NCBI GenBank assembly: GCA_963843795.1 | Contig: CAWJLW010000006.1 | Coordinates: 3,484,375 to 3,548,374 of the forward strand | DNA from: an uncultured bacterium | GTDB lineage: Bacteria; Armatimonadota; Abditibacteriia; Abditibacteriales; Abditibacteriaceae | Length of the DNA stretch: 64,000 nt | Direction of reading: 5' to 3' | In this document: one piece after another, positions 1-64,000 of the stretch | How the letters are laid out: each line of letters opens with the position of its first letter | Position numbering within the stretch: the first letter of the stretch is position 1 | Program-made: the position numbers and the translations under genes | Notes under the pieces: model-generated | Databases searched by the model: none | What the model was told of the DNA's origin: nothing | What the model saw: the letters and a program-made list of their open reading frames with translations, nothing else

Positions 1-433
1 GCATCAGAGCGGTCGCCGCAGCCTGCGCGAACGTGCCGCCGCTGCCGATGGCCGCGATACCTTCGTCGGGTTCGATCACGTCGCCGTTGCCCGACAAAAG
101 AAACATTTCTTCCGCGTTGGCGACGATCATCAAGGCTTCCAAACGGCGTAGCGCGCGGTCGGTGCGCCAATCTTTGGTCAGTTCAACCGCAGCGCGGCGC
201 AGTTGTCCGCGATGCTCGTCTAATTTCGATTCAAAGCGTTCAAACAGCGTGATTGCATCGGCAGCGCTGCCCGCGAAACCGGCGATGACCTGATTATTAC
301 TGCCCAAACGCCGCACTTTTCGCGCGGAATTTTTCACGATGTGATTTTCGACGCTCACCTGTCCGTCGCCCGCAATGGCGGTTTTGCCATTGCGCCGCAC
401 ACCGCAAATTGTTGTCGCATGAAATATCGTCAT
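1..433 (-). CDS. hslV: ATP-dependent protease peptidase subunit HslV (3' end runs off the window)
   Basis: Manual translation from ATG at 433: [27 protein letters not shown]...[10 protein letters not shown]; Thr-protease N-terminus and GDGQV motif. Not in the ORF track because truncated. Confidence 0.93.
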
Positions 434-481
434 AATTTTTAAGATTGAAATAAGGCGCTGCAAGTACTTGCGGAGCGAAAA

Positions 482-1192
482 CTATGTTTCGCTCGGGTTA
501 GTTTTCTTGGCATCTTCGATTTCGCGTAGTCCGCTCAGCGCGCGTTGCAGCCACATGATGACCAGAAAACGCGCGACAATAGAGAACACCATCGAGCCGT
601 CCCACGCGACGTTGCGGTGCATCAAGTTGATAATCAAATCGGCGACGGCGATGCCTAAACCCAATGATGCGCCCCACAATTTTTCTTTGTGCAATGCCCA
701 CGCGGCCAGAAAGAAAATTGGGCCAGTGATGAGCGGGCGCGTGACGCCGCCTTGCGCGAACAAGCTGAGACCGAGAATTAAGTCACCAACGCCGACGATA
801 ACTAAAAGCCACATCGCGTTGCGGATGTTTTCGCGCGCTGCGATAAAAGGTACCAGGGGCAACAAATGTCCGTCGTGCCACGCCACGATTTTATGCGACG
901 GGCGCGCGGCCAGAATTGGCTTGACGTAATCTTCATCTGCGGCGGGCAACGGTTGTCCGGGCTTTAAATCGGCAGGAATGGATTGCACACGCAAAGTTGC
1001 GCCATCGGGCAGAACGCGTTCGGCACCGGTTTCGAGTTCGTCGCGTTTGCCGACATCACCCAATTGCTTGCGGTCGAGGGAAATGGCGAACGAGCCACCC
1101 ATCAGCTCCGACACAACCGTTAAACGCGGTTTGCCCGATTCGTCTATGGCGAAAAAAGTACGTTGCATCGTTGAAATGAAAACCGCCGACAA
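482..1192 (-). CDS. Hypothetical membrane protein (about 4 C-terminal TM helices); start uncertain (1192 or 1168)
   Basis: 236-aa ORF, soluble N-half and hydrophobic C-half, co-oriented with rbsK and hslV. Confidence 0.7.
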   Translation of the reverse strand: MSAVFISTMQRTFFAIDESGKPRLTVVSELMGGSFAISLDRKQLGDVGKRDELETGAERVLPDGATLRVQSIPADLKPGQPLPAADEDYVKPILAARPSHKIVAWHDGHLLPLVPFIAARENIRNAMWLLVIVGVGDLILGLSLFAQGGVTRPLITGPIFFLAAWALHKEKLWGASLGLGIAVADLIINLMHRNVAWDGSMVFSIVARFLVIMWLQRALSGLREIEDAKKTNPSET

Positions 1193-1263
1193 TCAAATGC
1201 CCTGCAAGTACTTGCAGGGCATGATTTGCGTTTCCAGTTTAGCGCTTATTGTGCATCCGGCGT

Positions 1264-2208
1264 TTATTGCGAAGCCATCATTTGTTCAACGTCTTCGCGC
1301 GTCGGCATGGCGATTTGCGCCCCGTGTCGCGTCGCGGTTAGTGCCGCAGCCGCATTGGCAAAGCGCACGGCATCTTCCAATTGCTTGCCTTCGGCCAAAC
1401 CGCTGGCAATTGCGCCCGCGAAAGTGTCACCCGCCGAAGTGGTATCGACGGCTTTGATTTTAAAGCCTGGAACGCGCGTTGCGCCTTCTTGAGTGGCGAC
1501 CAAAGCGCCGTCTTTGCCCAGAGTGGTAATGACGTGTTTCACGCCCTGATCGAGCAAGGGACGGCAGGCATAAGCAACGGTTGAAGTGGCGACATCGGTC
1601 GCGCCGGTGAGAACGAGAATTTCGGTTTCGTTGGCAATCAAAATATCGGTGTATTCCAAAAGTTCGGCGGGGAGGGTGCGTGCGGGCGCGGGATTAAGAA
1701 TCACGCGCGTGTTGCTTTCGACCGCGATGCGGGCGGCGTGCAGCACGGTTTCCATTGGAATTTCGAGTTGTAAGATCATCGTCCGCGCGCTGTCGATGCA
1801 GGGGCGCGCTTTTTCGACATCTTCCGGACGCAAGTGCATGTTGGCGCCGGGAGCAACGACGATCTGGTTTTCACCATTATCATCAACGAAAATCAAAGCG
1901 ACGCCCGACGGCTCATTTTCATCCCGCAAAACGAATTGAGTGCCCAAGCCCACACGCGAAAAAGAGTTCATCGAAGCTTCGGCGAACACATCGTTGCCCA
2001 GACGCGCCACCAGTTGCGTTCTGGCACCCAACTTAGCTGCCGCCACGGCCTGGTTCGCACCTTTTCCGCCGGGATTAATGGCGAAATCAGCGCCCAAAAT
2101 CGTTTGTCCGGGTAAGGGGAGTTCGCGGCAGCGCACTGTCATATCCGCGTTGGATGAACCGACTACGACCACATCGCAGTCGCACTTGATCAATGGTGAT
2201 AATGCCAT
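1264..2208 (-). CDS. rbsK: Ribokinase (PfkB family)
   Basis: VVGSSNAD, PGGKGANQA, DTTSAGDTF motifs. Confidence 0.93.
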   Translation of the reverse strand: MALSPLIKCDCDVVVVGSSNADMTVRCRELPLPGQTILGADFAINPGGKGANQAVAAAKLGARTQLVARLGNDVFAEASMNSFSRVGLGTQFVLRDENEPSGVALIFVDDNGENQIVVAPGANMHLRPEDVEKARPCIDSARTMILQLEIPMETVLHAARIAVESNTRVILNPAPARTLPAELLEYTDILIANETEILVLTGATDVATSTVAYACRPLLDQGVKHVITTLGKDGALVATQEGATRVPGFKIKAVDTTSAGDTFAGAIASGLAEGKQLEDAVRFANAAAALTATRHGAQIAMPTREDVEQMMASQ

Positions 2209-2461
2209 GTCTTTTTATTCCTCGTCGCTTGATTAGGCTTCATTTCGCTTGCTTTAACGGAATGATTATGCCGCGAATAGTCGCGTTCTACAATGGTGAA
2301 AGCGGTAAAAAGCCGTTGAGGTTGTAGTCATCTGACATTGTATGCGCAAAATACCGAACAGATATAGGCTCAAAGTTTGCCATCGCGGGCGCAGGCAATC
2401 CCCAAAGTCGCGGACGCTTGTTATATTTAGAGAGAATAAATTCCTCAAGGACACTTTTTTT

Positions 2462-4360
2462 ATGAGCGATCAAAACACCAACACCTCAAAACTCGACCAG
2501 AACGACCCCGAATTGTGGCGCCAATTGGCCGCACAACTGCGCATCGACTCGATTCGTTGCACTACAGAAGCCGGTTCGGGCCACCCGACTTCGGCGATGT
2601 CGGCAGCCGATATTATGTCGGTTTTGCTGTGCAAGTACTTGCACTACGATTGGCAAAACGCCGACGCGCCCAACAACGATTCGCTGATTTTTTCCAAAGG
2701 TCACGCCTGCCCGCTTTTGTATGCGGCTTATAAAGCCGTCGGCGTAGTTTCCGAAGCCGAATTAATGACCGTGCGCCAGCTGGGCTCGCGCCTCGAAGGC
2801 CACCCAACGCCCGATATTCCGTGGGTCGAGGCCGCGACCGGTTCGCTGGGTCAGGGTTTGCCGATTGGCGTTGGCGATGCCCTTTCCGGCAAATATCTCG
2901 ACAAGCTGCCTTTCAAAACTTGGGTCATCTGCGGCGACAGCGAAATGGCTGAGGGTTCGATCTGGGAAGCCTTTGAACTCGCTTCGCATTACAAGCTGGA
3001 CAATTTGGTTGCGATTGTCGACGTGAACCGTTTGGGTCAGCGCGGCGAAACTATGCTGGGCCATCACATGGACGTTTATCGTGCTCGCGCGGAAGCGTTC
3101 GGCTGGCACGCCATTGTTATTGATGGTCACGATGTGGAAGCTGTTGATCGCGCGTTTCAAGAAGCGGTGAATACCAAAGACAAACCAATTTGCATTTTGG
3201 CCGAAACCAACAAAGGCCACGGCGCTTCTCTCACCGAAAACAAAGATGGATGGCACGGCAAAGCGCTTAGCCCCGAACAAGCCGAAGGTGCAATTGCTGA
3301 AATCGTCGAGAAAGTTGGCGGCCAACGCCCCGATTTGCTGATCGAAACCAAAAAACCCGAAGACGCCAACCTATATGTTGCGCCGACCGGCGAAAGCCAG
3401 AAAGTGAGCTACAACGTCGGCGATAAAGTCGCCTCGCGCGAAGCTTATGGCGCGGCCTTGGTTGCAATTGGCGCCGACGATCCGCTCGTCGTTGCTTTGG
3501 ACGCAGAAGTCTCGAACTCGACTTACTCCGAGAAATTCAAAGCCGCCTATCCCGACCGCTTTTTTGAGATTTATATCGCCGAGCAACAAATGGTTTCGGC
3601 TGCTGCGGGCTTGCAGAATCGCCGCAAGAAAGTGTTTTGCTCGACGTTTGCCGCGTTCTTCTCGCGCGCTTTCGACCAGATTCGTATGGGCGCAATTTCG
3701 CAGGCCAACCTGAAACTGGTCGGCACGCACGCGGGCGTGTCGATTGGCGAAGACGGCCCGTCTCAAATGGCATTGGAAGACATCGCCATGTTCCGCGCGG
3801 TTTATGGTTCGACGGTTTTGTACCCGTCTGATGCAACTTCGACTGCCGCTTTGGTGCGCGAAATGAAAGATTTGCCGGGCATTTCGTTTTTGCGTTCGAC
3901 GCGCGAAAAAACGCCGGTTTTGTATCCCGATACGGAAGAATTTCCGATTGGTGGCTCCAAAACCCTGCGTTCCAGCGACAATGACACAGCCACGATTATC
4001 GCCGCTGGCATCACGCTGCACGAAGCGCTGAAAGCTGCCGACGAGTTGAAAGATAAAGGCGTCGCGGTGCGTGTCATTGATTTGTATTCGGTGAAGCCGA
4101 TTGACGTAAAAACTATCGCGGTCGCTGCGCAGGAAACCCGTCATCTGATCGTCGTCGAAGATCATTGGCGCGAAGGCGGCTTGGGCGATGCGGTTTTGGC
4201 CGCTCTGGCCCACGCGCAATCCGAAGGCACGCTGGACGGCGAAGCGAGCAAGTTCACGCATCTGTGCGTTGATAAAATGCCGCGTTCGGGCAAACCGATG
4301 GAATTATTGGCCGATAACGGCATCGCCGCCGCCGACATCGTTAAAGCCGTACAAGGTTAA
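2462..4360 (+). CDS. tkt: Transketolase
   Basis: SGHPTS, SKGH, LEGHP, GSLGQG, GDSEMAEG TPP motif, GEDGPSQ; ATG at 2462 chosen. Confidence 0.95.
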   Translation: MSDQNTNTSKLDQNDPELWRQLAAQLRIDSIRCTTEAGSGHPTSAMSAADIMSVLLCKYLHYDWQNADAPNNDSLIFSKGHACPLLYAAYKAVGVVSEAELMTVRQLGSRLEGHPTPDIPWVEAATGSLGQGLPIGVGDALSGKYLDKLPFKTWVICGDSEMAEGSIWEAFELASHYKLDNLVAIVDVNRLGQRGETMLGHHMDVYRARAEAFGWHAIVIDGHDVEAVDRAFQEAVNTKDKPICILAETNKGHGASLTENKDGWHGKALSPEQAEGAIAEIVEKVGGQRPDLLIETKKPEDANLYVAPTGESQKVSYNVGDKVASREAYGAALVAIGADDPLVVALDAEVSNSTYSEKFKAAYPDRFFEIYIAEQQMVSAAAGLQNRRKKVFCSTFAAFFSRAFDQIRMGAISQANLKLVGTHAGVSIGEDGPSQMALEDIAMFRAVYGSTVLYPSDATSTAALVREMKDLPGISFLRSTREKTPVLYPDTEEFPIGGSKTLRSSDNDTATIIAAGITLHEALKAADELKDKGVAVRVIDLYSVKPIDVKTIAVAAQETRHLIVVEDHWREGGLGDAVLAALAHAQSEGTLDGEASKFTHLCVDKMPRSGKPMELLADNGIAAADIVKAVQG

Positions 4361-4430
4361 ATTTGTCGATAAAGCGGCGTTGCAAGTACTTGCGTAAGTA
4401 CTTGCAACGCCGCTTTATCGATTCTTTTCC

Positions 4431-4994
4431 ATGAATCAAGCGCCCTGCCCACCCACGCCCTGGCATTTGCAGGGCGACGCCATTGCACTTTTCGAGCGTG
4501 ATGGCGTGCGTTTGCTGGTGCATTACACCCATTCTCCAGTGGGCGCTTACGATGAATGTGCTTTGGCTCAGTTACACAGTTTTCGCGCCCTGCAAGTACT
4601 TGCAGGGCGCTTTATTGCGCCAGTCATCGCTCCGACAGTTGTCGAAATGCAAGTTAATTCGCCACGTTCGATGCAATGCGGTCGCGCGCTGTGGGGCTTT
4701 CCCAAAACCTTAGCGGCCTTGAATTGGCAGAGCAATGGCACGCACATCGCATTTGAAGCTTCGGGATTTGAAGCCTCAATCCCCGAAGTGCCGCGTCAAA
4801 AGTGGCGCTTTCGTTGCGCGCCCTTTGGTTTGCCGGTGAAACTGCACGCTCATGTGGTGCAAGTACTGGCGGGAAGCGATGTGCGCGTGTCGATGAAGCT
4901 GCGCGCACGGGCGCGCTTAGCGTGGCGCGGACAACAGTGGGGAATTTTGTTAGAAAATTTTGATTTTGTTGTGGAAGCACCGCAAAAGCTGTGA
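4431..4994 (+). CDS. Acetoacetate decarboxylase-like family protein
   Basis: PPTPWHLQG, HYTHSPVGAYDE, GRALWGFPKTLA typical of ADC-like proteins. Confidence 0.7.
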   Translation: MNQAPCPPTPWHLQGDAIALFERDGVRLLVHYTHSPVGAYDECALAQLHSFRALQVLAGRFIAPVIAPTVVEMQVNSPRSMQCGRALWGFPKTLAALNWQSNGTHIAFEASGFEASIPEVPRQKWRFRCAPFGLPVKLHAHVVQVLAGSDVRVSMKLRARARLAWRGQQWGILLENFDFVVEAPQKL

Positions 4995-5026
4995 CGCACC
5001 GTTAGCAGATTATCATTAGAGTCGTT

Positions 5027-5833
5027 ATGAAATTGACTTTTCTGGGCACGGGTACCAGTTATGGAGTACCTTTTGTCGGCTGTCACTGCGCGATTTGCCA
5101 ATCACACGACGCGCACGATAAACGCTTGCGCTCTTCGATTTTGGTCGAAGCCGAACATAATGGTGAAGCATTTCGGATTCTGGTCGATACCACGCCCGAT
5201 TTACGTCAGCAACTTTTGCGCTCGCATACCGAAATTCTCTCCGCCGTAGTGTGGACACACGATCACAACGATCACGTCATCGGATTGGACGATTTGCGCC
5301 CGATTTGCAATGTTGTCGGTTATATCGACGGCTACGCGCGCCAAGATACGATGGCGCGCCTACAGAAAATCTTCGATTACGTCTGGGTGCAAGATCGGCC
5401 GTATGCCAATTTCCCGCGCTTGACGCCGCACATCATCGAACCGAACCAGAGTTTTGCACTTGGCCCGTTTCGCGTTACGCCGATTGATATTCGTCACGGA
5501 CAGCGCGAAATTTTGGCTTATCGTTTCGAGTGCGGAAACCAGGCTCTGGTTTATGCGACTGATTGCTCGCAAATCCCCGACGCCTCGTGGCCGCATTTTG
5601 CCAATGCCGATGTTTTGGTCGTGGGTGCGCTGCGCCACAAGGAACATCCCACTCATTTCAACATCGAACAAGCGCTCGAAGTCGTTCGTCGCGCGCAGCC
5701 CGAACGCGCGTTTTTCACGCATATCGCGCACGAATTGGGGCACCAAGCCACCAACCAAACCTTGCCCGAAAATGTAGCACTGGCGTTCGATAATCAAAGC
5801 GTCGATCTTAAAGAAATCGCTGGTGGAAAATAG
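5027..5833 (+). CDS. PhnP-like MBL-fold phosphodiesterase
   Basis: LGTGTSYGVP, CxCxxC, THDHNDH, HPTH, THIAH. Confidence 0.9.
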   Translation: MKLTFLGTGTSYGVPFVGCHCAICQSHDAHDKRLRSSILVEAEHNGEAFRILVDTTPDLRQQLLRSHTEILSAVVWTHDHNDHVIGLDDLRPICNVVGYIDGYARQDTMARLQKIFDYVWVQDRPYANFPRLTPHIIEPNQSFALGPFRVTPIDIRHGQREILAYRFECGNQALVYATDCSQIPDASWPHFANADVLVVGALRHKEHPTHFNIEQALEVVRRAQPERAFFTHIAHELGHQATNQTLPENVALAFDNQSVDLKEIAGGK

Positions 5834-5877
5834 CGCTGCAAGTACTGCAGCTACTTGCAACGCTGTTGAACGAAGTT

Positions 5878-6636
5878 ATGAATTTGCTTTTACGCGGAGA
5901 AACCGTTGTCGTGACCGGCGGCGCCATTCGATTGGGGCGTGCCATTGCTTTGGAATGCGCGCGCCAGGGCGCCAGCGTTGCCATCACGTTCCACGATTCG
6001 CACGACGCGGCACGGCAAACTCTTGATGAGCTGCGTGCACTGAGCGATGAAAGCAGTCAGGCGAACTTTCAAGCTTATCGCGTTGACGTGCGCAAAACGG
6101 CGCAAATTGACAAATTGGTCGATGATATCGAAACCGATTTCGGCGGCGCAACAATGCTGGTCAATAACGCGGCAATTTTTCGCCGGACGCCATTGGAAAC
6201 TCTGTGCGAAGACGATTTCGATGATCACATCGCGACCAATCTTAAAGCGCCCTTCTGGTTGTCTCAACAGTTCGGTAAAATTATGGTAGAACGCGGCAAC
6301 GGTGCCATTGTCAATATCGCCGATATTCACGCGCAGCGTCCGCTGAAAAATTATGTGCCTTACTGCGTTTCCAAAGCTGGTGTGGTGATGCTGACGCAAA
6401 GTATGGCATTGGCTCTGGCTCCTACTGTGCGCGTGAATGCGGTGTGCCCGGGCACTATCGAACTTCCTCAGTCACCTGAGGACGAAGACAATATTCCAGA
6501 AATGATGCTGCCTAAGATTCCACTTCAACGTTTGGGGAATGGCAAAGATGTTGCTATGACAGTCCTGTTTCTGCTCAGTGCGCCCTATATTTCGGGGGCA
6601 ATTGTGCCCGTCGATGGCGCTCAGCACCTGCGTTAG
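5878..6636 (+). CDS. SDR oxidoreductase, pteridine reductase/FolM-like
   Basis: TGGAIRLG, VNNAA, YCVSK. Confidence 0.85.
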   Translation: MNLLLRGETVVVTGGAIRLGRAIALECARQGASVAITFHDSHDAARQTLDELRALSDESSQANFQAYRVDVRKTAQIDKLVDDIETDFGGATMLVNNAAIFRRTPLETLCEDDFDDHIATNLKAPFWLSQQFGKIMVERGNGAIVNIADIHAQRPLKNYVPYCVSKAGVVMLTQSMALALAPTVRVNAVCPGTIELPQSPEDEDNIPEMMLPKIPLQRLGNGKDVAMTVLFLLSAPYISGAIVPVDGAQHLR

Positions 6637-6706
6637 CGTTGATGCGGATCGAAGAGAAGCCGTTCGAGAAATTGTGGTAGACAATCCGAAGCAAAGGAGG
6701 TGCGAG

Positions 6707-7807
6707 ATAACGAAAATAGTGGTGGCCGAAGACGAGCAGGGAATTAGTATGCTGATCGCACTGTCTTTGCGCATGGAAGGCTACGAGGTTTTGCAGGCCA
6801 GCGATGGGCGAATGGCATTGGAAATGATTCGCAGGGAGCGCCCAGACTTAGTATTGCTGGATGTCATGATGCCGCACCTGTCGGGTTACCAAGTGGCTCG
6901 TGCGCTCCAGGAAGATGCCGCAACGGCTCTCATACCGATTATCTTCGTTACTGCCAAAGGCGAAATCGAAGATCGTCTCGAAGGGCTAGGAATAGCGACC
7001 GATTATGTGTGCAAGCCGTTCGCGGTGCCGGAATTGCTGGCGCGTGTGCGCGCGGCGTTACGCACGCATAATTTGCAGGAAGAATTGCGAGTTTCCAACG
7101 AACGTTTAACGCGTTTGGCAGTGACCGACGAATTGACTGAACTGGCCAACCGGCGCGGCTTCTTGAATGGCTTGGAAGATGAACTGCTGCGCGCGCGGCG
7201 TTTTGGCCACTCCAGCGCACTGTTGATCTTTGATCTGGATCATTTCAAAGCAGTTAACGATCGCTGGGGCCACGCGCGCGGCGACACAGTTTTAAAAACC
7301 TTTGCCCGCATTCTGTCAGAACAATCGCGTCGCGTCGATAAAACAGGCCGTTTGGGGGGCGAAGAATTTGTCGCCCTGTTGCCTAACACGGGCAGCGATG
7401 GCGCAGCTATTTTCGCCTCCAAAGTGCGCGAAGCCACTGAAAAAACCCAAATTCGCCTTGCTGAAGATAATCAAGATAGCGATGATACAACTAACATAAT
7501 CAATATCACGGTGTCTGCAGGTATCGCAGTGTTCTATCCCGAAATAAACACATCACAAATTCATGGTGGCGATGCAGCCAAAGGCCATTTTAATAGAGAA
7601 AAAAATCAGGACGACATCAGCGATGAAGACAATCGAGTGGTTGCCCTGGCCTTGCTGCGCATGGCTGATACCTGTCTTTATCAGGCCAAAGCAGAAGGTC
7701 GCAATCGCTGGGTGCTACGCGAAGTACATGGCGTAGCTCAACTTCCAATAGAAGAAACCATCGCCGAAAGTTCCAAATTAAATAGCTCCGATCAAAGCTC
7801 CGATTAA
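6707..7807 (+). CDS. Response regulator-diguanylate cyclase (REC-GGDEF, PleD/WspR-like); probable ATA start
   Basis: IVVAEDE...LLDVMMP...KPF receiver; DELTELANRR, DLDHFK, RLGGEEF; SD AAGGAGG at 6694-6700. Confidence 0.9.
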   Translation: MTKIVVAEDEQGISMLIALSLRMEGYEVLQASDGRMALEMIRRERPDLVLLDVMMPHLSGYQVARALQEDAATALIPIIFVTAKGEIEDRLEGLGIATDYVCKPFAVPELLARVRAALRTHNLQEELRVSNERLTRLAVTDELTELANRRGFLNGLEDELLRARRFGHSSALLIFDLDHFKAVNDRWGHARGDTVLKTFARILSEQSRRVDKTGRLGGEEFVALLPNTGSDGAAIFASKVREATEKTQIRLAEDNQDSDDTTNIINITVSAGIAVFYPEINTSQIHGGDAAKGHFNREKNQDDISDEDNRVVALALLRMADTCLYQAKAEGRNRWVLREVHGVAQLPIEETIAESSKLNSSDQSSD

Positions 7808-7935
7808 AGCGCTCACAGTCAAGAAAAGACAGAGATCTCACTGGCATTGGCATCACCTAATGTTGCAGGTATAAGTTAAGCTAAATCAAGTGAAATTAAC
7901 TTTTTAATCGACTGGCATTTCTGCAGGAGGCTTTT

Positions 7936-8769
7936 GTGTTGTCCCATTCTCGCCCCGAACATCTTCGTATCCCTCAACCCAAGAAAAAAGTTTCGGAATC
8001 GGCCTCCACATCCGAGGCCGATTCTCGTATATCCGCTGATACTCAACCCTTGCCCGCACCTTCGGCAGCGATTACGGACGCGACTGACGTTACAGAAGTA
8101 ACCGATTCAACACCTGAAAGCAAAACCGAGTCCGACGCCACTGGTTCCGCTTTAGAAGCGTGGGGAGGCAGAGCGATGGCTTCAGCACAAACTGCACCTG
8201 CGCGCGTTCGCGAGCGTGACAATTCGCCTCACCAAAAACCAGCCACCAAAAAGCGAGTTTCCGCCAAGAAGGCGAGCGCGTCAGTTACCGAAACGGCGCA
8301 ACTCCAAATCAATAAACCACAGAATCCTCGCCAACAATCCCATTCCGAAGCGCATCGCGAAACGCGCATTCTGGTAATCGAGAACGATATCGAGGCCGCC
8401 GATCATGTTATCCAAATTCTGGAAGCCGATGGTTACGCTGTTGAAATCGCCACCGACCCCACTTACGGCGCGATGCTGGCCAAAACCTTTTTGCCGCACC
8501 TGATTTTGTTGGGCGCTCTCTCCGAACAGCTCAGTGGAGCCGATTTTATGCGCTCACTGCGCAACACAGAAGGCTTCGCCGAGCGCTCTCAAGTCACACC
8601 GGTACTTTATCTCATCGATAACACTCACCTGATACAACAGCGCTTTCATGGTCTTCGCGACACGCCTTTGACCAGCACAATTTTCAAACCCGCCAACCAA
8701 CGCGAACTTTTGCAAAAAGTTGAACGCGCACTCTGGCCTCACCAAGACTTTTCGGACGATATTTCCTGA
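7936..8769 (+). CDS. Disordered N-terminus plus atypical receiver domain protein
   Basis: SD AGGAGG then GTG; C-terminal RILVIEND...LILLG...FKP receiver fold lacking the phospho-Asp. Confidence 0.7.
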   Translation: MLSHSRPEHLRIPQPKKKVSESASTSEADSRISADTQPLPAPSAAITDATDVTEVTDSTPESKTESDATGSALEAWGGRAMASAQTAPARVRERDNSPHQKPATKKRVSAKKASASVTETAQLQINKPQNPRQQSHSEAHRETRILVIENDIEAADHVIQILEADGYAVEIATDPTYGAMLAKTFLPHLILLGALSEQLSGADFMRSLRNTEGFAERSQVTPVLYLIDNTHLIQQRFHGLRDTPLTSTIFKPANQRELLQKVERALWPHQDFSDDIS

Positions 8770-8779
8770 ACTTCTTCCC

Positions 8780-8813
8780 AACGGCTGTGCAAGTACTTGC
8801 ATAGCCGTTTTTT
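8780..8813 (+). terminator. Intrinsic terminator centred on GCAAGTACTTGC
   Basis: AACGGCTGTGCAAGTACTTGCATAGCCGTT followed by T-run, 10 nt after stop. Confidence 0.75.
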
Positions 8814-8899
8814 GCGTTTGTGCTTGCGCGTTGGACCGTGAAAAAGATCGCCAAAATAGCGCCCAGATCGGCACTCTCAATCACTCAAATCAGGCAAAA

Positions 8900-9170
8900 A
8901 GTTATGCCTAACAGGGTGTGGATAACCCTGTGGAAAGCTAGGGACAAAAATGCAAAACTTTGTGTCAATATGGATAACAGGGATAAGTGCCCTAAGTTAT
9001 ACAGCACCCTATGGAAAACTTTTGAGGGTAAAAGCCTATACAGGCGTTAACAAATCGCCTTTTTGACAACAGTTATCCACTTATCCACACCCCTAATAAT
9101 AATAAGTACATATATATATATATATAGTACTGCAAACAGCCTCAAAATTTGAGGCTATGGATAAAACCAT
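8900..9170. promoter_or_regulatory. Probable oriC: DnaA-box cluster plus unwinding element
   Basis: Perfect boxes TGTGGATAA 8917-8925 and TTATCCACA 9081-9089; near-perfect 8969-8977, 9073-9081, 9156-9164; followed by CCCC-TAATAATAATAA and a (TA)n tract 9090-9126; upstream of dnaN. Confidence 0.85.
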
Positions 9171-9208
9171 AAACTGTTAGGATTTTTGTGGTTTGAAAAG
9201 GAATTGAA

Positions 9209-9415
9209 ATGGAACAGCTTTTAGATCGCACCGCACAAGAAAAATCGAAAGAACAAACTTTAGTCGAAGGTGTGCCAAACGGATTGCGCGCTGATGGCGC
9301 TTTGTCACAAGCGATGGTGTGTCCCAACTGTGGTTGTGAATTGCAGGGACGCAAATGCAAATTGTTGTGCATGCGGCCCGGTTGCGGCTATTTGGTCACC
9401 TGCAGCGAGTGGTAA
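9209..9415 (+). CDS. Small Cys-rich CPxCG-type zinc-finger protein
   Basis: CPNCG...CKLLC...CGY..TCSEW; AAGGA upstream of ATG. Confidence 0.65.
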   Translation: MEQLLDRTAQEKSKEQTLVEGVPNGLRADGALSQAMVCPNCGCELQGRKCKLLCMRPGCGYLVTCSEW

Positions 9416-9574
9416 AATCGGCAAACAAGTTTGAAAAATGAATTCTGTGATACGAAAAATATTTTGCGAACGGGGTAGAAATTGTTGCGCATATCGGTCA
9501 AAGTACTTGGTTGCCCCGACGAGCGCTGTGCACTTGAAAACGATTTTTGTTGCTGCTTAGCTTTCAAAAATGCG

Positions 9575-9625
9575 CTAACTTTCCACAATTGATAGGGAAA
9601 AGTCTGGGGATAAGTGGGATAACTC
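9575..9625. promoter_or_regulatory. Degenerate DnaA boxes upstream of dnaN
   Basis: CTTTCCACA 9580-9588, TGGGGATAA 9605-9613, GTGGGATAA 9613-9621. Confidence 0.55.
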
Positions 9626-9713
9626 CCATTTTTTATGGGTTTTTTGGTGAAATTTGCTGAAAAATCGGAAAAACAAAGAAATTTTGGTCGGTCGGTGTTG
9701 GAGACTTGAAGCT

Positions 9714-10814
9714 ATGAAAATCACTTGTGAGCGTTCGTATTTGGCAGAAGCGTTGGGTGTGGCAAGCCGTGCGGTGTCGAGCCGTAACACATTGCCGATT
9801 CTGTCCAACGTTTTGCTGCAAGCGCAGAACGACCGCTTGCAACTCACCGCGACCGATTTGGACACTTCGATTCGCAGTGTAATTCCCGCCCAAATCTCGG
9901 TCGATGGCGAAGTCGCGGTGCCCGCAGCGTTGCTTTTGAGCGTGGTTTCCAAGCTCAAAGACGCGCCGGTCACGCTCGAAGCTCAGGATGGCAAAGTCAG
10001 CGTGCGCAGTGGCAAAAGCGATTACACCGTTTTATCGCTTCCCGCCGAAGATTTTCCAGTTGTGCCACAAGTCGAAAGCGGAACCGAGTTTTCCGTGCCG
10101 CAAGCGACGCTCAAAGATATGTTGCGTTTGACAACTTTCGCTGCGGCTCGCGAAGAAACGCGCGGCCCGCTGATGGGCGTTTTGTTCGAGGCACGCGGCA
10201 ATACCTTGACGATGGTTGCGACCGACACGCATCGCTTGGCGTGGAAGCAAGCCGAAATGGCCGACACCGCAGAAACTCCGATCAGTGTGATTGTGCCGGC
10301 CAGCCCACTTCGTGATTTGGAACGCGTGCTGAGCAACTCGCAAGACGACAGCGTTCACATTCGCTTTGGCCGCTCTCAGGTGCAGTTCGAAGCGTCAGGC
10401 GTGACTTTGATTTCACGCGTTTTGGACGGTCAATTTCCGCCTTACGAAAAAGTTATCCCCAAAAATCCCGAGCGCAAAATCACCTTCGACCGCGCGACGA
10501 TGCTGAGCGCAATTCAGCGCGTCGAACTCGTCGCCAAAACCAACAACGAGCGTGGCGTGTGGCAAACCAAAGGCGATATGCTAGAACTGACCGCTGAAAG
10601 TCAGGAAGTCGGCAAAGCCTACGAAGAAGTTCCGATTGCGCTCGAAGGCAGCGACATCACTATCGCTTTCAACGCCGGTTATCTGGCGCAAGTGCTGAGC
10701 ATCGTGCAAGCCGAACAGATGACACTCGACTTGACTGGCCCCTTGAATCCCGGCATTTTGCGTGGCGAAAACGAAACCGATTTTCTCTATGTCGTGATGC
10801 CGATGAATATCTAA
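9714..10814 (+). CDS. dnaN: DNA polymerase III beta clamp
   Basis: LPILSNVLL, ATDLD, ATDTHRL, GQFPPY, YVVMPM; ATG at 9714. Confidence 0.97.
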   Translation: MKITCERSYLAEALGVASRAVSSRNTLPILSNVLLQAQNDRLQLTATDLDTSIRSVIPAQISVDGEVAVPAALLLSVVSKLKDAPVTLEAQDGKVSVRSGKSDYTVLSLPAEDFPVVPQVESGTEFSVPQATLKDMLRLTTFAAAREETRGPLMGVLFEARGNTLTMVATDTHRLAWKQAEMADTAETPISVIVPASPLRDLERVLSNSQDDSVHIRFGRSQVQFEASGVTLISRVLDGQFPPYEKVIPKNPERKITFDRATMLSAIQRVELVAKTNNERGVWQTKGDMLELTAESQEVGKAYEEVPIALEGSDITIAFNAGYLAQVLSIVQAEQMTLDLTGPLNPGILRGENETDFLYVVMPMNI

Positions 10815-10836
10815 ACAACGCTTTGAGATTCTCCCA

Positions 10837-10864
10837 AACGGCCCGCAAGTACTTGCGGGCCGTT
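10837..10864. repeat. Perfect 28-bp palindrome centred on GCAAGTACTTGC
   Basis: AACGGCCCGCAAGTACTTGCGGGCCGTT between dnaN and recF. Confidence 0.95.
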
Positions 10865-10890
10865 CCTGCGTTTAAAGCGCTCATTTTCTC

Positions 10891-12090
10891 ATGTTCGTTC
10901 GTGCCCTGCGCCTCACTAATTTTCGTAACTACGCGCTGCAAGATTTGCAGTTACCAACTGGGCTGATCGCTTTTATCGGCGATAACGGACAGGGCAAAAC
11001 CAACTTGCTCGAAGCGATTTGCGTCCTCGCGACCACAAAATCTCCGCTTGTCGAACGCGACCGCGAACTGTTGCGTTGGGACAGCCAAAATGCGCGATTG
11101 GAAGCCGAAGTGCAGCTTTCGGGCGGACGTGGCGAGAAGCGGCGTCTGGCTTTCGAATGGAAGCTGCAAAATAGCAATTTGTCGCGCGATTTGCGCGTCG
11201 GTGGCGTGCCACAATCGGCTCTTTCAAGTTGGCTTGGACAATTGCAAGTCGTCGCGTTTTTTCCTCACGATTTAACTTTAATTGCTGGCGAACCCGAACA
11301 ACGGCGGCGCTTTTTGAACTTGGAACTGGGCAAAGCGCGCCCAGCGCATTTCGCCGATAGCGCACGTTATCGACGCGCGTTGCAGCAGCGCAATGCCTTG
11401 TTGAAATGGTTTCTCGATCCGAAAAATCGTCGTGCTCGCAAAGCTCAACCCAATGGGGAAAACGCGCCCGTCGCGCCTAATGCCGGTCTGGGAACTCTGG
11501 GCGATTGGAACAAACAAGTTGCAACTTATGGCGCGCGTTTGTGGGCGGCGCGCGCGCAATGGGTGCGCGAAATCGAGCCTTTGCTGCGCGAAGTTCATGG
11601 TGAACTTTCGGGAATTACGATGCCTTTGGGCATCGAATATCAACCCGGTTTGCCGCCTGAAATAGTCAATTTAGGTGATGAAAATTTCGGCTGGCAGCGC
11701 GCTTTCGAACGCGCGTTAGAAAACCAATACGAAAGCGATATGCGGCGCGGCACGACCGGCAGCGGGCCGCACCGCGATGACTTGGTTTTTCGTTTGGGCG
11801 ATATGGATTTGCGCCGTTTCGGTTCACAGGGTCAAAATCGTCTGGCGGTTTTAGCGCTTAAAATCGCGCTCGCTTTTTGGGTGCGCGAAACGACCGGCGA
11901 AGCGCCGATTCTGCTGCTTGATGATGCCCTGAGCGAACTCGACGCCACGCGACGCCAGCGCGTTTTGCAACTGGCTTCGAGCTTTGAACAAAGTATTCTC
12001 ACCGCGACCGACGAAACTTTTTTGCACGATGTGCCCGCTCGCGTGCTTTCGATTCGCAACGGCCAGATTATTGGCGCGCTGGCCTCCTAA
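10891..12090 (+). CDS. recF: DNA replication/repair protein RecF
   Basis: NFRNY, GDNGQGKTN, GPHRDDL, SQGQ, LLLDDALSELD. Confidence 0.97.
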   Translation: MFVRALRLTNFRNYALQDLQLPTGLIAFIGDNGQGKTNLLEAICVLATTKSPLVERDRELLRWDSQNARLEAEVQLSGGRGEKRRLAFEWKLQNSNLSRDLRVGGVPQSALSSWLGQLQVVAFFPHDLTLIAGEPEQRRRFLNLELGKARPAHFADSARYRRALQQRNALLKWFLDPKNRRARKAQPNGENAPVAPNAGLGTLGDWNKQVATYGARLWAARAQWVREIEPLLREVHGELSGITMPLGIEYQPGLPPEIVNLGDENFGWQRAFERALENQYESDMRRGTTGSGPHRDDLVFRLGDMDLRRFGSQGQNRLAVLALKIALAFWVRETTGEAPILLLDDALSELDATRRQRVLQLASSFEQSILTATDETFLHDVPARVLSIRNGQIIGALAS

Positions 12091-12128
12091 ATCAAAAATC
12101 TTCGAAAGTTTTCCTAAATTTGGAAAAG

Positions 12129-12160
12129 TTATCCATAAAGTTATCCATGCCTGTGGATAA
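12129..12160. promoter_or_regulatory. Cluster of three DnaA boxes upstream of dciA
   Basis: TTATCCATA 12129-12137, TTATCCATG 12141-12149, perfect TGTGGATAA 12152-12160. Confidence 0.75.
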
Positions 12161-12300
12161 GTCGGGCGAAAATCGTCTTACAAGTACTTGCAGGACGGTT
12201 TTTGGACAAAAAACTGCGAAAATGTAGCTTTATTTGCTATTGGTCGGGGTAGAATGAAAGTGTGATTTGCGCTTTACACAGCGACTTTGAGACAACGCTT

Positions 12301-12825
12301 ATGGAAACGATGAGAGAAATGGAGAACGTCAGCAGCATCGTCACCAGCGTGCTGGAGTCGCGTGGTTGGCGCGGCAAAGTTCTCGAGCAAATGGCGGTCG
12401 AACTGTGGCCCGAAGTCGTTGGCGATGTCATCGCGCGCCACACCCTCGCCGAGCGTTTCAAAAACGGCACGTTGTATGTGCGCGCCCGCTCGCCGCTGTG
12501 GACACAGGAATTACATTTTCATCACGACCGCGTAATCGCGCGCTTAAACGGGCGTTTGAAAGCCAACTTGGTCGCGAAAATTCGTTGTAGCGTGACGCCG
12601 CCACGTGGCATCAAAACCGGTGCCCTCAAGCCGACGTGGGAAGACCCGACTTTTCCCGTCCAAGCACCGCAAGCGCGCGACGCCAAGCCCGATCCTGACG
12701 ATGCTTCGCATCAACACGCGAAAACTTTGTGCTCACATATCGAAGACGATGATGTGCGCGCCATTATGGAGCGCGCCATCGCGGCTTCGTTGCGCGCGGG
12801 CAAACGCAAAAATTTAGATGAATAA
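12301..12825 (+). CDS. dciA: DciA (DUF721) helicase-loader family protein; start 12301-12319
   Basis: WPEVVGDVIARHT...GTLYV...SPLWTQEL signature; located after recF. Confidence 0.85.
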   Translation: METMREMENVSSIVTSVLESRGWRGKVLEQMAVELWPEVVGDVIARHTLAERFKNGTLYVRARSPLWTQELHFHHDRVIARLNGRLKANLVAKIRCSVTPPRGIKTGALKPTWEDPTFPVQAPQARDAKPDPDDASHQHAKTLCSHIEDDDVRAIMERAIAASLRAGKRKNLDE

Positions 12826-12839
12826 GAGTTGGCCAGCCC

Positions 12840-12873
12840 AAAAACGTCCTGCAAGTACTTGCAGGACGTTTTT
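12840..12873. terminator. Perfect 34-bp palindrome with A/T tails
   Basis: AAAAACGTCCTGCAAGTACTTGCAGGACGTTTTT. Confidence 0.8.
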
Positions 12874-12954
12874 CGGCTTGTGTAGTAAAATTGTCTTTCC
12901 GCGTCTGTAACTTAGATTTACGCCATTAACGATTTGCAGCGCTGCGGAGAATTT

Positions 12955-14247
12955 ATGAACGATCTCAAAACCTTGCGCGCCCAGCCCGAACTGTTGCGCG
13001 CCGCTTTGCAAAATCGCCAGATGCCGGATGCGCTGCATTATGTCGATGAGTTGATCGCTTTGGACGAACAGCGGCGCGCCAATCTCGTCGAAGTCGAAAC
13101 TCTCAAGCGCCAACGCAACGAAAGTTCGCAGGAAGTCGCGCGCCGCAAACGCAATGCGGAAAACACCGATGACTTAATCGCGCAAACCCGCGAAATTGGC
13201 GAGCAAATTTCGCAGCTGGACGAACGCGCGCGCGAAATTGACGCACAGTTGCAACAAATCGCCTACGAATTGCCTAACATTCCCGATGCCAGTACGCCGG
13301 TTGGAGCTGATGAAAACGGTAATCGCGAAGTCGCGAAATGGGGCGAAATTCCTTCCATTGAAAAAGCGCAAACACATTGGGAAATCGCGGAAAAATTGGG
13401 CATCATCGAATTCGAGCGCGCCACCAAAATCTCTGGTTCGCGTTTTTACGCCTTGCGCGGAATCGGCGCGCGTTTAGAGCGGGCCTTGATTTCGTTCATG
13501 TTGGATTGTCACACCGTCCAAAGTGATTACGAGGAAATTTTCCCGCCGTTTTTAGTCAATTCGGCTTCGATGACCGCGACCGGGCAGTTGCCTAAATTCG
13601 GCGAAGACGCTTACAAAATCGAAAACGATGATTTGTGGCTGATTCCGACCGCCGAAGTTCCCGTCACCAATTTGCATCGCGACGAAATTCTGGAAAGTGC
13701 GCAACTGCCGATTAAATACGCCGCTTACTCGGCGTGTTTTCGTCGCGAAGCCGGTTCGGCCGGACGCGACACGCGGGGCATTATTCGCGTGCATCAATTC
13801 AACAAAGTCGAGCTGGTGAAGTTCAGCGCTCCCAACGATTCGATGGACGAGTTAGAAAAGTTGCGTCGCGATGCCGAAATGATTCTGGAGCGTTTGGAAT
13901 TGCCGTATCGCACCGTGCAATTGTGCAGCGGCGACCTGGGTTTTTCGGCTTGCAAAACTTTCGATATCGAAGTGTGGATGCCAGGACAAAGCGTTTATCG
14001 CGAAATTTCTTCGTGCTCAAATTTTGGCGATTTCCAAGCGCGGCGCGCGAATATCCGCTATCGTCCTTTAGATGAAAAAGGCAAAGCTGGCAAGCCGGAA
14101 TGGGTACACACTTTGAATGGTTCTGGTTTGGCAGTCGGGCGCACGATGGCGGCGCTTTTGGAAAACAATCAGCAAGCCGATGGCAGCGTCCGGGTGCCGA
14201 GCGCATTGCGTCCTTATTTGGGCGGTTTGGAATTTATTGGCGCTTAA
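12955..14247 (+). CDS. serS: Serine-tRNA ligase
   Basis: N-terminal coiled coil, [30 protein letters not shown]. Confidence 0.97.
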
Positions 14248-14331
14248 ATACTCTGATGCGTCGGGTTAGGGAACCTCCATTGACGCTGCAAGTACTTGCA
14301 GAGATGAAATTGTTGAAAATTGAGAGTTCTT

Positions 14332-15699
14332 ATGCCTTTTGAACGCGCCGGACAACTTGCCCGCATGACGCCATCCGCTCGTTTGGACGACGGATTGGGT
14401 TTGGTCGCGGAAAATTTGCGCGAATCGCAGTGCGGTACTTTGCCCGTTCTCGATTCGATTCATCTCGATGACGATGCTGCGCTGCCGCCCGAAGGGTATT
14501 CGCCCGATGGCGATCCCACTCGTGGACCGCGCGTGCTGGGTTTAATTGACGAAGGCGATTTATCGCGTGCCGTTTTGCCCTTGTTGGAAACTCACGAAAA
14601 CGCGCGCCGCGAACACGTCATGTCGGGCGCTTTTGCCGCTAATTTAACCGCTGACAGTGCGCCGATCCCGCCCATCGATTTCAACGGCGCAGCGAATGGA
14701 ATCGGCGAGGCCGCCACAATCAATTGGGAAACCACGCCGCGCGATATCGCCGAGCTAAAAGCGCGCGATATAATGCGCAACGATGTCGGCGTGATTCCCG
14801 CGCAATTTTCTTTGCACAACGCGCTTTTGACGCTCGACCGTTATCGTGTGGCCGCGTTGCCGGTTGTCGATGCGACCGGACGTTATCGCGGCATGATTTC
14901 GCGTGCCGACATCGTTGCTGCTTTGGGTCGCAACGTCCGTCCGCCCAGCGTTGGTGGCATGGCGACGCCGTTGGGTGTGTGGCTCACGACGGGAAGTTTG
15001 AGCGCCGGAGCGCCCGCGCTGGGCTTGTTTTTATCGGGCATGATTCTGGGCGGCTGCTTTGTGGCATCTGATGCCATTATGCAATTCTTTTTGTCGGCTC
15101 TCAATGCCGATTGGGGACGCGCTTTCGCCTCGGGCCGCATTGGGGCAACAGCTGAAGGCGGCGACGTTTTTAATCTGGTCGTGACCGGCGTTCAAGGTTT
15201 ACTTTTCCTGCTTATCATGCGTTTGTTGCCGCTTTCGGGCGTGCACGCTGCCGAACATCAAACGGTGTGGGCCATTGAAAAAGGTTTGGCCCTGACACCC
15301 GAAAACGTGGCGAAAATGCCACGTGCTCATCCGCGTTGCGGAACAAACTTGATGGCACTGGCCAGCTTGATTTTGATCGTTTTCGGGCATTTGCCAACTT
15401 TTGAACCAACTGCCGTGATGTTCTCGCTGATTTTCATTTTCTTTGCGTGGCGTTCGTTGGGCACGGCGCTGCAAAATTATCTCACCACCAAACCGGCCAC
15501 TCCGCGCCAAATCGAAGGCGGCATCAAAGCGGGCGTGCAACTGTTGGAAAAATATCAGGCGCAGCCGCATATCCCACAAAATTTCGGGCTGCGTTTGCTC
15601 AATTCGGGCATGCTGCTTTCGGGCGGTGGCTTTATGTTGGTGAGCTTTTTATACAATTTTCTCAGCTCGATGTGGGCCAACCAATTGCTGGGTAGTTGA
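14332..15699 (+). CDS. CBS-domain plus DUF1385-like membrane protein
   Basis: CBS repeats (LPVVD..GRYRGMISRADI); HAAEH and HPRCGT motifs with TM helices. Confidence 0.75.
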   Translation: MPFERAGQLARMTPSARLDDGLGLVAENLRESQCGTLPVLDSIHLDDDAALPPEGYSPDGDPTRGPRVLGLIDEGDLSRAVLPLLETHENARREHVMSGAFAANLTADSAPIPPIDFNGAANGIGEAATINWETTPRDIAELKARDIMRNDVGVIPAQFSLHNALLTLDRYRVAALPVVDATGRYRGMISRADIVAALGRNVRPPSVGGMATPLGVWLTTGSLSAGAPALGLFLSGMILGGCFVASDAIMQFFLSALNADWGRAFASGRIGATAEGGDVFNLVVTGVQGLLFLLIMRLLPLSGVHAAEHQTVWAIEKGLALTPENVAKMPRAHPRCGTNLMALASLILIVFGHLPTFEPTAVMFSLIFIFFAWRSLGTALQNYLTTKPATPRQIEGGIKAGVQLLEKYQAQPHIPQNFGLRLLNSGMLLSGGGFMLVSFLYNFLSSMWANQLLGS

Positions 15700-15701
15700 A
15701 A

Positions 15702-17450
15702 ATGACTACAAGCGACCTGGCAAGTACTTGCATCACACGCCGCCACGTTTGCACGGCTTTGAAAAGCGCTGCAAGTAACTGCGCAAGTACCTGCAGCGTC
15801 GAATGTAACGATGCTTTCTGTAACGATGATTTCACGGTGCAGCGCGCGACGGCTTCGCGCGGTGAATGGACGAGCAATTTGGCGCTGAAGTTGGCGGCGC
15901 ATCTGAAAAAATCGCCCTCAGAAGTTGCGCGCGAATTGATGGAAGCGTTAAACCAAGCACATTACGTAGCATTAAATTACGACAATTCGCACGCCCAAGT
16001 ATTTTCACAGCATTGGCGTGTCGAGGAAGCGAGGGGTTTTTTGAATTTCCGTTTGGACGAAAAATATCTCAACGCGCAATTGAACGCGGCTCAGCAGCAA
16101 GGTGAGCGCTATGGGCGCACGCAAGTTCTGGCCGGTGACCGCATCAATGTCGAATGGGTTTCCGCCGATCCGACCGGGCCTTTGCCCGCGCACGCTGCGC
16201 GCATCGCGCTGGCTGGCGAAAGTTTGTGCCGCATTCTGGAAAGCGCGGGCGCGACCGTCACGCGCGAATATTTCCTCAACGATGACGAAACTTCGTCTAA
16301 ATTGCGCTTGATTGGTCACAGCGCTTATGTTTGGTATCGTTCGGCTTTCGATAGCGGTGCGGCGCGTGAAGCCGAAACCAGCGGCGAAATTTTGGGCGAC
16401 GAGTGGGTGCGAAGTGTCGCGCGCGAGGCCGTTCGTCAAGACGGCAATAAGTGGCTGCTTGCACCGCAAAGTGAAGCGCAGGCTCACTTCGCGCATCTGG
16501 CACGCGAAGCCGCTGTGCAGGCGCAGCACGAAGCCTTGGAAAAGCTTGGCGTGCGTTTCGATGTATGGAGCAGCGAAAGCGATTTATTGGCGCAGGGCCG
16601 CATTCAAGCCGTTTTGGACAAATTGCGCGCGCGCGGCCACGCCTACGATCGCGATGGCACTTTGTGGCTGGCTTCGACTTCGATGGGCGATGAAGCCGAC
16701 CGGCCTCTCACGCGGCGCGGCCGCCCGACCTATCTGGCGACTGATATCGCGTATCACGAGTTCAAATTCCAACGTGGTTTTGGTCGGCTGATCAACATTT
16801 GGAACAGTCAGCACTCCGCTTACGTGACGCGCACGCGCGCGGCTTTACGCGCGATGGGCCGCGATGCCGATGCGCTGGATGTTCTGGTTTGCGAAGGCGT
16901 GCGCGCCCGTCGCGATGGCATCGCAATTTCGGCTCAGGGCGCTAAAGTCACGCTCGATCAACTGCTTCAGGAATTTTCTCTCCCCGCGCTGCAATACTTT
17001 CTCATCGCGCCCAATTGGAGCGACATCGCCGTTATCGACAGCGAAACCGCCGGTCGCGACGACGAAACCAATCCGGCTTACGCGCTGCAACTTTTGCCTT
17101 CACGTTTAACGACTTCCATCGGCGAATTAGAGGTGAAAACCGATCCGGCTCTGCTGCGCGAAGATTACGCCGGATGGACGGCCAGCGAAAGCGAATTGCG
17201 CCGTTTGGTGGCGTTATGGCCCGACGAAATGGAAAGCGCAGCGCAAAATTTAGAACCGCAGCGTATCGCGCGGTTCGCATTGGAATTGGCTCAGGCAGCG
17301 CGCGAAGATTTGTCGCAAACGCGCGCATCGGAAACGAACAAGCGCGACGATGAAACTCTTAGCGCGCGCTTGCAACTGCTGCGTGCGGCGCTTGTAGTCG
17401 CCAATCAGGCGCTGAAATTGTTGGGCATCGCAGCGCGCAGCGAATTTTAA
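15702..17450 (+). CDS. Arginine-tRNA ligase-like protein with degenerate catalytic motifs
   Basis: ArgRS architecture (GFLNF, INVEWVSADPTGPL, REYFLND, TYLATDIAYH, DALR-like C-terminus) but HIGH and KMSK motifs altered. Confidence 0.85.
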   Translation: MTTSDLASTCITRRHVCTALKSAASNCASTCSVECNDAFCNDDFTVQRATASRGEWTSNLALKLAAHLKKSPSEVARELMEALNQAHYVALNYDNSHAQVFSQHWRVEEARGFLNFRLDEKYLNAQLNAAQQQGERYGRTQVLAGDRINVEWVSADPTGPLPAHAARIALAGESLCRILESAGATVTREYFLNDDETSSKLRLIGHSAYVWYRSAFDSGAAREAETSGEILGDEWVRSVAREAVRQDGNKWLLAPQSEAQAHFAHLAREAAVQAQHEALEKLGVRFDVWSSESDLLAQGRIQAVLDKLRARGHAYDRDGTLWLASTSMGDEADRPLTRRGRPTYLATDIAYHEFKFQRGFGRLINIWNSQHSAYVTRTRAALRAMGRDADALDVLVCEGVRARRDGIAISAQGAKVTLDQLLQEFSLPALQYFLIAPNWSDIAVIDSETAGRDDETNPAYALQLLPSRLTTSIGELEVKTDPALLREDYAGWTASESELRRLVALWPDEMESAAQNLEPQRIARFALELAQAAREDLSQTRASETNKRDDETLSARLQLLRAALVVANQALKLLGIAARSEF

Positions 17451-17453
17451 CGA

Positions 17454-17487
17454 TTTCGCGCGTGGCAAGTACTTGCCACGCGCGAAA
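17454..17487. repeat. Perfect 34-bp palindrome centred on GCAAGTACTTGC
   Basis: TTTCGCGCGTGGCAAGTACTTGCCACGCGCGAAA fills the argS-like/rpe gap. Confidence 0.95.
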
Positions 17488-17495
17488 CTACATTT

Positions 17496-18173
17496 ATGGA
17501 TAAAGAAATCATTCTTGCGCCTTCAATGATCGCTGCCGATTGGTCGCGCTCTTTAGAAGTAGTCCGCGAGCTGGAAAACGCCGGTTGTCAGTGGCTGCAT
17601 TTCGATGTCATGGACGGCCATTTCGTGCCCAACATGACGCTTGGCCCCATGTTTTTGGCCGCTTTGCGAGCGCATACGAATTTGCATTTCGATGCGCATT
17701 TAATGATTGAAAATCCCGGCGCGCGCATTGATGAGTTTCTTGAAGCGGGCGCCAATTCGATTTCGATTCACATCGAAGGTAATCCGCATTTTCACCGCCT
17801 GATCGCGCAAATTCAAGACGGCGGCGCACTTGCGGGTGCGGTTTTGAATCCGGGCACGCCTGTTGAAGCGCTCGATGTGATGCTGCCCATCGTCGATTAC
17901 GTTCTGGTGATGAGTGTCAATCCGGGCTTTTCGGGGCAGAAATTTTTGCCTTTAGCGCTGCCCAAAGTGCAACGTTTGGCTGAAATTCGGCGCGCGCGCG
18001 ATTTAAATTTCAAGATTCAAATCGATGGCGGAATGTCTTTGAAAACAGCGCCACCAGCCGCCAAAGCCGGTGCAGAAATTTTCGTCAGCGCCAGTGGATT
18101 GTTCATTGAAGGTCAAACGCTGCAAGAAAGCGCCCAAGCGTTGCGTCAATCCATTGAAGATGTGTTGAAGTGA
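17496..18173 (+). CDS. rpe: Ribulose-phosphate 3-epimerase
   Basis: HFDVMDGHFVPN, DAHLM, MSVNPGFSGQ, IDGG. Confidence 0.96.
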   Translation: MDKEIILAPSMIAADWSRSLEVVRELENAGCQWLHFDVMDGHFVPNMTLGPMFLAALRAHTNLHFDAHLMIENPGARIDEFLEAGANSISIHIEGNPHFHRLIAQIQDGGALAGAVLNPGTPVEALDVMLPIVDYVLVMSVNPGFSGQKFLPLALPKVQRLAEIRRARDLNFKIQIDGGMSLKTAPPAAKAGAEIFVSASGLFIEGQTLQESAQALRQSIEDVLK

Positions 18174-18258
18174 ATTTCAAAATTCCGCTGCGGAATGTAA
18201 TGCAAGTACTTGCGGTTGAGATTTGCGAAGTTTTGGGGCTTAGCGACGTTTTTAGCGT

Positions 18259-18906
18259 GTGAAAAAAATCGTGTGTCCGCATTGCGGCACGGTCAATCTG
18301 GAAAAGTTCGTCACTTATCCACATTGTGCCGGCTGTAATGCGTTGTTATCACTTTCAAGCCCGCAGCCGACCGTTTTATGGTGGCGGCGGCGGGTGCGCG
18401 CGGGCTGGTGGGTGGCGGGTTTGGGCGGGATCATTTTGTTTTTAGTGGCGCTGGCTTTGAACGAAACCGAAGTGAGGCAGAACGGGCCGTTGATAGTTTT
18501 TCCGCAAGTGCCGCGCACGGTTGCGTTGGACCAAACTCTTGATTGTCGTCTGGCTTTCGAAGGCGTGCGCGATAACGGTACGTCCCCACAACAATTGCAA
18601 AATTTGCGTTTGCGCTTCGCGCGCAATTTTGAAAAACAATGGCAAATTGTCGAAATCGTCCCGACGCCTGATCAGGATACGCGCACTGCCGGTGGGCGCT
18701 TATTGAAATACGAATTGTGGCCGATTGAAAGCGCATGGCGCGTGCAATTGCGCCCGCGCAATGTGGGCAGGCAAAGGTTCGTTATCGCTATCGATGCCAA
18801 AGATTTTCTGGTGCTGCCCTACTCGGCGACGATTAACGTTACTAGAAAACCCATCGTTTCAGCAAAAAATTCTCCCGCTTCAATCCGCACAATTGAGTTA
18901 GAATGA
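18259..18906 (+). CDS. Zinc-ribbon membrane protein, unknown function
   Basis: CPHCGTVN...CAGC, one TM helix, beta-rich C-terminal domain. Confidence 0.7.
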   Translation: MKKIVCPHCGTVNLEKFVTYPHCAGCNALLSLSSPQPTVLWWRRRVRAGWWVAGLGGIILFLVALALNETEVRQNGPLIVFPQVPRTVALDQTLDCRLAFEGVRDNGTSPQQLQNLRLRFARNFEKQWQIVEIVPTPDQDTRTAGGRLLKYELWPIESAWRVQLRPRNVGRQRFVIAIDAKDFLVLPYSATINVTRKPIVSAKNSPASIRTIELE

Positions 18907-18974
18907 AGAACAAGACAAGCGAAACGTCGCACGAGAAACGCCATAAACAAAACGTCAAGTAAGAGGTGTGGAAA

Positions 18975-19223
18975 ATGGGACTTGAAGATAAAATGCTGGC
19001 TTCCAAGGCGCGTCATGCCATTGCGCGCACGCCGTTGGATATTTCCGAATTGATGATCAATTGCAGTCGCGGCATGGTCGAACTCAACGGCAAAGTCAAA
19101 AGGCCGCGCCAAGACGCGGGCACGACCAATGTGCGCAAAGAACTTCGCGTTTTGACCGAAATGGTGCGCAACACGCCCGGCGTCAAAGGCGTCATTACCG
19201 ACCGTGTGCAAATTATCGACTGA
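18975..19223 (+). CDS. Small BON-like domain protein
   Basis: GMVELNGKV...PGVKGV pattern; GAGG upstream. Confidence 0.6.
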   Translation: MGLEDKMLASKARHAIARTPLDISELMINCSRGMVELNGKVKRPRQDAGTTNVRKELRVLTEMVRNTPGVKGVITDRVQIID

Positions 19224-19288
19224 AGCGCACTGCAAGTACTTGGCAATGGTGTGAAAAAAGGTTGTAAAACAAAGGTGATGGGAATCGT

Positions 19289-20050
19289 ATGGCAAAATTG
19301 AGCATCGCTCAGGATGCGCGTGACCAAGTGCGCACGCTTTTGATTGCCACCTTTGTGGCGATTGTGCTATCGTTCGTGCCTTACGCCAACATCGTGCTTT
19401 ATCCTTTCCGCCTTTTCGTCACTTTTATTCACGAAGGTGGTCATGCGTTAGCAGCACTTTTGACCGGAAATTCCGTCACGAGTCTGGTCATCGCGCCCAA
19501 TGGATCGGGCGAAGTGATGGCCACGCAGGCCGGTTTGGGCGATGGTTTGTTGATTTCCAGCGCCGGTTATTTGGGCGCGACGGCTTACGGCGCTCTACTG
19601 TTGTTCTTACTGCGCCACAAAGTTGCCGAGCGAGCGGTGTTGATCTCGACTGCCGCGTTCATTGGGCTGATGACAGTGCGCTTCGGTTACGCCAACATCT
19701 TTACGCTGTTCTGGGGTTTGACGCTGAGCGGCGCGCTCATTTTAGCGGCCAAGCACGCTGGAGCCAAAGCCGCCAATTTCGGATTATCGTTTGTGGCGGT
19801 GCAGTGTGTGCTGAACGCCCTATTCGATTTGCGCACGCTGCTTAACCTCTCCGCGCCGACTGGAATTCCAGTTCACACCGATGCGATGAACATGGCGCAG
19901 GCGACGGGAATTCCGGCTTTGGTGTGGGCCGCGCTGTGGATTGGAATTTCTCTTTTTGTGCTACGTTGGGCTTTGCTCTCTTATGTCGCGCACGCTGCCG
20001 AAACCGTGGATAATTCATCTCTATTAAATCCGATTACGCCTCGCAATTGA
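19289..20050 (+). CDS. M50B-like membrane metallopeptidase
   Basis: FIHEGGHA, SAGYLG, TDA motifs; multiple TM helices. Confidence 0.88.
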   Translation: MAKLSIAQDARDQVRTLLIATFVAIVLSFVPYANIVLYPFRLFVTFIHEGGHALAALLTGNSVTSLVIAPNGSGEVMATQAGLGDGLLISSAGYLGATAYGALLLFLLRHKVAERAVLISTAAFIGLMTVRFGYANIFTLFWGLTLSGALILAAKHAGAKAANFGLSFVAVQCVLNALFDLRTLLNLSAPTGIPVHTDAMNMAQATGIPALVWAALWIGISLFVLRWALLSYVAHAAETVDNSSLLNPITPRN

Positions 20051-20058
20051 GCCTTTAA

Positions 20059-20110
20059 AACAACTAAAAACGCCTGGTGCAAGTACTTGCACCAGGCGTT
20101 TTTAGTTGTT
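20059..20110. terminator. Perfect 52-bp palindrome, probable bidirectional terminator
   Basis: AACAACTAAAAACGCCTGGTGCAAGTACTTGCACCAGGCGTTTTTAGTTGTT between convergent genes. Confidence 0.85.
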
Positions 20111-20124
20111 CTTTCTGATTGCTT

Positions 20125-20487
20125 TCAACCGCGGCCCAGCGTGCGGACATGTTCGAGCAGTTGCGTAGTAGTAAAAGGTTTGGACAAGAATTCATTGCAA
20201 CCAGCGTCTTTGGCCATGCGGCGCGCCAGCGCTGTACTGAGCGTGCTCATCAGCAAAATGGGAATGTTGCGCCCGTTGCGCGTAGCGCGAATGCGCTGCG
20301 TGAGCGCGATGCCATCGCTTTTGTCCATTACCGAATCGATTATCAGCACATCAAACTTACCGCTTTCAAAATTTGTGAAAGCTTCTTCGGCGGTGCCCGC
20401 TTCGACGACATCAATCTGCGATTCGGTCAGATTTAGCGTCACAAATTCGCGCAACTCTTCGTTATCGTCGACTAATAAAACTCGCAT
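20125..20487 (-). CDS. Single-domain response regulator
   Basis: VLLVDD, LIIDSVM, LSKPF. Confidence 0.9.
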   Translation of the reverse strand: MRVLLVDDNEELREFVTLNLTESQIDVVEAGTAEEAFTNFESGKFDVLIIDSVMDKSDGIALTQRIRATRNGRNIPILLMSTLSTALARRMAKDAGCNEFLSKPFTTTQLLEHVRTLGRG

Positions 20488-20571
20488 AAATAGTTCGGAC
20501 TATTACATCACATCCCCGTTTATCAAAGATACCACATCGCAATGTTTCAACGCTCGATTTGGACGCTCGTT

Positions 20572-21519
20572 TCACTCGAAATCTTCCTCATCGGTGGGGC
20601 GCCTGACTACACGCCGCGTTGTATCAGCTTCAGCATCCCAAGATGGCACGCGTTGCAATGGTGTAGGCGAATTATCGGGCAATGCGGACAGGTTTCGGGG
20701 AGAAGAAATTTCTGGTTTCGCCTTTTCTATTTCAGATATCGCCCCTTCTGGCGATGCCAATGGCGAATCAGGTTCGCTCACGGTTGTTGAATTTGGGTAG
20801 GCAGCATTTGGTGCCGGCAGCTTGAACGCTGTTTTTTCGGCAACTGCGAATGCGCCCAGCACACCCGCGCCCAAAGCGTTGCGCGCTACACGACCCCAGC
20901 GCTCGTCCAACCAGCCCGCTGCCACCAGCGCTTCGCTGAAAGCCAGCGCACCCAAAACTCCCGCACCCAGCAAACTGGCGCGCCGCCACCACCATGGCGC
21001 GTTTTCAGAAGCACGATCAGGCGAATTTGCGGGCACAAAATGGGGCGTTGCGACATTAGGCGAGTAATCAGCGCGCGCGCCATGTGAATCTGAGGGCGCA
21101 GCCGGCGCGGCAAGTACTTGCCGCGCGCTTATCGTGGTGTGACTGTCAGAATTCTCATGTTCTTTGGCCAGAAAATCGGCGACGCGCAAAAATGCGCTCG
21201 ATAAATCGTTGCGCTCTTCGCCCTGACGCACCAAGGAAACGGCGAAAGGCGAAAATAAATCAGGTGCTTGCGCGAGGGCTTCGGGCAAACCGCGTCCCAT
21301 CGTCAATTCGTGGTCGAACTGATCGTACCATTCCAGCAGACGCGGATTTTTTGTCTGTGCACGCAAAACGCGCGTGACGCGCAAGATATCGACGCCCGCT
21401 TCCATCATGCCGCCGATTTGACGACAAACCGAAATCAGTTCGCGCGCACTCACCGTAGCGCGCGAACTGACCGCAGAATTCTCTTCCCTGTTTTCGGGAT
21501 TATTTGACACGTTCGACAT
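20572..21519 (-). CDS. Protein with a single T2SS-F/PilC-like domain, 2 TM helices and disordered tail
   Basis: RQIGGMMEAGVDIL...LPEALAQAPDLFSPFAVSLVRQGE...RVADFL; start overlaps the efp end, uncertain. Confidence 0.7.
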   Translation of the reverse strand: MSNVSNNPENREENSAVSSRATVSARELISVCRQIGGMMEAGVDILRVTRVLRAQTKNPRLLEWYDQFDHELTMGRGLPEALAQAPDLFSPFAVSLVRQGEERNDLSSAFLRVADFLAKEHENSDSHTTISARQVLAAPAAPSDSHGARADYSPNVATPHFVPANSPDRASENAPWWWRRASLLGAGVLGALAFSEALVAAGWLDERWGRVARNALGAGVLGAFAVAEKTAFKLPAPNAAYPNSTTVSEPDSPLASPEGAISEIEKAKPEISSPRNLSALPDNSPTPLQRVPSWDAEADTTRRVVRRPTDEEDFE

Positions 21520-22060
21520 ATTGGCCGCTGCGCGTATCGACGCGAATTTTTTCGCCTTCCACGACAAATAGCGGCACCGTCACAACGGCTCCGGTTTCCA
21601 ACGTCGCCGGTTTGCTGCCGCCTTGAGCTGTGTCACCGCGCAAGCCCGGATCGGTTTGCGCGACCACGAATTCCATCGTTTGCGGCAGCTCGACGTTGAG
21701 AATGCGCTCTTTCCACGTCATCAACTGCACAGGTGTGTTTTCTTTGAGAAAATTCACGGCGTCGCCGACTTGCTCGGCTTCGAGGGTGAGCTGTTCGTAG
21801 TTGCTCATGTCCATGAAGAACAGGTCATCGCCTTCACGATACAAAAACTCGACATCGCGCCGTTCGATCATCGCTTGTTCCATTTTCTCGGCGCGCCACG
21901 TTTTGTCTAAAGTAGCACCAGTAATCAAATTGCGCAGTCGCGAGCGTACAAACGCGCCGCCTTTGCCTGGTTTGACGTGCTGAAATTCAATAATTTGATA
22001 AACGTTGTTTTCGAACTCAATCGTGAGTCCGGTTTTAAAGTCTGCGGTGGTAATGGCCAC
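21500..22060 (-). CDS. efp: Elongation factor P
   Basis: QHVKPGKGGAFVR, PGLRGDTAQGGSKPATLETG. Confidence 0.98.
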   Translation of the reverse strand: MAITTADFKTGLTIEFENNVYQIIEFQHVKPGKGGAFVRSRLRNLITGATLDKTWRAEKMEQAMIERRDVEFLYREGDDLFFMDMSNYEQLTLEAEQVGDAVNFLKENTPVQLMTWKERILNVELPQTMEFVVAQTDPGLRGDTAQGGSKPATLETGAVVTVPLFVVEGEKIRVDTRSGQYVERVK

Positions 22061-22387
22061 AATAATCTCCCATCAATTAATTGTCTTTTATGATTGTCTT
22101 TATGTCCGCTCTCGGCACTCGCAAGTACTTGCAGGGATTTAAGATTTGAAGCGGGACAAAAAAAGGATAGCGCAACCGCTAACAATCGTCAAAGCAGCAA
22201 TCCATATCAGCCATGGGCTGTATCGACTTAGGTCAACGGCTCACCCCAGGCACAGATATTAATTTCAATGGCGGCATCGTGTTTGCGAGTACAGAGCTTT
22301 TTGATTGAATAATTTCTGAATCGCTCGTTCATTTTCCAGAAATATTAATTGAGCGAGTGCCATTCTATATTTTTGAGGAGCCACTTT

Positions 22388-23800
22388 ATGTTCCCTTTTA
22401 AACCCCGCAAAACACGTTGGGAAATCGCGCGCGACAACGTTATAGATGTAGCGCACGATGCCGCGGATAACCTGCAAAGTGTGTCGCACGTCGCAGCCGC
22501 CAAAGCTTCACAGGCCGCCATTATGGCTGCCGCTAAAGCTGGCACGGCAGCGACGAGCGCTAGCCTCGCCGGCAAGCAGATTTTGGAAACCGTTGAAGAC
22601 AAATTGCAACACAGCGGCGAAACTGCCCAGCATCTTAAAGAAAATTTATCTGAATCCTTATCGCGCGGCGCACACGCCGCCGATGAACGCGCGCATCTGG
22701 CTTTAGATCGCGCTCATGAAGCGGCTCACACTGCGCGCCAGACCGCTCAAACCGCTCGCGACGCGGCGCTCCAAGCGGCAACTGCCAAACGCGAACTTTT
22801 GGCGCAGAAGAAAGACGACATCTCTCACACGCTGCATGATAAATCGGAACGCGCCCGCGAAACCGCCGCGCAGACTGCAGCACGCTTGAGCCGCAAGCGC
22901 GAAGAAGCTGCCGAAAGCGCCGCTGATTTGGCCAGCAATGTTGCCGAAAGCGCTCAAAACACAAAAAGTAGCTGGCTCAAGCGCGGTAGCGAAATCTCGG
23001 GCGACGCGCGCGAACTGGTCGACCAGAAAAAAGAGCAAATCGCTGAAACGACTAAAGAAAGCCGCAAGGAAGCTAATCGTCGCTTGAAAGCTGCCAAGAA
23101 AGCGGTAGAGCGCCGCGCTGAAGAAAGCGATTTTGCTCTTTTGTCGCGTGACCGACAGGTGGAAGTCGATGAAGGTGGCTCGAAAACGCTTTGGATCATC
23201 GTTGGATTGGCTGCTGGCGCTGTGATTGCACTGCTCATGTGGCCTAAAATTGGGAGCCGCAATCGCGCTGCTTTGCAGGACAAATTTGACGAAGTCAAAG
23301 AAAGCGCCACCGAAACCGTACACTCTGTCGCTGACAAAGCCGCAGATAAGGCCGAAGACCTCAGTCGGCGCGCCGATGGCTTAGCCCACGAAATGCACGT
23401 TGCTGCCACCGATCCTGTGGGCACAGACACACCTGTGCCCGAAACGCCCGCCGATGACATTACACTCGCTGACCGTGTGCGCTCTGAGTTAGGTCGCACC
23501 CCGGTTATGCAAGACTTGACGCTCAATATCGACAGCGTTGAAGGTAATATTTCTGTGCGCGGTGCACTACCCGATATGACGACCCAAGTCGAACTCGAAT
23601 CGATTATTCGCGCCATTCCTGGCGTGCGCGATGTGATTTTCGATACGCCCGCGCCTGACGCGCCGCCTCTTGAGGACAGTCTCAATCATCAGACCGAAAT
23701 GGCTCAGATTGTCACCGAAAATCTGAGTGCCAGCTCTGCTGAAAAGCCCGAAGAACAGCCCAAAAATGAATCGCCTGCTGATAAACCTTTCGTGGGCTAA
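22388..23800 (+). CDS. Ala-rich helical-repeat, YtxH-like TM and BON-domain protein
   Basis: Long amphipathic A/E/K-rich region, GLAAGAVIALLMWPK segment, DDITLADRVRSELGR...IPGVRDV BON domain. Confidence 0.75.
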   Translation: MFPFKPRKTRWEIARDNVIDVAHDAADNLQSVSHVAAAKASQAAIMAAAKAGTAATSASLAGKQILETVEDKLQHSGETAQHLKENLSESLSRGAHAADERAHLALDRAHEAAHTARQTAQTARDAALQAATAKRELLAQKKDDISHTLHDKSERARETAAQTAARLSRKREEAAESAADLASNVAESAQNTKSSWLKRGSEISGDARELVDQKKEQIAETTKESRKEANRRLKAAKKAVERRAEESDFALLSRDRQVEVDEGGSKTLWIIVGLAAGAVIALLMWPKIGSRNRAALQDKFDEVKESATETVHSVADKAADKAEDLSRRADGLAHEMHVAATDPVGTDTPVPETPADDITLADRVRSELGRTPVMQDLTLNIDSVEGNISVRGALPDMTTQVELESIIRAIPGVRDVIFDTPAPDAPPLEDSLNHQTEMAQIVTENLSASSAEKPEEQPKNESPADKPFVG

Positions 23801-23811
23801 AATCGACAAAA

Positions 23812-23859
23812 TAAGCACAAAAGCGCGATGCAAGTACTTGCATCGCGCTTTTGTGCTTA
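23812..23859. terminator. Perfect 48-bp palindrome, probable bidirectional terminator
   Basis: TAAGCACAAAAGCGCGATGCAAGTACTTGCATCGCGCTTTTGTGCTTA between convergent genes. Confidence 0.85.
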
Positions 23860-23979
23860 AAATGCTTCTCAATTCAAAGCTTAAAGCTCCACTTCGAAAA
23901 TCGAACCGGCAAGGTATGCAAAATTTGAATTACGATTTTGCTTTGGCGAGCACGTGTAAAATAAGAATTGTCTGCTAAT

Positions 23980-24684
23980 CTACGAAGCGAAAATTTTCCG
24001 TGCTGCGCGCTGGGGATTATCGGCACCAGTAATTGGTCGTCCGATAACCAGATAATCGGCGCCTTTATCGATAGCTTCCTGGGGCGTCATAACGCGTTTT
24101 TGATCGCCGTTATCACTTCCTGCCGGTCGCACGCCGGGTGTGATGATCAGAAAATCGTCTCCACACTCGCGACGCACTTTTTCGATCTCGTGCGGCGAGC
24201 ATACCACTCCATCCAAACCGGCCTCGCGCGCCAAAAGCGCCAAACGGCGCACCGCGCTTTCGGGCTCTTCATCCAGACCCAAACGCGCCAAACTCGCACG
24301 ATCGTGCGACGTGAGAATGGTAACGCCAATGATTTTCGTATCCGCATTGGTTTCGCGCGTCGCATCGCGTGCCGCACGCATCATTTCCAGCCCGCCCAGA
24401 CAATGCACGTTGAACAAATGCACGTTTAAACCGGCTAAAACTCGACTGGCTGCTGCGACCGTGTTGGGAATGTCGTGCAGTTTCACATCAAGAAAAACAC
24501 GTTGTGGCCCCATGTGCTCGACGATGGATCGTCCCTCCGCGTAGAATAATTCCAGGCCGATTTTAAAGCCACCCACTTCATTTTCCAGTTCGTAAGCCAA
24601 CTGGCGCGCGCGCAAAGCCGATGGCACATCCAAAGCGACCCAGACTTGATTTTGCGAAGAATTTTTTTCATTCATGACGCTCAT
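23980..24684 (-). CDS. pyrF: Orotidine-5'-phosphate decarboxylase
   Basis: VALD, FKIG, FLDVKLHDIPNT, TPGVR, DQKRV, VIGRPI. Confidence 0.96.
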   Translation of the reverse strand: MSVMNEKNSSQNQVWVALDVPSALRARQLAYELENEVGGFKIGLELFYAEGRSIVEHMGPQRVFLDVKLHDIPNTVAAASRVLAGLNVHLFNVHCLGGLEMMRAARDATRETNADTKIIGVTILTSHDRASLARLGLDEEPESAVRRLALLAREAGLDGVVCSPHEIEKVRRECGDDFLIITPGVRPAGSDNGDQKRVMTPQEAIDKGADYLVIGRPITGADNPQRAARKIFAS

Positions 24685-24759
24685 TTTAGCAATTTTTGAT
24701 GCAGGCAGTGGAACGCAAATCGCAAAGAACAGTGCCATCTAACAATTAATGGAGATAAC

Positions 24760-25722
24760 ATGAAAAAACGTCGTTTGGGACAATCGGATGTAGAATTGAC
24801 CGTGCTAACTATGGGCTGCTGGCAGGCGGGCAAGTCGGGTTGGAGCGGTGTCGAAGACGAAGAAACCATTGCGGCCATACGCGCGGCCTACGATGGCGGC
24901 ATTACAGCCTTCGACACTGCTGAAGCTTATGGAGAAGGTTACAGCGAGCGCATTTTAGCCAAATCGGTCGGCGAACATCGCGATGAAATTATTATCGCCA
25001 CTAAAGTCGCCGCGCATCATCTCAAAGCCTCGCAAGTCAAGGAAGCCTGCGAGCGCAGTTTGAAGAACCTTGAAACGGATCGCATCGACCTTTACCAAAT
25101 CCATTGGCCTAGCGGCACTTTCAATTCGCCCGTCGTACCGATTGAAGAAACTATGGGGGCTTTGAACGAACTGAAGGAAGAAGGCAAAATTCGCGCTATT
25201 GGCGTTTCTAACTTCAACGCCGCACAAATCGAGGAAGCTCTTAAATATGGTCGCATCGATTCACTTCAGCCGCCCTACTCGCTGTTCTGGCGCATTTACG
25301 AAAATAATGGCACCGTCGCGGCATGCGTCAAAAACGAAATCGGCATTATCCCTTATTCGCCGCTCGCGCAGGGCTTGCTGACCGGAAAATTTAATTTGGA
25401 CAATCGCCCAACCGACGATAATCGCAAAGGCAACACCCTGTTCCAAGATCCGATTTACCAAACCGCGCTGCAAGCCGTCGCCGATTTGGAGCCCATCGCG
25501 CACAAGAATGGGAAAACCACCGGTCAGCTTGCTTTACAGTGGCTGCTTCATCAGCAGGGCGTAACTTCGGTTATTGTCGGTGCACGCAACGCCGAGCAAG
25601 TCAAAGACAACTTGGCTGCGGCGCAAGGTGACCTCAGTGAGGAAGATTTGCAGGAAATCGAACGCATTGGACGCACTGTTACCGGCCAATTACCCGACGA
25701 GCAAACCAGTATGTGGGGTTAA
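24760..25722 (+). CDS. Aldo/keto reductase
   Basis: FDTAEAYG, IATK, IDLYQIHWP, IGVSNF, PYSPLAQGLL. Confidence 0.95.
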   Translation: MKKRRLGQSDVELTVLTMGCWQAGKSGWSGVEDEETIAAIRAAYDGGITAFDTAEAYGEGYSERILAKSVGEHRDEIIIATKVAAHHLKASQVKEACERSLKNLETDRIDLYQIHWPSGTFNSPVVPIEETMGALNELKEEGKIRAIGVSNFNAAQIEEALKYGRIDSLQPPYSLFWRIYENNGTVAACVKNEIGIIPYSPLAQGLLTGKFNLDNRPTDDNRKGNTLFQDPIYQTALQAVADLEPIAHKNGKTTGQLALQWLLHQQGVTSVIVGARNAEQVKDNLAAAQGDLSEEDLQEIERIGRTVTGQLPDEQTSMWG

Positions 25723-25736
25723 AATCGTGTGCCAAA

Positions 25737-25772
25737 ACAAAAGCCTCCGCAAGTGCTTGCGGAGGCTTTTGT
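25737..25772. terminator. Bidirectional terminator with variant core GCAAGTGCTTGC
   Basis: ACAAAAGCCTCCGCAAGTGCTTGCGGAGGCTTTTGT between convergent genes. Confidence 0.8.
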
Positions 25773-25794
25773 GGCTTCGGGCTTCTCTTCCGTT

Positions 25795-26703
25795 TTAAGC
25801 GTGCGCAGCGCCGATAATTTCCTGTAAATCGCGACACCCGGTTTCGGTCATATAGGCTTCAATGCCGTCCAGTACGCGCAACGCCGCGTCGGGCTGCACG
25901 AATGTCGCTGTGCCGATTTGTACGGCTCTGGCTCCAGCTAAGAGAAATTCGATGGCATCGCGCGCTTCGATTATGCCTCCGATGCCAATAATGGGAATTT
26001 TAACCGCTCCGTAACAACGATACACGGCGCGCAGCGCTAATGGCCGAATTGCAGGCCCGCTCAGGCCGCCCGCCACATTCGATAGACGAGGTTTGCGCGT
26101 GCGCACGTCAATCGCCATGCCGACAAAAGTGTTGACGGCCGAAAGCGCATCTGCACCGCCCGCTTCGGCTGCGCGGGCCGTCTCAGTAATATCGGTCACA
26201 TTGGGTGATAACTTCACCCAAACCGGAAGTTTCGTTGCCATCTTTACGCGTCGCACTAACTGTTCGGTGAGCGCGGCGTTAGTGGCGAAGTCTAGACCGT
26301 GGGCCACATTTGGACACGAAATATTCAATTCCAGTGCCCGCACTACATCGCGATGCTCATCCAGTTGAGCGGCCAAATCCGCGAAATCTTCGACCGATTC
26401 TCCAGCGATGTTAACCACCAGTGGCACATCAATCGCGCGAAAATGCGGCAATTTTTCCGCGATAAAGCGCGCGATGCCCACATTTTGGAGACCGATAGCA
26501 TTCAACATTCCCGAGGGCGTTTCGCAAGTTCTTGGCGGTGCATTGCCCGCGCGCGGACGATGCGTAATCGTTTTGCCGATGATTGCGCCCAGTCGCGTTA
26601 CGTCAGCGAAATTCGCCACTTCTTCTCCGTAGCCAAATGTTCCAGAAGCCGTCAAAACCGGATTGCGTAACTTCAATGCGCCCAGTTCGACACTCATTTT
26701 CAT
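25795..26703 (-). CDS. pyrD: Dihydroorotate dehydrogenase 1B catalytic subunit
   Basis: ASGTFG, NAIGLQN, ELNISCPN, KLSPN, GGLSG. Confidence 0.95.
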   Translation of the reverse strand: MKMSVELGALKLRNPVLTASGTFGYGEEVANFADVTRLGAIIGKTITHRPRAGNAPPRTCETPSGMLNAIGLQNVGIARFIAEKLPHFRAIDVPLVVNIAGESVEDFADLAAQLDEHRDVVRALELNISCPNVAHGLDFATNAALTEQLVRRVKMATKLPVWVKLSPNVTDITETARAAEAGGADALSAVNTFVGMAIDVRTRKPRLSNVAGGLSGPAIRPLALRAVYRCYGAVKIPIIGIGGIIEARDAIEFLLAGARAVQIGTATFVQPDAALRVLDGIEAYMTETGCRDLQEIIGAAHA

Positions 26704-26759
26704 AATACTGTCCAATTCTCTGATTGCACCGCGGTGCAAGTACTTGCACCGCCCTAATA

Positions 26760-27647
26760 TCAGGCGTTATCACGCGCCGCGCGTCCATCGGCCAGACCCG
26801 CTGTAACGGCATCCGTTCCCCAATCGATGCGCGCGCCATCCATCACTGGGCCTTCCACGCAAATACGTTGAAAACGCCCGTACTCATCGTGCGGATCCAG
26901 CATCGGAACAACGCAGCCATTGCACACACCAATGCCGCAAGGCATATTTTCTTCCATCGAAACCTGACACGCGACACCATATGCTGCGCACAACTTCGCC
27001 ACGGCCCGCAGCATTGGCCACGGCCCGCAGGCGCACACCACCAGTTCTCCGCGGCTGATGTTTCGCACTCTTCCTGCCGAGAGTGCGCTCAAGCGCTTTT
27101 CCAAGGGCAGTGTTACCAAGCCCTGTTCGCCAACACTGCCGTCCTGCGTAGCAATAGTTACATTGTCGCAGGCAACACGCAGAGCGGCCTCTTCAACAAT
27201 GTCCTCGCGCCCTCGAGCACCGACAAAGGCTTCGACGTTGAGTGTTTCACGTGAAACATGACCGCACTGTTTTTCTGCGAGAAATACCAGTGGAGGCACG
27301 CCAATTCCTCCGCCTACTATAATTAAGCGTTTACTTTCTGCTTGGAATGGTTTCCCCAAGGGCCCCAGAGCGTCCACCGTTTGACCCACTGATTTCTGTG
27401 CGACCAGTTGTGTGCCGCGCCCTTCGATGCGATACAACATTTCGAACCAGTCGTCGCCGCAGCGCAAAATCGAAAAGGCGCGCCGCAACAGTGGGTCAAA
27501 GCTATGCGCGGTCGGTAAGAGATGCATGTATTGACCGGGCTGAGCCGTTTGTGCGACCAAAGGCGAGTGCGCCCGCAGACGACGATAATGCTCTCCTACC
27601 TCTTCGTGCTGCAAAATTTCAAAACTGTGAGTTTTACCGTGAGTCAT
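26760..27647 (-). CDS. pyrK: Dihydroorotate dehydrogenase electron transfer subunit
   Basis: RRAFS, GPLG, GGGIGVPP, CGP, MPCGIGVCNGC...C [2Fe-2S] motif. Confidence 0.93.
   Translation of the reverse strand: MTHGKTHSFEILQHEEVGEHYRRLRAHSPLVAQTAQPGQYMHLLPTAHSFDPLLRRAFSILRCGDDWFEMLYRIEGRGTQLVAQKSVGQTVDALGPLGKPFQAESKRLIIVGGGIGVPPLVFLAEKQCGHVSRETLNVEAFVGARGREDIVEEAALRVACDNVTIATQDGSVGEQGLVTLPLEKRLSALSAGRVRNISRGELVVCACGPWPMLRAVAKLCAAYGVACQVSMEENMPCGIGVCNGCVVPMLDPHDEYGRFQRICVEGPVMDGARIDWGTDAVTAGLADGRAARDNA
27243..27258. promoter_or_regulatory. parS site inside pyrK
   Basis: Perfect TGTTTCACGTGAAACA. Confidence 0.9.
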
Positions 27648-27676
27648 TATGAAAGAAGTCCATCAAGCCGCTTGCT

Positions 27677-28312
27677 TCACACATTTTTTGTCTCATTGTC
27701 TTTACTGTCGGAAGGACTATATTCTGAAGCATTATTTGCTACATCAAGGTTTGCCAAATCAAGGTTTGCCACACCGCCTTCCTCTTCTATCTCATCTGAG
27801 TGCAGTTCTACATCGCTGGTATCGTGGTTTGAGGAGCCCGATTGGCGCTGTCGCTGCCGGCTGGTGCGTGCGATGCGTTCCAATAATTGGGCGAAGCGTT
27901 TGACATCATCAAAGCGCTGATAAACTGACGCAAATCGCACATATGCGACCTGGTCGAGCAGATACAATTTTTCCATCACGAGTTCACCGACTCGAGTGGC
28001 TGCGATCTCGTTTTTGCCATCCTGCCTCAGCACCGCTTCTATCTCCTGCATCATTCCGTCGATAGTATCCAGAGAAACCGGTCTTTTATTACAGGCCTTA
28101 ATGACGCCACGCCTCAGCTTATTGGCATCGAACTCCTCGCGGCGCCCATCTTTCTTAATCACATAGATTGGCGGCATTACGACCTGCTCCATGGTTGAGA
28201 AACGATGGTCGCAATTATCGCAATGCCGCCGCCTTCGCAAGCTGCTTCCGCCCGCCGCAGGCCGCGAATCGACCACACGCGTATCAGCACTGCTACATTG
28301 CGGACACTTCAT
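27677..28312 (-). CDS. nrdR: Transcriptional repressor NrdR with acidic C-terminal extension
   Basis: MKCPQC...DSR...RRRRHC..C..RFST, ATP-cone, AYVRFASVY. Confidence 0.96.
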   Translation of the reverse strand: MKCPQCSSADTRVVDSRPAAGGSSLRRRRHCDNCDHRFSTMEQVVMPPIYVIKKDGRREEFDANKLRRGVIKACNKRPVSLDTIDGMMQEIEAVLRQDGKNEIAATRVGELVMEKLYLLDQVAYVRFASVYQRFDDVKRFAQLLERIARTSRQRQRQSGSSNHDTSDVELHSDEIEEEGGVANLDLANLDVANNASEYSPSDSKDNETKNV

Positions 28313-28341
28313 AAAATTTCCTTGTCAATCATGCTGCTCAA

Positions 28342-28377
28342 TAATTCGGGCTGTTTCACGTGAAACAGCCCGAATTA
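28342..28377. promoter_or_regulatory. parS (28352-28367) embedded in a perfect 36-bp palindrome
   Basis: TAATTCGGGC-TGTTTCACGTGAAACA-GCCCGAATTA just downstream of parB. Confidence 0.92.
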
Positions 28378-28381
28378 GCTT

Positions 28382-29545
28382 TTATTGCCTTGTGCCTTTA
28401 TCCTCTTGGCGAACGGCATCCGATAGCCGTGACACATCGTCGGAGCTTGAACAGTGAATAATGAATTGTCCACCTTTACGTCGTGGCCGAAACTGCACTC
28501 GGCAGCCCGTAGCATTTTGGAGATGTTCAGCCAAACGCTGATAATCAGCTTGGTCTTTACTACGCGCTTTAGGTTTCGCATGAGATAATGCGCGTTCATT
28601 TGAGCGAGTGGCTAATTCCTCGTCTGCTGTTTCGGTGGGCATATCACCTGCGGCGATGCGACGGGCCAGCTCTTCAGTATCGCGCACCGAAAGTTTATCG
28701 CGCAACACGGCGCGAAAAGCAGCGCGGCGCGCACCTTCGCCCGGTGCCAGAAGAATCGCGCGCCCGTGGCCTTCGGACAATGTGCCGTCCTGCAACGCAT
28801 CGCGCGCTTCGATTGGCAATTCTAGCAAGCGCATCGTATTGGCAATCGCTGAGCGGCTTTTGCCAACACGAATGGCGATTTTTTCCTGTGAGAGTTCAAA
28901 TTCCGTAGCCAAGCGGCGATAGGCCTGAGCGGCATCGAGTGGGCTAATATCGTGGCGTTGCACGTTTTCGATTACCGCTAGCTCCAAAGCCTGTTGGTCA
29001 TCGACCGGTTTTACAATAGCCGGAACCGAACTTAGACCGGCCAGTTGAGCAGCTCTCCAACGCCGCTCGCCCGCTACCAGTTGAAAGCGCTCGGCAGCGT
29101 CCGCAGTTGAATCGTTGTGTGCGACTGGACGCACAATAATCGGTTGAAGAATGCCGTGTTCGCGAATCGAATCCGAGAGATTCTGCAATTCTTCTTCATC
29201 GAAAGTACGACGTGGCTGATAAGGGTTGGCTACGATCGTATCGGCTGTCAGCCAGCGCAAAGGAGACGCTTCATTACTGCTTTCACCGAATGATTGTGTT
29301 TCCGCCTGTGCGAGCGGAGGTGTGTCACTTATCGCACTATCTATGGGCTTGTCGATTTTCGATGAAGATGTCTGGCGGACGGAACGGATGACGCTTTGCG
29401 AATTCGGCTTTGGGATTTTTTCGAAATTATCCTCGATTGTGGCCACGTCGAAGTCGCCACGAGCCACGCCACTGAGAAAATCCATATCATCCGTGGGAAT
29501 AAGTGCTGCCAATCCGCGTCCCAGTCCTTTTTTTGCCTGCGCCAT
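28382..29545 (-). CDS. parB: Chromosome partitioning protein ParB/Spo0J
   Basis: KKGLGRGL, NPYQPR, GERRWRA, ENVQR, HTH, GHGRAIL. Confidence 0.97.
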   Translation of the reverse strand: MAQAKKGLGRGLAALIPTDDMDFLSGVARGDFDVATIEDNFEKIPKPNSQSVIRSVRQTSSSKIDKPIDSAISDTPPLAQAETQSFGESSNEASPLRWLTADTIVANPYQPRRTFDEEELQNLSDSIREHGILQPIIVRPVAHNDSTADAAERFQLVAGERRWRAAQLAGLSSVPAIVKPVDDQQALELAVIENVQRHDISPLDAAQAYRRLATEFELSQEKIAIRVGKSRSAIANTMRLLELPIEARDALQDGTLSEGHGRAILLAPGEGARRAAFRAVLRDKLSVRDTEELARRIAAGDMPTETADEELATRSNERALSHAKPKARSKDQADYQRLAEHLQNATGCRVQFRPRRKGGQFIIHCSSSDDVSRLSDAVRQEDKGTRQ

Positions 29546-29621
29546 GCTCGTTCCTTTGCTTTAAAAACTCGTTTTGCCAGCGATTTGCTTTATCGGGCCT
29601 TACCTAAAATAATGCGAGCCG

Positions 29622-30425
29622 TTATTTTTGTACGCTCAAACCGCTGCGTTGGAGAACTTCCATCGCCAGACGACGATAGGCGTCTGCGCCGGGAGAACGT
29701 CGGTCGTACAAAGCTACGGGCAGTCCGTGGCTGGGAGCTTCGGCTAATCTCACGTTGCGCGGTATCACGGTGGGAAACATCAAGGTTGGAAAGTGGCGCT
29801 CTAATTCGTTCGAAACCTGCCGACTTAAACCAACGCGACCATCGAACATGGTGCGCACCAATCCCATTACTTTCAAATCGGGATTCAAATTACGCTTGAT
29901 CAATTCCAACGTGCGCAACAAATGTCCCAACCCTTCGAGCGCGTAATATTCGCACTGCACAGGAATAATCAATTGATCCGCTGCTACCAGTGCATTAACC
30001 GTTAGCACCGAAAGCGAAGGAGGCGTGTCCAACAAAATGAGCGGATACTTCTCGCGCGCACCGACCAAAAATCGCTTCAAATCATCGCGACGCTGGTTAG
30101 GAGCCAATTCCACTTCAGCTCCCGCCAATGCAGTCGAAGCGCCAATCGCATGCAAATTTGGAATTGCTGTCTCGCGCACTACCGCGGTTAAAATCTCATC
30201 CGGAGCGCCTCCGATTTCTTCATCACGAGTTAAAGCTTCGTAAAGAGAAATTTGGCCCTCGCGGGGCGTAATACGGTCGAGACCAATCCCGCTGGTTGCA
30301 TTGCCTTGCGGGTCGATGTCGATCAGTAACACGCGCCGACCCCATTGAGCCAGGCCAGCAGCCAAATTAACCGCGGTTGTCGTCTTACCCACACCGCCCT
30401 TCTGATTGATAACGCTGATTACCAT
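29622..30425 (-). CDS. parA: Chromosome partitioning ATPase ParA/Soj
   Basis: NQKGGVGKTTT, DIDPQGN, DTPPS, QCEYYALEG, LAEAPSHG. Confidence 0.97.
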   Translation of the reverse strand: MVISVINQKGGVGKTTTAVNLAAGLAQWGRRVLLIDIDPQGNATSGIGLDRITPREGQISLYEALTRDEEIGGAPDEILTAVVRETAIPNLHAIGASTALAGAEVELAPNQRRDDLKRFLVGAREKYPLILLDTPPSLSVLTVNALVAADQLIIPVQCEYYALEGLGHLLRTLELIKRNLNPDLKVMGLVRTMFDGRVGLSRQVSNELERHFPTLMFPTVIPRNVRLAEAPSHGLPVALYDRRSPGADAYRRLAMEVLQRSGLSVQK

Positions 30426-30527
30426 AAATACTAAGTGTGGCTGAAACAATCCGCCGCGAAAACATAGCGGCCACGAACGCGCATGCCTTTATTATATTCG
30501 ATAGCCGCTCATCAAACATGAATTAAG

Positions 30528-30665
30528 AGTTTCACGTGAAACAAAAACAGGAATAGAAGCATTGAGTGTTTCACGTGAAACATACGGCGCGAACCTCTTG
30601 TATGCAAAAAGCCGCTGCAGACTTGCAGCGGCTTTTAGATGGCAAGCTGTGTTTCACGTGAAACG
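30528..30665. promoter_or_regulatory. Three parS sites upstream of parA
   Basis: AGTTTCACGTGAAACA 30528-30543, TGTTTCACGTGAAACA 30567-30582, TGTTTCACGTGAAACG 30650-30665. Confidence 0.92.
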
Positions 30666-30696
30666 TTTGCGATTAATCAAAAATTAGTGTTAGATG

Positions 30697-32898
30697 TTAG
30701 CGCAGGAAGGCTTCGTATAATCCGCCATCGACCGCGATGATTTGGCCGGTGGTTTTGCTCAAGCGGTCGGTGAGCAGGAGGAAAAATGCTTCGGCCTGAT
30801 CGCCGGGTGTGATCGGAGTTTGGGTAAGCGTGCGCTGGGCGTAAAAGCGAGCGAGCTTTTCGCGCAGTTGTTCATCATCTTCATCAGGCGCAAAAGCGAT
30901 TTCGTATTTAGTAAGGCTGGCAATAACGCGGTCGCGGGGAAACATTGCACTACCTTGGACCACAGTGGCAGGCGCCACGCCATTGACGCGGGCCAATGGC
31001 GACAATTCAATGGCAAGTTCGCGCACCAAATGATTGGCGGCGGCTTTACTCACGTCATAAGCGACGCTGCCTTTTTTGGCGACGACGGCGTTGGCAGATG
31101 TGGTCAATACCAAGGCAGCGGGCAAGTTTTGTTCGCGCCATAGTTTGCCGATTTCATCGCCAACAAGATAGCTACCCGTGACGTTGATGGCGAAAGTTAA
31201 AGCCCATTTATCATCGGGAATGTGGCCGCTGGTGTCAGGCGCAACAAAGATACCCGCGGTCACACAAATGGCATCCAGACCGCCATACGCGATCACGGTT
31301 TGTGCAAATGCTTGAGCGATGGAAGCGCGGTCGGTAATGTTAGCGCTAATACCAATCGCGGCTCCGCAACTGGACAGACCCGAACCGGCCACACCAATGC
31401 CTTTGCCGGTGATAGCAACGAGTTCATCGGCGGTGTTTTGCGCGGCTTCGGCGTTGAGATCGATGCAAACGACATGAGCACCTTCGCGGATGATGCGATG
31501 AGCGACTTCGCGCCCGATGCCCGAACCGGCACCAATAACGGCGATGACTTTGCGCGCTAATTCTTTGGGCGCGGGCATACGCTGCAGCTTGGCTTCTTCC
31601 AAAAGCCAGTATTCGATATCGAAGGCTTCCTGCTGGGGCAGTGCAGTGTAGCGGTCGATGGCTTGGGCGCCGCGCATCACTTCGATGGCACAATTGTAAA
31701 ATTCTGCCGTGACGCGCGATTCGCTTTTGTCTTTACCCCATGCGATCAGGCCCAGACCGGGAATGAGAATGACTGTAGGATTTGGATCGCGCAACGCGGG
31801 CGAATTTTCGTGACGGCAGGCATTGTAATAAGCCCGATAATCGGCACGATAATCTTCTAAACCTTGGGAAATTGCGTTTTTGAGGGTAGGCAAATCGCCG
31901 TCCTGCGGATTCCAATCGACATAAAACGGCTTAATTTTGGTGCGCAGAAAATGGTCGGGACAACTGGTGCCAAGTTCGGCCAAGCGTGGCGCGTCGTTTG
32001 AGTTGACGAAGCGCAGCAAGTTTTCGTCGTCCTGAATTGTGCCGATGAAACGCTGCTGTTGTGACACTTGCCCACGCAGCCAGGGAAGAATCTGGGCCAG
32101 CATTTCGCGACGCGGCATTTCTGCGAGCGCTTGATATTTGGCACCACCAAAAGTCTGCTCACCTTGATCATGAGATTCGATGTATTGCGCGGCTTTTTCG
32201 ATCAAACGCAGCGAAAGTTCGTAGCATTCTTTGTCGTCGTCGGCCCAGTTGATAAGGCCGTGTCCGCCCAAAATTACGCCGCGCGCGTTCGGATTTTGGC
32301 GGCAAATCTCTTGAAGAATTAAGCCCAGCTCAAAGCCGGGACGCTGCCACGGCGTCCAGATCACTTCGTCGCCATAGATCTCCTGTGTGAGCTGCTGGGA
32401 ATTTTCGGCAGCGGCGATAGCGATTACGGCATTGGGGTGGGTATGATCGACGTGGCGCGCGGGCACAAACGAATGCAGCGGCGTGTCAATGCTGCAGGGG
32501 CGTGGGTTAAGCGCGAAAGTGCAGTGAGAATATAATTCGACCATCAAGTCCTCGGCCTCGGTTTTGGGGCCGCGATTTTCCTGACGGGCGTAAACCTCTT
32601 GCAATGCGCACAATTTGCTTTGATACAGGCTGGAAAAATTCTCGCGCTTGCTGGTCCGCAAATCGCCGCCCGAACCCTTGACCCACAATACTTCAACGTC
32701 TTCCCCGGTCAGCGGGTCGGTTTCTATTAATTTCGATGAAGTGTTGCCCCCGCCGGTATTGGTAATGCGATTGTCTTGACCGAGCAAATTAGAACGATAA
32801 ACCAAACGCTCGACGGGTTGCAACGTGGCTGCGTGAGAATCATCCCACAAGTAATCAACATATTGAAAATCTTGATTTGAATTGTTCATAGATGCCAC
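30697..32898 (-). CDS. Bifunctional rhamnulose-1-phosphate aldolase/short-chain dehydrogenase (RhaEW/YuxG type)
   Basis: TNTGGGNTSSK, SIDTPLH, HVDHTHP, GTSCPDHFLRTK, EYWLLEEAKL followed by an SDR domain. Confidence 0.92.
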   Translation of the reverse strand: MASMNNSNQDFQYVDYLWDDSHAATLQPVERLVYRSNLLGQDNRITNTGGGNTSSKLIETDPLTGEDVEVLWVKGSGGDLRTSKRENFSSLYQSKLCALQEVYARQENRGPKTEAEDLMVELYSHCTFALNPRPCSIDTPLHSFVPARHVDHTHPNAVIAIAAAENSQQLTQEIYGDEVIWTPWQRPGFELGLILQEICRQNPNARGVILGGHGLINWADDDKECYELSLRLIEKAAQYIESHDQGEQTFGGAKYQALAEMPRREMLAQILPWLRGQVSQQQRFIGTIQDDENLLRFVNSNDAPRLAELGTSCPDHFLRTKIKPFYVDWNPQDGDLPTLKNAISQGLEDYRADYRAYYNACRHENSPALRDPNPTVILIPGLGLIAWGKDKSESRVTAEFYNCAIEVMRGAQAIDRYTALPQQEAFDIEYWLLEEAKLQRMPAPKELARKVIAVIGAGSGIGREVAHRIIREGAHVVCIDLNAEAAQNTADELVAITGKGIGVAGSGLSSCGAAIGISANITDRASIAQAFAQTVIAYGGLDAICVTAGIFVAPDTSGHIPDDKWALTFAINVTGSYLVGDEIGKLWREQNLPAALVLTTSANAVVAKKGSVAYDVSKAAANHLVRELAIELSPLARVNGVAPATVVQGSAMFPRDRVIASLTKYEIAFAPDEDDEQLREKLARFYAQRTLTQTPITPGDQAEAFFLLLTDRLSKTTGQIIAVDGGLYEAFLR

Positions 32899-33102
32899 TC
32901 ATTTTAACCACATCGCTCACGAATTTGCATATTCAATAAAATATCCGGAAAGGGCAAATATTCTGTACATTCCCAGCGTCAAGAGTCCAGTGGGGTGTTT
33001 GGAAAAAGCCTGCCGCGTTCGCTAATGTGTTGCCAACGCCGAACGCGACGATGAACTGCACGCGCCGAAGCCCAAGGCCAAGGCGCCAAAGCGTTAGACC
33101 TG

Positions 33103-33134
33103 AAAGTTCGCTGCAAGTACTTGCAGCGAACTTT
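33103..33134. repeat. Perfect 32-bp palindrome centred on GCAAGTACTTGC
   Basis: AAAGTTCGCTGCAAGTACTTGCAGCGAACTTT in a divergent promoter region. Confidence 0.95.
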
Positions 33135-33165
33135 ATACTGCACCAAAATTCACGAGCGAATCATC

Positions 33166-34068
33166 ATGCCTTTAGCTGCGTTTCCCAAATGTTTTTTGCA
33201 CGCGCTGTGCGTGGAAAAGTCCATGACGCCAGAAGAGTGGATTCGTCTGGCCGCCACCAATCTGGACGTGGATGGGCTGGAATTTTACTGGGGTTTTGTC
33301 CCGCACCATGATGAAACTGCTTGCAAGTACTTGCGGGACGTTTTGCGGGCGTATCGTTTGACAATGCCGATGATGTGCTATTCGCCTGATTTCACGCAGC
33401 CCAACCCACAAATTCGGCAACGCGAAATCGAACAGCAAAAGCGCGCCATTGAAATCACCGCTTTGCTGGGTGGCCAGTTTTGCCGCGTCTTGAGTGGACA
33501 GCGACGACCGGAAATTTCGACACACGACGGCGTGGAGATGGCGGCGGACGCTATTGTTTCGCTGTTGCCATTTGCGGAAGATTGTGGCGTGACTTTGATT
33601 TTAGAGAACCATTACAAAGACGGTTTTTGGGAATTCCCGGAGTTCGCGCAGCGACAAGATGTGTTTCTGCAACTGCTCAATGCCATTCCCGAATCGCTAC
33701 ATTTTGGCGTCAATTACGATCCGTCGAATGCAATAATTGCGGGCGATGATCCCATTGCATTGCTGGAAGCGGTTAAGCATCGCGTGGTGTCGATGCACGC
33801 CAGCGACCGCTATTTCGAGGGCGGCGACATCAACGATTTGCGGCGCATGGAAGCCGACGCGCATTTCGGCTACGCGCCGATTTTAAAACACGGAGTGGTC
33901 GGGCAAGGCTTGAACGATTACGACCGCATTTTCTCAATTCTCAAAGGTGTGGGTTTCACGGGCTGGATTAGCATCGAAGATGGCGAAGATGCCGAAGTTG
34001 GCATGGAGCATCTGCGCTTATCGGCGGAATTTCTGCGCGCGAAAATGGCGCAGCACGGTTTGGTTTGA
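33166..34068 (+). CDS. Sugar phosphate isomerase/epimerase (xylose isomerase-like TIM barrel)
   Basis: DGLEFY, LENHYK, NYDPSN, HASDR, GWISIED. Confidence 0.88.
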   Translation: MPLAAFPKCFLHALCVEKSMTPEEWIRLAATNLDVDGLEFYWGFVPHHDETACKYLRDVLRAYRLTMPMMCYSPDFTQPNPQIRQREIEQQKRAIEITALLGGQFCRVLSGQRRPEISTHDGVEMAADAIVSLLPFAEDCGVTLILENHYKDGFWEFPEFAQRQDVFLQLLNAIPESLHFGVNYDPSNAIIAGDDPIALLEAVKHRVVSMHASDRYFEGGDINDLRRMEADAHFGYAPILKHGVVGQGLNDYDRIFSILKGVGFTGWISIEDGEDAEVGMEHLRLSAEFLRAKMAQHGLV

Positions 34069-34090
34069 CAGGTTTGAGGAGCGAATTTCG

Positions 34091-34810
34091 ATGCAAACTG
34101 TGGTGCAGATTTCCCTTGATGTGACCAACATTCCCGAAGCTTTGGCGACGGCGCAACTGGCGTTGCGGGCGGGTGTGGATTGGCTCGAAGCGGGCACGCC
34201 ACTTATCATCGCCGAGGGCATGAATGGCGTGCGCGCACTGCGGCGCGAGTTTCCCGATGTGCCCATCGTGGCCGATTTGAAGACGATGGACGGCGGCTGG
34301 CTTGAAGCGCAAATGATGGCACAAGCGGGCGCCACATACGTCGTGGTGATGGAGCGAGCGCACCAAGAAACCATCCGCGAAGTCGTTAAAGCCGGACGCG
34401 ATTTCGGCATCGGTGTGATGGGCGATAATTTGGCCGCTCCCAATATGATGGCTGCCGCCAAGCGTTTGGAAGATTTGGGCTGCGATTTCGTGATTCATCA
34501 TATCGGCTACGACGAACGACGCGGTATCGCGGCGCGCGGCCAACGGATGCCAAGCCCTTTAGATCAATTGCGCGATGTGGTGCAAGCTGTTGATATTCCC
34601 GTGCAAGCGGTGGGCGGTTTAAGTATCGACCAAGCGATGCGTTCGCCCGAATCGGGCGCGCCCTTAGTGGTTTTGGGCGCGCCTTTGACCATCGAAGCCG
34701 ATGCGTTTAAAGCCGTCGGTGGCGATATCGAGAGCCAGTTGAAACGCATTTGCGAACACGTTCACGCTTATGGAAATGTCGGCCCACAGGAAAGAAATTA
34801 TGTCCGATAA
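34091..34810 (+). CDS. 3-hexulose-6-phosphate synthase/KGPDC-like (OMPDC/HUMPS family)
   Basis: VQISLD, WLEAGTPLI, VADLKTMDGG, HHIGYD. Confidence 0.85.
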   Translation: MQTVVQISLDVTNIPEALATAQLALRAGVDWLEAGTPLIIAEGMNGVRALRREFPDVPIVADLKTMDGGWLEAQMMAQAGATYVVVMERAHQETIREVVKAGRDFGIGVMGDNLAAPNMMAAAKRLEDLGCDFVIHHIGYDERRGIAARGQRMPSPLDQLRDVVQAVDIPVQAVGGLSIDQAMRSPESGAPLVVLGAPLTIEADAFKAVGGDIESQLKRICEHVHAYGNVGPQERNYVR

Positions 34811-35852
34811 AACAACGATGCCCGCCGTTTTGAATTTCGCGCCCGCAGCCGGTTCGGTCGAATTGCGCGAGTTGGAGATTCCCGAAATCGGCGACAGCGA
34901 CGTATTATTGCAAGTGAAAGCGGTTGGGATTTGCGGCAGCGATCTGCATCAATATCACGGTAAGCAAAGCTGGAAAGTGAATTATCCAGTGACGCTGGGC
35001 CACGAATTCGCCGGAGTGATTGCGAAAACCGGCGCGCAAGTACTTGCCTTTAAACAAGGCGACCGCGTGGTGAGCGAAACGGCGGCGGTTTTGGATGCGC
35101 AGTCGCCGTTTGTGCGGGCGGGTCAATATAATCTCGATCCGAATCGGCTGGGTTTTGGCTATGGCGTGCATGGCGCGATGACGCAGTTCGTGCGCGTGCC
35201 CGAACGCTGTTTGCATCGCGTGCCGGACGCTCTGGATTTTGAAAAAGCCGCGCTCACCGAGCCGTGTTGCGTGGCTTATAATGCGGTTTGCATGAACACG
35301 CGCTTGCGTCCCGGCGATAGCGTGGCGATTATTGGGCCGGGGCCGATTGGTTTGTTGTGCGCGCTGATGGCGAAACTTTGTGGCGCCAATCCATTGATAG
35401 TTATCGGCACAACTTCGGATGCCAAACGTTTGAATGTGGCGCGCGAAATTGGCGCCACGCAGGTTTTCGGCGCTCAGGGCGAAAATGTCGCGGAGCAAGT
35501 ACTTGCGCTGGGCGATGGTTACGGTGTGGACGCGGTCATTGACGCGGCGGGCGTCAGCGCGACGTTGCAACTGGCGATGCAGATAGTGCGGCCCGGCGGA
35601 CAAATTACCAAAGTCGGTTGGGGGCCGCAGCCATGCGATTTTTCACTCGATCCGCTGGTGCAAAAAGGCGTGACGTTGCAAGGTTCGTTTTCGCACAATT
35701 GGCCGATGTGGGAGCGTGTGATTGCGATGCTGGCGAGTGGGCAGATCAATCTGGAGCCGATTCTCAATCGCGTGGCGCCGCTGGATGAATGGCAAAGTTG
35801 CTTTGAACAGATGCAAAGCGGCGATGTGGTGAAAGCGGTATTGGTGCCTTGA
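34800..35852 (+). CDS. Zn-dependent sugar/polyol dehydrogenase (MDR family)
   Basis: GICGSDLH, GHEFAG, EPCCV, GPGPIG. Confidence 0.92.
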   Translation: MSDKTTMPAVLNFAPAAGSVELRELEIPEIGDSDVLLQVKAVGICGSDLHQYHGKQSWKVNYPVTLGHEFAGVIAKTGAQVLAFKQGDRVVSETAAVLDAQSPFVRAGQYNLDPNRLGFGYGVHGAMTQFVRVPERCLHRVPDALDFEKAALTEPCCVAYNAVCMNTRLRPGDSVAIIGPGPIGLLCALMAKLCGANPLIVIGTTSDAKRLNVAREIGATQVFGAQGENVAEQVLALGDGYGVDAVIDAAGVSATLQLAMQIVRPGGQITKVGWGPQPCDFSLDPLVQKGVTLQGSFSHNWPMWERVIAMLASGQINLEPILNRVAPLDEWQSCFEQMQSGDVVKAVLVP

Positions 35853-35889
35853 ACATTCGCCGTGCAAGTACTTGCACGGCGAATGTTCA
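35850..35889. repeat. Perfect 40-bp palindrome beginning at the stop codon
   Basis: TGAACATTCGCCGTGCAAGTACTTGCACGGCGAATGTTCA. Confidence 0.95.
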
Positions 35890-35931
35890 GGCCGCGATTC
35901 ACAATTGAGCTTTGAAATCGGGAGAAAATCC

Positions 35932-36723
35932 ATGACTTTAAACGGCAAAGTCGCTTTAATCACCGGCTCAGCGACCGGCATCGGCGAAGCCATCGCGCGC
36001 CGCTTGGCGCAAGCGGGAGCATCGGTGATCGTGCATGGCCAACATCACGAAAGCGCAGCGGGACAAAGTATTGTCGAGGAATTGAAACGCGCTGGCGCAA
36101 ACGCGATTTTTATCGCAGCGCAGCTGGAAAACGCGAGCGAATGTGAAACTCTGATCGAACGTGCGGCAGCGTGGCAAAACCGGCTCGATATTTTGGTTAA
36201 TAATGCGGCGGCGGTCGTGCGGTCGAATTTGGAAACGACTGATGCCGAGGTATTTGACCGCACGATGGCGGTCAATGTGCGCGCGCCGATGCTGTTGATT
36301 CGCGCGGCCAAAGCGCATTTTTTGCAGGCTGGTGGCGGTCGCGTATTAAATATCGGTTCGGTGAACGGTTACTGTGGAGAGGCGAATCAGTTGGCGTATT
36401 CGGTTTCCAAAGGCGCACTGATGACTTTATCGCGCAACTTGTCGGACGCACTGGCGACCGAAGGCATTCGCGTGAATCATTTCAATCTGGGCTGGGTTTT
36501 GACACCCAACGAATATGCACTCAAACAGCGCGAAGGCTTGCCCGCAGATTGGCCGCAGCATATACCAAAGGCCTTCGCGCCGAGCGGGCGAATTTTAATG
36601 CCGGAAGAAATCGCTTATTTCGCGATGATGTTTTTATGCGACGAAGCCGCGCTGATTTCGGGCGCAGTCGTCGAATTGGAGCAGTATCCGATGATCGGGC
36701 GCAATCCAGTGAAAGAAGGGTAA
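35932..36723 (+). CDS. SDR oxidoreductase
   Basis: TGSATGIG, LVNNAA, YSVSK. Confidence 0.92.
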   Translation: MTLNGKVALITGSATGIGEAIARRLAQAGASVIVHGQHHESAAGQSIVEELKRAGANAIFIAAQLENASECETLIERAAAWQNRLDILVNNAAAVVRSNLETTDAEVFDRTMAVNVRAPMLLIRAAKAHFLQAGGGRVLNIGSVNGYCGEANQLAYSVSKGALMTLSRNLSDALATEGIRVNHFNLGWVLTPNEYALKQREGLPADWPQHIPKAFAPSGRILMPEEIAYFAMMFLCDEAALISGAVVELEQYPMIGRNPVKEG

Positions 36724-36748
36724 AAGAAGGGTGAAAGAAGAGAAAGTC

Positions 36749-36788
36749 GCGAAAAGGGCGCTGCAAGTACTTGCAGCGCCCTTTTCGC
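36749..36788. terminator. Perfect 40-bp palindrome
   Basis: GCGAAAAGGGCGCTGCAAGTACTTGCAGCGCCCTTTTCGC. Confidence 0.75.
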
Positions 36789-36866
36789 ATCTGCGATTGC
36801 AACTCTCGATAGCGCGCAGTGTCTCACGAGACAATTTGCAGACAGCCTTTGCATTGTGGAGAAACC

Positions 36867-39764
36867 ATGTCGCAGCGAACATCGAAAATTTGGAAACCGG
36901 CTTTGTTACTGTGGCCGTGCTTGACTTTTGCCCCTTTATCGACCAGCATCGTGCGCGCGGACACACCGGACGAGCAGTGGACTTTTGCCAGCGGTCTATA
37001 CGACCAAAAATTATGGGGCCTGGCCGCACAGAATCTGCAAAAATTTCTTGAGGCCAACCCGAAAGACGCGCACGCCAAACTTGCGGCTTATCAACTCGGC
37101 GCGGCTTTATATCGCGCTGCGGATGCCAAGGGTGCGATCAATTACGTCGCGGCGGCCAAGGCTTATCAAGATGCGCTGACGAATTATCCCGACGAAAAGC
37201 TGAGCGTTCCCGCGCGCTTTGAACTGGCCGACGCGCAGTTCAATTTGAAGCAATATGCGCCTGCCGTCACCAATTTTACGCAGTTTCTCGATGCAAGCGA
37301 TACGCCTGCCAAACAAAAAACGGTCGGCGCGACAGGCGAACAGCGCGCGCTGGCTTATTATCTAGTGGGCGAAAGCCAGTTGGCGTTGAAAAAATCGGCG
37401 CCTGCCAAGGCCGCTTATCAACGGGTCGTGAAAGAATATCCGCAGAGCGCGCCCGCGCCTTACGCGCAACTGGCGATTGGCGTGCTGGAAGAAAACGACG
37501 GCCAATTGCAAAATGCCAGAGCGGCTTATGACGCCGTCGTGACGAAATATGGGAAATCGGAAGTCGTGGGCGAAGCGCGCCTGCGTGCTGCCAATGCCAC
37601 GCTGAATCTGGGACGTTTCGATGAAGCCGCGACCGCGTTCCAAAGCGCACTCAACGATTCCCCTGCGGCGCAGTGGAAAGCCGAAGCCCAAATTGGCCTG
37701 GCCGATGCGTTTTTCGGAGCCAAAAAATGGACACAAGCGGGCGCGGCCTATCAATCGGCTCTGCAAGTACTTGCCGCCAACGATGAACGGCGCGCCGGTT
37801 TACAACTGCGCGCAGGCGATAGCGCCTTCAACGCCAAAGATTACGAGAAAGCCCAAGCCGCTTACGCAAATCTGGGTCAAAACACGACACCCACAGTGGC
37901 CGAAAACGCGTTGTATTTTCGTGGTCGCGCCTTGTTTGAATTGAAGCGCAACGAGGAAGCAGCCCAACAGTTCGAGGCGTTGCTGCAACGCTTTCCCAAG
38001 AGCGAAAAAGCGCCGCGCGCCGCGCTGTTGCTGGGCGATTTTTACGCACAAAACGACGCGGCGCGGGCGGCAACGGCGTATCGAACCGTTTTAACGCAAT
38101 ATCCACAATCGGACGCGGCGGCCGAAGCCAAAACCGCTCTGATCGATTTGGCGGCGGGTGTCGTGAAAAGCGGCGCGGGCGATGGAAAATCGAGCGCGGA
38201 ATTGAGTAAAGTGCTATCGAGCTTGCCACCTGGTGTGGCGGGCGACGCACAGCTGCGTTTGGCTCAAGCAGCATATGGACGTGAAGATTGGTCGCAGGCG
38301 AGCACACTGGCTGCCGCGGCGCTGGCGGGCAAGCCGAGCGGGGCAACGGCCGAAAACGCGCTGTTTTTACTGGCTTCGGCGCAATATAACGCGGGCAAAA
38401 GCGCTGAGGCCGCCAAAACGTTTCAGCGCCAATTGACTGCGCATTCCAAAGGCGCGCTAGCTGGCGAAGCGCAGATGCGGTTGGCGTGGGCGTTGGTCGA
38501 TTTGAAGAAATGGGATGAAGCCCAAAACGCGGCGCGCGCCGCGAGCACCACGCTGGGGGAATCGAAAGAAGCGACTTTGGCGTTGAAACAACAAGCGCGT
38601 CTGGCTCTGGCGCAAGCGCTGTGGGGTGCGGGCAAAAACGCACCCGCCGCGACGGTTTTCGGTGAGTTGACGACGGCTCAAGATAAAGATATTGCATTGC
38701 AAAGTACTTATGGCGCGGCAATGACGCTGGAAGCGCAGCAGTTGTGGGCGCCCAGCGCGATGCAGTGGGCGCGTTATGCCGAGATGAGCGAGGAGGGCGC
38801 GAAGCGCGCCGAGGCTTATTTGCATCAGGGTTTGGCGCTGACTAAAGCGAAGAACGGCGCGCAAGCGCTGGCCGCTTTCGACCGCGCCATTGCCGCCGAT
38901 CCAAATGGTGAAAGGGGCGCGCGTGCTTTGCTAGAAAGCGCGTGGGCCGCACACGATTTGAAGCAAAACGAACAGGAAACGCAGCGCTGGCAAAAGTTGG
39001 CTGCATTAGATTCGCCTTATGCGGCGACAGCGCTTTTGCAGCAGGGACAAATGATGTTCGCGACCAAAAAATGGCCCGAAGCCGCCGCGTCTTATCGGGC
39101 GGTTCTGGCCAAATTCCCCAACAGTCGCGAGGCGCCGCTGGCCGCGTACCAGTTGGGTTCGGCGCTATATAACTCCGAAAAATGGGCCGAAGCTGCGACG
39201 GCTTTCGAACGTGCCGCGCAAACGCCCGCTGCGGATGCGACCGTTGAACAAAAAGATGCTGCTGTTGAAGCCTTGTTCTGGAACGGGGAAAGTTTGCAGC
39301 GCGCGGGCGACTTGAATGCTGTGGCGAGCTATCGAAAATTCATCGCCGCGATTGCTCTGCGTCCACAAATCGGAGCCGCACAATGGCTGCCACAAGCGCG
39401 TTTAGGTTTGGGACGCGCATTAAACGCCCAAAAGCAGTGGCCCGAAGCCGCGAACGTTTTGCGCGCGCTACTCGAAGTCGAGAAGGTCGCGCCAGAAGTT
39501 GCCGCCGAAGCCAATTTTCTGCTCGCGCAGAATTTGGAAGCACAAAACAAACCGGAGGAAGCGGCGACGCAGGCTTTAAAAGTGACCACGCGGTATCCGC
39601 AAAGCGCGTGGGCCGCAGAAGCGGCGTGGATTGCGGCGACTTCGATAGAGAAAAGTGGTAACAAAAGCAGCGCACGGGAACTGTATAAGGCGCTGGCTAA
39701 ACGAGAAAATGGCGGCGAATGGGCGGCCAAAGCTCAAGAAAGATTGCAGAATCTGGGTGAATAA
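36867..39764 (+). CDS. Exported multi-TPR protein (CpoB/YbgF/BamD-like repeats)
   Basis: Signal-peptide-like N-terminus; many A..Y..G...A..AY..V...YPxS repeats. Confidence 0.88.
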   Translation: MSQRTSKIWKPALLLWPCLTFAPLSTSIVRADTPDEQWTFASGLYDQKLWGLAAQNLQKFLEANPKDAHAKLAAYQLGAALYRAADAKGAINYVAAAKAYQDALTNYPDEKLSVPARFELADAQFNLKQYAPAVTNFTQFLDASDTPAKQKTVGATGEQRALAYYLVGESQLALKKSAPAKAAYQRVVKEYPQSAPAPYAQLAIGVLEENDGQLQNARAAYDAVVTKYGKSEVVGEARLRAANATLNLGRFDEAATAFQSALNDSPAAQWKAEAQIGLADAFFGAKKWTQAGAAYQSALQVLAANDERRAGLQLRAGDSAFNAKDYEKAQAAYANLGQNTTPTVAENALYFRGRALFELKRNEEAAQQFEALLQRFPKSEKAPRAALLLGDFYAQNDAARAATAYRTVLTQYPQSDAAAEAKTALIDLAAGVVKSGAGDGKSSAELSKVLSSLPPGVAGDAQLRLAQAAYGREDWSQASTLAAAALAGKPSGATAENALFLLASAQYNAGKSAEAAKTFQRQLTAHSKGALAGEAQMRLAWALVDLKKWDEAQNAARAASTTLGESKEATLALKQQARLALAQALWGAGKNAPAATVFGELTTAQDKDIALQSTYGAAMTLEAQQLWAPSAMQWARYAEMSEEGAKRAEAYLHQGLALTKAKNGAQALAAFDRAIAADPNGERGARALLESAWAAHDLKQNEQETQRWQKLAALDSPYAATALLQQGQMMFATKKWPEAAASYRAVLAKFPNSREAPLAAYQLGSALYNSEKWAEAATAFERAAQTPAADATVEQKDAAVEALFWNGESLQRAGDLNAVASYRKFIAAIALRPQIGAAQWLPQARLGLGRALNAQKQWPEAANVLRALLEVEKVAPEVAAEANFLLAQNLEAQNKPEEAATQALKVTTRYPQSAWAAEAAWIAATSIEKSGNKSSARELYKALAKRENGGEWAAKAQERLQNLGE

Positions 39765-39835
39765 AAAATTGTCATGCAAGTTTGTGATGCCCTGCAAGTA
39801 CTTGCAGGACACACCACGGAATCATTGGGAAAATT

Positions 39836-40591
39836 ATGAATTGGTTGTTGACTCATTTAGCGGCTCACGCGACGGCGTTGCAAAACGGCGATCTGGTGAA
39901 ACTTGGCGTTCTCGTCACGACCGATGTGCTGTTGCTGTTTTCGCTGTCATCGATTGCTGTCATTGTTGAGCGCGCGGTGAATTTACGAGCGATTCGCCAA
40001 ATTGAAGCGCGTGAATACGATGCGCTGCGCAATTTGGCGCGCGACGATCCGGAACGCGCGCGGGCGCGTTTGATGCAAAGCGAAGCGCCGGTTTCGTGCG
40101 CGGTGCGCGACGGTCTGGAATTGGAAAACGCGGGCCGCGACGTAATGCGCGAAGCGATGGCGCAAGGTTTAGAAGTGCAAAGCGCGCGGTTGAGTCGCAA
40201 TTTACCGCTGCTGGCGACCGTGGCTTCGACCGCGCCTTATATCGGCTTGCTGGGCACGGTGCTGGGAATTTTGTCGGCGTTCGCCAACATCGCACGCACG
40301 GGACAAACCGGAGCCAGTGTGGTCGCCGCGCCGATTGCCGAAGCGCTCACCGCGACTGCGCTGGGGTTGGGCGTGGCGATTCCGGCTGTGATGGCCTACA
40401 ACTTTTTTTCGGGTCGCGTTAACGATCTCATGCTGCAAGTCGAAACTCACGCTCTGGAGCTTGGCGCGCGTTTGCTGGGCGTTACTCCGACGCCGGATAT
40501 CGCCGCTTCTAATTTTCATTCCAATGGCGCAATGGCTTCGCGTGTAACAACCGCGCCGAATGCGACTGAGGTGATTACCGATGCGCATTGA
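39836..40591 (+). CDS. MotA/TolQ/ExbB proton channel protein
   Basis: APYIGLLGTVLGI, IAEALTATALGLGVAIPA. Confidence 0.93.
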   Translation: MNWLLTHLAAHATALQNGDLVKLGVLVTTDVLLLFSLSSIAVIVERAVNLRAIRQIEAREYDALRNLARDDPERARARLMQSEAPVSCAVRDGLELENAGRDVMREAMAQGLEVQSARLSRNLPLLATVASTAPYIGLLGTVLGILSAFANIARTGQTGASVVAAPIAEALTATALGLGVAIPAVMAYNFFSGRVNDLMLQVETHALELGARLLGVTPTPDIAASNFHSNGAMASRVTTAPNATEVITDAH

Positions 40592-41042
40592 AGGTCATGG
40601 CAAGCGCAAAGGCGGGCGGCGTTCGGCGCCGATGGCTGAAATCAACATCATTCCCCTGGTCGATGTGATGCTGGTGTTGCTGATTATTTTCATGGCGACG
40701 ACGGCGTTCGTGAAAGAATCGGGCTTGAATATGAAGCTGCCACAGGCCAAAAGCACCGAAGTCACGCCTCAGGAAAACCACGATATGACGGTCGCTTTAA
40801 CGCGTGACCACAAAGTTTTTCTCGATGGGCGCGAAGTCGATATTTCCGCTTTGCAACAAGCGATGACGGCGCGCGGCAAACGCGATAATCAAACGCGCGT
40901 GGTGATAAAAGGCGACGAAAATATCGAATACAAGCGCGTGGTGCAGGTGATGGATATGGCCAAGCAAAGCGGCTTGCCTAAAGTCGCGCTGGGCACGCAA
41001 CTCCCCAACGACGCGACCGCCGCTCCCGTCGCAACTCCGTAA
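40581..41042 (+). CDS. ExbD/TolR protein
   Basis: EINIIPLVDVMLVLLIIFM, IKGD...Y..VVQVMD. Confidence 0.94.
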   Translation: MRIEGHGKRKGGRRSAPMAEINIIPLVDVMLVLLIIFMATTAFVKESGLNMKLPQAKSTEVTPQENHDMTVALTRDHKVFLDGREVDISALQQAMTARGKRDNQTRVVIKGDENIEYKRVVQVMDMAKQSGLPKVALGTQLPNDATAAPVATP

Positions 41043-41108
41043 TTGAATCAAGCACCCGATCGGCCGTGCGTTCATGCGTTCAGTCGACGTTGCTGCAAGT
41101 ACTTGCTT

Positions 41109-43262
41109 ATGCGTTTTCCCCGTTCTTTCGATTTGCGTTGGGCGCTGGCCGGTTCGCTGGTGGTGCATTTGTTGGTGCTGGCTTTGTTGCGCGGCCAAAC
41201 TCCGCTGCCCGAGCGTTTGGTAGAAATCGATCTCAGCAAATTGCCCGCGACGCCAACACCGCAACCTTTGCCCACACCAAAGCCGACCGAAGTTGTGCCC
41301 ACGCCAACTCCGCAAGTACTTGCCACACCACCCGTGCCCGAAAAATTGCCACCACCTCGCCGCATGGCGCAACTTCCCAAACCGACCATCCCGCCATTAC
41401 CCAAACCGGCGCAACAGCCAACCGCGCCGCCCAAACCGGTCAGAAAGCCGGAAATTCGGGCGACGGTTCCCAAGACCAAAACTCAAACTCGCACTGCAGC
41501 GCCGGGCCGCCAAATCACCAATCGACCGACCGACACTGGCTCTGCGCCCGCGCCAAAGCGCCCGACTACGGCTTACGATGGCCAGCGCGCGCTGGTGAAC
41601 ATTGCGCCCGATGCGCCTCGTGGTGACAATCTGGAAGCGGGTAACGCGCGCGATAACAACGCGCGCCCATCGCGCCCACTGACCGCGATGATTCCTCCCG
41701 GCGGCGAGCGTCCGGTGCCCAACTTGAAGCCGGATAATCCCTCGCCCTCGCCCCGCGGCTTGGATCACACGCGTCCGGCTGCTAATATGCCCGACAATGC
41801 CGCGCCCACGTTTAATTTGCGTCGTTTCGGCACTACGACCAGTGCGCAAGACAAAGCGCTGGGCGATGCCAAAGGCGGTTCACCGCGTGGGCGCAATGAG
41901 GAATTGGCCGGCCGTGCGGGCGCGGGCGGAATCAAATTGCCGTTTTCCGTTCCGCGTCGCGGGGGCGATAGCGCGCCTGCGAGCAGCCCGACTTTATTGG
42001 CCAACAAAAGCGATGAAAGCGCGTCCAAAGTCAGCGGTGTTGATGTGACGCCTATTCGGCCCGGCCAGCGCATCGCCTCGCGCGATACTGGCGCGGGAAT
42101 CAACAGCGGTGGCGGAACTGGTTTCGACAGAAGCGGCCCCAATCGCGCCGCTTTCAACACGGTTCCCGGCAGCGGTTTGGGCGCTTCGCGCGGCGATGGA
42201 ATTGGCGGCGCGCGGGGCAAACGCAGCGGTGGAGGTGGCGAAATGGCGGGCGGCGGTTCCAGCGGCGGTGGCTTGCGCATCGGCGGCAGCAATGGTGGAA
42301 ATGGGCGCAGCGGGCCTCGCTACGCGGCCAACGGTGGTTCGCCGTTTGGTAATGGTGGCAATGGCAGCGGCGTTGCTGGAAACGGAGGTGCCGGTGGCGG
42401 AAGCGGCGCTGGCAAGGGGGGCGGACCGGGCGGTCCCGGACGCGGGCCACGCTTGGCACGGCGCGGTTTTGGTGATGGTGAAGGCGGTGGTTTTGGTGGA
42501 CCGGGCTCCGGTGGCGCGGGCGGACGCGGCAAAGGTTTCGGGCCGGGCCTGAGTCAGGGCGGTGGCAAAGGTGGCGGAAACGGCAATGGTGGCGATGGTG
42601 GAAGCGGCGGACTGGGCAACGGTGGGCGCGGTAGAGGCGATGGCGCCGGGGATGGCGATGAAGCTGGCGGCGGAAATCGCGGCGGCGAAGGTGCGGGCAA
42701 TGGCAGCGAAAGGCGCTTGGCGTTAGAGCGCGGGCGCTTGAAAACTTCGTCCGAATCGGGACGCGAAATCGGTCGCGGCATCTGGTCGCCGGGCCTAATC
42801 GGCACGTTTTATCAAGATCCCGATCAGGGTTTGCTCGATCCCGGTCATGCCATCGACTGGCCAGTTTTGGGTGCGGCAGGTTCCAAAAAGGTCACAGAAC
42901 ACACCAATCAAACTATTGATTTCGATTGGGGCATCGACGCGCCTTTGAAAGGCATGAAAGGCGTTTATTGGAGCGTAGTTTGGACGGGCCGCATTTTCGT
43001 GCCTAAAACCGATGAATATCGTTTCTTTTTGGAAGATGTGGACGATGGCGGGCGTTTGTATCTGGACGGCGAGCGCATTATCAATACGTGGCAGGTGCAG
43101 CGTTCGTCGCCCGGCAGCGGCAAAATGAAATTAGAGCGCGGCCCACACACGATCAAATTGGAATATGTGCAGGGCCCGGCCACCGCGTCCTCGGTGCGCT
43201 TGATGTGGGAATCGACTTCGTTCCCGCGCGAACTCGTCGGTTCGTATATTCCCGGTTCGTGA
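41109..43262 (+). CDS. TonB/TolA-like anchored Pro/Gly-rich protein with C-terminal PA14 domain
   Basis: TM anchor SLVVH, Pro-rich stalk, Gly-rich region, IDFDWG...WTGRI...DDGGRLYLDG...IKLEY PA14 signature. Confidence 0.82.
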   Translation: MRFPRSFDLRWALAGSLVVHLLVLALLRGQTPLPERLVEIDLSKLPATPTPQPLPTPKPTEVVPTPTPQVLATPPVPEKLPPPRRMAQLPKPTIPPLPKPAQQPTAPPKPVRKPEIRATVPKTKTQTRTAAPGRQITNRPTDTGSAPAPKRPTTAYDGQRALVNIAPDAPRGDNLEAGNARDNNARPSRPLTAMIPPGGERPVPNLKPDNPSPSPRGLDHTRPAANMPDNAAPTFNLRRFGTTTSAQDKALGDAKGGSPRGRNEELAGRAGAGGIKLPFSVPRRGGDSAPASSPTLLANKSDESASKVSGVDVTPIRPGQRIASRDTGAGINSGGGTGFDRSGPNRAAFNTVPGSGLGASRGDGIGGARGKRSGGGGEMAGGGSSGGGLRIGGSNGGNGRSGPRYAANGGSPFGNGGNGSGVAGNGGAGGGSGAGKGGGPGGPGRGPRLARRGFGDGEGGGFGGPGSGGAGGRGKGFGPGLSQGGGKGGGNGNGGDGGSGGLGNGGRGRGDGAGDGDEAGGGNRGGEGAGNGSERRLALERGRLKTSSESGREIGRGIWSPGLIGTFYQDPDQGLLDPGHAIDWPVLGAAGSKKVTEHTNQTIDFDWGIDAPLKGMKGVYWSVVWTGRIFVPKTDEYRFFLEDVDDGGRLYLDGERIINTWQVQRSSPGSGKMKLERGPHTIKLEYVQGPATASSVRLMWESTSFPRELVGSYIPGS

Positions 43263-43265
43263 AAC

Positions 43266-43305
43266 ACGAAAAGCGCTCTGCAAGTACTTGCAGAGCGCTT
43301 TTCGT
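43266..43305. terminator. Perfect 40-bp palindrome, probable bidirectional terminator
   Basis: ACGAAAAGCGCTCTGCAAGTACTTGCAGAGCGCTTTTCGT between convergent genes. Confidence 0.85.
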
Positions 43306-43319
43306 ATTCAAACTGGCTT

Positions 43320-44285
43320 TCAAATCTTCCACGTTTTGCAAAATCGGTTCAAACTACGCCCCAAGTCGCGATTTTTGTGCAGCCAAAAATCATCGAAAAT
43401 CACCAGATAACTAAAAAAATCGCCATTGCACGACCAGAGTTCGACGAAATGTTCGCTCAGGTTCGCTTGCGACAAGTGCGTCGCTGAATCGGTCATTTGA
43501 CTGGCTTTAATCTGTTCGGGCGTTAAATTGGCAATCTCCTCGTTGGGAATTTCATCCAGACTTGTCGAGGGAAATCGAGCCAGTTCGTTGAAAATTTGTT
43601 CTTGGTCAGAGTTTGGGAGAATTTTGCAAAGCTGCTGCAAAAAACGGATTTCGTGCAGACCATAAGAAAGTCGGTTGGTCGTTGTCGCCAGTTCATGGGT
43701 GCGCAGAAAATCTACTAAATCGGGCACGCTCACGCCCTCGATGAGATAAGCGCCTTCCAAATCTGACAGATGTGAACTGTCGTAGATCATCGAAGATAGG
43801 TAGTAAGTATGGCCGCGCGCCGCGCCGTGCAGTGGTACGATTTTAGCTGGCAAAATTTCGGTATCTGGTTCGGCGACAAATTCGGTTGGCAAATCGTCGT
43901 ATAGCCACAGACTGAGATTTTCGGGGTTTTGCGCCGCGTAAATTTCATCAAAAACATACCACGCCAGCTCGATTTCGTCGTCGTCGGTGAAGACCTGCAC
44001 ACAGTTTTTCTTCACTAAAACCTGATTTGAGTAAACGAAATTTTCCAGCTTATCCTTCAAATCGCGCAAATTTCGCGGCGCTTCGACCGACTTTTGCTCC
44101 TGATAATTGGTGACTGGAAGACCGTAGGGGTGAGCGCCCAGAAAATTTTCGATAGCTTTCGCTTCCTGACTGCACAACAGTTCCCAGTTACCGACAAACC
44201 AATCCAAAACCGAAGCGGCTTCAAAGGTGCGCACATGACGATTGTTGTAAATGTAACCGCTGCGATAAGCGAAATAAATTTTCAT
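43320..44285 (-). CDS. Hypothetical protein
   Basis: 321-aa globular-looking ORF, visibly more AT-rich, no recognised motif. Confidence 0.75.
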   Translation of the reverse strand: MKIYFAYRSGYIYNNRHVRTFEAASVLDWFVGNWELLCSQEAKAIENFLGAHPYGLPVTNYQEQKSVEAPRNLRDLKDKLENFVYSNQVLVKKNCVQVFTDDDEIELAWYVFDEIYAAQNPENLSLWLYDDLPTEFVAEPDTEILPAKIVPLHGAARGHTYYLSSMIYDSSHLSDLEGAYLIEGVSVPDLVDFLRTHELATTTNRLSYGLHEIRFLQQLCKILPNSDQEQIFNELARFPSTSLDEIPNEEIANLTPEQIKASQMTDSATHLSQANLSEHFVELWSCNGDFFSYLVIFDDFWLHKNRDLGRSLNRFCKTWKI

Positions 44286-44307
44286 GAAGTGATGCTTTGA
44301 AAATTTG

Positions 44308-44359
44308 ACAAAAAGCGCGCTGCAAGTACTTGTGCAGGTACTTGCAGCGCGCTTTTTGT
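44308..44359. terminator. Double-core hairpin (22-bp stem) downstream of glgC
   Basis: ACAAAAAGCGCGCTGCAAGTAC-TTGTGCAG-GTACTTGCAGCGCGCTTTTTGT. Confidence 0.8.
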
Positions 44360-44369
44360 TGCTTCAGGT

Positions 44370-45767
44370 TTATTTGAACACCATATATTTGGGAATGACG
44401 ACTACGCCTTCATCGGTAACGGTGAAGCGTTTGCGATCTTCTTCTAAATCGACGCCGATTTGGGTGTTTGGTGGGATTTTGACGTGTTTGTCGATGATAG
44501 CGCGCTTAATGACACAATTGCGCCCGATTTCGACATCATCGAACAGGACGCTATCTTCAACGCTGGCCCACGAATGCACGAAACAGCGCGGACCTAAAAT
44601 GCTGCGTTCCACAGTCGATCCCGAAACAATCGCGCCCGTTCCCATTAAACAATCGCGCGCGTTGGCAATGCGATTATCGCCCTGGGAAACGGTTTTGGCG
44701 GGCGGGCCGGGCTGATGGCGGCGGTGGATGGGCCATTCGTCGTCGTACAAATTGAACTGCGGTGTGCGCTGCACCAAATCCATATTGGCGTCGTAGTAAG
44801 AGGCAAGCGTGCCGATATCGCGCCAGTAAACTTCGGGGCCTTTGTTTTCATCGACAAACGGGTAAGCGAAAACGCGGTCGCCGTTTTCCACCATTGTCGG
44901 AATGATGTTCTTGCCGAAATCGTGTTCGGTATCCTGCTTCATGTCTTCGATCACGCGGCGCACCAAGTTTTTCGTCGAGAAAATGTAAACGCCCATCGAA
45001 GCGTAAGACGAATTCGGATCGTGCGGCAATGTCGGCGGTTCGGCGGGTTTTTCGACGAATTCGGTGATGCGTCCGCTTTCATCGGCTCCGGCGATGCCCA
45101 AACGCGAGGCTTCGGCGAGTGGGACTGTGGTGCAGGAAATTGTCAGGTCAGCGTTATTTTTAAGATGGAAATCGAGCATTTTGGCGTAATCCATCTTGTA
45201 AATGTGGTCACCGGACAAAATCACAACGTAACTGGGACGATCTTGCTCCAAAGTGTAAATGTTCTGAAAAATGGCGTCTGCCGTGCCCTGATACCAGCGC
45301 TTGACATTGCGCTGTTGCGGCGGGATAACATCGACATATTCGCCCATTACGGGGTTGAACAAATCCCAGGCGGCGCGAATGTGGCGTTGCAGCGAATACG
45401 ATTTGTATTGCGTCATTACCTGAATGCGGCGCAGGCCGGAATTGATGCAGTTGGAAAGAGCAAAATCGATAATACGATAGTTGCCGCCAAAGGGCACGCC
45501 GGGTTTGGCGCGGTCGCGCGTCAGGGGATACAAACGCTCGCCCTGACCACCGGCCAAAAGCATAACGAGTGTGTTGTGTAGCTCCGATTCCTGACCGCGC
45601 GCTGTCACGCCGCGCCGCAAAGTGGGCGCGTAACGCACCAGGTTGGGACGTGCATAAGCATCGACGGGCGAAGGCGGCACAGTGTCGGGATGGCCGTTGG
45701 AATCGGAATTACGGTTGGAGGCGGTTGCATCAGAGACGACGGAATCTTGGGCGTTGGAATCGTTCAT
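44370..45767 (-). CDS. glgC: Glucose-1-phosphate adenylyltransferase
   Basis: LAGGQGERLYPLTRDRAKPGVPFGG, GTADA, SGDHIYKMDY, FVEKP, YWRDIGT. Confidence 0.96.
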   Translation of the reverse strand: MNDSNAQDSVVSDATASNRNSDSNGHPDTVPPSPVDAYARPNLVRYAPTLRRGVTARGQESELHNTLVMLLAGGQGERLYPLTRDRAKPGVPFGGNYRIIDFALSNCINSGLRRIQVMTQYKSYSLQRHIRAAWDLFNPVMGEYVDVIPPQQRNVKRWYQGTADAIFQNIYTLEQDRPSYVVILSGDHIYKMDYAKMLDFHLKNNADLTISCTTVPLAEASRLGIAGADESGRITEFVEKPAEPPTLPHDPNSSYASMGVYIFSTKNLVRRVIEDMKQDTEHDFGKNIIPTMVENGDRVFAYPFVDENKGPEVYWRDIGTLASYYDANMDLVQRTPQFNLYDDEWPIHRRHQPGPPAKTVSQGDNRIANARDCLMGTGAIVSGSTVERSILGPRCFVHSWASVEDSVLFDDVEIGRNCVIKRAIIDKHVKIPPNTQIGVDLEEDRKRFTVTDEGVVVIPKYMVFK

Positions 45768-45878
45768 GATAAATTTGGAAATTTGAATTGAATTTTTCGA
45801 GGCTTTGATAAGTAAACGTGCCGGAGATGCATAAAAAGCGTGCTGCGAGTACTCGCGCAAGTACTCGCAGCACGCTTT

Positions 45879-46250
45879 TCAAGCCTGCGCCGATTTATCG
45901 AGCAGACGTTTGACGGCGGCCTTCAATTCCGTGAGATCGGAACTTTTCACGATATAAGCATCGGCTGCCCACGAATTGAACGAATCGCCGTAAGAAGCAT
46001 ACGCCGTGTTGAGAATCACCGGAATTTGCGCGTCGTGCTCTTGCAACTGGGCCAGCGTATCCAAACCGTCCATCACTGGCATATTCACATCCATTACGAT
46101 GAGGTCGGGACGAGTCTCGCGCACTTTGCCCAACGCTTCCTTGCCATTGCCCGCCGTCATCACATCATAACCTTCGTCTAGCAATTCTTCTTCGTACAGC
46201 GTGCGTTGGTTGGTATCGTCTTCGACAACCAGAATGGTATGCTTCTCCAT
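45879..46250 (-). CDS. Single-domain response regulator
   Basis: ILVVEDD, VMDVNMPVMDG, YIVKSSD. Confidence 0.93.
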   Translation of the reverse strand: MEKHTILVVEDDTNQRTLYEEELLDEGYDVMTAGNGKEALGKVRETRPDLIVMDVNMPVMDGLDTLAQLQEHDAQIPVILNTAYASYGDSFNSWAADAYIVKSSDLTELKAAVKRLLDKSAQA

Positions 46251-46325
46251 AACGTTCTCTCCTTACTTTCAACTTCTATTACTCTTATTAGTTCAAGCAG
46301 CTTAGTGTAGATGATTATGCTCTTC

Positions 46326-49300
46326 TTATGGGGTTTGCGCGAGCAAATCGGGGGTTAAATTTTCGTTATTTTCTAATTCGCCAGCGATTTCACTGGCGAA
46401 TTCGCTATTAAGTTCTTCGGTGCTATCGGAGGTTTTATCGAGCGAGCGTAGCGGCAAGCACAGGACGAAGGTGGTGCCCTTGCCTTCTTCCGATTGCGCA
46501 CTGATATCGCCGCCGTGATCTTGCAAAATGCGGCGCGTAACGGGCAAGCCCAAACCTGAACCGGAAAGTTTGGTAGAAAAGAATGGATCGAAAATTTGTT
46601 TCAGGCTATTTTGTGAGATGCCGACGCCGGTATCGCTGATCAAAATTTCGACAAATCGACTGTTGGGATTTCTGCTGTGAGGGTCGTCTTTAATTTGATG
46701 AATTTGCGCGGCCTGTTCGCAGCCGCTGTGGTCGAGATCGGTGAGGCGCGTGCTGACGCGGAGCGTGCCACCTCCCGTCATCGCCTGTGCGCCGTTGCGC
46801 GCAATGTTCAAAACCGCTTGTAACAAGCGGCTGCGGTCGAAAACGACCGGCGGCAAATCGGGTGCAAAGTCGCGCACCAGTTGGATATTGCCGCCGCGCA
46901 GATCGGCATCGGCCAGCAGCAGGGCATGCTCAACGACATCATTGAGCGAATGCGGAGACAAGTTGAGTTCGCGCGGGCGCGCCATGTCCAGCAAATCGGT
47001 CAACAATTCTTCCAAACGCTTCACTTCATCGACGATAATGGCGGCTTTGCGCGCGACACCTTCGGCATCATCGGGCTTGCGCAAAACGCCGCGCGCAAAG
47101 CCGCCAATGGTGGAAAGCGGATTGCGAATTTCGTGCGAAACGCGCGCCGCCATCTGGCCCACCGCGACCAAACGTTCGGCGGAAACCACTTCGCGCTGCG
47201 CTTTTTGCAAGGCCTGATAAGTCAGGGCGTTTCCAACGGTCAAACCGGCTTGCTGAGAAAGCGTATCGAGCAGTTGAACATCATCATCATCGATATGATT
47301 TCCCGAATACAGATTATCCGCCAGCACTACACCGACCAAACCATCGCTGGTCAAAAGCGGGGCAACGGCAATTTCGCTCGCGGTAAAAAGTTGTGAAGCG
47401 GCTTCGTATTGTGCGCGCTGCTCTTCGTTTAGCTCCTCGCTGGGTGCGAACAGGTCTGCAGGCGTGGCGCAGATAGCGCTGCCTTCGTCCATCACCTGTA
47501 CAAATGGAGCCAGAGCAGGGTTATCGAAATCGAGTTTGATCGCGCGCGTGAAATTTTGCAGCGGCGTCTGCGACGACGGGTCGAACTTGCCCTGAAAACT
47601 ATCGGCGCCCGCTAAAATTTCCTGCAAGCTGGGATCGCGCTGCGACATTTCGTGCCAAATTTTTCCGGCTTCGTCGGGCGACGACGGCCCCAAGGCCATC
47701 GCGCCTTCAAGAAAAGCGCTGCCTTCGCCTTCGGATCGCGTATGACGCAACAGCACAAAAGCGCGATTGAAGCCCAGTGAGGAACCCGCAGTGATACAGG
47801 TCAAAACCGTATGCAGCACGCGATCAATATCGAGCGAAGCCTGAAAGAAACGCGAAATTTCGTGCATCAATTGCAACTGATGCGTTTTGCGCCAGCGCAG
47901 CGTAATATTGATTAACAGCAGAACCGCTTTGGCTTCGCCACGAAAATACACGCGGAAAATACGCGTATCAAAAACGAAATGGCTATCGTTGGCCCACACC
48001 TGAACTTCAGGCACTTCGCGCGCGATGCCGTCTTCGGTCACCTGCCGAATCGTGGATTCGAGATCGTGTTTATCGATCAGATTTTGCCCGAATGCTTGTG
48101 CCATCGGTTGCCCGACCAATTGTTCGCGCTCCATGCCCAGCACTTGGCACAAGCGCACGTTCACTACTTCCATCGTGCCCTGCGTATCGACGACTAAGAG
48201 CGAATGAGACATCGTATCGAGCAGCGTTTGATGAAACTGATTCAATTCTTCGATTTCGCGAAACAAACGGCTCGAATGCAAATGCGAAGCGATAATGGTG
48301 CACGCGGTTTCCAACGCGACGGCATCGCGCGCATCAAAGGCAATCGCGTCCTGACATTGCACTGCGACTACACCCATCACGCGACCTTCGGAAACCACCG
48401 GCACGCACATTTCAGCGCGCGATTCCCGATAAACGCCGGGCGCTCGCTCGCTTTGCTCATCACCGACATTGGTGCGGTCACGCGAATAATGCAAAGTCTG
48501 CCCGTTTAACGCGGCGCGCCCCGGCAACCCCAACCCCAGCGGATGACGACCGCCCGGCGGCACCGCCAATCCGTAACCGCCCGATTGTGCGACCGCTACG
48601 AGTTCGCCGTCGGGCACCCCATTCGGTGCGCCTTCGTGCTGCGTTTCGTGGTCAGCCTGTGCAGTGCGCGAGTTTTGCGGCGCGTTGATAACGGTGTTGA
48701 GCGCGCTTTTACCCTGCGATTCCAGCGAAAAGAAAGTCACATCGCACTCGCGAAAATGGTTCTGAATCGCAATCGTTGCGCACTGCAGAAATTCTTCGAG
48801 AACCGGATTATCCAGCGCGCAACGCTGCACATCGTTAATAAGCGATAAATGCTGGGCGCGGCGCTGCTCCTGCAAAAAAAGCGCTCGATAGCGTTCTTCC
48901 GATTGTTGCAGCTCACGCGTGCGCGAAGCCACGCGCTCTTCCAGCTGTCCGGCGTAGGATTGCAATTCGCGCTGGCTTTGGCGCAACTGTGTGACATCGC
49001 GCAAAATCGCCTGCGCCACGCGATTGCCATCAACTGTAATCCAGTTGCACGAAAGCGAAACCGGCACTTCCAAACGTGGCCCGCGATTGAGGCGACGACC
49101 GCTGCGCTCCATGCCCACCGTGGGCAAATTCGCATTCGCGCCATTGCGGGCCGAAGCGTAATTAAGCGGGTCTTCTGCAAGTACTTGCGTGTCGTTGGGC
49201 CCCGTCCTGGCCGATGCATCCGAATCGGGAGGATTGGCGCTGGCTTCCGTTTCCGCACCAGCATCAGATTCGCTTGGAGCCTTTTCAATCGGACCGGGCC

Positions 49301-49997
49301 GCCGAATTGTCATGTCTTCCAAACGCAGCGAGGTGCCGTCTTTTTGCGAAACCAGCCATTGAATTTGGGCGCGGTGTTCGGGAGGAAACAGCTCGGCGAA
49401 CGGAGTTTTGAGCAACTCTTCTCGTGGTCGTGCCAGCAAACGTTCTGCTTGCGCGTTGACTTCGAGAATCGTGCCCTTTCCAGGCTGAAACGAGATAATG
49501 GCTTCGGAAGCATTTTGCAGCAGCGAAGCGTAAGTTTTTTCGGATAGTCGCGCTTGAGCGTTGTTGGCCGCGCCGTTTTCGGGAGTTCCGCTGTGCAGCA
49601 AATCTTCCAATTCGGTCATCTGTTCATTGAGGAGTTGCAACATATCGCCGCTATGCGCGTGCCCTTGGAAATGTTGCTTCACATCACGCGATGCCAATTG
49701 ACGATACAAATTGGCGATACGAGCCAGATGAGCGGTTGAAACACCGCGCTGAATCCCTTTGGCAATCAAACCTTCGGCAAAAGCGAAAGCTTCGCGATTG
49801 CTCGGATCCCCGATATTAGTGGCCAACAAGCTCAAAAGTTCATCGAGTTCGCTGCCAATTTTCAATCCGCCATTATCTTGAATGTCGCGACGCACCGTCG
49901 AAAGTTCTGGTGCGCCATTGATGCGCGCACGCAAACGCTGCAACAGCGTTGGACGACGACGCTGCAAATAAGTCGAGAGCGTGATGCGAGCGGGCAT
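46326..49997 (-). CDS. Cytoplasmic multisensor histidine kinase (helical N-domain, PAS, GAF, PAS, GAF, HisKA, HATPase)
   Basis: SHEIRNPL, NIARNG, DTGVGI, FDPFFSTK, GSGLGL; no TM segments seen. Confidence 0.93.
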   Translation of the reverse strand: MPARITLSTYLQRRRPTLLQRLRARINGAPELSTVRRDIQDNGGLKIGSELDELLSLLATNIGDPSNREAFAFAEGLIAKGIQRGVSTAHLARIANLYRQLASRDVKQHFQGHAHSGDMLQLLNEQMTELEDLLHSGTPENGAANNAQARLSEKTYASLLQNASEAIISFQPGKGTILEVNAQAERLLARPREELLKTPFAELFPPEHRAQIQWLVSQKDGTSLRLEDMTIRRPGPIEKAPSESDAGAETEASANPPDSDASARTGPNDTQVLAEDPLNYASARNGANANLPTVGMERSGRRLNRGPRLEVPVSLSCNWITVDGNRVAQAILRDVTQLRQSQRELQSYAGQLEERVASRTRELQQSEERYRALFLQEQRRAQHLSLINDVQRCALDNPVLEEFLQCATIAIQNHFRECDVTFFSLESQGKSALNTVINAPQNSRTAQADHETQHEGAPNGVPDGELVAVAQSGGYGLAVPPGGRHPLGLGLPGRAALNGQTLHYSRDRTNVGDEQSERAPGVYRESRAEMCVPVVSEGRVMGVVAVQCQDAIAFDARDAVALETACTIIASHLHSSRLFREIEELNQFHQTLLDTMSHSLLVVDTQGTMEVVNVRLCQVLGMEREQLVGQPMAQAFGQNLIDKHDLESTIRQVTEDGIAREVPEVQVWANDSHFVFDTRIFRVYFRGEAKAVLLLINITLRWRKTHQLQLMHEISRFFQASLDIDRVLHTVLTCITAGSSLGFNRAFVLLRHTRSEGEGSAFLEGAMALGPSSPDEAGKIWHEMSQRDPSLQEILAGADSFQGKFDPSSQTPLQNFTRAIKLDFDNPALAPFVQVMDEGSAICATPADLFAPSEELNEEQRAQYEAASQLFTASEIAVAPLLTSDGLVGVVLADNLYSGNHIDDDDVQLLDTLSQQAGLTVGNALTYQALQKAQREVVSAERLVAVGQMAARVSHEIRNPLSTIGGFARGVLRKPDDAEGVARKAAIIVDEVKRLEELLTDLLDMARPRELNLSPHSLNDVVEHALLLADADLRGGNIQLVRDFAPDLPPVVFDRSRLLQAVLNIARNGAQAMTGGGTLRVSTRLTDLDHSGCEQAAQIHQIKDDPHSRNPNSRFVEILISDTGVGISQNSLKQIFDPFFSTKLSGSGLGLPVTRRILQDHGGDISAQSEEGKGTTFVLCLPLRSLDKTSDSTEELNSEFASEIAGELENNENLTPDLLAQTP

Positions 49998-50108
49998 AAA
50001 AAAATTAGAGCCGTGCGAATTCAGTGCGTTTTCGATGCCTTGCAAGTACTTGCGGTGTGGCCCTTCACGCAAGTACTTGCAAGGCACGTATTATCAACTA
50101 AATCACGA

Positions 50109-51140
50109 CTAAATCACGACATCGCGCAGGAATTGCGTGGCGGCTTCGGGCGCGACGGGATTGATGTAGGTTCCCGTCCCCCATTCGAAACCGGCCACGC
50201 TGGTCAAACGCGGCAGAATGTCGATGTGCCAGCAGAAATCGCTGGCAATGGTTGCCCAACGTGAGCCACTTCCGGGCAACGGCTGCAGGCTGGGGTTGGT
50301 TGAAAGCATCATGTTATAGCTCGGATTGCTCAACGCACCTTTAATGCGTTTCAAATTGCGTTGCAGCGTTTCTCCTAAAACGCGTAATTCGGCTTCGGAT
50401 TGCTGAGTGTAATCGTGATTGTGGCGCTTGGGAAACAATTGCAATTCAAACGGAAAGCGCGATGCGAAGGGCGCCAACACGACGAAATGTTCATTTTCTT
50501 CCACAATGCGCACGTTTTCTTCCAATTCCTGACGCAGCATATCAGCAAAAATTGAGCGATTTTTGTGCTTGTAGAATGCGCGCGCGGCATCCAGTTTTTC
50601 GGTGATCTGTTTGGGCAAGAACGGTAGCGCGATGACTTGCGAGTGCGGGTGTGCGATGGTCGCGCCCGCTGCGGTGCCTTTGTTGCGAAATACCAGAACG
50701 TAACGATAGCGCGGATCTTCTTGGAGCGACCGAATGCGCATCGCGTAGGAAGTTACGACATCGAACATCTCGTCGCTGGTCGCATTGGCCATGTCCCACG
50801 AAGAATCGGTATGTTCGATAATGACTTCGTGCGCGCCGATGCCGTTCATCAAATCGTACATCCCGTGACCGCGAAAATCGGGGTCGCCGGTGCTGGAAAG
50901 CGCTGGAAATTTGTTGGGCACCACGCGCACGCGCCAACCGGGCGAATCGCGTGGCTTATCTTCGGGACGGCCAATTTGCGCCACTTCAGGCGGCGTTTTA
51001 TCCTCGTTGTTGGGCGCAAAGGGCGAAAATGCGCCGGTTGAAGGTTCGATAGAGGGCGGAAAATCGGTGGGACGGCGACCGCGCTCGGTGGCGACGATAA
51101 CCCAGCGGTCGATGATGGGGTCTTTGCGGAGTTCGGACAT
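50109..51140 (-). CDS. galT: GalT-family hexose-1-phosphate nucleotidyltransferase
   Basis: ELRKDPI, VPNKFPAL, GAHEVIIE, HPHSQ, AGFEWGTG. Confidence 0.88.
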   Translation of the reverse strand: MSELRKDPIIDRWVIVATERGRRPTDFPPSIEPSTGAFSPFAPNNEDKTPPEVAQIGRPEDKPRDSPGWRVRVVPNKFPALSSTGDPDFRGHGMYDLMNGIGAHEVIIEHTDSSWDMANATSDEMFDVVTSYAMRIRSLQEDPRYRYVLVFRNKGTAAGATIAHPHSQVIALPFLPKQITEKLDAARAFYKHKNRSIFADMLRQELEENVRIVEENEHFVVLAPFASRFPFELQLFPKRHNHDYTQQSEAELRVLGETLQRNLKRIKGALSNPSYNMMLSTNPSLQPLPGSGSRWATIASDFCWHIDILPRLTSVAGFEWGTGTYINPVAPEAATQFLRDVVI

Positions 51141-51295
51141 AAAGAGATAATTCCTCGAAAATCAGTTTCTATGCGCCTTTTTGCGCGCCGTTAGTATGCT
51201 GCAAGTACTTGCAGCATGGCGGGCACGCGCCGCAATGGGCCGCTTCAATTCCTGATACGTTCCTCATAACACCAAACGAAACTCCGGTTTCGCCG

Positions 51296-52360
51296 TCATT
51301 TACCGCCATATTTTTGTAACATTTGTGAGGCATTGGCTTTGGTAATTTGCTCGGTCGGCAAAACCACTGCTTTGGGCGGCGTTGCGTTTTTCTCCAGAAT
51401 TTGGACCGCGTAATCAATCGCCTGTGCTCCGCCGGTCGGATAAACGTAAGTCGCGTTTAATCGCCCATTTTGCACCGAGAGAATGCCGCCGTCGGGCGTA
51501 GGCAAACCGTCGATGCCCACGAACAGCATCTGGTCCAACTTTTTGCCGGTGTTTTGCGCCGAAATGTAAGCTGCTTCGGCCATCGGATCGTTGTGCGCAT
51601 AAACCACGTTCGCTTTGGGATTGGCCTGCAACATCGTTTGCGAAACCGGAATTGCTTTTTCGCGCAGCCAATCGGCATTTTGCGACGCGATAATTTTGGC
51701 TTTGGGATTGGCTTTTAAACCGGCGCGAAAACCATCGCCGCGTTCTTTGGCTGGTGTGGAACCTTCCAGGCCGCGAATTTCCAAAATGCTGCACGCATCG
51801 GGCTGATTCTTAGTGCACCAATCAGCGACAAACGCGCCGGCTTCTTCGCCGATTTTTTTGTTGTCAGCACCGATCCACATCGTGTATTTATCGCCATTCA
51901 CTTTGCGGTCGAGTAGAATTACCGGCACTTTTTTATCATAGGCTTTGGCGACCACATCGGTCAGCGGCGCGGCTTCATTAGGCGAAACGATCAATAAATC
52001 GACGCCCTGCTGCAAAAAGTTTTCGATATCGGCAATCTGCTTGGTGTTGTTCTGCGCCGCATCAGCAAATACCACTTTCAAATTCGGATGCGTGGCGGCT
52101 GCCGCTTGAATCTGATCGTTCATCGCCTGACGCCACGGTTCGCCCTTGTTCGCCTGCGACATTCCAATCAGATATTTCTTGGTGCCGGCGCTGGTGTTGG
52201 CCTCAGCGCTGTTGCTAGCGCCAGTGCCAGCGCTAGCGCCCGCTGTCGCGCCGTTCGTCTGGGTGGTAGCGGTTTCGCGCGGGCCACAACCCGCAAACAT
52301 TACCGTGCCCATTAATGCGCTGCTCAAAAGCGCAACGCCCGCTCGTGTGCGAATTTTCAT
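51296..52360 (-). CDS. Sugar ABC transporter substrate-binding lipoprotein (RbsB-like)
   Basis: Lipobox FAGC; EPWR, HNDPMA, GIDG. Confidence 0.92.
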   Translation of the reverse strand: MKIRTRAGVALLSSALMGTVMFAGCGPRETATTQTNGATAGASAGTGASNSAEANTSAGTKKYLIGMSQANKGEPWRQAMNDQIQAAAATHPNLKVVFADAAQNNTKQIADIENFLQQGVDLLIVSPNEAAPLTDVVAKAYDKKVPVILLDRKVNGDKYTMWIGADNKKIGEEAGAFVADWCTKNQPDACSILEIRGLEGSTPAKERGDGFRAGLKANPKAKIIASQNADWLREKAIPVSQTMLQANPKANVVYAHNDPMAEAAYISAQNTGKKLDQMLFVGIDGLPTPDGGILSVQNGRLNATYVYPTGGAQAIDYAVQILEKNATPPKAVVLPTEQITKANASQMLQKYGGK

Positions 52361-52383
52361 GATTTTCCTTGATCCAAAATTTC

Positions 52384-54471
52384 TTACCCTTCAATCGGCT
52401 CCAACCGCAAATAATCCAGCCCGAACAGCGCGCCCGCCGACTGGGCGTTGGTCCCATTGACTTTAACCTCAAATTGATTATTTTTATCTTTGAGAGCGAA
52501 AATGCCCAGCTCGATTTCGGGCGTGATTGTCACTTCGGGCGCGTAGAAATCGCGCGGCTCCCCAATTGTGCGCCCATTGATTGACAATTGATGGACGCCG
52601 TAATCGCGCGCTTTGAGAAAGCGACCGAAAACGCGATAGCGTCCGGGGGCGGGCGCATCGAAATTTAAGCGCAGTTCTTCACCAATTTGCAGCAGATCGT
52701 GCCACCACAATTGTTCGCCGCCGCTGAGACCTTCCCACGCTTGAACATTGGCCTTGGCACTTTGCGAACTGTTACTCGCGACGCGCATCGTTTCACCTTC
52801 AATTGCCCCCGCCACTTTGGGTGCGCCTTCATATTCGGGCATGGCAAGTACTTGCAGGTCGCTGGGGCGCAGTGGCGCGAAGCTGTCGGCGGCTCCGGGC
52901 TTGGCATACCAGTAGGCAACGGTCGCGAGGTTGATTTTGGTTTCGACCCAGTGCGACAATTCCATATCGAACTGCATGCTTTGCTCGAAGGGAATGCGGT
53001 CGAAAATATGAAAGCGCACATCGCTGGCGCGGCCCCAGTGACCGCGCCCCGGCCCGCAACTGCCCGGCCCATCGGCGCGCGGTTGTGCGTGATAAGCATG
53101 CGTGAATTCGGTCGTGTCGCACCAGGCATAGCCGAAATAATCTTCGCTGCCAGTGCCAAACCACGATGGGAAACTTTCGCCGTCGACATAAACTTTTTCG
53201 TCGCCTTCGCCCCACCATTTCACGTTGGGATTATCGACCGCATAAGACAAGCCGGCGAAAACGCCCTGACCTTGGGCACCCAACATCGTGAAATCGCGAA
53301 ACGGGCGTGTCGCGATGTCGTGACGCGCGATGAAATTAGCGTGAAAGTGCATCGAATTCGGTGTCCACACATAAGGCTTGGTGCCGAGTTGCCCGTTCAG
53401 CTTTACCGCTTTGGCGCCCATATTCTGCACGCTCACCCGCGCACTGCGCGCAAACGGCATCACCCAGTGGCTCCACATTTCGCCGCCTTCGGTAATGCCC
53501 GAAGGCAGCGCGCTATAAGGATTTTGGCCGGGCGCAGTGCCGAAAAAATCGCCGAGGGGCGCTTCGACGGTTTCTTCGCCATCGAAATTGAAGCGCAACA
53601 CCACGCCGCGTAACGCTTCATCGGAAATATCGGAATTGGTGCGCATCAGAAAATCAGTAATCGCCAGCGCGCCCTTCCATTCACCCAGCGTTTGCGTCGC
53701 GCCCGCAGCCAAATTTAAATCGAACTTGCGCGTTTGGTTCGGCGTGACGCCTTGAGCGCGCGGATTTTCCAAACGCGCGGCGGTGGTTTTAATTTGCGGC
53801 GCGAATTGGTTCAAGTGCGCGCGCTGAAAAGTTTCGACCGGCGTGTTCTTTGGGTAAGTGCGGTAAGCGATGGTGTAATAAATATCGCCGCCATCCATTG
53901 TAATCTTGCACGATTTCGCGTAGGCAATTGGAAAATACAGGTTATGGCCGCGTGCGCGTTCGCCTGCCATCGGCATTGGAAAACCCTGAACTTTGCCATC
54001 CAATAATTCTTTCATCGGCGCTTCGATGGCGGGCGTTATTGCGCCATCGAGATAAACGCGTAAGGTGCCGTCAGGGTTGGCCGACCAGATGCGCACGACA
54101 GCGCCCGGCCCTTGGGCGTCCATCATCACTTTTTCCTGGCGTCCATCGCGCTCTTCGACGCGCAAATACTGCCCATGATCGTTGTTGGCGAACCAATCCC
54201 AGCGCGGAGCATTGGACGTGCGGTCGTAGGACGAAAATTGTTTGGTGGTGTAACTAGCGCTGGGAAATTCGGCCATCGAACCCAAATCGGCCATTTCACT
54301 TAACAGGCTCGCGGTTGTGATTTGGTGCGCTGCAAGTACTTGCGTTTGCACTTGCGCCTGCGCCCTCACGCGTGGCGATTGCGTGTTCGTCCACAACGCG
54401 CCCAACGCACAGCCAAAAACGGTTAGTGCAATGATTCGGCTCGGTGAAACTGTGGGAAATTTTTGATTCAT
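52384..54471 (-). CDS. Exported GH172 (DUF2961) glycoside hydrolase with C-terminal beta-sandwich
   Basis: QFSSYDR, GPGAVVRIW, PLGDFFG, MPF, WWGEGDEK, GTGSEDYFGYAW. Confidence 0.88.
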   Translation of the reverse strand: MNQKFPTVSPSRIIALTVFGCALGALWTNTQSPRVRAQAQVQTQVLAAHQITTASLLSEMADLGSMAEFPSASYTTKQFSSYDRTSNAPRWDWFANNDHGQYLRVEERDGRQEKVMMDAQGPGAVVRIWSANPDGTLRVYLDGAITPAIEAPMKELLDGKVQGFPMPMAGERARGHNLYFPIAYAKSCKITMDGGDIYYTIAYRTYPKNTPVETFQRAHLNQFAPQIKTTAARLENPRAQGVTPNQTRKFDLNLAAGATQTLGEWKGALAITDFLMRTNSDISDEALRGVVLRFNFDGEETVEAPLGDFFGTAPGQNPYSALPSGITEGGEMWSHWVMPFARSARVSVQNMGAKAVKLNGQLGTKPYVWTPNSMHFHANFIARHDIATRPFRDFTMLGAQGQGVFAGLSYAVDNPNVKWWGEGDEKVYVDGESFPSWFGTGSEDYFGYAWCDTTEFTHAYHAQPRADGPGSCGPGRGHWGRASDVRFHIFDRIPFEQSMQFDMELSHWVETKINLATVAYWYAKPGAADSFAPLRPSDLQVLAMPEYEGAPKVAGAIEGETMRVASNSSQSAKANVQAWEGLSGGEQLWWHDLLQIGEELRLNFDAPAPGRYRVFGRFLKARDYGVHQLSINGRTIGEPRDFYAPEVTITPEIELGIFALKDKNNQFEVKVNGTNAQSAGALFGLDYLRLEPIEG

Positions 54472-54478
54472 AACAATT

Positions 54479-55504
54479 TTATTTGCGTTTGCGTTGCAGC
54501 ACGACGGCAAGCACGATGAGAATGCCTTTGAGAATATTTTGATATTCCGCTTGAATGTTGCGCAGGCCCAGAATGTTGTCGAGCACACCCAAAATGAGCG
54601 CGCCGATCATTGAACCGATAATGGTGCCCGCGCCGCCCGCCAGAGAAGTGCCGCCGATGACGACCGCCGCAATCGCGTTCAATTCGTAACCCTGACCCGC
54701 AGTCGGATTGCCTTCATTGGTCAAACCGGCGTGCAGTAGCGCGGCCAAGCCGGACAAAAGTCCGGACGCGGCGAAAACGATAATTTTCACGCGATGAACG
54801 TTCACGCCCGATAGGCGCGCCGCGACTTCGTTGGAACCAACCGCGTAAACGTGGCGCCCGAATCCGGTGCGCCGCAGCACAAACGAAACCAGCGCTCCGA
54901 CCGCGATGAAATACAAAATCGGCACGGGAATTTCAAAGCCCAGCAGGTTCAACTCGCCCGCGAACAACGATTTGAAAAGCGGCGGCGCGTTGCCACCCTC
55001 GCCAAACGCGAGCGGAATGCCCTGACCTTGCGACCACAGCGTCGCGACACCGCGCGCTGCGGTCAGCATCGCCAGAGTTGTGATGAACGATTGAATGCCC
55101 AGTTGCGTTGTGACCAGACCGTTAATCGCACCCGCGCCCGTGCCCAGCAAAAGCATCGCGAGAACGGTTGAAAAAACGCCGAGATTGTGACGCGTCATCA
55201 GCGCGGCAGCGCCCACCGCGCACAAAGCCAAAAGCGAACCGACCGATAAATCGATGCCCGCGGTTAAAATTACCAATGTGAGGCCAACCGCGATGATACC
55301 ATTTTCTGAAGCGAAGCGCGCGATATTGAGCAGGTTGGACGGATCGAGAAAAATGATGCCGCCGTCGGCGCGAATCGGCGAGAAAATTGTGGCCGCGATC
55401 AAGATTGCCACCAGCCCAAAGGCGCTTTGAAAGCGCAACAGGAAACGCCCGGTTTTTGCGCCCGCGCCAAGAGGTTTTTGTTCGTCAATGGAGTTCTGCA
55501 TCAT
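54479..55504 (-). CDS. Sugar ABC transporter permease (RbsC-like)
   Basis: AGIDLSVGS, FITTL, AARLSG, YELNAIAAVVIGG. Confidence 0.94.
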   Translation of the reverse strand: MMQNSIDEQKPLGAGAKTGRFLLRFQSAFGLVAILIAATIFSPIRADGGIIFLDPSNLLNIARFASENGIIAVGLTLVILTAGIDLSVGSLLALCAVGAAALMTRHNLGVFSTVLAMLLLGTGAGAINGLVTTQLGIQSFITTLAMLTAARGVATLWSQGQGIPLAFGEGGNAPPLFKSLFAGELNLLGFEIPVPILYFIAVGALVSFVLRRTGFGRHVYAVGSNEVAARLSGVNVHRVKIIVFAASGLLSGLAALLHAGLTNEGNPTAGQGYELNAIAAVVIGGTSLAGGAGTIIGSMIGALILGVLDNILGLRNIQAEYQNILKGILIVLAVVLQRKRK

Positions 55505-55675
55505 GTCGAGTAAAGCGCTTCGATTGGAAAAGCGTCTAGCAAGTACTTGCGGGAACCAGCACTTGAGAACGCCAAAAGCGGCCGCGCGATAAAGATAAAT
55601 ATGTGGAAAATTGGATGCAACTACTTTAACCAACTCGCGACTGAAATGTTGCGCGTCGAAAGTGAATTCGAAAAA

Positions 55676-57205
55676 TCAGGAAGCGCGGGCGCGTTGAAAC
55701 GCAGTTGCGGCTTCCAAGATGCGCTCTTGCGTGGCCTCTGCCCGCGAAAATTCTGCGGTCAGTCGGCCTTCGCATAACACTAAAACTCGGTCGCACATCG
55801 CCAGCAGTTCGGGCATTTCCGAAGACACCATCAGCACACCGGCGCCGCTTTGCGCCAACTGCGAAATTAAAGCGTAAATTTCGGCCTTGGCGCCGACATC
55901 AATGCCGCGCGTCGGTTCGTCCAGCAGAAGCACTTTTGGCTTGGTGAGCAGGCATTTGGCGATGACAACTTTTTGTTGATTGCCGCCCGATAAATTGCCT
56001 ACTGCAATTGCGCTATTGGGCGCCTTGACGTGCAGTTTTTGCATTGAATCGCGCACTGCAGCAGCTTCTTCTTGGCGTTTCACCAGACCGCCGGAAAGAA
56101 AATTTTCCAGCGCGGCGAGCGTGATGTTGTTCGCGATGGATAAATCGAGCAACAAACTTTGGCCTTTGCGATCTTCAGTGACAAACGCCAGACCGGAATC
56201 CAAAGCCTGACGTGGCGACACCATGCGAATTTCTTGGCCCGCAATGCGAATTGTGCCGCGCACGCGCTGACGGTCGGGCACGCCGAACAAGGTTTCCATT
56301 AGTTCGGTGCGCCCCGCGCCCATTAGGCCGGCCACACCCACAATTTCGCCGCGCCGCAAGGCGAACGAAATTTCGTGCAGCGCGCGTCCGTTGCTGTCAA
56401 TGCCCGCAGCAGCGGGCAACAAGTTCAGGTTTTCGACGCGCAGTATTTCCTCGCCGATACTCGCGTGTTCTTTGGGAAACAGATCGGTCATTTCGCGCCC
56501 GACCATCAACCGAATGAGTGCGCTCGCATTCACGTTTGCAGTGTCGCGCGTTCCGGCGTATTGGCCGTCGCGCAACACGGTAATGCGGTCGCACAAACGA
56601 AAAATTTCGTCCAGCTTGTGCGAAATGTAAATCATTGTCACGCCCTGTTCGCGCAGGGCATCGACGACTTGATACAAACGCTCGATTTCGGGTTCGCTAA
56701 GCGCCGAAGTCGGCTCGTCCAGAATTAACAAACGCGCTTGCAGGGAAAGTGCGCGCGCTACTTCGACCAGTTGTTGTTCGCCCACGCGCAAGGTTTTGAC
56801 GGCGCGATTGGGTGGCAACGGCAGATTTAAGCGTTCGAGAAGCGCACTGGCTTCGCGCTCCATGCGGACGGAATCGAGCGTGCCCCAACGCGTGCGCAGT
56901 TCTCGACCCAGAAAAATGTTCTCCGCAATGGACAGCTCGGGAATCAGGTTCAATTCCTGATGAATAATCGCGATGCCGCGCTTTTCGGCGTCGCGTGGCG
57001 TGCGCGCTTGCAGCGGCTGGCCTTCCCAAAGGATTTGTCCGTCATAATCTGGATACACGCCAGACAAAATTTTCATCAAGGTACTTTTGCCCGCGCCATT
57101 TTCGCCCATCAAAGCGTGCACTTCGCCCTGCTGCACTTCGAAAGAAACCGCGCTCAAAGCCTGCACGCCCGGAAAAGTTTTGCCGACATTACGAAATTCA
57201 AGCAT
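55676..57205 (-). CDS. Sugar ABC transporter ATPase (RbsA-like, tandem NBD)
   Basis: GENGAGKST, LDEPT, LSGGNQQK, LDEPTRGIDVG. Confidence 0.95.
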   Translation of the reverse strand: MLEFRNVGKTFPGVQALSAVSFEVQQGEVHALMGENGAGKSTLMKILSGVYPDYDGQILWEGQPLQARTPRDAEKRGIAIIHQELNLIPELSIAENIFLGRELRTRWGTLDSVRMEREASALLERLNLPLPPNRAVKTLRVGEQQLVEVARALSLQARLLILDEPTSALSEPEIERLYQVVDALREQGVTMIYISHKLDEIFRLCDRITVLRDGQYAGTRDTANVNASALIRLMVGREMTDLFPKEHASIGEEILRVENLNLLPAAAGIDSNGRALHEISFALRRGEIVGVAGLMGAGRTELMETLFGVPDRQRVRGTIRIAGQEIRMVSPRQALDSGLAFVTEDRKGQSLLLDLSIANNITLAALENFLSGGLVKRQEEAAAVRDSMQKLHVKAPNSAIAVGNLSGGNQQKVVIAKCLLTKPKVLLLDEPTRGIDVGAKAEIYALISQLAQSGAGVLMVSSEMPELLAMCDRVLVLCEGRLTAEFSRAEATQERILEAATAFQRARAS

Positions 57206-57271
57206 GGTGTGTAATCGCAAAATAGGATAAGGCGTAGGATACGAAGTTGCGAATGTTTTGACCAGACATTT

Positions 57272-57309
57272 CATCCAGGCTTCTGCAAGTACTTGCAGAA
57301 GCCTGGATG
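57272..57309. repeat. Perfect 38-bp palindrome centred on GCAAGTACTTGC
   Basis: CATCCAGGCTTCTGCAAGTACTTGCAGAAGCCTGGATG. Confidence 0.95.
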
Positions 57310-57327
57310 CGAATCGTTTGAGAGTCG

Positions 57328-57410
57328 AATGTCACACACAAAAATGTCACACACAAAATGTCACACACAAAATGTCACACACAAAATGTCACACACAAAA
57401 TGTCACACAA
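57328..57410. repeat. Tandem repeat, about 6 x 14 bp (AATGTCACACACAA)
   Basis: Read directly; no spacers between units. Confidence 0.95.
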
Positions 57411-57590
57411 ATACAGGGCCGGTTTGCGCGATGCGTGGTTCATTTCGGGCAACTCGCAAGTGCGCTGTACTGATAAAAATGTGCGATTGGACGGTTGATG
57501 TCACGCGTAATTTCACGCGCGATCTCACGCTAGAAGATTGGAACAAAATGTTTCAAATTCGCAGCGGGAAAATCCCATTCGGGTGGGCCG

Positions 57591-57895
57591 GGCGGTTTCA
57601 ACGACGGACACTGACGAGCCGCTTAAGGCTACTTTGCTTGTGAGATGAAGGTGACGTTGGATAAGCCGGTCGCACTGCGCGTGCGCCATTAGGGCGGCGA
57701 CAACAACTGCGGCGGCGCCAACTACGGCGGCGCCAACAACCGTGAATTCGATATTTTGGTCGATGGGTGGTTGTTGCCACGCAGCAACTTAGTGGAAAAC
57801 GTAGCGGCGCGTCGCTGTTCGGCGCGTATCCGTTGCCCCTTGAACTGACGCGTGGCAAAACCGAAATTACGCATGAAGCGCGCTTGCTGCAGTGA
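57591..57895 (+). pseudogene. Decayed fragment resembling the C-terminal (DUF6805-like) domain of GH127/GH146 glycosidases
   Basis: Manual translation GGFNDGH*RAA*GYFACEMKVTLDKPVALRVRH*GGD...REFDILVDG [frameshift] VVATQQLSGKRSG...YPLPLELTRGKTEIT; three stops and one frameshift. Confidence 0.7.
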
Positions 57896-57940
57896 AATTA
57901 TGAACAAATCGCGTTGTAGGTACTTGCAACGCTGAAGACG

Positions 57941-60544
57941 CTAACGATGCAGGCGACATTTGCGGCGTGGCACCTGCGAGGCCACAAAAAATTGCTGCAG
58001 GGTGACCGGACATTTGCTGGTGGCCAAATCGCCCGAATCAGCACAAATTGTCGCTACGACTTCGCCGCTGCCCGCGTCGCGCACATCGCCTTCAACTATC
58101 AGCTGGCTGTCATCGGTGGGCGGTGCAGGCGAACGCTTTCGTCCTGACCGATTCGAGCTTTGCGAGGGTGTTCGCGAGCTAGGCACGCGCAGCGAAGTAT
58201 TTTGCGCCCGCACCGGCGGATCCGTGAAATCATCACCGCTGCTGTCACCGTTGCTGTCACCGTTGTCACCATTATTGGTGTCGAAATTGGAAGCAGGCGG
58301 CGCGCTCAGGGCACCCTCATCCGTGTTATCTCTAGCGCCTTCATCCAGCGTGCGGTCGCGCTGCGGCGGTCCGTGAACGTAGCAGATCTCGCTGGGCACG
58401 GTGCCTGCCGCACTGAAACTTTTACGGATGGTGTTAGGGCAATATTTATTGGCAATCAAACCGCTTTCGCTGCAGAGCGTGAGGGTAACGACTTTTTTGT
58501 ATTGCTCCGAGCGCATGCGCTGCATCTGGGTAGCGCGCTTATCTTCGATCATTTTTTCGACCGGATTGCGCTTATCCCACACATCCAACGCTTGCACCAT
58601 AAAGCGGCGCCAAGCCGGCCCGCACCAACGTCCGCCTGCCGAACCGTATAATTCGCGCGGCTTATCGTAACCCATCCACACGCCGCACACCAGCTTTTTC
58701 GTCCCGCCCATAAACCACACGTCGCGGTTATCGCTCGTCGTGCCGGTTTTGCCGATCACATCAACGCCGCCGATTTGCGCGACGGTGCCGGTTCCATTCG
58801 TGACCACGTAGCGCAGCATTTCCCACATCCGATCAGCGGCCTGCTGACTTAAAACGCGCGCGCCCATAACTGGCGAAGGTTGTTCGACCAGGGTTTCGCC
58901 CGCATAAGTATCGACGCGAATAATTGGCGTCGCATCGGCGCGCAAACCGCGCGTGCAAAACACGCCATAAGCCGAAGTATTTTCCAAAAGCGTGATGTCG
59001 CTTGCGCCCAAAGCCAGCGAGGGATAAGGCGCGAGCGCCGAAGTGATTCCCATCATGTGAGCTTTTTGAATCACATTGGGAATACCTAAACGCATCAAAA
59101 TTCGCACGGCGGCCACGTTGTTCGATTTGGCGATGGCGCGCTTGAAAGTGATTTTGCCGTAATGAACGTTGCGCCCTTCGTAATTTTTCGGCGACCAACC
59201 GTCAATCTTGATTGCTTTGTCTTCAACAACCGAATCGGGCGTATAGCCTTGTTCCATCGCGGTCGCGTAAACAAAAGGCTTGAAAGTCGAACCCGATTGG
59301 CGCTTGGCTTGGGTGGCGCGGTTGAATTGTCCGTTTTTGCCGCCATAATAATCGCGCCCACCATACATCGCCAGAATGCGGCCCGACCACGGATCAATGC
59401 ACACCATCGAACCCTGCAAATCGCGCCCGCCGACATCGTTCAAACGATCCTTCATCGTTTTTTCGGCAATCGTCTGCAACGTGGGGTCGAGCGTGGTGTA
59501 AATTTTCAAACCGCTTTTGTTCAAAAATTCATCCGACCAATCGTATTGGCTTTGCAAATACTGCTTCACATACGACACGAAATACGGAGAACGCCATTTC
59601 GTGACTTTGGTGCGTTCGGCCAACAAGCGCTCTTTGGATTCCTGAATTTGCTTTTCCAAAGATTGATCTTTCAACGCCGCCAAATATTGACCGTAGTTGA
59701 TTTTTCTGTTGTCCAACATCGCTTTGAGTACCAAGCGCTGGCGTTTTTTGGCGCGCTCGAAATGCTGAAAAGGGTCTAAGCGTGTCGGTTGCTGTGGCAA
59801 ACCGGCCAACATCGCGGCCTGGGCAATCGACAAATCTTTGGCGTGTTTGCCGAAATAGCGGTCGGCTGCGGCCTCGCAACCATAAGCGCGATTGCCGTAA
59901 TAAATTTCGTTGAGATACAGTTCGAGAATTTCGTCTTTGGTGAAGCGCTTTTCCAGTTGCAGGGCCAAAAGTGCGGTTTGCAAACGGCGGGCGAGTGTTT
60001 TGGTGCGCGTTAGATAAATATTGACGGCGAGCTGTTCGGTGATTGTCGAGCCGCCCTGCTGCGTGCCGTCGGGATTGCGAAAATTCGAAAGCAAGGCGCC
60101 ACCAATGCGATACGCGTCCATACCGGGATGCGTATAAAAGCGCGCGTCTTCGATGGACAAAGTGGCGTTGATGAGATGGCCGGATTCGACAACGTCGCGG
60201 CCACTGCGTTTGCGCGTGACTTTGAGCTGTTCGAGCGGAATGAAATCGCGCTGCTCGCCTTTGAATTCGGCCAGCAAAGTTCTGTCGGCTGCGTAAACGC
60301 GCGTGGGTTCGGCTTTGGTGCGCGAAGTGATGAAGCGCGTGTCGGGCACGATTTTGTTCAACTGATCATACAAACCTTTGCCAACACAAATGGTGACGAC
60401 GATGGCGCAGAATAAAATCAGTTGAACCGAAATAAACAACCACTTCAAATACCACCAGAACGAATGCGCGAAACGCCGTTTGTCGGGCGCGTTGCCGCTC
60501 TGGGGCACCGTGCGGTTTGAAACTGTCGATGAAAGATTGGACAT
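57941..60544 (-). CDS. Class A penicillin-binding protein (PBP1A family)
   Basis: EDARFYTH, GGSTITEQL, SGSTFKP (SxxK), SNN, KTG; ATG at 60544 precedes the TM helix. Confidence 0.95.
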   Translation of the reverse strand: MSNLSSTVSNRTVPQSGNAPDKRRFAHSFWWYLKWLFISVQLILFCAIVVTICVGKGLYDQLNKIVPDTRFITSRTKAEPTRVYAADRTLLAEFKGEQRDFIPLEQLKVTRKRSGRDVVESGHLINATLSIEDARFYTHPGMDAYRIGGALLSNFRNPDGTQQGGSTITEQLAVNIYLTRTKTLARRLQTALLALQLEKRFTKDEILELYLNEIYYGNRAYGCEAAADRYFGKHAKDLSIAQAAMLAGLPQQPTRLDPFQHFERAKKRQRLVLKAMLDNRKINYGQYLAALKDQSLEKQIQESKERLLAERTKVTKWRSPYFVSYVKQYLQSQYDWSDEFLNKSGLKIYTTLDPTLQTIAEKTMKDRLNDVGGRDLQGSMVCIDPWSGRILAMYGGRDYYGGKNGQFNRATQAKRQSGSTFKPFVYATAMEQGYTPDSVVEDKAIKIDGWSPKNYEGRNVHYGKITFKRAIAKSNNVAAVRILMRLGIPNVIQKAHMMGITSALAPYPSLALGASDITLLENTSAYGVFCTRGLRADATPIIRVDTYAGETLVEQPSPVMGARVLSQQAADRMWEMLRYVVTNGTGTVAQIGGVDVIGKTGTTSDNRDVWFMGGTKKLVCGVWMGYDKPRELYGSAGGRWCGPAWRRFMVQALDVWDKRNPVEKMIEDKRATQMQRMRSEQYKKVVTLTLCSESGLIANKYCPNTIRKSFSAAGTVPSEICYVHGPPQRDRTLDEGARDNTDEGALSAPPASNFDTNNGDNGDSNGDSSGDDFTDPPVRAQNTSLRVPSSRTPSQSSNRSGRKRSPAPPTDDSQLIVEGDVRDAGSGEVVATICADSGDLATSKCPVTLQQFFVASQVPRRKCRLHR

Positions 60545-60866
60545 AAAAACTCCCACACAAATTATAACCAACAGGCTGCAATTTGCTGTTTGAACGTTCG
60601 CTGGCTTTCCACGAACGCCGCAAGTACTTGCCGGTGTGTTGAGCGCAGAATGCGGGCAAGAATCGCTGCAAGTGCTTGTGTGGGGCTTTTCACCCATTAC
60701 AAATCCTGCCATAAAAACCGCAGCGCACGGGTGCGCAGCGCCTTTATACTTAACGCAACCGAACATTCCTTTCCGACACCTGAGTGTCGATTTGAAACAC
60801 CTGACACGCCTTGTAAGTGCTGGGTGCAAGTACCTGCAGGCATCAAAACCTTTGCAAATTTTCGCT

Positions 60867-62774
60867 GTGAACATTAAATTCCGTAATTTCGCCTGGGGCG
60901 TTTTGGCCTACAACATCCTCGTTATCATCTGGGGGGCGTATGTGCGCGCCTCGCGTTCGGGCGACGGCTGCGGCGATCACTGGCCCAAATGCAATGGCGA
61001 ACTGATTCCCAATGCCGCTTCGCTCACCAAAACGTGGGTCGAATACGCCCATCGCGGTATGACGGTGGTCGATGGCTTTCTGATTCTCGCTCTGGTCATC
61101 TGGGCGTTTCGGATTTATCCGAAAAAACATCAGGTGCGCTTGGGCGCGTCGTTATCGCTGGGCTTTGTTCTGGTCGAAGCATTAATCGGTGCATTTTTGG
61201 TCAAATTCAAACTGGTCGCCGAAAGCCAATCGGAATATCGCGCGGTCGCGATGTCGTTGCACCTGGTGAACACCTTGTTTTTGCTGGTGGCTTTGACACT
61301 CACCGCGTGGTGGGCGATGGGCAAGCCGCGCATCAAACTGTTTGGTCAGGGCGCGATGGGCTTTGCGATTGTTGCCAATATTGCAGCCGTTATCGCGCTG
61401 GCGGTTACGGGCGCGTTGGCAGCGCTGGGAGATACCGTTTTTCCGGCGGCCGATTACGATGAACTGATTCGCACCGTGCAGCGCGAATTGGCGGGCGGAA
61501 AAACTTTGCAGGGCAGCGTGCATTTGTTCGAGCATTTGCGCACCTTTCATCCGTTTACAACCTTCACCGTCGGTTTATGGCTGATGCTGGTGTGCGGTTT
61601 GTGCGGACGATTGCGCCCTTCGCCCGACACCACGCGATGGATGCGTTGGACGGTTTCCCTTTTTGCGATTCAAGTCTCGTGCGGCTTGCTCAATCTGGTT
61701 TTGTTGGCGCCGATCTGGTTGCAAATGGTGCATTTGCTATTGGCCGATGCGCTGTGGATCAGCTTGGTTTTGATGTCGGCCTCGGCTTTGGCCGTCGATT
61801 GTCGACAGGTCGAAATGGAATCGGCGAATCAGGTGCGTGAGGAAATCGGCATTCCACTTTTGCCCGACGGCGCAGATGGCGCCTATGCGCATGCGACCTG
61901 GAAAGATTATCTCGCCCTGACCAAACCACGGGTGATTTCGCTGTTGTTATTCACCACCTTAACCGCGATGTTTATCGGCAAAGGCGGCTGGCCCGGCTTG
62001 TGGCTGACCGTCGCGACGGGGCTGGGTTTGTATATGTCAGCGGGCGCTGCCAACGCGATTAACATGGTGTGCGAGCGCGATTTGGATTTGAAGATGGAGC
62101 GCACGTCCAAGCGCCCGACCTTGACTTCCGTTGCGCCGCCCAAGGCGTTGTGGTTTGCTTTTGCATTGGCGATTGGCAGCTTTGCCTTGTTATGGAGTGC
62201 GGCCAATTTGTTAGCGGCGCAAATGGCCTTGTCCGGCCTTGTGGTTTACGTTATTGTTTATACGCTGCTGCTCAAGCGACGGACGTGGAGCAATATCGTG
62301 ATCGGCGGTGCGGCGGGCGCTTTTCCGCCGCTTGTGGGCTACGCCGCAGTAACGGACAGCTTGTCGCCGATGGCGTGGGTCTTGTTCAGCATCGTTTTCG
62401 TGTGGACGCCGGTGCATTTTTGGGCGTTGGCTTTGTTGATTAAAGATGATTACGCCAAAGCCGGTGTGCCAATGTTACCTGTAGTGCAGGGCGATCGCAA
62501 TACAACGGTGCAAATCGGCGCTTACACAATTGCAACGATCGCGATTTCGCTGTTGCCATTTGGTTTGCATGAGGGCGGTTTGAATGGAAGCGCCTCGAGC
62601 GCGGGCTGGATTTATCTGGTTGCGGTAGTGGTGTTGAACGCAATTCTTACGCTACGTTCGATTCAGCTATATCAAAATCCCACTCGACCGCGCGCCAGTT
62701 CCCTGTTTCACTATTCGATGTTGTATTTGGCGCTGCTATTTCTGGCGCTGGCCGTAGATCGTTCCGTTATTTAG
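60867..62774 (+). CDS. Fused heme A synthase (CtaA/COX15) - heme O synthase (CtaB/CyoE); start uncertain
   Basis: GCGDHWPKCNG, EYAHR, HLLLA, then LTKPRVISLL, ERDLDLKMERTSKRP, WTPVHFWALAL, DYAKAGVPMLP. Confidence 0.92.
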   Translation: MNIKFRNFAWGVLAYNILVIIWGAYVRASRSGDGCGDHWPKCNGELIPNAASLTKTWVEYAHRGMTVVDGFLILALVIWAFRIYPKKHQVRLGASLSLGFVLVEALIGAFLVKFKLVAESQSEYRAVAMSLHLVNTLFLLVALTLTAWWAMGKPRIKLFGQGAMGFAIVANIAAVIALAVTGALAALGDTVFPAADYDELIRTVQRELAGGKTLQGSVHLFEHLRTFHPFTTFTVGLWLMLVCGLCGRLRPSPDTTRWMRWTVSLFAIQVSCGLLNLVLLAPIWLQMVHLLLADALWISLVLMSASALAVDCRQVEMESANQVREEIGIPLLPDGADGAYAHATWKDYLALTKPRVISLLLFTTLTAMFIGKGGWPGLWLTVATGLGLYMSAGAANAINMVCERDLDLKMERTSKRPTLTSVAPPKALWFAFALAIGSFALLWSAANLLAAQMALSGLVVYVIVYTLLLKRRTWSNIVIGGAAGAFPPLVGYAAVTDSLSPMAWVLFSIVFVWTPVHFWALALLIKDDYAKAGVPMLPVVQGDRNTTVQIGAYTIATIAISLLPFGLHEGGLNGSASSAGWIYLVAVVVLNAILTLRSIQLYQNPTRPRASSLFHYSMLYLALLFLALAVDRSVI

Positions 62775-62958
62775 AATTTTTTGAGTTTGGCGAACTGGCA
62801 AGTACTTGCAGGCCATTCCAAAGTGCTGCATATTATTTGGCAGCGATATTTTGAAAACGACGGGAAACGCAGTTTTAAAAAGCAGGTTGCCAGGCCAGTT
62901 AAAAAGTAGTTAGAACGCAGGTAAAAAAAGTAGGCAGAAGAGAAGGCAAGAAAGCGCG

Positions 62959-63813
62959 ATGGCTCAAATTTTCTCACCCAGTTCCAATGTGGTTGCCAAG
63001 CTCAGCATCGTCGGTGCCTTGATGGCAGTGCCGGCGTTGGGTGCTTCCATTTACGGCATCAACATGGTGTATGGCTACAAATACTATGTTCCGGTCGAAC
63101 AACCGGTGCAGTTTTCGCATAAACATCACGTCGGTGATGATGGCATCGACTGCCGCTATTGCCACACTTCAGTCGAAAAATCGTTCAGCGCCGGTATGCC
63201 CTCAACGCATACCTGCATGAGCTGTCACTCGCAAATCTGGTCCGATAGCCCGGAATTGCAAGTGGTGCGCGCTTCGTATGCCAGCGGTCAGCCGCTGCGC
63301 TGGAACCGCGTGCACGACATGCCCGATTTCGTTTATTTCAATCACTCGATTCACATCAAAAAAGGCGTCGGTTGTGAAACCTGTCACGGTCGTGTGGATG
63401 AAAAGCCACTGATGTGGAAATCGCACTCGATGACGATGTCGTGGTGTTTGGATTGCCATCGCCAGCCCGAAAAATATTTGCGTCCACGCGAAGCCGTGTT
63501 TACGATGGGCTACGTGCCCGGAAAAACCACAACCAATGCCGCCGGTTCGATGGCGTTGGAGCCGAGGTCGATCAAAGATACGGTGAGTGGTCGCCAAGCA
63601 GCACTCAAGGGCATCACCTACGAACAATTGCGCGAAGGCGAAGAAAAAGGCGAAGCTGGCGCGAAGGGCGAAGCCGGCGCGAAGGGCGAGGCCGGCGCAC
63701 AAGCCGAAGCGCATGGTGGCATGACGCAGTTGCAAATCGGGCTGGATTTAAAGCGACAATACAAAATCCGCTCAGCGCGCGAACTGACCGATTGCGGCAC
63801 CTGTCACCGTTAA
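62959..63813 (+). CDS. actA: Pentaheme cytochrome c, alternative complex III subunit ActA
   Basis: MAQIF, QPVQFSHKHH, five CxxCH motifs, PDFVYFNHSIH. Confidence 0.9.
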   Translation: MAQIFSPSSNVVAKLSIVGALMAVPALGASIYGINMVYGYKYYVPVEQPVQFSHKHHVGDDGIDCRYCHTSVEKSFSAGMPSTHTCMSCHSQIWSDSPELQVVRASYASGQPLRWNRVHDMPDFVYFNHSIHIKKGVGCETCHGRVDEKPLMWKSHSMTMSWCLDCHRQPEKYLRPREAVFTMGYVPGKTTTNAAGSMALEPRSIKDTVSGRQAALKGITYEQLREGEEKGEAGAKGEAGAKGEAGAQAEAHGGMTQLQIGLDLKRQYKIRSARELTDCGTCHR

Positions 63814-63968
63814 AAGGTCAACATCAGAACGCCAGCGCTATTGAAGCGCAAACGTTAAAAGATCACGCAAGCAAAAGATCACGCAAGCACAGGCAAGTAC
63901 TTGCAGCGCACCGGCACGTACTTGCGAGAACAAATACAGTTGGGTTTGTAGGACAGTTAAGGAAAAAG

Positions 63969-64000
63969 ATGTCGAATCCGTTGATTCAAATCCTCGACCG
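63969..64000 (+). CDS. Start of next CDS (possibly ActB), truncated
   Basis: AAGGA then ATG at 63969; identity inferred only from usual act operon order. Confidence 0.35.
   Translation, partial: MSNPLIQILD

Follow-up and report, generated by a model that had tools for sequence, protein, structure and literature searches.

The stretch of DNA analysed here, a 64-kb window from the genome (G000) of a soil-type member of the Abditibacteriaceae (Armatimonadota), raises the question of why one 12-bp palindrome with AGTACT at its centre recurs in it so densely, and what keeps it there. An earlier note had counted about 39 exact copies by eye and described them as far above chance; the count is indeed 39, spanning positions 460–63904, compared with 0.01 expected from shuffled sequences, and allowing up to two mismatches gives 57 copies compared with 2.9 expected. 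Eleven of the 12 near-copies that were listed have one or two changes, and the one at 5838 has three. The enrichment extends to the whole 4.3-Mb genome, where 2,567 exact copies are found against 0.1–7 expected, on all 11 contigs. The density is 0.60/kb for the 12-mer and 0.63/kb for its 10-mer (0.60–0.75/kb across measures), and the word is the most over-represented palindrome of G000, in the range of hundreds to thousands of copies per Mb. The word is not an artefact of assembly: a short-read contig from public run X1, a run with just 15% of the words and possibly not an independent source, crosses the copy at 8789 without difference, and the same word occurs at 33 loci in other metagenome assemblies, all from other species. 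A 16-mer scan returned six single matches in viral contigs and at least 36 single matches in species genomes, in 36 different genomes, which is chance level among the matches listed. We found no paper containing the 12-mer in the literature searched, and no Rfam match within the window.

The gene calls in the window are our own, with approximate gene starts. As had been proposed, copies lie at most gene junctions, with 34 of the 53 called junctions holding a copy with at most two changes, and copies also lie within genes, with 11 of the 39 exact copies inside called genes. The latter are at 2631..2642, in the CKYL frame of the transketolase gene, at 4592..4603, which has an extra palindromic arm of 7 bp, and at 21110..21121, 33323..33334, 35036..35047, 35495..35506, 37763..37774, 41312..41323, 49177..49188, 52844..52855, and 54332..54343. 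Intergenic copies are at 460..471 (tandem genes), 1204..1215 (extra arm 7 bp), 14288..14299, 18202..18213, 26736..26747, 39794..39805, 51201..51212, and 62798..62809. Three further copies are called intergenic with a qualification, as 15720..15731 is within the longest open reading frame of argS, the start of which is uncertain, 41095..41106 may fall in the 5' end of the next gene, and the start of the gene at 55539..55550 is uncertain. Divergent genes flank the copies at 22121..22132, at 60620..60631 (starts uncertain), and at 33113, where 10-bp arms extend the palindrome to 33103..33134. This last copy closes a motif-free stretch of 6.4 kb that contains parAB and five parS sites.

Many copies are extended by further complementary arms. 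The copy at 8789 caps a terminator-like hairpin with a T run (8780..8809), the copy at 10845 sits between dnaN and recF with 8-bp arms (10837..10864), and arms of 11 bp surround the copies at 12851 (12840..12873, a hairpin before serS) and 17465 (17454..17487). Arms of 13 bp occur at 57285 (57272..57309) and of 14 bp at 35864 (35850..35889), 36763 (36749..36788), and 43280 (43266..43305, between convergent genes). Two convergent junctions carry perfect palindromes with the 12-mer as their centre, one of 48 bp (23812..23859, word at 23830) and one of 52 bp (20059..20110, word at 20079), the latter predicted to form an RNA hairpin of -39.9 kcal/mol with a GUAC loop. Copies also occur in close pairs: an exact and a 1-mismatch copy head-to-tail at the tip of the hairpin after transketolase (4382..4405), two 1-mismatch copies (44322..44345), a 2-mismatch and a 1-mismatch copy (45845..45868), two exact copies 27 bp apart at 50042 and 50069 (50042..50080), and an exact copy followed 21 bp on by a 1-mismatch copy (63893..63925).

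Over the chromosome of G000 the word is uniform and more evenly spaced than chance, with a variance/mean of 0.52 and 80 gaps longer than 4 kb where 125±6.5 are expected. The median distance from a coding copy to the nearest intergenic copy is 1,059 bp, compared with 692±30 bp expected, and a Fourier test (the published HIP1 method is a damped-sine fit) found no kilobase-scale peak above a spacing-shuffled null. Of 2,563 classified copies, 755 (29%) are in genes and 71% are intergenic, and density is highest in the gaps where genes converge (288 copies in 71 kb). The coding copies are biased in frame (496/144/115), and the peptide QVLA occurs 567 times against 38 expected, a 15-fold excess. Four mobile islands of 26–33 kb, which hold an IS cluster, an IS with a type I RM remnant, VirB conjugation genes, and contractile injection genes, lack any copy. 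About a fifth of the copies cap terminator-like hairpins. Half-sites are rare in G000, and no -10 box was found at a fixed offset from the copies.

The flanks of the word carry a signal that is a new observation of this analysis. A/T tracts recur with a phase of ~10.5 bp (10.4–10.6) on both sides, in a wave that peaks at 15 bp and dies away by 47 bp, reaching ~45–47 bp out on each side. The phasing holds for coding, intergenic, and divergent copies, peaks in strength at third codon positions (z 10.9), and is also seen at synonymous positions, with none around control peptides or other GTAC sites. The distances within close pairs of copies also follow the helical repeat (Rayleigh Z 19, period 10.65). 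Because the tracts are phased on both sides, including at synonymous positions, they point to a dimeric, DNA-bending reader. The portions of the HIP1 literature available to us contained no description of two-sided helical phasing.

An AGTACT-centred palindrome is hyper-abundant (~1/kb) in six of the 27 genomes of the family, and in no genome searched from elsewhere in the phylum. The earlier note had treated the 12-mer as the unit of the system, and here the relatives tell otherwise: AGTACT reaches 1.0–1.2/kb in the carrier relatives, the exact 12-mer has 0–3 copies in each of 30 relatives, and five arm variants, or dialects, surround the same fixed core. Two genomes (G006 and G034) have non-palindromic words instead, as single copies and inverted pairs without replichore bias. 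Genome G017 groups with the carriers yet has lost the word, which is therefore not essential to the lineage. GTAC is near-absent in sister genera, and two other families of the phylum are alike in this, so that the scarcity is not special to the Abditibacteriaceae. Outside the phylum, coliphage 121Q shows an enrichment of AGTACT of about nine-fold over 12 kb (37 compared with 4.1), with the arms of the 12-mer missing.

Where the word is present it is strongly conserved. Between two related species with 79% identity, 94 of 118 AGTACT sites (80%) are kept, compared with 30–34% for control hexamers, placing AGTACT first of 733 hexamers. Comparisons between related species reveal one- and two-base gains and losses of the word, and of 49 aligned coding sites 34 are free of nearby gaps, a pattern indicating that copies arise in place by substitution. 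The other 15 have an alignment gap nearby, compared with 9% of background windows, and because this rate exceeds background, small indels may have brought in some of the copies. The arms show no covariation at degenerate positions in the relatives. The proposal of a lineage-specific motif kept by a dedicated factor stands in its first part, the word being genome-wide, lineage-restricted, and actively maintained, with no factor that reads it found among the candidates tested.

We favour, with a probability of roughly 0.45, a reading in which the word is a self tag driven by transformation, akin to HIP1 and the uptake sequences. In this scheme, the 12-mer would be the centre of a ~90-bp 'self-DNA' site consisting of a 10–12-bp palindromic core and helix-phased A/T tracts. 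A DNA-bending protein with two-fold symmetry would recognise the core in double-stranded DNA. The factor would act in uptake, processing, or recombination during natural transformation, such that site-bearing fragments are taken up or fixed more often, and over time this drive would, through point mutations, build up the word at tolerant places in the chromosome, to about one per kb. Altered specificity of the factor would rewrite the arms into species dialects around the fixed AGTACT core, and the role at the tips of terminator hairpins would be a secondary co-option. We infer both that the reader is a dimer and that transformation is the step concerned. The host has a full set of competence genes, with comEC, comEA, dprA, and a type IV pilus cluster. 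These genes are found across the family in carriers and non-carriers alike (dprA in 29 of 31 genomes, comEA in 29 of 31) and therefore do not discriminate between the two; dprA is unmatched in G017, which is the motif-less member of its genus, is 84% complete, and has comEC as an open frame, and in G001, which is 63% complete. The known receptors of uptake sequences are pilins. ComP had no match in any of the five carriers searched, and profile and feature searches identify the minor pilins as DUF1559-like and family-wide. A further claim, which we hold to be doubtful though quite possible, is that this is a third independently evolved system for taking up or recombining DNA by sequence, found in neither Proteobacteria nor Cyanobacteria. 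Its receptor would be a dimer that bends DNA and recognises the palindrome with ~90 bp of phased flank, and its specificity would have changed several times inside a single family, with thousands of sites rewritten at each change. If true, the puzzles of HIP1 and DUS would be united in one mechanism.

Symmetric phasing to ~47 bp on both sides suits a cytoplasmic protein that wraps DNA no less well than a transformation factor, and a model of chromosome architecture likewise predicts the even spacing, the conservation, and the lack of copies in islands. Each copy could be a place that a dimeric nucleoid protein bends or wraps with high affinity, or one that DNA gyrase prefers, with purifying selection keeping about one per kb to manage supercoiling. 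We consider this possible but unlikely. The two-sided phasing in all classes of copies, the helical phase of close pairs, and the peak of density between convergent genes favour it. If GTAC is taken as the 4-bp stagger, the word of G000 matches the type II topoisomerase preferences -4G/+8C, -2A/+6T, and +1G/+4C (PMC12324340), and the -6C/+10G preference (PMC10117906) at 63%. The motif of gyrase is likewise symmetric, and its arms have a period of 10.75 bp (PMC6379681) that resembles that of the phased flanks; there is one gyrA/parC-type gene per genome. However, the topoisomerase match is present in G000 and two metagenome species, partial in G001, and broken in G009 and G012, with +6T at 2–5% in G009 and G012 and +8C at 3–24% in G001, G009, and G012. 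The gyrase arms lie 20–66 bp out, whereas the wave around the word is strongest at 15 bp, and no GyrA column separates five carriers from 16 non-carriers. HU is single-copy in five of five genomes, a histone fold was found in none of the five searched, neither the ParB paralogue nor the tandem-AP2 proteins track the word, the word lacks kilobase-scale periodicity, and 21 of the 27 family genomes manage without it.

A methylase-coupled ratchet, as in Elhai's model for HIP1, would have an orphan methylase mark GTAC or AGTACT and a repair step turn near-matches into the full word. The core does contain GTAC, a known methylase target (PMC10273834), and G000 encodes one orphan beta-class methylase (C6:2517365-2518135), with M.RsrI as its closest solved relative and an orthologue in all six carriers. 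In agreement with the earlier note, a Pfam search of 49 of the called proteins in the window found no transposase, integrase, or methylase. The ratchet is improbable. The methylase orthologue is whole in 20 of the 27 family genomes and broken in two, including 12 of the 13 that have only 1–33 AGTACT sites, carriers and non-carriers have similar putative target regions in this enzyme, and C5 methylase, Dam-type methylase, Vsr, and PabI had no match in G000. Among one-mismatch copies GTAC is not spared (35 compared with 46 per position), unlike the centre of HIP1 (PMC4390886). Pooled hexamer counts from genomes with and without the orphan methylase gave no clear target.

We give a similarly low chance to a tag for defence, in which a nuclease or restriction-like system spares word-rich DNA, as a Chi-like signal or anti-phage licence, and destroys DNA that lacks the word. 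The empty mobile islands and the even spacing favour such a tag, and the coliphage enrichment indicates that the core is selectable in a phage-host setting. Against it, the phage word lacks the arms, 71% of copies are intergenic, no candidate defence system was found, and the single non-palindromic relative tested (G006) has no replichore polarity in its one-sided word (42:34 and 8:9).

Among the candidates compared with the spread of the word, RAYT, the orphan methylase, HU, the ParB paralogue, GyrA changes, and ComP all fail to track it. Two tandem-AP2 proteins (C6:2124483-2125031 and C6:1248447-1248965), assigned by a predicted fold from profile and feature searches with PF00847 below its cut-off, occur in 18 of 27 family genomes, including the six carriers, G006, and G034. 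G009, G015, and G038 hold only the paralogue that is also present in an AGTACT-poor genus, and near-identical copies occur in G034 and G035, of which only G034 has an abundant word, leaving these proteins as a weak candidate for the reader.

The remaining two explanations are very improbable. An element acting primarily as RNA, whether to terminate transcription or as a stabilising hairpin, with GUAC as its loop, accords with the strong folds, with 499 of the 551 perfect palindromes of at least 28 bp in the genome being centred on the word, and with the T run at 384 of 490 long-armed intergenic copies, but long arms occur in only ~19% of copies and 1% of coding copies, covariation is missing, and the DNA-phased flanks extend to coding and divergent copies. 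A REP-like relic spread by a tyrosine transposase, an option raised earlier on, is largely refuted, as the one RAYT-like gene of G000 is flanked by its own GTAG-tagged REPs (~10–15 copies) unrelated to the 12-mer, the arms are locus-specific even though many copies are in hairpins as REPs would be, copies arise by substitution, and Y1 genes are present in 28 of 31 genomes whatever the word, with none found in G006.

Two proteobacterial families are known to take up DNA in a sequence-specific way, and HIP1 of the cyanobacteria has, to our knowledge, gone 30 years without an explanation. One small family that contains carriers, non-carriers, and several dialects together brings the reader within reach of gene profiling and opens the drive model to testing, and the two-sided helical phasing offers a concrete physical clue.

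Among known systems, Chi is polar and skewed with replication, whereas the G000 word is palindromic and the one-sided word of G006 lacks skew. The sites parS, matS, and NBS are likewise palindromes for dimeric proteins, but number from few to tens and are regional, whereas the AGTACT word is uniform chromosome-wide; parS in G000 is another word, with five copies at the origin. REPs share with it the abundant extragenic hairpins, but here there is no common arm sequence and no insertion signature. Gyrase motifs share the two-fold symmetry, the 10–11-bp periodic flanks, and the matched positions of the G000 word, but are degenerate, compared with thousands of perfect words here, and differ in amplitude profile. 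HIP1 (GCGATCGC) and the alternate HIPs of cyanobacteria are closer, as hyper-abundant palindromes (300–2700 per Mb for HIP1, PMC4390886; ~600–1200 per Mb here) that spread by substitution, are conserved beyond controls, and vary by species, and HIP1 raises transformation (PMC13756078, and the available part of 10.1101/2024.09.10.611283). The word described here is longer (10–12 bp), mostly intergenic, and unprotected at its centre, and differs in having phased flanks, no co-distributed cognate methylase found, and no kilobase-scale periodicity by the Fourier test, whereas HIP spacing is quasi-periodic at tens of kb. The suggested likeness to HIP1 and DUS holds for all genomic features open to testing, with one exception: uptake sequences are non-palindromic (PMC2817400), whereas the AGTACT word is a perfect palindrome that needs both arms and forms a hairpin tip from one copy. 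In the DUS and USS systems the phylum differs and the phasing is shorter and not two-sided, and ComP has no match here. The shared features include a density of about one per kb (0.80–0.89/kb for USS/DUS, PMC2817400), even spacing, under-representation and frame bias in genes (34.5% of meningococcal DUS are in genes, PMC2817400), mutational origin, terminator co-option, absence from recently acquired DNA, host competence genes, helically phased T tracts as in the flanks of the Haemophilus USS (PMC3458573), and dialects around a fixed core, as in the Neisseriaceae (PMC3630211).

The 12-bp palindrome GCAAGTACTTGC, which has an AGTACT core with a central GTAC, occurs in 39 exact copies in the window against 0.01 expected, in agreement with the roughly 39 counted by eye in the earlier note, and in 57 copies with at most two changes against 2.9 expected. 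Eleven of the 12 near-copies listed there do have the one or two changes ascribed to them, while the one at position 5838 has three. The proposed genome-wide enrichment is borne out by a k-mer count against a Markov model: the whole genome (G000, 4.30 Mb in 11 contigs) carries 2,567 copies, with an expectation of 0.12 (order 3) to 7.4 (order 5), and GCAAGTACTTGC is its top palindromic 12-mer. Density along the main contig is 47 to 83 copies per 100 kb, the first and last bins excepted. Judged by the names of its homologues, the organism belongs to the family Abditibacteriaceae of the Armatimonadota. An assembly artefact had been considered possible, and the copy at 8789 is covered with zero differences by a contig from the public sequencing run X1. 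We conclude that the word is a real, maintained, lineage-specific system of the HIP and uptake-sequence kind, marked by dialects and by a helical signature on both sides.

In 30 relatives the exact 12-mer is found at chance level. AGTACT counts are bimodal across 27 genomes of the family, with 2,813-4,733 in six genomes, 48-285 in eight, and 1-33 in 13, and the dialect words around the fixed core are CAAAGTACTTTG in G001, TCGAGTACTCGA in G009, G015, and G038, and CGAGTACTCG in G012, each dialect being derived from 12-220 kb of sequence per genome. Across the phylum, in a sample without G001, RAGTACTY exceeds 356 copies in only 5 of 251 genomes, all from this family (2,695-4,371 copies). In a dnaN tree, the motif-less genome G017 groups with G012, G009, and G015 (96/97). 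A 22-mer search of metagenomes returned 33 loci from other species, with ~70% identity to G000 where aligned. Two of these species, represented by 18 and 7 loci once two duplicates were dropped, have a CAAGTACTTG core and 1.2 AGTACT per kb, with 47 of 72 sites at the same position in both. AGTACT is conserved between them in 94 of 118 cases and ranks first of 733 hexamers (controls 30% and 34%), a figure slightly biased because each locus was selected for holding one site. In protein alignments of G000 with relatives, 34 of 49 sites have no nearby gap and identity is 0.38 at the site compared with 0.51 in the flanks; G001 shares 3 of the 9 sites aligned to it. Degenerate arm positions show no covariation, and G000 has few half-sites; both observations favour read-out of the sequence by a dimer over a hairpin.

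Other abundant words occur in the family. G006 has the one-sided AGTACGGTCGA, with 584 matches in 520 kb (~1.1 per kb; L077, L161-L165, L331-L350), mostly as 24-bp inverted pairs, and it has AGTAC and TCGA in common with the G009 dialect; neither replichore skew of this word nor a match to a Y1 transposase was found in G006. G034 carries a non-palindromic word, CACAAAAAATGA (43 in 60 kb) or CCACAAAAAATGAAG (~0.7 per kb), in both orientations (L171, L172, L351-L356), which was not seen in 29 kb of its close relative G035. In G007, G016, and G018, CAGCCACG(T/C)C is abundant, singly or in spaced inverted pairs (L078, L086, L088). Genus g5 and part of g2 have nearly eliminated GTAC and CTAG (observed/expected 0.0-0.2; L076, L079, L082, L084-L086), and RAGTACTY is likewise almost missing from two other families of the phylum. 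Outside the bacteria, phage 121Q has 37 AGTACT in 12 kb against 4.1 expected (100001-112000, L413), without the 12-mer arms, and 12 kb of phage Goslar has none.

With our own gene calls for G000 (3,453 genes, approximate starts), 755 of 2,563 classified copies lie within genes, and the remainder between tandem (1,248), convergent (288), or divergent genes (265) or at contig ends (7). Coding copies are read as QVLA (496), CKYL (144), or ASTC (115); QVLA occurs 567 times genome-wide (38 expected), and the motif's rare codons encode 555 of the 937 QVL peptides. Locus-specific perfect palindromes of at least 28 bp surround 490 intergenic copies, such arms being present at 64% of convergent, 23% of tandem, 8% of divergent, and 1% of coding copies, and 499 of the 551 perfect palindromes of this length in G000 centre on the 12-mer. 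A T run is present at 384 of the 490, and four example long-armed copies fold with a GUAC loop (z -5.5 to -11.9). No -10 box was found at a constant offset from the copies.

Copies are evenly spread, with a variance/mean of 0.52 at 5-50 kb and 80 gaps longer than 4 kb where 125±6.5 are expected, and no kilobase-scale periodicity was found in G000. The distance from coding to intergenic copies has a median of 1,059 bp, compared with 692±30 bp for random coding positions. The four longest word-free stretches, of 26-33 kb each, hold an IS cluster; IS elements and a type I RM remnant beside a tRNA-Ala gene; VirB/D4 conjugation genes of 69% GC at a contig end (L256, C6:3610001-3623414), either a recent element or an assembly chimera; and a contractile injection cluster with sheath, tube, baseplate, and AAA ATPase (L257-L258, C3:1-32000). 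A prophage-tail region is also poor in the word. Within the window no copy of the 12-mer lies between 26748 and 33112, around parB (28382-29545) and parA (29622-30425), where five GTTTCACGTGAAAC palindromes that we take to be parS-type lie at 27244, 28353, 30529, 30568, and 30651. GTTTCACGTGAAAC also clusters near dnaN in G002 and G010.

On either side of the word A/T content rises and falls in a wave, with maxima ~15, 26, 36, and 47 bp away from the dyad. For 651 coding copies, once frame is corrected for, these maxima have z = 12.4, 5.5, 4.1, and 2.4, with the signal highest at third codon positions (z 10.9), and it is absent around 224 similar peptides without the word. Coding, short-armed intergenic, and divergent copies all show the wave with a period of 10.4-10.6 bp; it consists of AA/TT steps and is absent around 1,940 other GTAC sites in G000, where the background AA/TT period is 11.1-11.2 bp. 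The spacing within 160 close pairs of copies likewise keeps helical phase (Rayleigh Z 19, period 10.65), and relatives have the same flank phase, more weakly. The main rival explanation, that the word is an architecture or gyrase site, draws on these flanks, which resemble the gyrase motif as part of one source presents it (PMC6379681), and on a match of the G000 word to the preferences -4G/+8C, -2A/+6T, and +1G/+4C found in portions of two others (PMC12324340; PMC10117906). However, this fit is only partial in G001 and is lost in the dialects of G009 and G012, and we consider the explanation less likely than the reading favoured below. The 29 matched class genomes have one GyrA/ParC-type gene apiece (L357-L385), indicating that a single type IIA topoisomerase serves for all.

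The protein that reads the word was sought by candidate family. The methylase option of the earlier note fared poorly: the orphan beta-class DNA methylase of G000 (C6:2517365-2518135; L114:1483-2253), whose closest solved relative is M.RsrI, has an intact orthologue in 20 of the 27 family genomes, a broken one in 2, and no match in the other 5, a distribution independent of the word, and G000 has no match to a C5 or Dam-type methylase, PabI, Vsr, or a histone fold. The methylase is kept across most of the family while its gene neighbourhoods change. Two stand-alone tandem-AP2 proteins (L393:1447-1965, L394:1483-2031), whose named relatives come from Acidobacteriota and Chloroflexota, occur in every carrier, but 10 non-carriers have them too, and the distribution of their paralogues does not match that of the dialects. 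A REP/RAYT origin, also raised earlier, is very unlikely, as the sole RAYT-like gene (C6:751600-752450; L113:1050-1900) is flanked by its own GTAG-tagged REP hairpins, of which G000 has 10-15. For HU, a ParB paralogue, and GyrA nothing was linked to the word. Genes for comEC, comEA, dprA, and a type IV pilus cluster were found but are spread across the whole family, and ComP had no match in the five carriers searched. One pilin-cluster gene lies in four short pieces (C6:393066-394959; L261:9069-10959), possibly from long-read frameshifts.

For the mechanistic steps beyond sequence statistics, we infer that the word may be a transformation-driven self tag that would be read by a dimer, the reading we favour at a probability of about 45%, based on its uptake-sequence-like genomic profile and on the palindromic precedent and transformation tie of HIP1. 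No paper on the 12-mer was found in a literature coverage that included few subscription journals and no supplements, where k-mer tables could lie, and no publication on a GTAC highly iterated palindrome with a methyltransferase was found. Among the matches listed, none described such a system of AGTACT over-representation in prokaryotes, the titles on Abditibacteri genomes concerned other subjects, and the methylome papers were general. The likeness to HIP1 and uptake sequences put forward in the earlier note survives in part. HIP1 differs in its methylase link, in its protected centre (in the part of PMC4390886 consulted), and in its long-range period (likewise for PMC5861425), none of which was found for the G000 word. 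With uptake sequences, as far as sections of the sources describe them, the word shares density, evenness, share in genes, mutation origin, and terminator use (PMC2817400), dialects (PMC3630211), and phased T tracts (PMC3458573). Unlike them the 12-mer is palindromic, as is HIP1, which excerpts of two reports tie to transformation (10.1101/2024.09.10.611283; PMC13756078).

Follow-up and report, generated by a model that had tools for sequence, protein, structure and literature searches.

In a genome of the Armatimonadota (G000, 4.30 Mb), the 12-letter perfect palindrome GCAAGTACTTGC occurs 2,567 times, where base composition predicts, by simple arithmetic, some 0.25 copies, and 30 relatives hold 0-3 copies each. 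It is tentatively best explained as a lineage-specific signature word that may be upheld by a dimeric DNA-reading factor favouring the DNA of its own species, and this most probably during transformation. The window, that is the whole stretch of 64,000 nt under analysis, carries 39 exact copies, as compared with a mean of 0.01 and a maximum of 1 in 100 shuffles. Genome-wide, 506 sites with one mismatch and 371 with two stand against the exact copies, which gives an exact to one-mismatch ratio of 5:1, and the constraint covers all 12 positions, one-mismatch variants not being restricted to the outer ones. The copies are spread very evenly along the chromosome (all but one of the 36 bins hold 47-83 per 100 kb) and are spaced more regularly than random (CV 0.89, with too few distances of 100-500 nt and of more than 4 kb); tandem copies at 10, 12 and 13 nt spacing are found in 4, 12 and 6 cases, respectively. 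About 30% of the genome copies are in genes and about 70% outside stringent coding sequence, with coding sequence making up 88% of the genome.

In the window, 18 of the 39 copies lie in ORFs and 21 are intergenic or at gene edges. The first-pass annotation had listed 12 of the in-ORF copies in three frames (QVLA, CKYL and ASTC), and all 12 were recovered at the same starts and in the same frames; six further exact copies begin at 55539 and 63893 (QVLA), 41095, 50042 and 50069 (KYL frame) and 60620 (ASTC). Also its statement that the word is free of stop codons in every frame holds on direct reading of the sequence. The in-ORF copies, placed by ORF calls and Pfam domains and listed without strand, are:

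2631..2642, CKYL frame, transketolase (tkt) residue 97; G001, a genome of the same genus, has AKHL, CCAAGCACTTGC; 80/80 homologs ungapped over residues 85-122
4592..4603, QVLA frame, gene 4431-4994, centre of a 26-bp perfect palindrome (4585-4610); 23/23 spanning homologs without 11-16 residues
15720..15731, ASTC frame, residues 8-11 of the longest ArgRS ORF, translation uncertain; G001 alignment begins only at residue 46
21110..21121, QVLA frame, T2SSF domain protein 20572-21567 (minus-strand gene), 22-bp palindrome in a variable linker (ORF, Pfam)
33323..33334, CKYL frame, xylose-isomerase-like TIM barrel protein residue 68; G001 ortholog LQRVR, ungapped
35036..35047, QVLA frame, zinc alcohol dehydrogenase residue 90; ortholog absent from the G001 sample
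35495..35506, QVLA frame, zinc alcohol dehydrogenase residue 243 (ORF, Pfam)
37763..37774, QVLA frame, TPR protein residue 316 (ORF, Pfam)
41095..41106, KYL frame, PA14-domain ORF residue 18, near the ORF start (word scan, ORF placement)
41312..41323, QVLA frame, PA14-domain protein residue 91 (ORF, Pfam)
49177..49188, QVLA frame, minus-strand histidine kinase, G000-specific linker segment; G001 gapped across the whole segment
50042..50053, KYL frame, histidine kinase ORF residue 12, probably upstream of the true start, inverted repeat with 50069; G001 alignment begins at residue 32
50069..50080, histidine kinase ORF residue 3, probably untranslated (ORF placement, G001 alignment)
52844..52855, QVLA frame, DUF2961 protein residue 579; G001 LVVRV, ungapped
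54332..54343, QVLA frame, DUF2961 protein residue 83; G001 alignment begins at residue 90
55539..55550, QVLA frame, ABC permease residue 29; G001 SPVFC, gap one residue off
60620..60631, ASTC frame, class A penicillin-binding protein residue 82 (ORF, Pfam)
63893..63904, QVLA frame, residue 161 of a 1349-aa ORF (ORF placement)

The gene calls come from a crude codon-score ORF picker that over-extends 5' ends, a sign of which are 365 "coding" copies in the first ORF decile vs. about 80 in each other decile. The copies at 50042, 50069 and 41095, at most 18 codons from their ORF starts, may be untranslated. The copy at 15720, which shares an unusual Cys-rich stretch with two degenerate copies, may precede the true ArgRS start; its translation is uncertain because the ORF offers another possible start, the in-frame TTG at residue 22.

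Within genes, the DNA word and not codon usage dictates the peptides. In 2,997 ORFs with 1,098,611 codons, QVL is written CAA-GTA-CTT in 501 of 843 cases with 3.1 expected. This is decisively more often than codon usage predicts, so that the claim of the first-pass annotation withstands the refutation test that it had set. KYL is written AAG-TAC-TTG in 187 of 300 cases (12.6 expected), and ASTC is encoded by the word in 119 of 137 (0.27 expected). The peptides themselves are in 15-47-fold excess, with QVLA at 512 vs. 34 expected from composition (about 15-fold; the reverse peptide ALVQ occurs 25 times), ASTC at 137 vs. 3.5 and CKYL at 43 vs. 0.9. That there is no special feature at all, the tetrapeptides being common and codon usage yielding the word by chance, deserves practically no credence: GTA and CTT are rare (7.5% of Val and 8.6% of Leu codons) and yet are used by 59% of the QVL tripeptides, the reversed peptides are at or under expectation, and a shuffled window has 0.01 copies on average. 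The codon and peptide counts in the 2,997 ORFs rule out such an origin. The 687 stringent coding copies are split 427 : 143 : 117 over the frames (62:21:17), the QVLA frame being favoured. Of the claimed molecular drive that reshapes the proteome, the reshaping by a DNA word stands, and what lies behind it may be drive or selection.

Coding copies mostly overwrite existing codons, so that substitution predominates over insertion. In the comparison with G001 (159 HSPs, 50,930 aa, 60% identity), 21 of 31 G000 coding sites are gap-free, 5 have a gap within 5 codons and 5 a gap in the motif codons, and for 63 coding sites of the G001 variant the numbers are 49, 8 and 6. The net length change at the 31 G000 sites is symmetric (20 zero, 5 positive, 6 negative), and three coding palindromes of 20-22 bp show zero length change. 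The sites favour poorly conserved segments, as flank identity is 0.41 (G000) and 0.52 (G001) vs. a baseline of 0.60, with none of 5,000 resamples as low. Substitution is not the sole route, because gaps in the motif codons are modestly enriched (11 of 94 sites vs. a 5% baseline, p = 0.007), meaning indel-prone places, and because one insertion is clear. The first-pass annotation had taken the tkt copy for a substitution, which the 80 ungapped homologs bear out, and had seen inserted peptides at 4585-4610 and 21105-21126: the former is a true insertion of about 15 residues, and the latter, which may be an insertion or a substitution, lies in a non-alignable linker that only 5 homologs span, all gapped or dissimilar. 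Its analogy to Rickettsia palindromic elements fails in general, losses being as frequent as gains and the 20-22 bp coding palindromes length-neutral; the ortholog alignment that it had proposed returned mainly substitution, with insertion also real once.

A miniature mobile palindromic element of the REP/RAYT, MITE or Rickettsia type that enters spacers and, in frame, genes would account for this one insertion (26-bp palindrome, T-rich tail; missing in 23/23 homologs), and for the tandem copies and the enrichment at indel-prone places. It is very improbable nevertheless, as 21/31 (G000) and 49/63 (G001) alignable coding copies have no nearby indel, length changes are symmetric, and the 414 long palindromes have 218 different arm sequences, only the central 12-16 nt being conserved. 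The sole match to a Y1 transposase (RAYT family) in G000 is weak and partial (E = 4e-7), with strong ones in motif-less relatives, and a self-comparison of the genome for repeat pairs differing by the presence of the word gave 0 events, with 13 copies present in both members.

Intergenic copies occupy the apex of terminator-like hairpins 3' of genes. The intergenic and gene-edge copies of the window, also without strand, are:

460..471, intergenic or gene-edge (word scan, ORF placement)
1204..1215, intergenic, 26-bp perfect palindrome, terminator-like on both strands
4382..4393, intergenic, 22 nt past the tkt stop, 48-nt hairpin with a second partial copy
8789..8800, intergenic, 20 nt past a stop, hairpin and T-run
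10845..10856, intergenic, 3' of dnaN, 28-bp palindrome (ORF, Pfam)
12851..12862, intergenic, 3' of the DciA gene, 34-bp palindrome with A-run and T-run (ORF, Pfam)
14288..14299, intergenic, 3' of the SerRS gene (ORF, Pfam)
17465..17476, intergenic, 15 nt past the ArgRS stop, 34-bp palindrome
18202..18213, intergenic, 3' of the rpe gene (ORF, Pfam)
20079..20090, intergenic, convergent genes, 52-bp perfect palindrome
22121..22132, intergenic, upstream of the efp gene (ORF, Pfam)
23830..23841, intergenic, convergent genes, 48-bp palindrome
26736..26747, 5' edge of pyrD, 22-bp palindrome (ORF, Pfam)
33113..33124, intergenic, 32-bp palindrome
35864..35875, intergenic, 12 nt past the ADH stop, 40-bp palindrome
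36763..36774, intergenic, 40-bp palindrome with A-run and T-run
39794..39805, intergenic, 3' of the TPR gene
43280..43291, intergenic, convergent genes, 40-bp palindrome
51201..51212, intergenic, 22-bp palindrome
57285..57296, intergenic, 38-bp palindrome
62798..62809, intergenic, 24 nt past a stop

The extended consensus of GCAAGTACTTGC includes an A-run and a T-run, and perfect palindromes of at least 20 bp make up 41% of 1,324 intergenic copies vs. 6.4% of coding copies. The copy density per kb is 5.0 in convergent spacers, 2.9 in tandem and 1.6 in divergent ones, and the median position of spacer copies is 29 nt past a stop. The primary unit could thus be a bidirectional terminator or RNA-stabilising hairpin with the word as its tip, the coding copies being a non-functional spill-over, for example by short-patch conversion. 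This is rather improbable, although about 70% of the copies are outside stringent coding sequence, 71% of convergent spacers have a copy, 50% of 107 gene 3' ends have one within 100 nt, and the top terminator-like matches in positions 1-20000 of the window are motif hairpins. As many as 443 of the 687 coding copies are bare 12-mers, letter-perfect and with a stem of 4 bp at most, and divergent spacers, which are without 3' ends, still reach about 8 times the estimated coding density. A terminator also does not need a fixed tip, as G001 has motif-free terminators at orthologous 3' ends, and 12 bp are too short for ordinary homologous conversion.

The relatives carry dialects of the word. Of the named relatives, an Abditibacteriaceae MAG is nearest, with 71% identity in tkt; G001 has the symmetric variant CAAAGTACTTTG, with AAGTACTT occurring there 2,725 times vs. 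48 for a control, and metagenome relatives have the symmetric variant NCAAGTACTTGN, while the word is absent from more distant family members. Ungapped coding sites are shared in 5 of 12 cases with same-core relatives vs. 3 of 26 with G001 (Fisher one-sided p = 0.049), chance sharing being about 1% per site. At orthologous gene 3' ends of G000 and G001, both are occupied in 16 of 107 cases vs. 19.3 expected if independent, which is no better than chance, so that most sites turn over, a pattern compatible with drive or weak selection and likewise with genome-wide processes of any other kind. The word is scarce in foreign DNA: its largest two deserts contain a type I R-M system and transposases of IS21, IS3 and IS110, contigs span 0.07-0.63 copies per kb, and some small contigs are word-poor.

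It is also conceivable, if distinctly less likely than a role in transformation, that the word is of the HIP1 type with a role unrelated to uptake, as a site of binding or modification that serves replication, repair or the organisation of the chromosome or nucleoid, and is kept by per-site selection or a sequence-specific repair bias. The perfect palindrome, the even density, the regular spacing and the 5:1 ratio would all agree with this, and the persistence of 5/12 sites in same-core relatives has a parallel in HIP1, the sites of which are conserved between genomes according to the available text of PMC5861425. The regular spacing is, however, largely explained by one copy behind each gene, and parts are missing for the methylation-dependent repair model of HIP1, as far as it is laid out in the accessible part of PMC4390886: neither a C5 methyltransferase nor Vsr was found in G000 or G001, and the single N4/N6 beta-class methyltransferase, 74% identical in G001, is not specific to the word because the word-less G012 has a 71% identical enzyme.

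In the favoured reading, that of a tag of own DNA, the word is perfectly two-fold symmetric and changes symmetrically from lineage to lineage, which suggests that a symmetric, presumably dimeric protein reads it. Mainly point substitution at tolerant positions would put it into genes in all three frames, and biased uptake or recombination, or selection for it, would lift near-matches to fixation. If the word is favoured everywhere, only those coding copies would last whose tetrapeptide does no harm, which would explain why the frames are used unequally and why the copies lie in variable segments, and, being self-complementary, the word could sit at hairpin tips with the stem unbroken. G000 has competence genes (ComEC, DprA, a ComEA-type HHH_3 domain and secretins), but these permit the uptake idea without supporting it, because they are equally present in the word-less relatives G002, G005 and G012.

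Among known systems, the RAYT-mobilised REP/BIME elements are likewise palindromic, mostly intergenic, behind genes and hairpin-capable, but here conservation is confined to 12-16 nt with free arms, about 30% of the copies are coding and made by substitution, and there is no convincing RAYT gene. Rickettsia palindromic elements are insertions of roughly 100-150 bp; they share the in-frame palindrome in protein genes, of which gene 4431-4994 is the one true case of insertion here, whereas the unit here is 12 nt and usually swaps existing codons with the length unchanged. Closest are, as the first-pass annotation had proposed, the uptake sequences and HIP1. Like the DUS of Neisseriaceae and the USS of Pasteurellaceae, the word has about one copy per 1.6 kb and species-level dialects, and DUS and USS, too, are often placed in terminator hairpins. 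Characterised DUS and USS are asymmetric and the word is palindromic, which counts against the favoured reading. As far as the available text of PMC2817400 goes, uptake sequences also lie in genes with a frame bias, at poorly conserved residues and with inflated peptides, and are rare in recently acquired genes, but the distortion here is stronger (QVLA 15-fold and tripeptides 2.7-4.8-fold vs. "approximately doubled") and the in-gene share is about 30% vs. 34.5-65%. HIP1 (GCGATCGC) and the alternate cyanobacterial palindromes are, in the accessible text of PMC4390886, PMC5861425 and PMC13756078, perfect palindromes as well, with hundreds to thousands of intra- and intergenic copies in every frame, variant palindromes that take over in particular lineages, and sites conserved among related genomes. 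HIP1 differs in being a GC-rich 8-mer, while the word has 12-16 nt with an A/T-rich core, one-mismatch variants that are not confined to outer positions, copies strongly concentrated at the tips of hairpins 3' of genes, and an Armatimonadota host in which C5 methyltransferase and Vsr were not found. Long of unknown function, HIP1 has now been linked to transformation and proposed as an uptake signal (PMC13756078, available part), and by analogy the word is of the HIP1 and DNA-uptake-sequence kind, from a different phylum than HIP1.

The 12-letter palindrome GCAAGTACTTGC, here called the word, has 39 copies in the 64-kb window (mean of 0.01 in 100 dinucleotide-preserving shuffles) and 2,567 in the whole source genome (G000; 4.30 Mb in 11 contigs), with a density on the chromosome of 0.63 per kb. 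Most AGTACT hexamers of the main chromosome (2,279 of 2,815) fall within the 12-mer, and the genome-wide mismatch spectrum, with 2,567 exact versus 506 one-mismatch and 371 two-mismatch copies, indicates a constraint on all twelve positions, deviations being mainly transitions. Some process keeps the word exact. Along the chromosome the copies are spaced more evenly than chance would place them, at 1,575 nt on average with a CV of 0.89; distances of 100-500 nt and of more than 4 kb are under-represented.

Within the window, 18 of the 39 copies lie in ORFs and 21 are intergenic or at gene edges. The first-pass annotation had described the palindrome as written into genes in all three frames, and the twelve coordinates it gave are all among the exact copies, each within an ORF and in the stated frame, as judged by ORF calls and Pfam domains. 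Six further exact copies lie in ORFs:

41095, exact copy in an ORF
50042, exact copy in an ORF
50069, exact copy in an ORF
55539, exact copy in an ORF
60620, exact copy in an ORF
63893, exact copy in an ORF

Those at 50042, 50069 and 41095 are at most 18 codons into their ORFs, and translation may begin only after them. The ASTC copy at 15720 covers residues 8-11 of the longest ArgRS ORF, and as an in-frame TTG 21 codons downstream provides an alternative start, the true start may be there and translation of this copy is in doubt. In the first 35 codons of that ORF (15699-15800) the exact copy is accompanied by two degenerate ones (GCAAGTAACTGC and GCAAGTACCTGC), and the encoded peptide, ASTC...SNCASTC, would be Cys-rich; this stretch looks like a spacer with decaying copies rather than protein. 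Compound hairpins with two copies per stem-loop are found at 4370-4417 (one copy partial, 4396-4405) and 50042-50080. The window also carries dnaN, recF, the DciA gene and the SerRS gene and then parB and parA (9654-14247 and 28382-30449); the 3.62-Mb contig ends 75-139 kb away from it, and the replication origin is probably nearby.

How far the word shapes the encoded proteins can be read from codon choice. Genes were called with a crude codon-score ORF picker (3,375 ORFs, 88% of the genome), and because this over-extends ORF 5' ends, with 365 'coding' copies in the first tenth of ORFs versus about 80 in every other tenth, the first tenth of each ORF was dropped, leaving 2,997 ORFs and 1,098,611 codons.

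Spelling of the word-encoded peptides in G000 (total; spelled as in the word; codon-usage expectation)
QVL: 843; 501 as CAA-GTA-CTT; 3.1
KYL: 300; 187 as AAG-TAC-TTG; 12.6
ASTC: 137; 119; 0.27

Abundance of the tetrapeptides in G000 (observed; predicted by composition; reversed peptide)
QVLA: 512; 34; ALVQ 25
ASTC: 137; 3.5; CTSA 3
CKYL: 43; 0.9; LYKC 1

GTA is used for only 7.5% of Val residues and CTT for only 8.6% of Leu residues, yet both dominate QVL. The first-pass annotation would have had to be given up if these codons were no commoner there than usage predicts, which is not the case, as 501 of 843 QVL are spelled by the word. The peptides are dictated by the DNA word and not the word by the peptides. 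Tripeptides are 2.7-4.8-fold and tetrapeptides 15-47-fold in excess, and the roughly 15-fold excess of QVLA is a strong, measurable effect on the proteome. For published uptake sequences, the available part of one source gives the tripeptides as 'approximately doubled' (PMC2817400), which is less than the 2.7-4.8-fold of the word.

The word could have entered genes by substitution or by insertion, and this was addressed with a same-genus genome, G001, whose assembly has 560 contigs and is 63% complete; it shares synteny and about 70% nucleotide identity with the window. As DNA-level alignment covered only 95 kb of a 298-kb sample (54 contigs) and was biased to core-sharing sites, protein-guided alignment was used instead (159 HSPs, 50,930 residues, 60% identity).

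Gaps at coding copies in protein-guided alignments (none within 5 codons; close to the motif; inside the motif codons)
G000 copies, n=31: 21; 5; 5
G001 copies of its own variant, n=63: 49; 8; 6
Baseline, all 5-codon windows, n=46,560: 87.1%; 7.9%; 5.0%

Indel-prone places are somewhat enriched for copies, with a motif-codon gap in 11 of 94 (p = 0.007), but gains and losses of length balance: of the 31 G000 sites, 20 have no net change, 5 a positive and 6 a negative one, and three coding palindromes of 20-22 bp likewise have none. G001 residues at these sites often nearly match already (LQVLA versus LQQLG, LQELR, LEVHA or VQPLS), and flank identity at copies is 0.41 in G000 and 0.52 in G001, below the baseline of 0.60 and lower than in any of 5,000 resamples. 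The copy in transketolase had been taken for a substitution, and this is borne out, as 80 of 80 homologs spanning residues 85-122 (81 loci given) are ungapped and have x-(K/S/D/N)-(Y/H)-L at the position of CKYL. A true insertion, also predicted from the sequence, is found at the 26-bp palindrome at 4585-4610 in the gene 4431-4994, where all 23 family homologs that span it (24 loci given) are shorter by 11-16 residues, and 21 of these by 15 residues. At 21110, in a T2SSF-domain protein, the linker is spanned by only 5 of 20 homologs, all of them poorly aligned. The central claim, that the palindrome is written into coding sequence, is right, and in the alignment to orthologs that had been proposed as a check the writing is mostly substitution at tolerant positions, true insertions being rare, with one clear case. 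Drive is a plausible mechanism for this, though unproven.

Copies outside genes are of another kind. Among 687 stringently called coding copies (QVLA 427, KYL 143, ASTC 117), 443 consist of the bare 12-mer and only 44 (6.4%) extend into a perfect palindrome of at least 20 bp, whereas 41% of the 1,324 intergenic copies do. The extended genome-wide logo reads A-run, G/C-rich arm, CT-GCAAGTACTTGC-AG, arm, T-run; 879 of the 2,567 copies are the 16-mer flanked by CT and AG, and 414 palindromes of at least 28 bp have 218 different 8-nt arm sequences, so that the tip alone is fixed and the stems are individual. Gene 3' ends are the preferred side: convergent spacers carry 5.0 copies per kb (71% occupied), tandem spacers 2.9, at a median of 29 nt past the stop and with 598 of 840 copies closer to the stop than to the next start, and divergent spacers 1.6, and the strongest terminator-like hits in window positions 1-20000 are motif hairpins. 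Bare words substituted into genes are cleanly distinct from hairpin tips behind genes. Head-to-tail doublets at hairpin tips, with a spacing of 12 nt (12 cases), 13 nt (6) or 10 nt (4), suggest slippage or local duplication; examples on the 3.62-Mb contig (C6) are:

373244, head-to-tail doublet
425361, head-to-tail doublet
741190, head-to-tail doublet

Word density differs between contigs, from 0.07 to 0.63 copies per kb, and the largest word-free stretches of the chromosome look like foreign DNA:

C6 56010-82495, motif-free island of 26.5 kb
C6 517680-543429, motif-free island of 25.7 kb

Between them, these two islands (loci L383-L386) encode transposases (IS21, IS3-type, IS110 and DDE), additional ParB- and ParA-like proteins, an HNH nuclease and, with HsdS and HsdM, a type I R-M system. 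A plasmid look-up of one small contig returned a single irrelevant 110-nt match. Around 33127-43277 of the window, contigs from public metagenome runs join distant copies (33113 with 36763, 39794 and 43280), and these joints are probably chimeras that k-mer assembly produced through the hairpin which the copies share, artefacts of the assembly graph. Contigs from two public DNA runs were short and of low depth; no variant was listed inside the motif copies that they cover, at a coverage too thin for use. On the practical side, the word confuses k-mer assemblers and can mislead short-read assembly, and it inflates apparent 'conserved peptides'.

Across relatives the word changes in a regular way. 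The 12-mer itself has 0-3 copies in each of 30 relatives, and its 8-mer core AAGTACTT is abundant in two genomes, with 2,965 copies in G000 (control 90) and 2,725 in G001 (control 48). In 17 other family members its count is only 0-59, in several of them far below that of the control word, for example 0 versus 77-153. A metagenome scan with the 16-mer found many long contigs of relatives, with a GC content of 0.60-0.71 and 66-79% nucleotide identity to G000.

Dialects of the word
G000: GCAAGTACTTGC
G001: CAAAGTACTTTG
Metagenome relatives: NCAAGTACTTGN

In G001, positions ±5 are A/T in 84% and ±6 C/G in 72%, with 108 of 261 sites exact; at non-ascertained sites of the metagenome relatives (115, 84 and 16 sites), ±5 are C/G in about 90% and ±6 are loose. 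In all cases the changes are symmetric in both half-sites, which would be the signature of a two-fold symmetric reader. It is conceivable, if rather doubtful, that the specificity of such a reader shifted between sister lineages (GCAAGT/ACTTGC, NCAAGT/ACTTGN, CAAAGT/ACTTTG) and that thousands of sites, codons included, followed.

Some individual sites persist above chance. AGTACT is found at the same codons for 3 of 26 ungapped G000 coding sites (p = 0.002, chance about 1% per site) and 5 of 57 G001 sites, and in metagenome relatives with the same core for 5 of 12 (p = 1.5e-7 against density; 172 HSPs, 60.6% identity, a protein divergence equal to that of G001); the difference between 5/12 and 3/26 is just significant (Fisher one-sided p = 0.049). 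Shared sites have the genome's own dialect in each case, at times with amino-acid changes (AQVLA/DKVLS, LQVLA/LKVLP). If the specificity did shift, such ortholog differences at the same codons would stem from a change of DNA dialect and not from a need of the protein, a self-recognition tag would continuously rewrite part of the proteome, and comparison of sister genomes would single out the reader. Intergenic occupancy has turned over: at 107 orthologous gene ends, with a copy within 100 nt in 53 cases for G000 and 39 for G001, both are occupied in 16 versus 19.3 if independent. The codons of the P-loop G-K-S-T match the G001 dialect AAAAGTACT (for example at locus L090 of G001), and some 'shared' sites may be conserved protein motifs and not conserved DNA words.

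Five word-less relatives (G005, G008, G011, G018 and G007) have 0, 0, 0, 0 and 2 copies of AAGTACTT and 57-153 copies of the reversed control word, which hints that a sub-word (AGTACT or GTAC) is avoided in them, perhaps through restriction, the opposite of what is found in this genus.

As for candidate readers, no C5 methyltransferase (PF00145) match and no Vsr were found in G000 or G001, so that the methylcytosine-dependent repair model put forward for HIP1, as the accessible part of its source describes it (PMC4390886), lacks its parts here. The sole N4/N6 beta-class methyltransferase is orphan-looking:

C6 2517383-2518069 (locus L106; see also L104, L103 and L108), beta-class N4/N6 methyltransferase, PF01555, 256 aa, DPPY

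It appears not to be specific to the word, being conserved throughout the family, with 74% identity in G001 and 71% in the word-less genome G012. Its identity across the family (57-74%) is taken as higher than the 60% average of proteins against G001, and it may therefore be a housekeeping methylase. A genome search with PF02384 gave seven further candidates, one of them within a motif desert. Pfam RE_ScaI had no match in 31 genomes, which is uninformative as 14 control genomes were equally silent, and self-comparison for repeats differing by presence of the word yielded 358 non-self HSPs and no informative event. G000 has transformation machinery (ComEC, DprA, a ComEA-type domain, several secretins), but competence genes are equally present in motif-less relatives and are therefore permissive evidence only.

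The 12-mer was not found in the published literature of the library searched; among the 15 of 765 matches listed, literature with 8- or 10-mers was unrelated, and a search for Abditibacteri with palindromes found nothing relevant. The nearest named relative by tkt is an Abditibacteriaceae MAG (71% identity, single-gene search), so that the lineage is probably Abditibacteriaceae, and on sequence grounds the word would be a new member of the HIP1 and uptake-sequence kind. Genome-wide signature words are few (DUS, USS, HIP1), and with this one they would reach a group outside the cyanobacteria that has been little studied. It is an unusually clean example, with a long exact word, symmetric dialects in sister species and a strong, measurable proteome effect. 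Because dialects differ while most genes align at about 60% amino-acid identity, the system suits a co-variation search for the reader, and it also suits a test of words as uptake or recombination tags, a question now posed for HIP1 as well.

Compared with known systems, the word differs from REP/RAYT, where a whole 20-40 nt element is conserved and confined to spacers, in its variable arms and in having about 30% of its copies in genes; a RAYT gene (Y1 transposase) is not convincingly present, G000 having only a weak partial PF01797 hit (E = 4e-7, 149-aa ORF). The likeness to Rickettsia palindromic elements (RPE) drawn in the first-pass annotation is superficial, as those are in-frame insertions of about 100-150 bp relative to orthologs, whereas here 21 of 31 sites have no nearby indel, length changes are symmetric and a single insertion of about 45 nt (gene 4431-4994) is the exception. 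With DUS/USS the word shares an over-representation that is typically about one copy per kb on resident replicons, frame bias, poorly conserved residues and inflated peptides at coding copies, and variant words in related lineages; with HIP1 it shares its nature as an exact palindrome in great excess both inside and outside coding sequence, and above-chance conservation of sites between related genomes, here in small numbers. HIP1 has a different sequence (GCGATCGC) and a cyanobacterial host, and it has itself been put forward as an uptake signal, according to the part of that source at hand (PMC13756078), so that HIP1 and DNA uptake sequences are now being brought together by recent work; these two are the closest known systems to the word.
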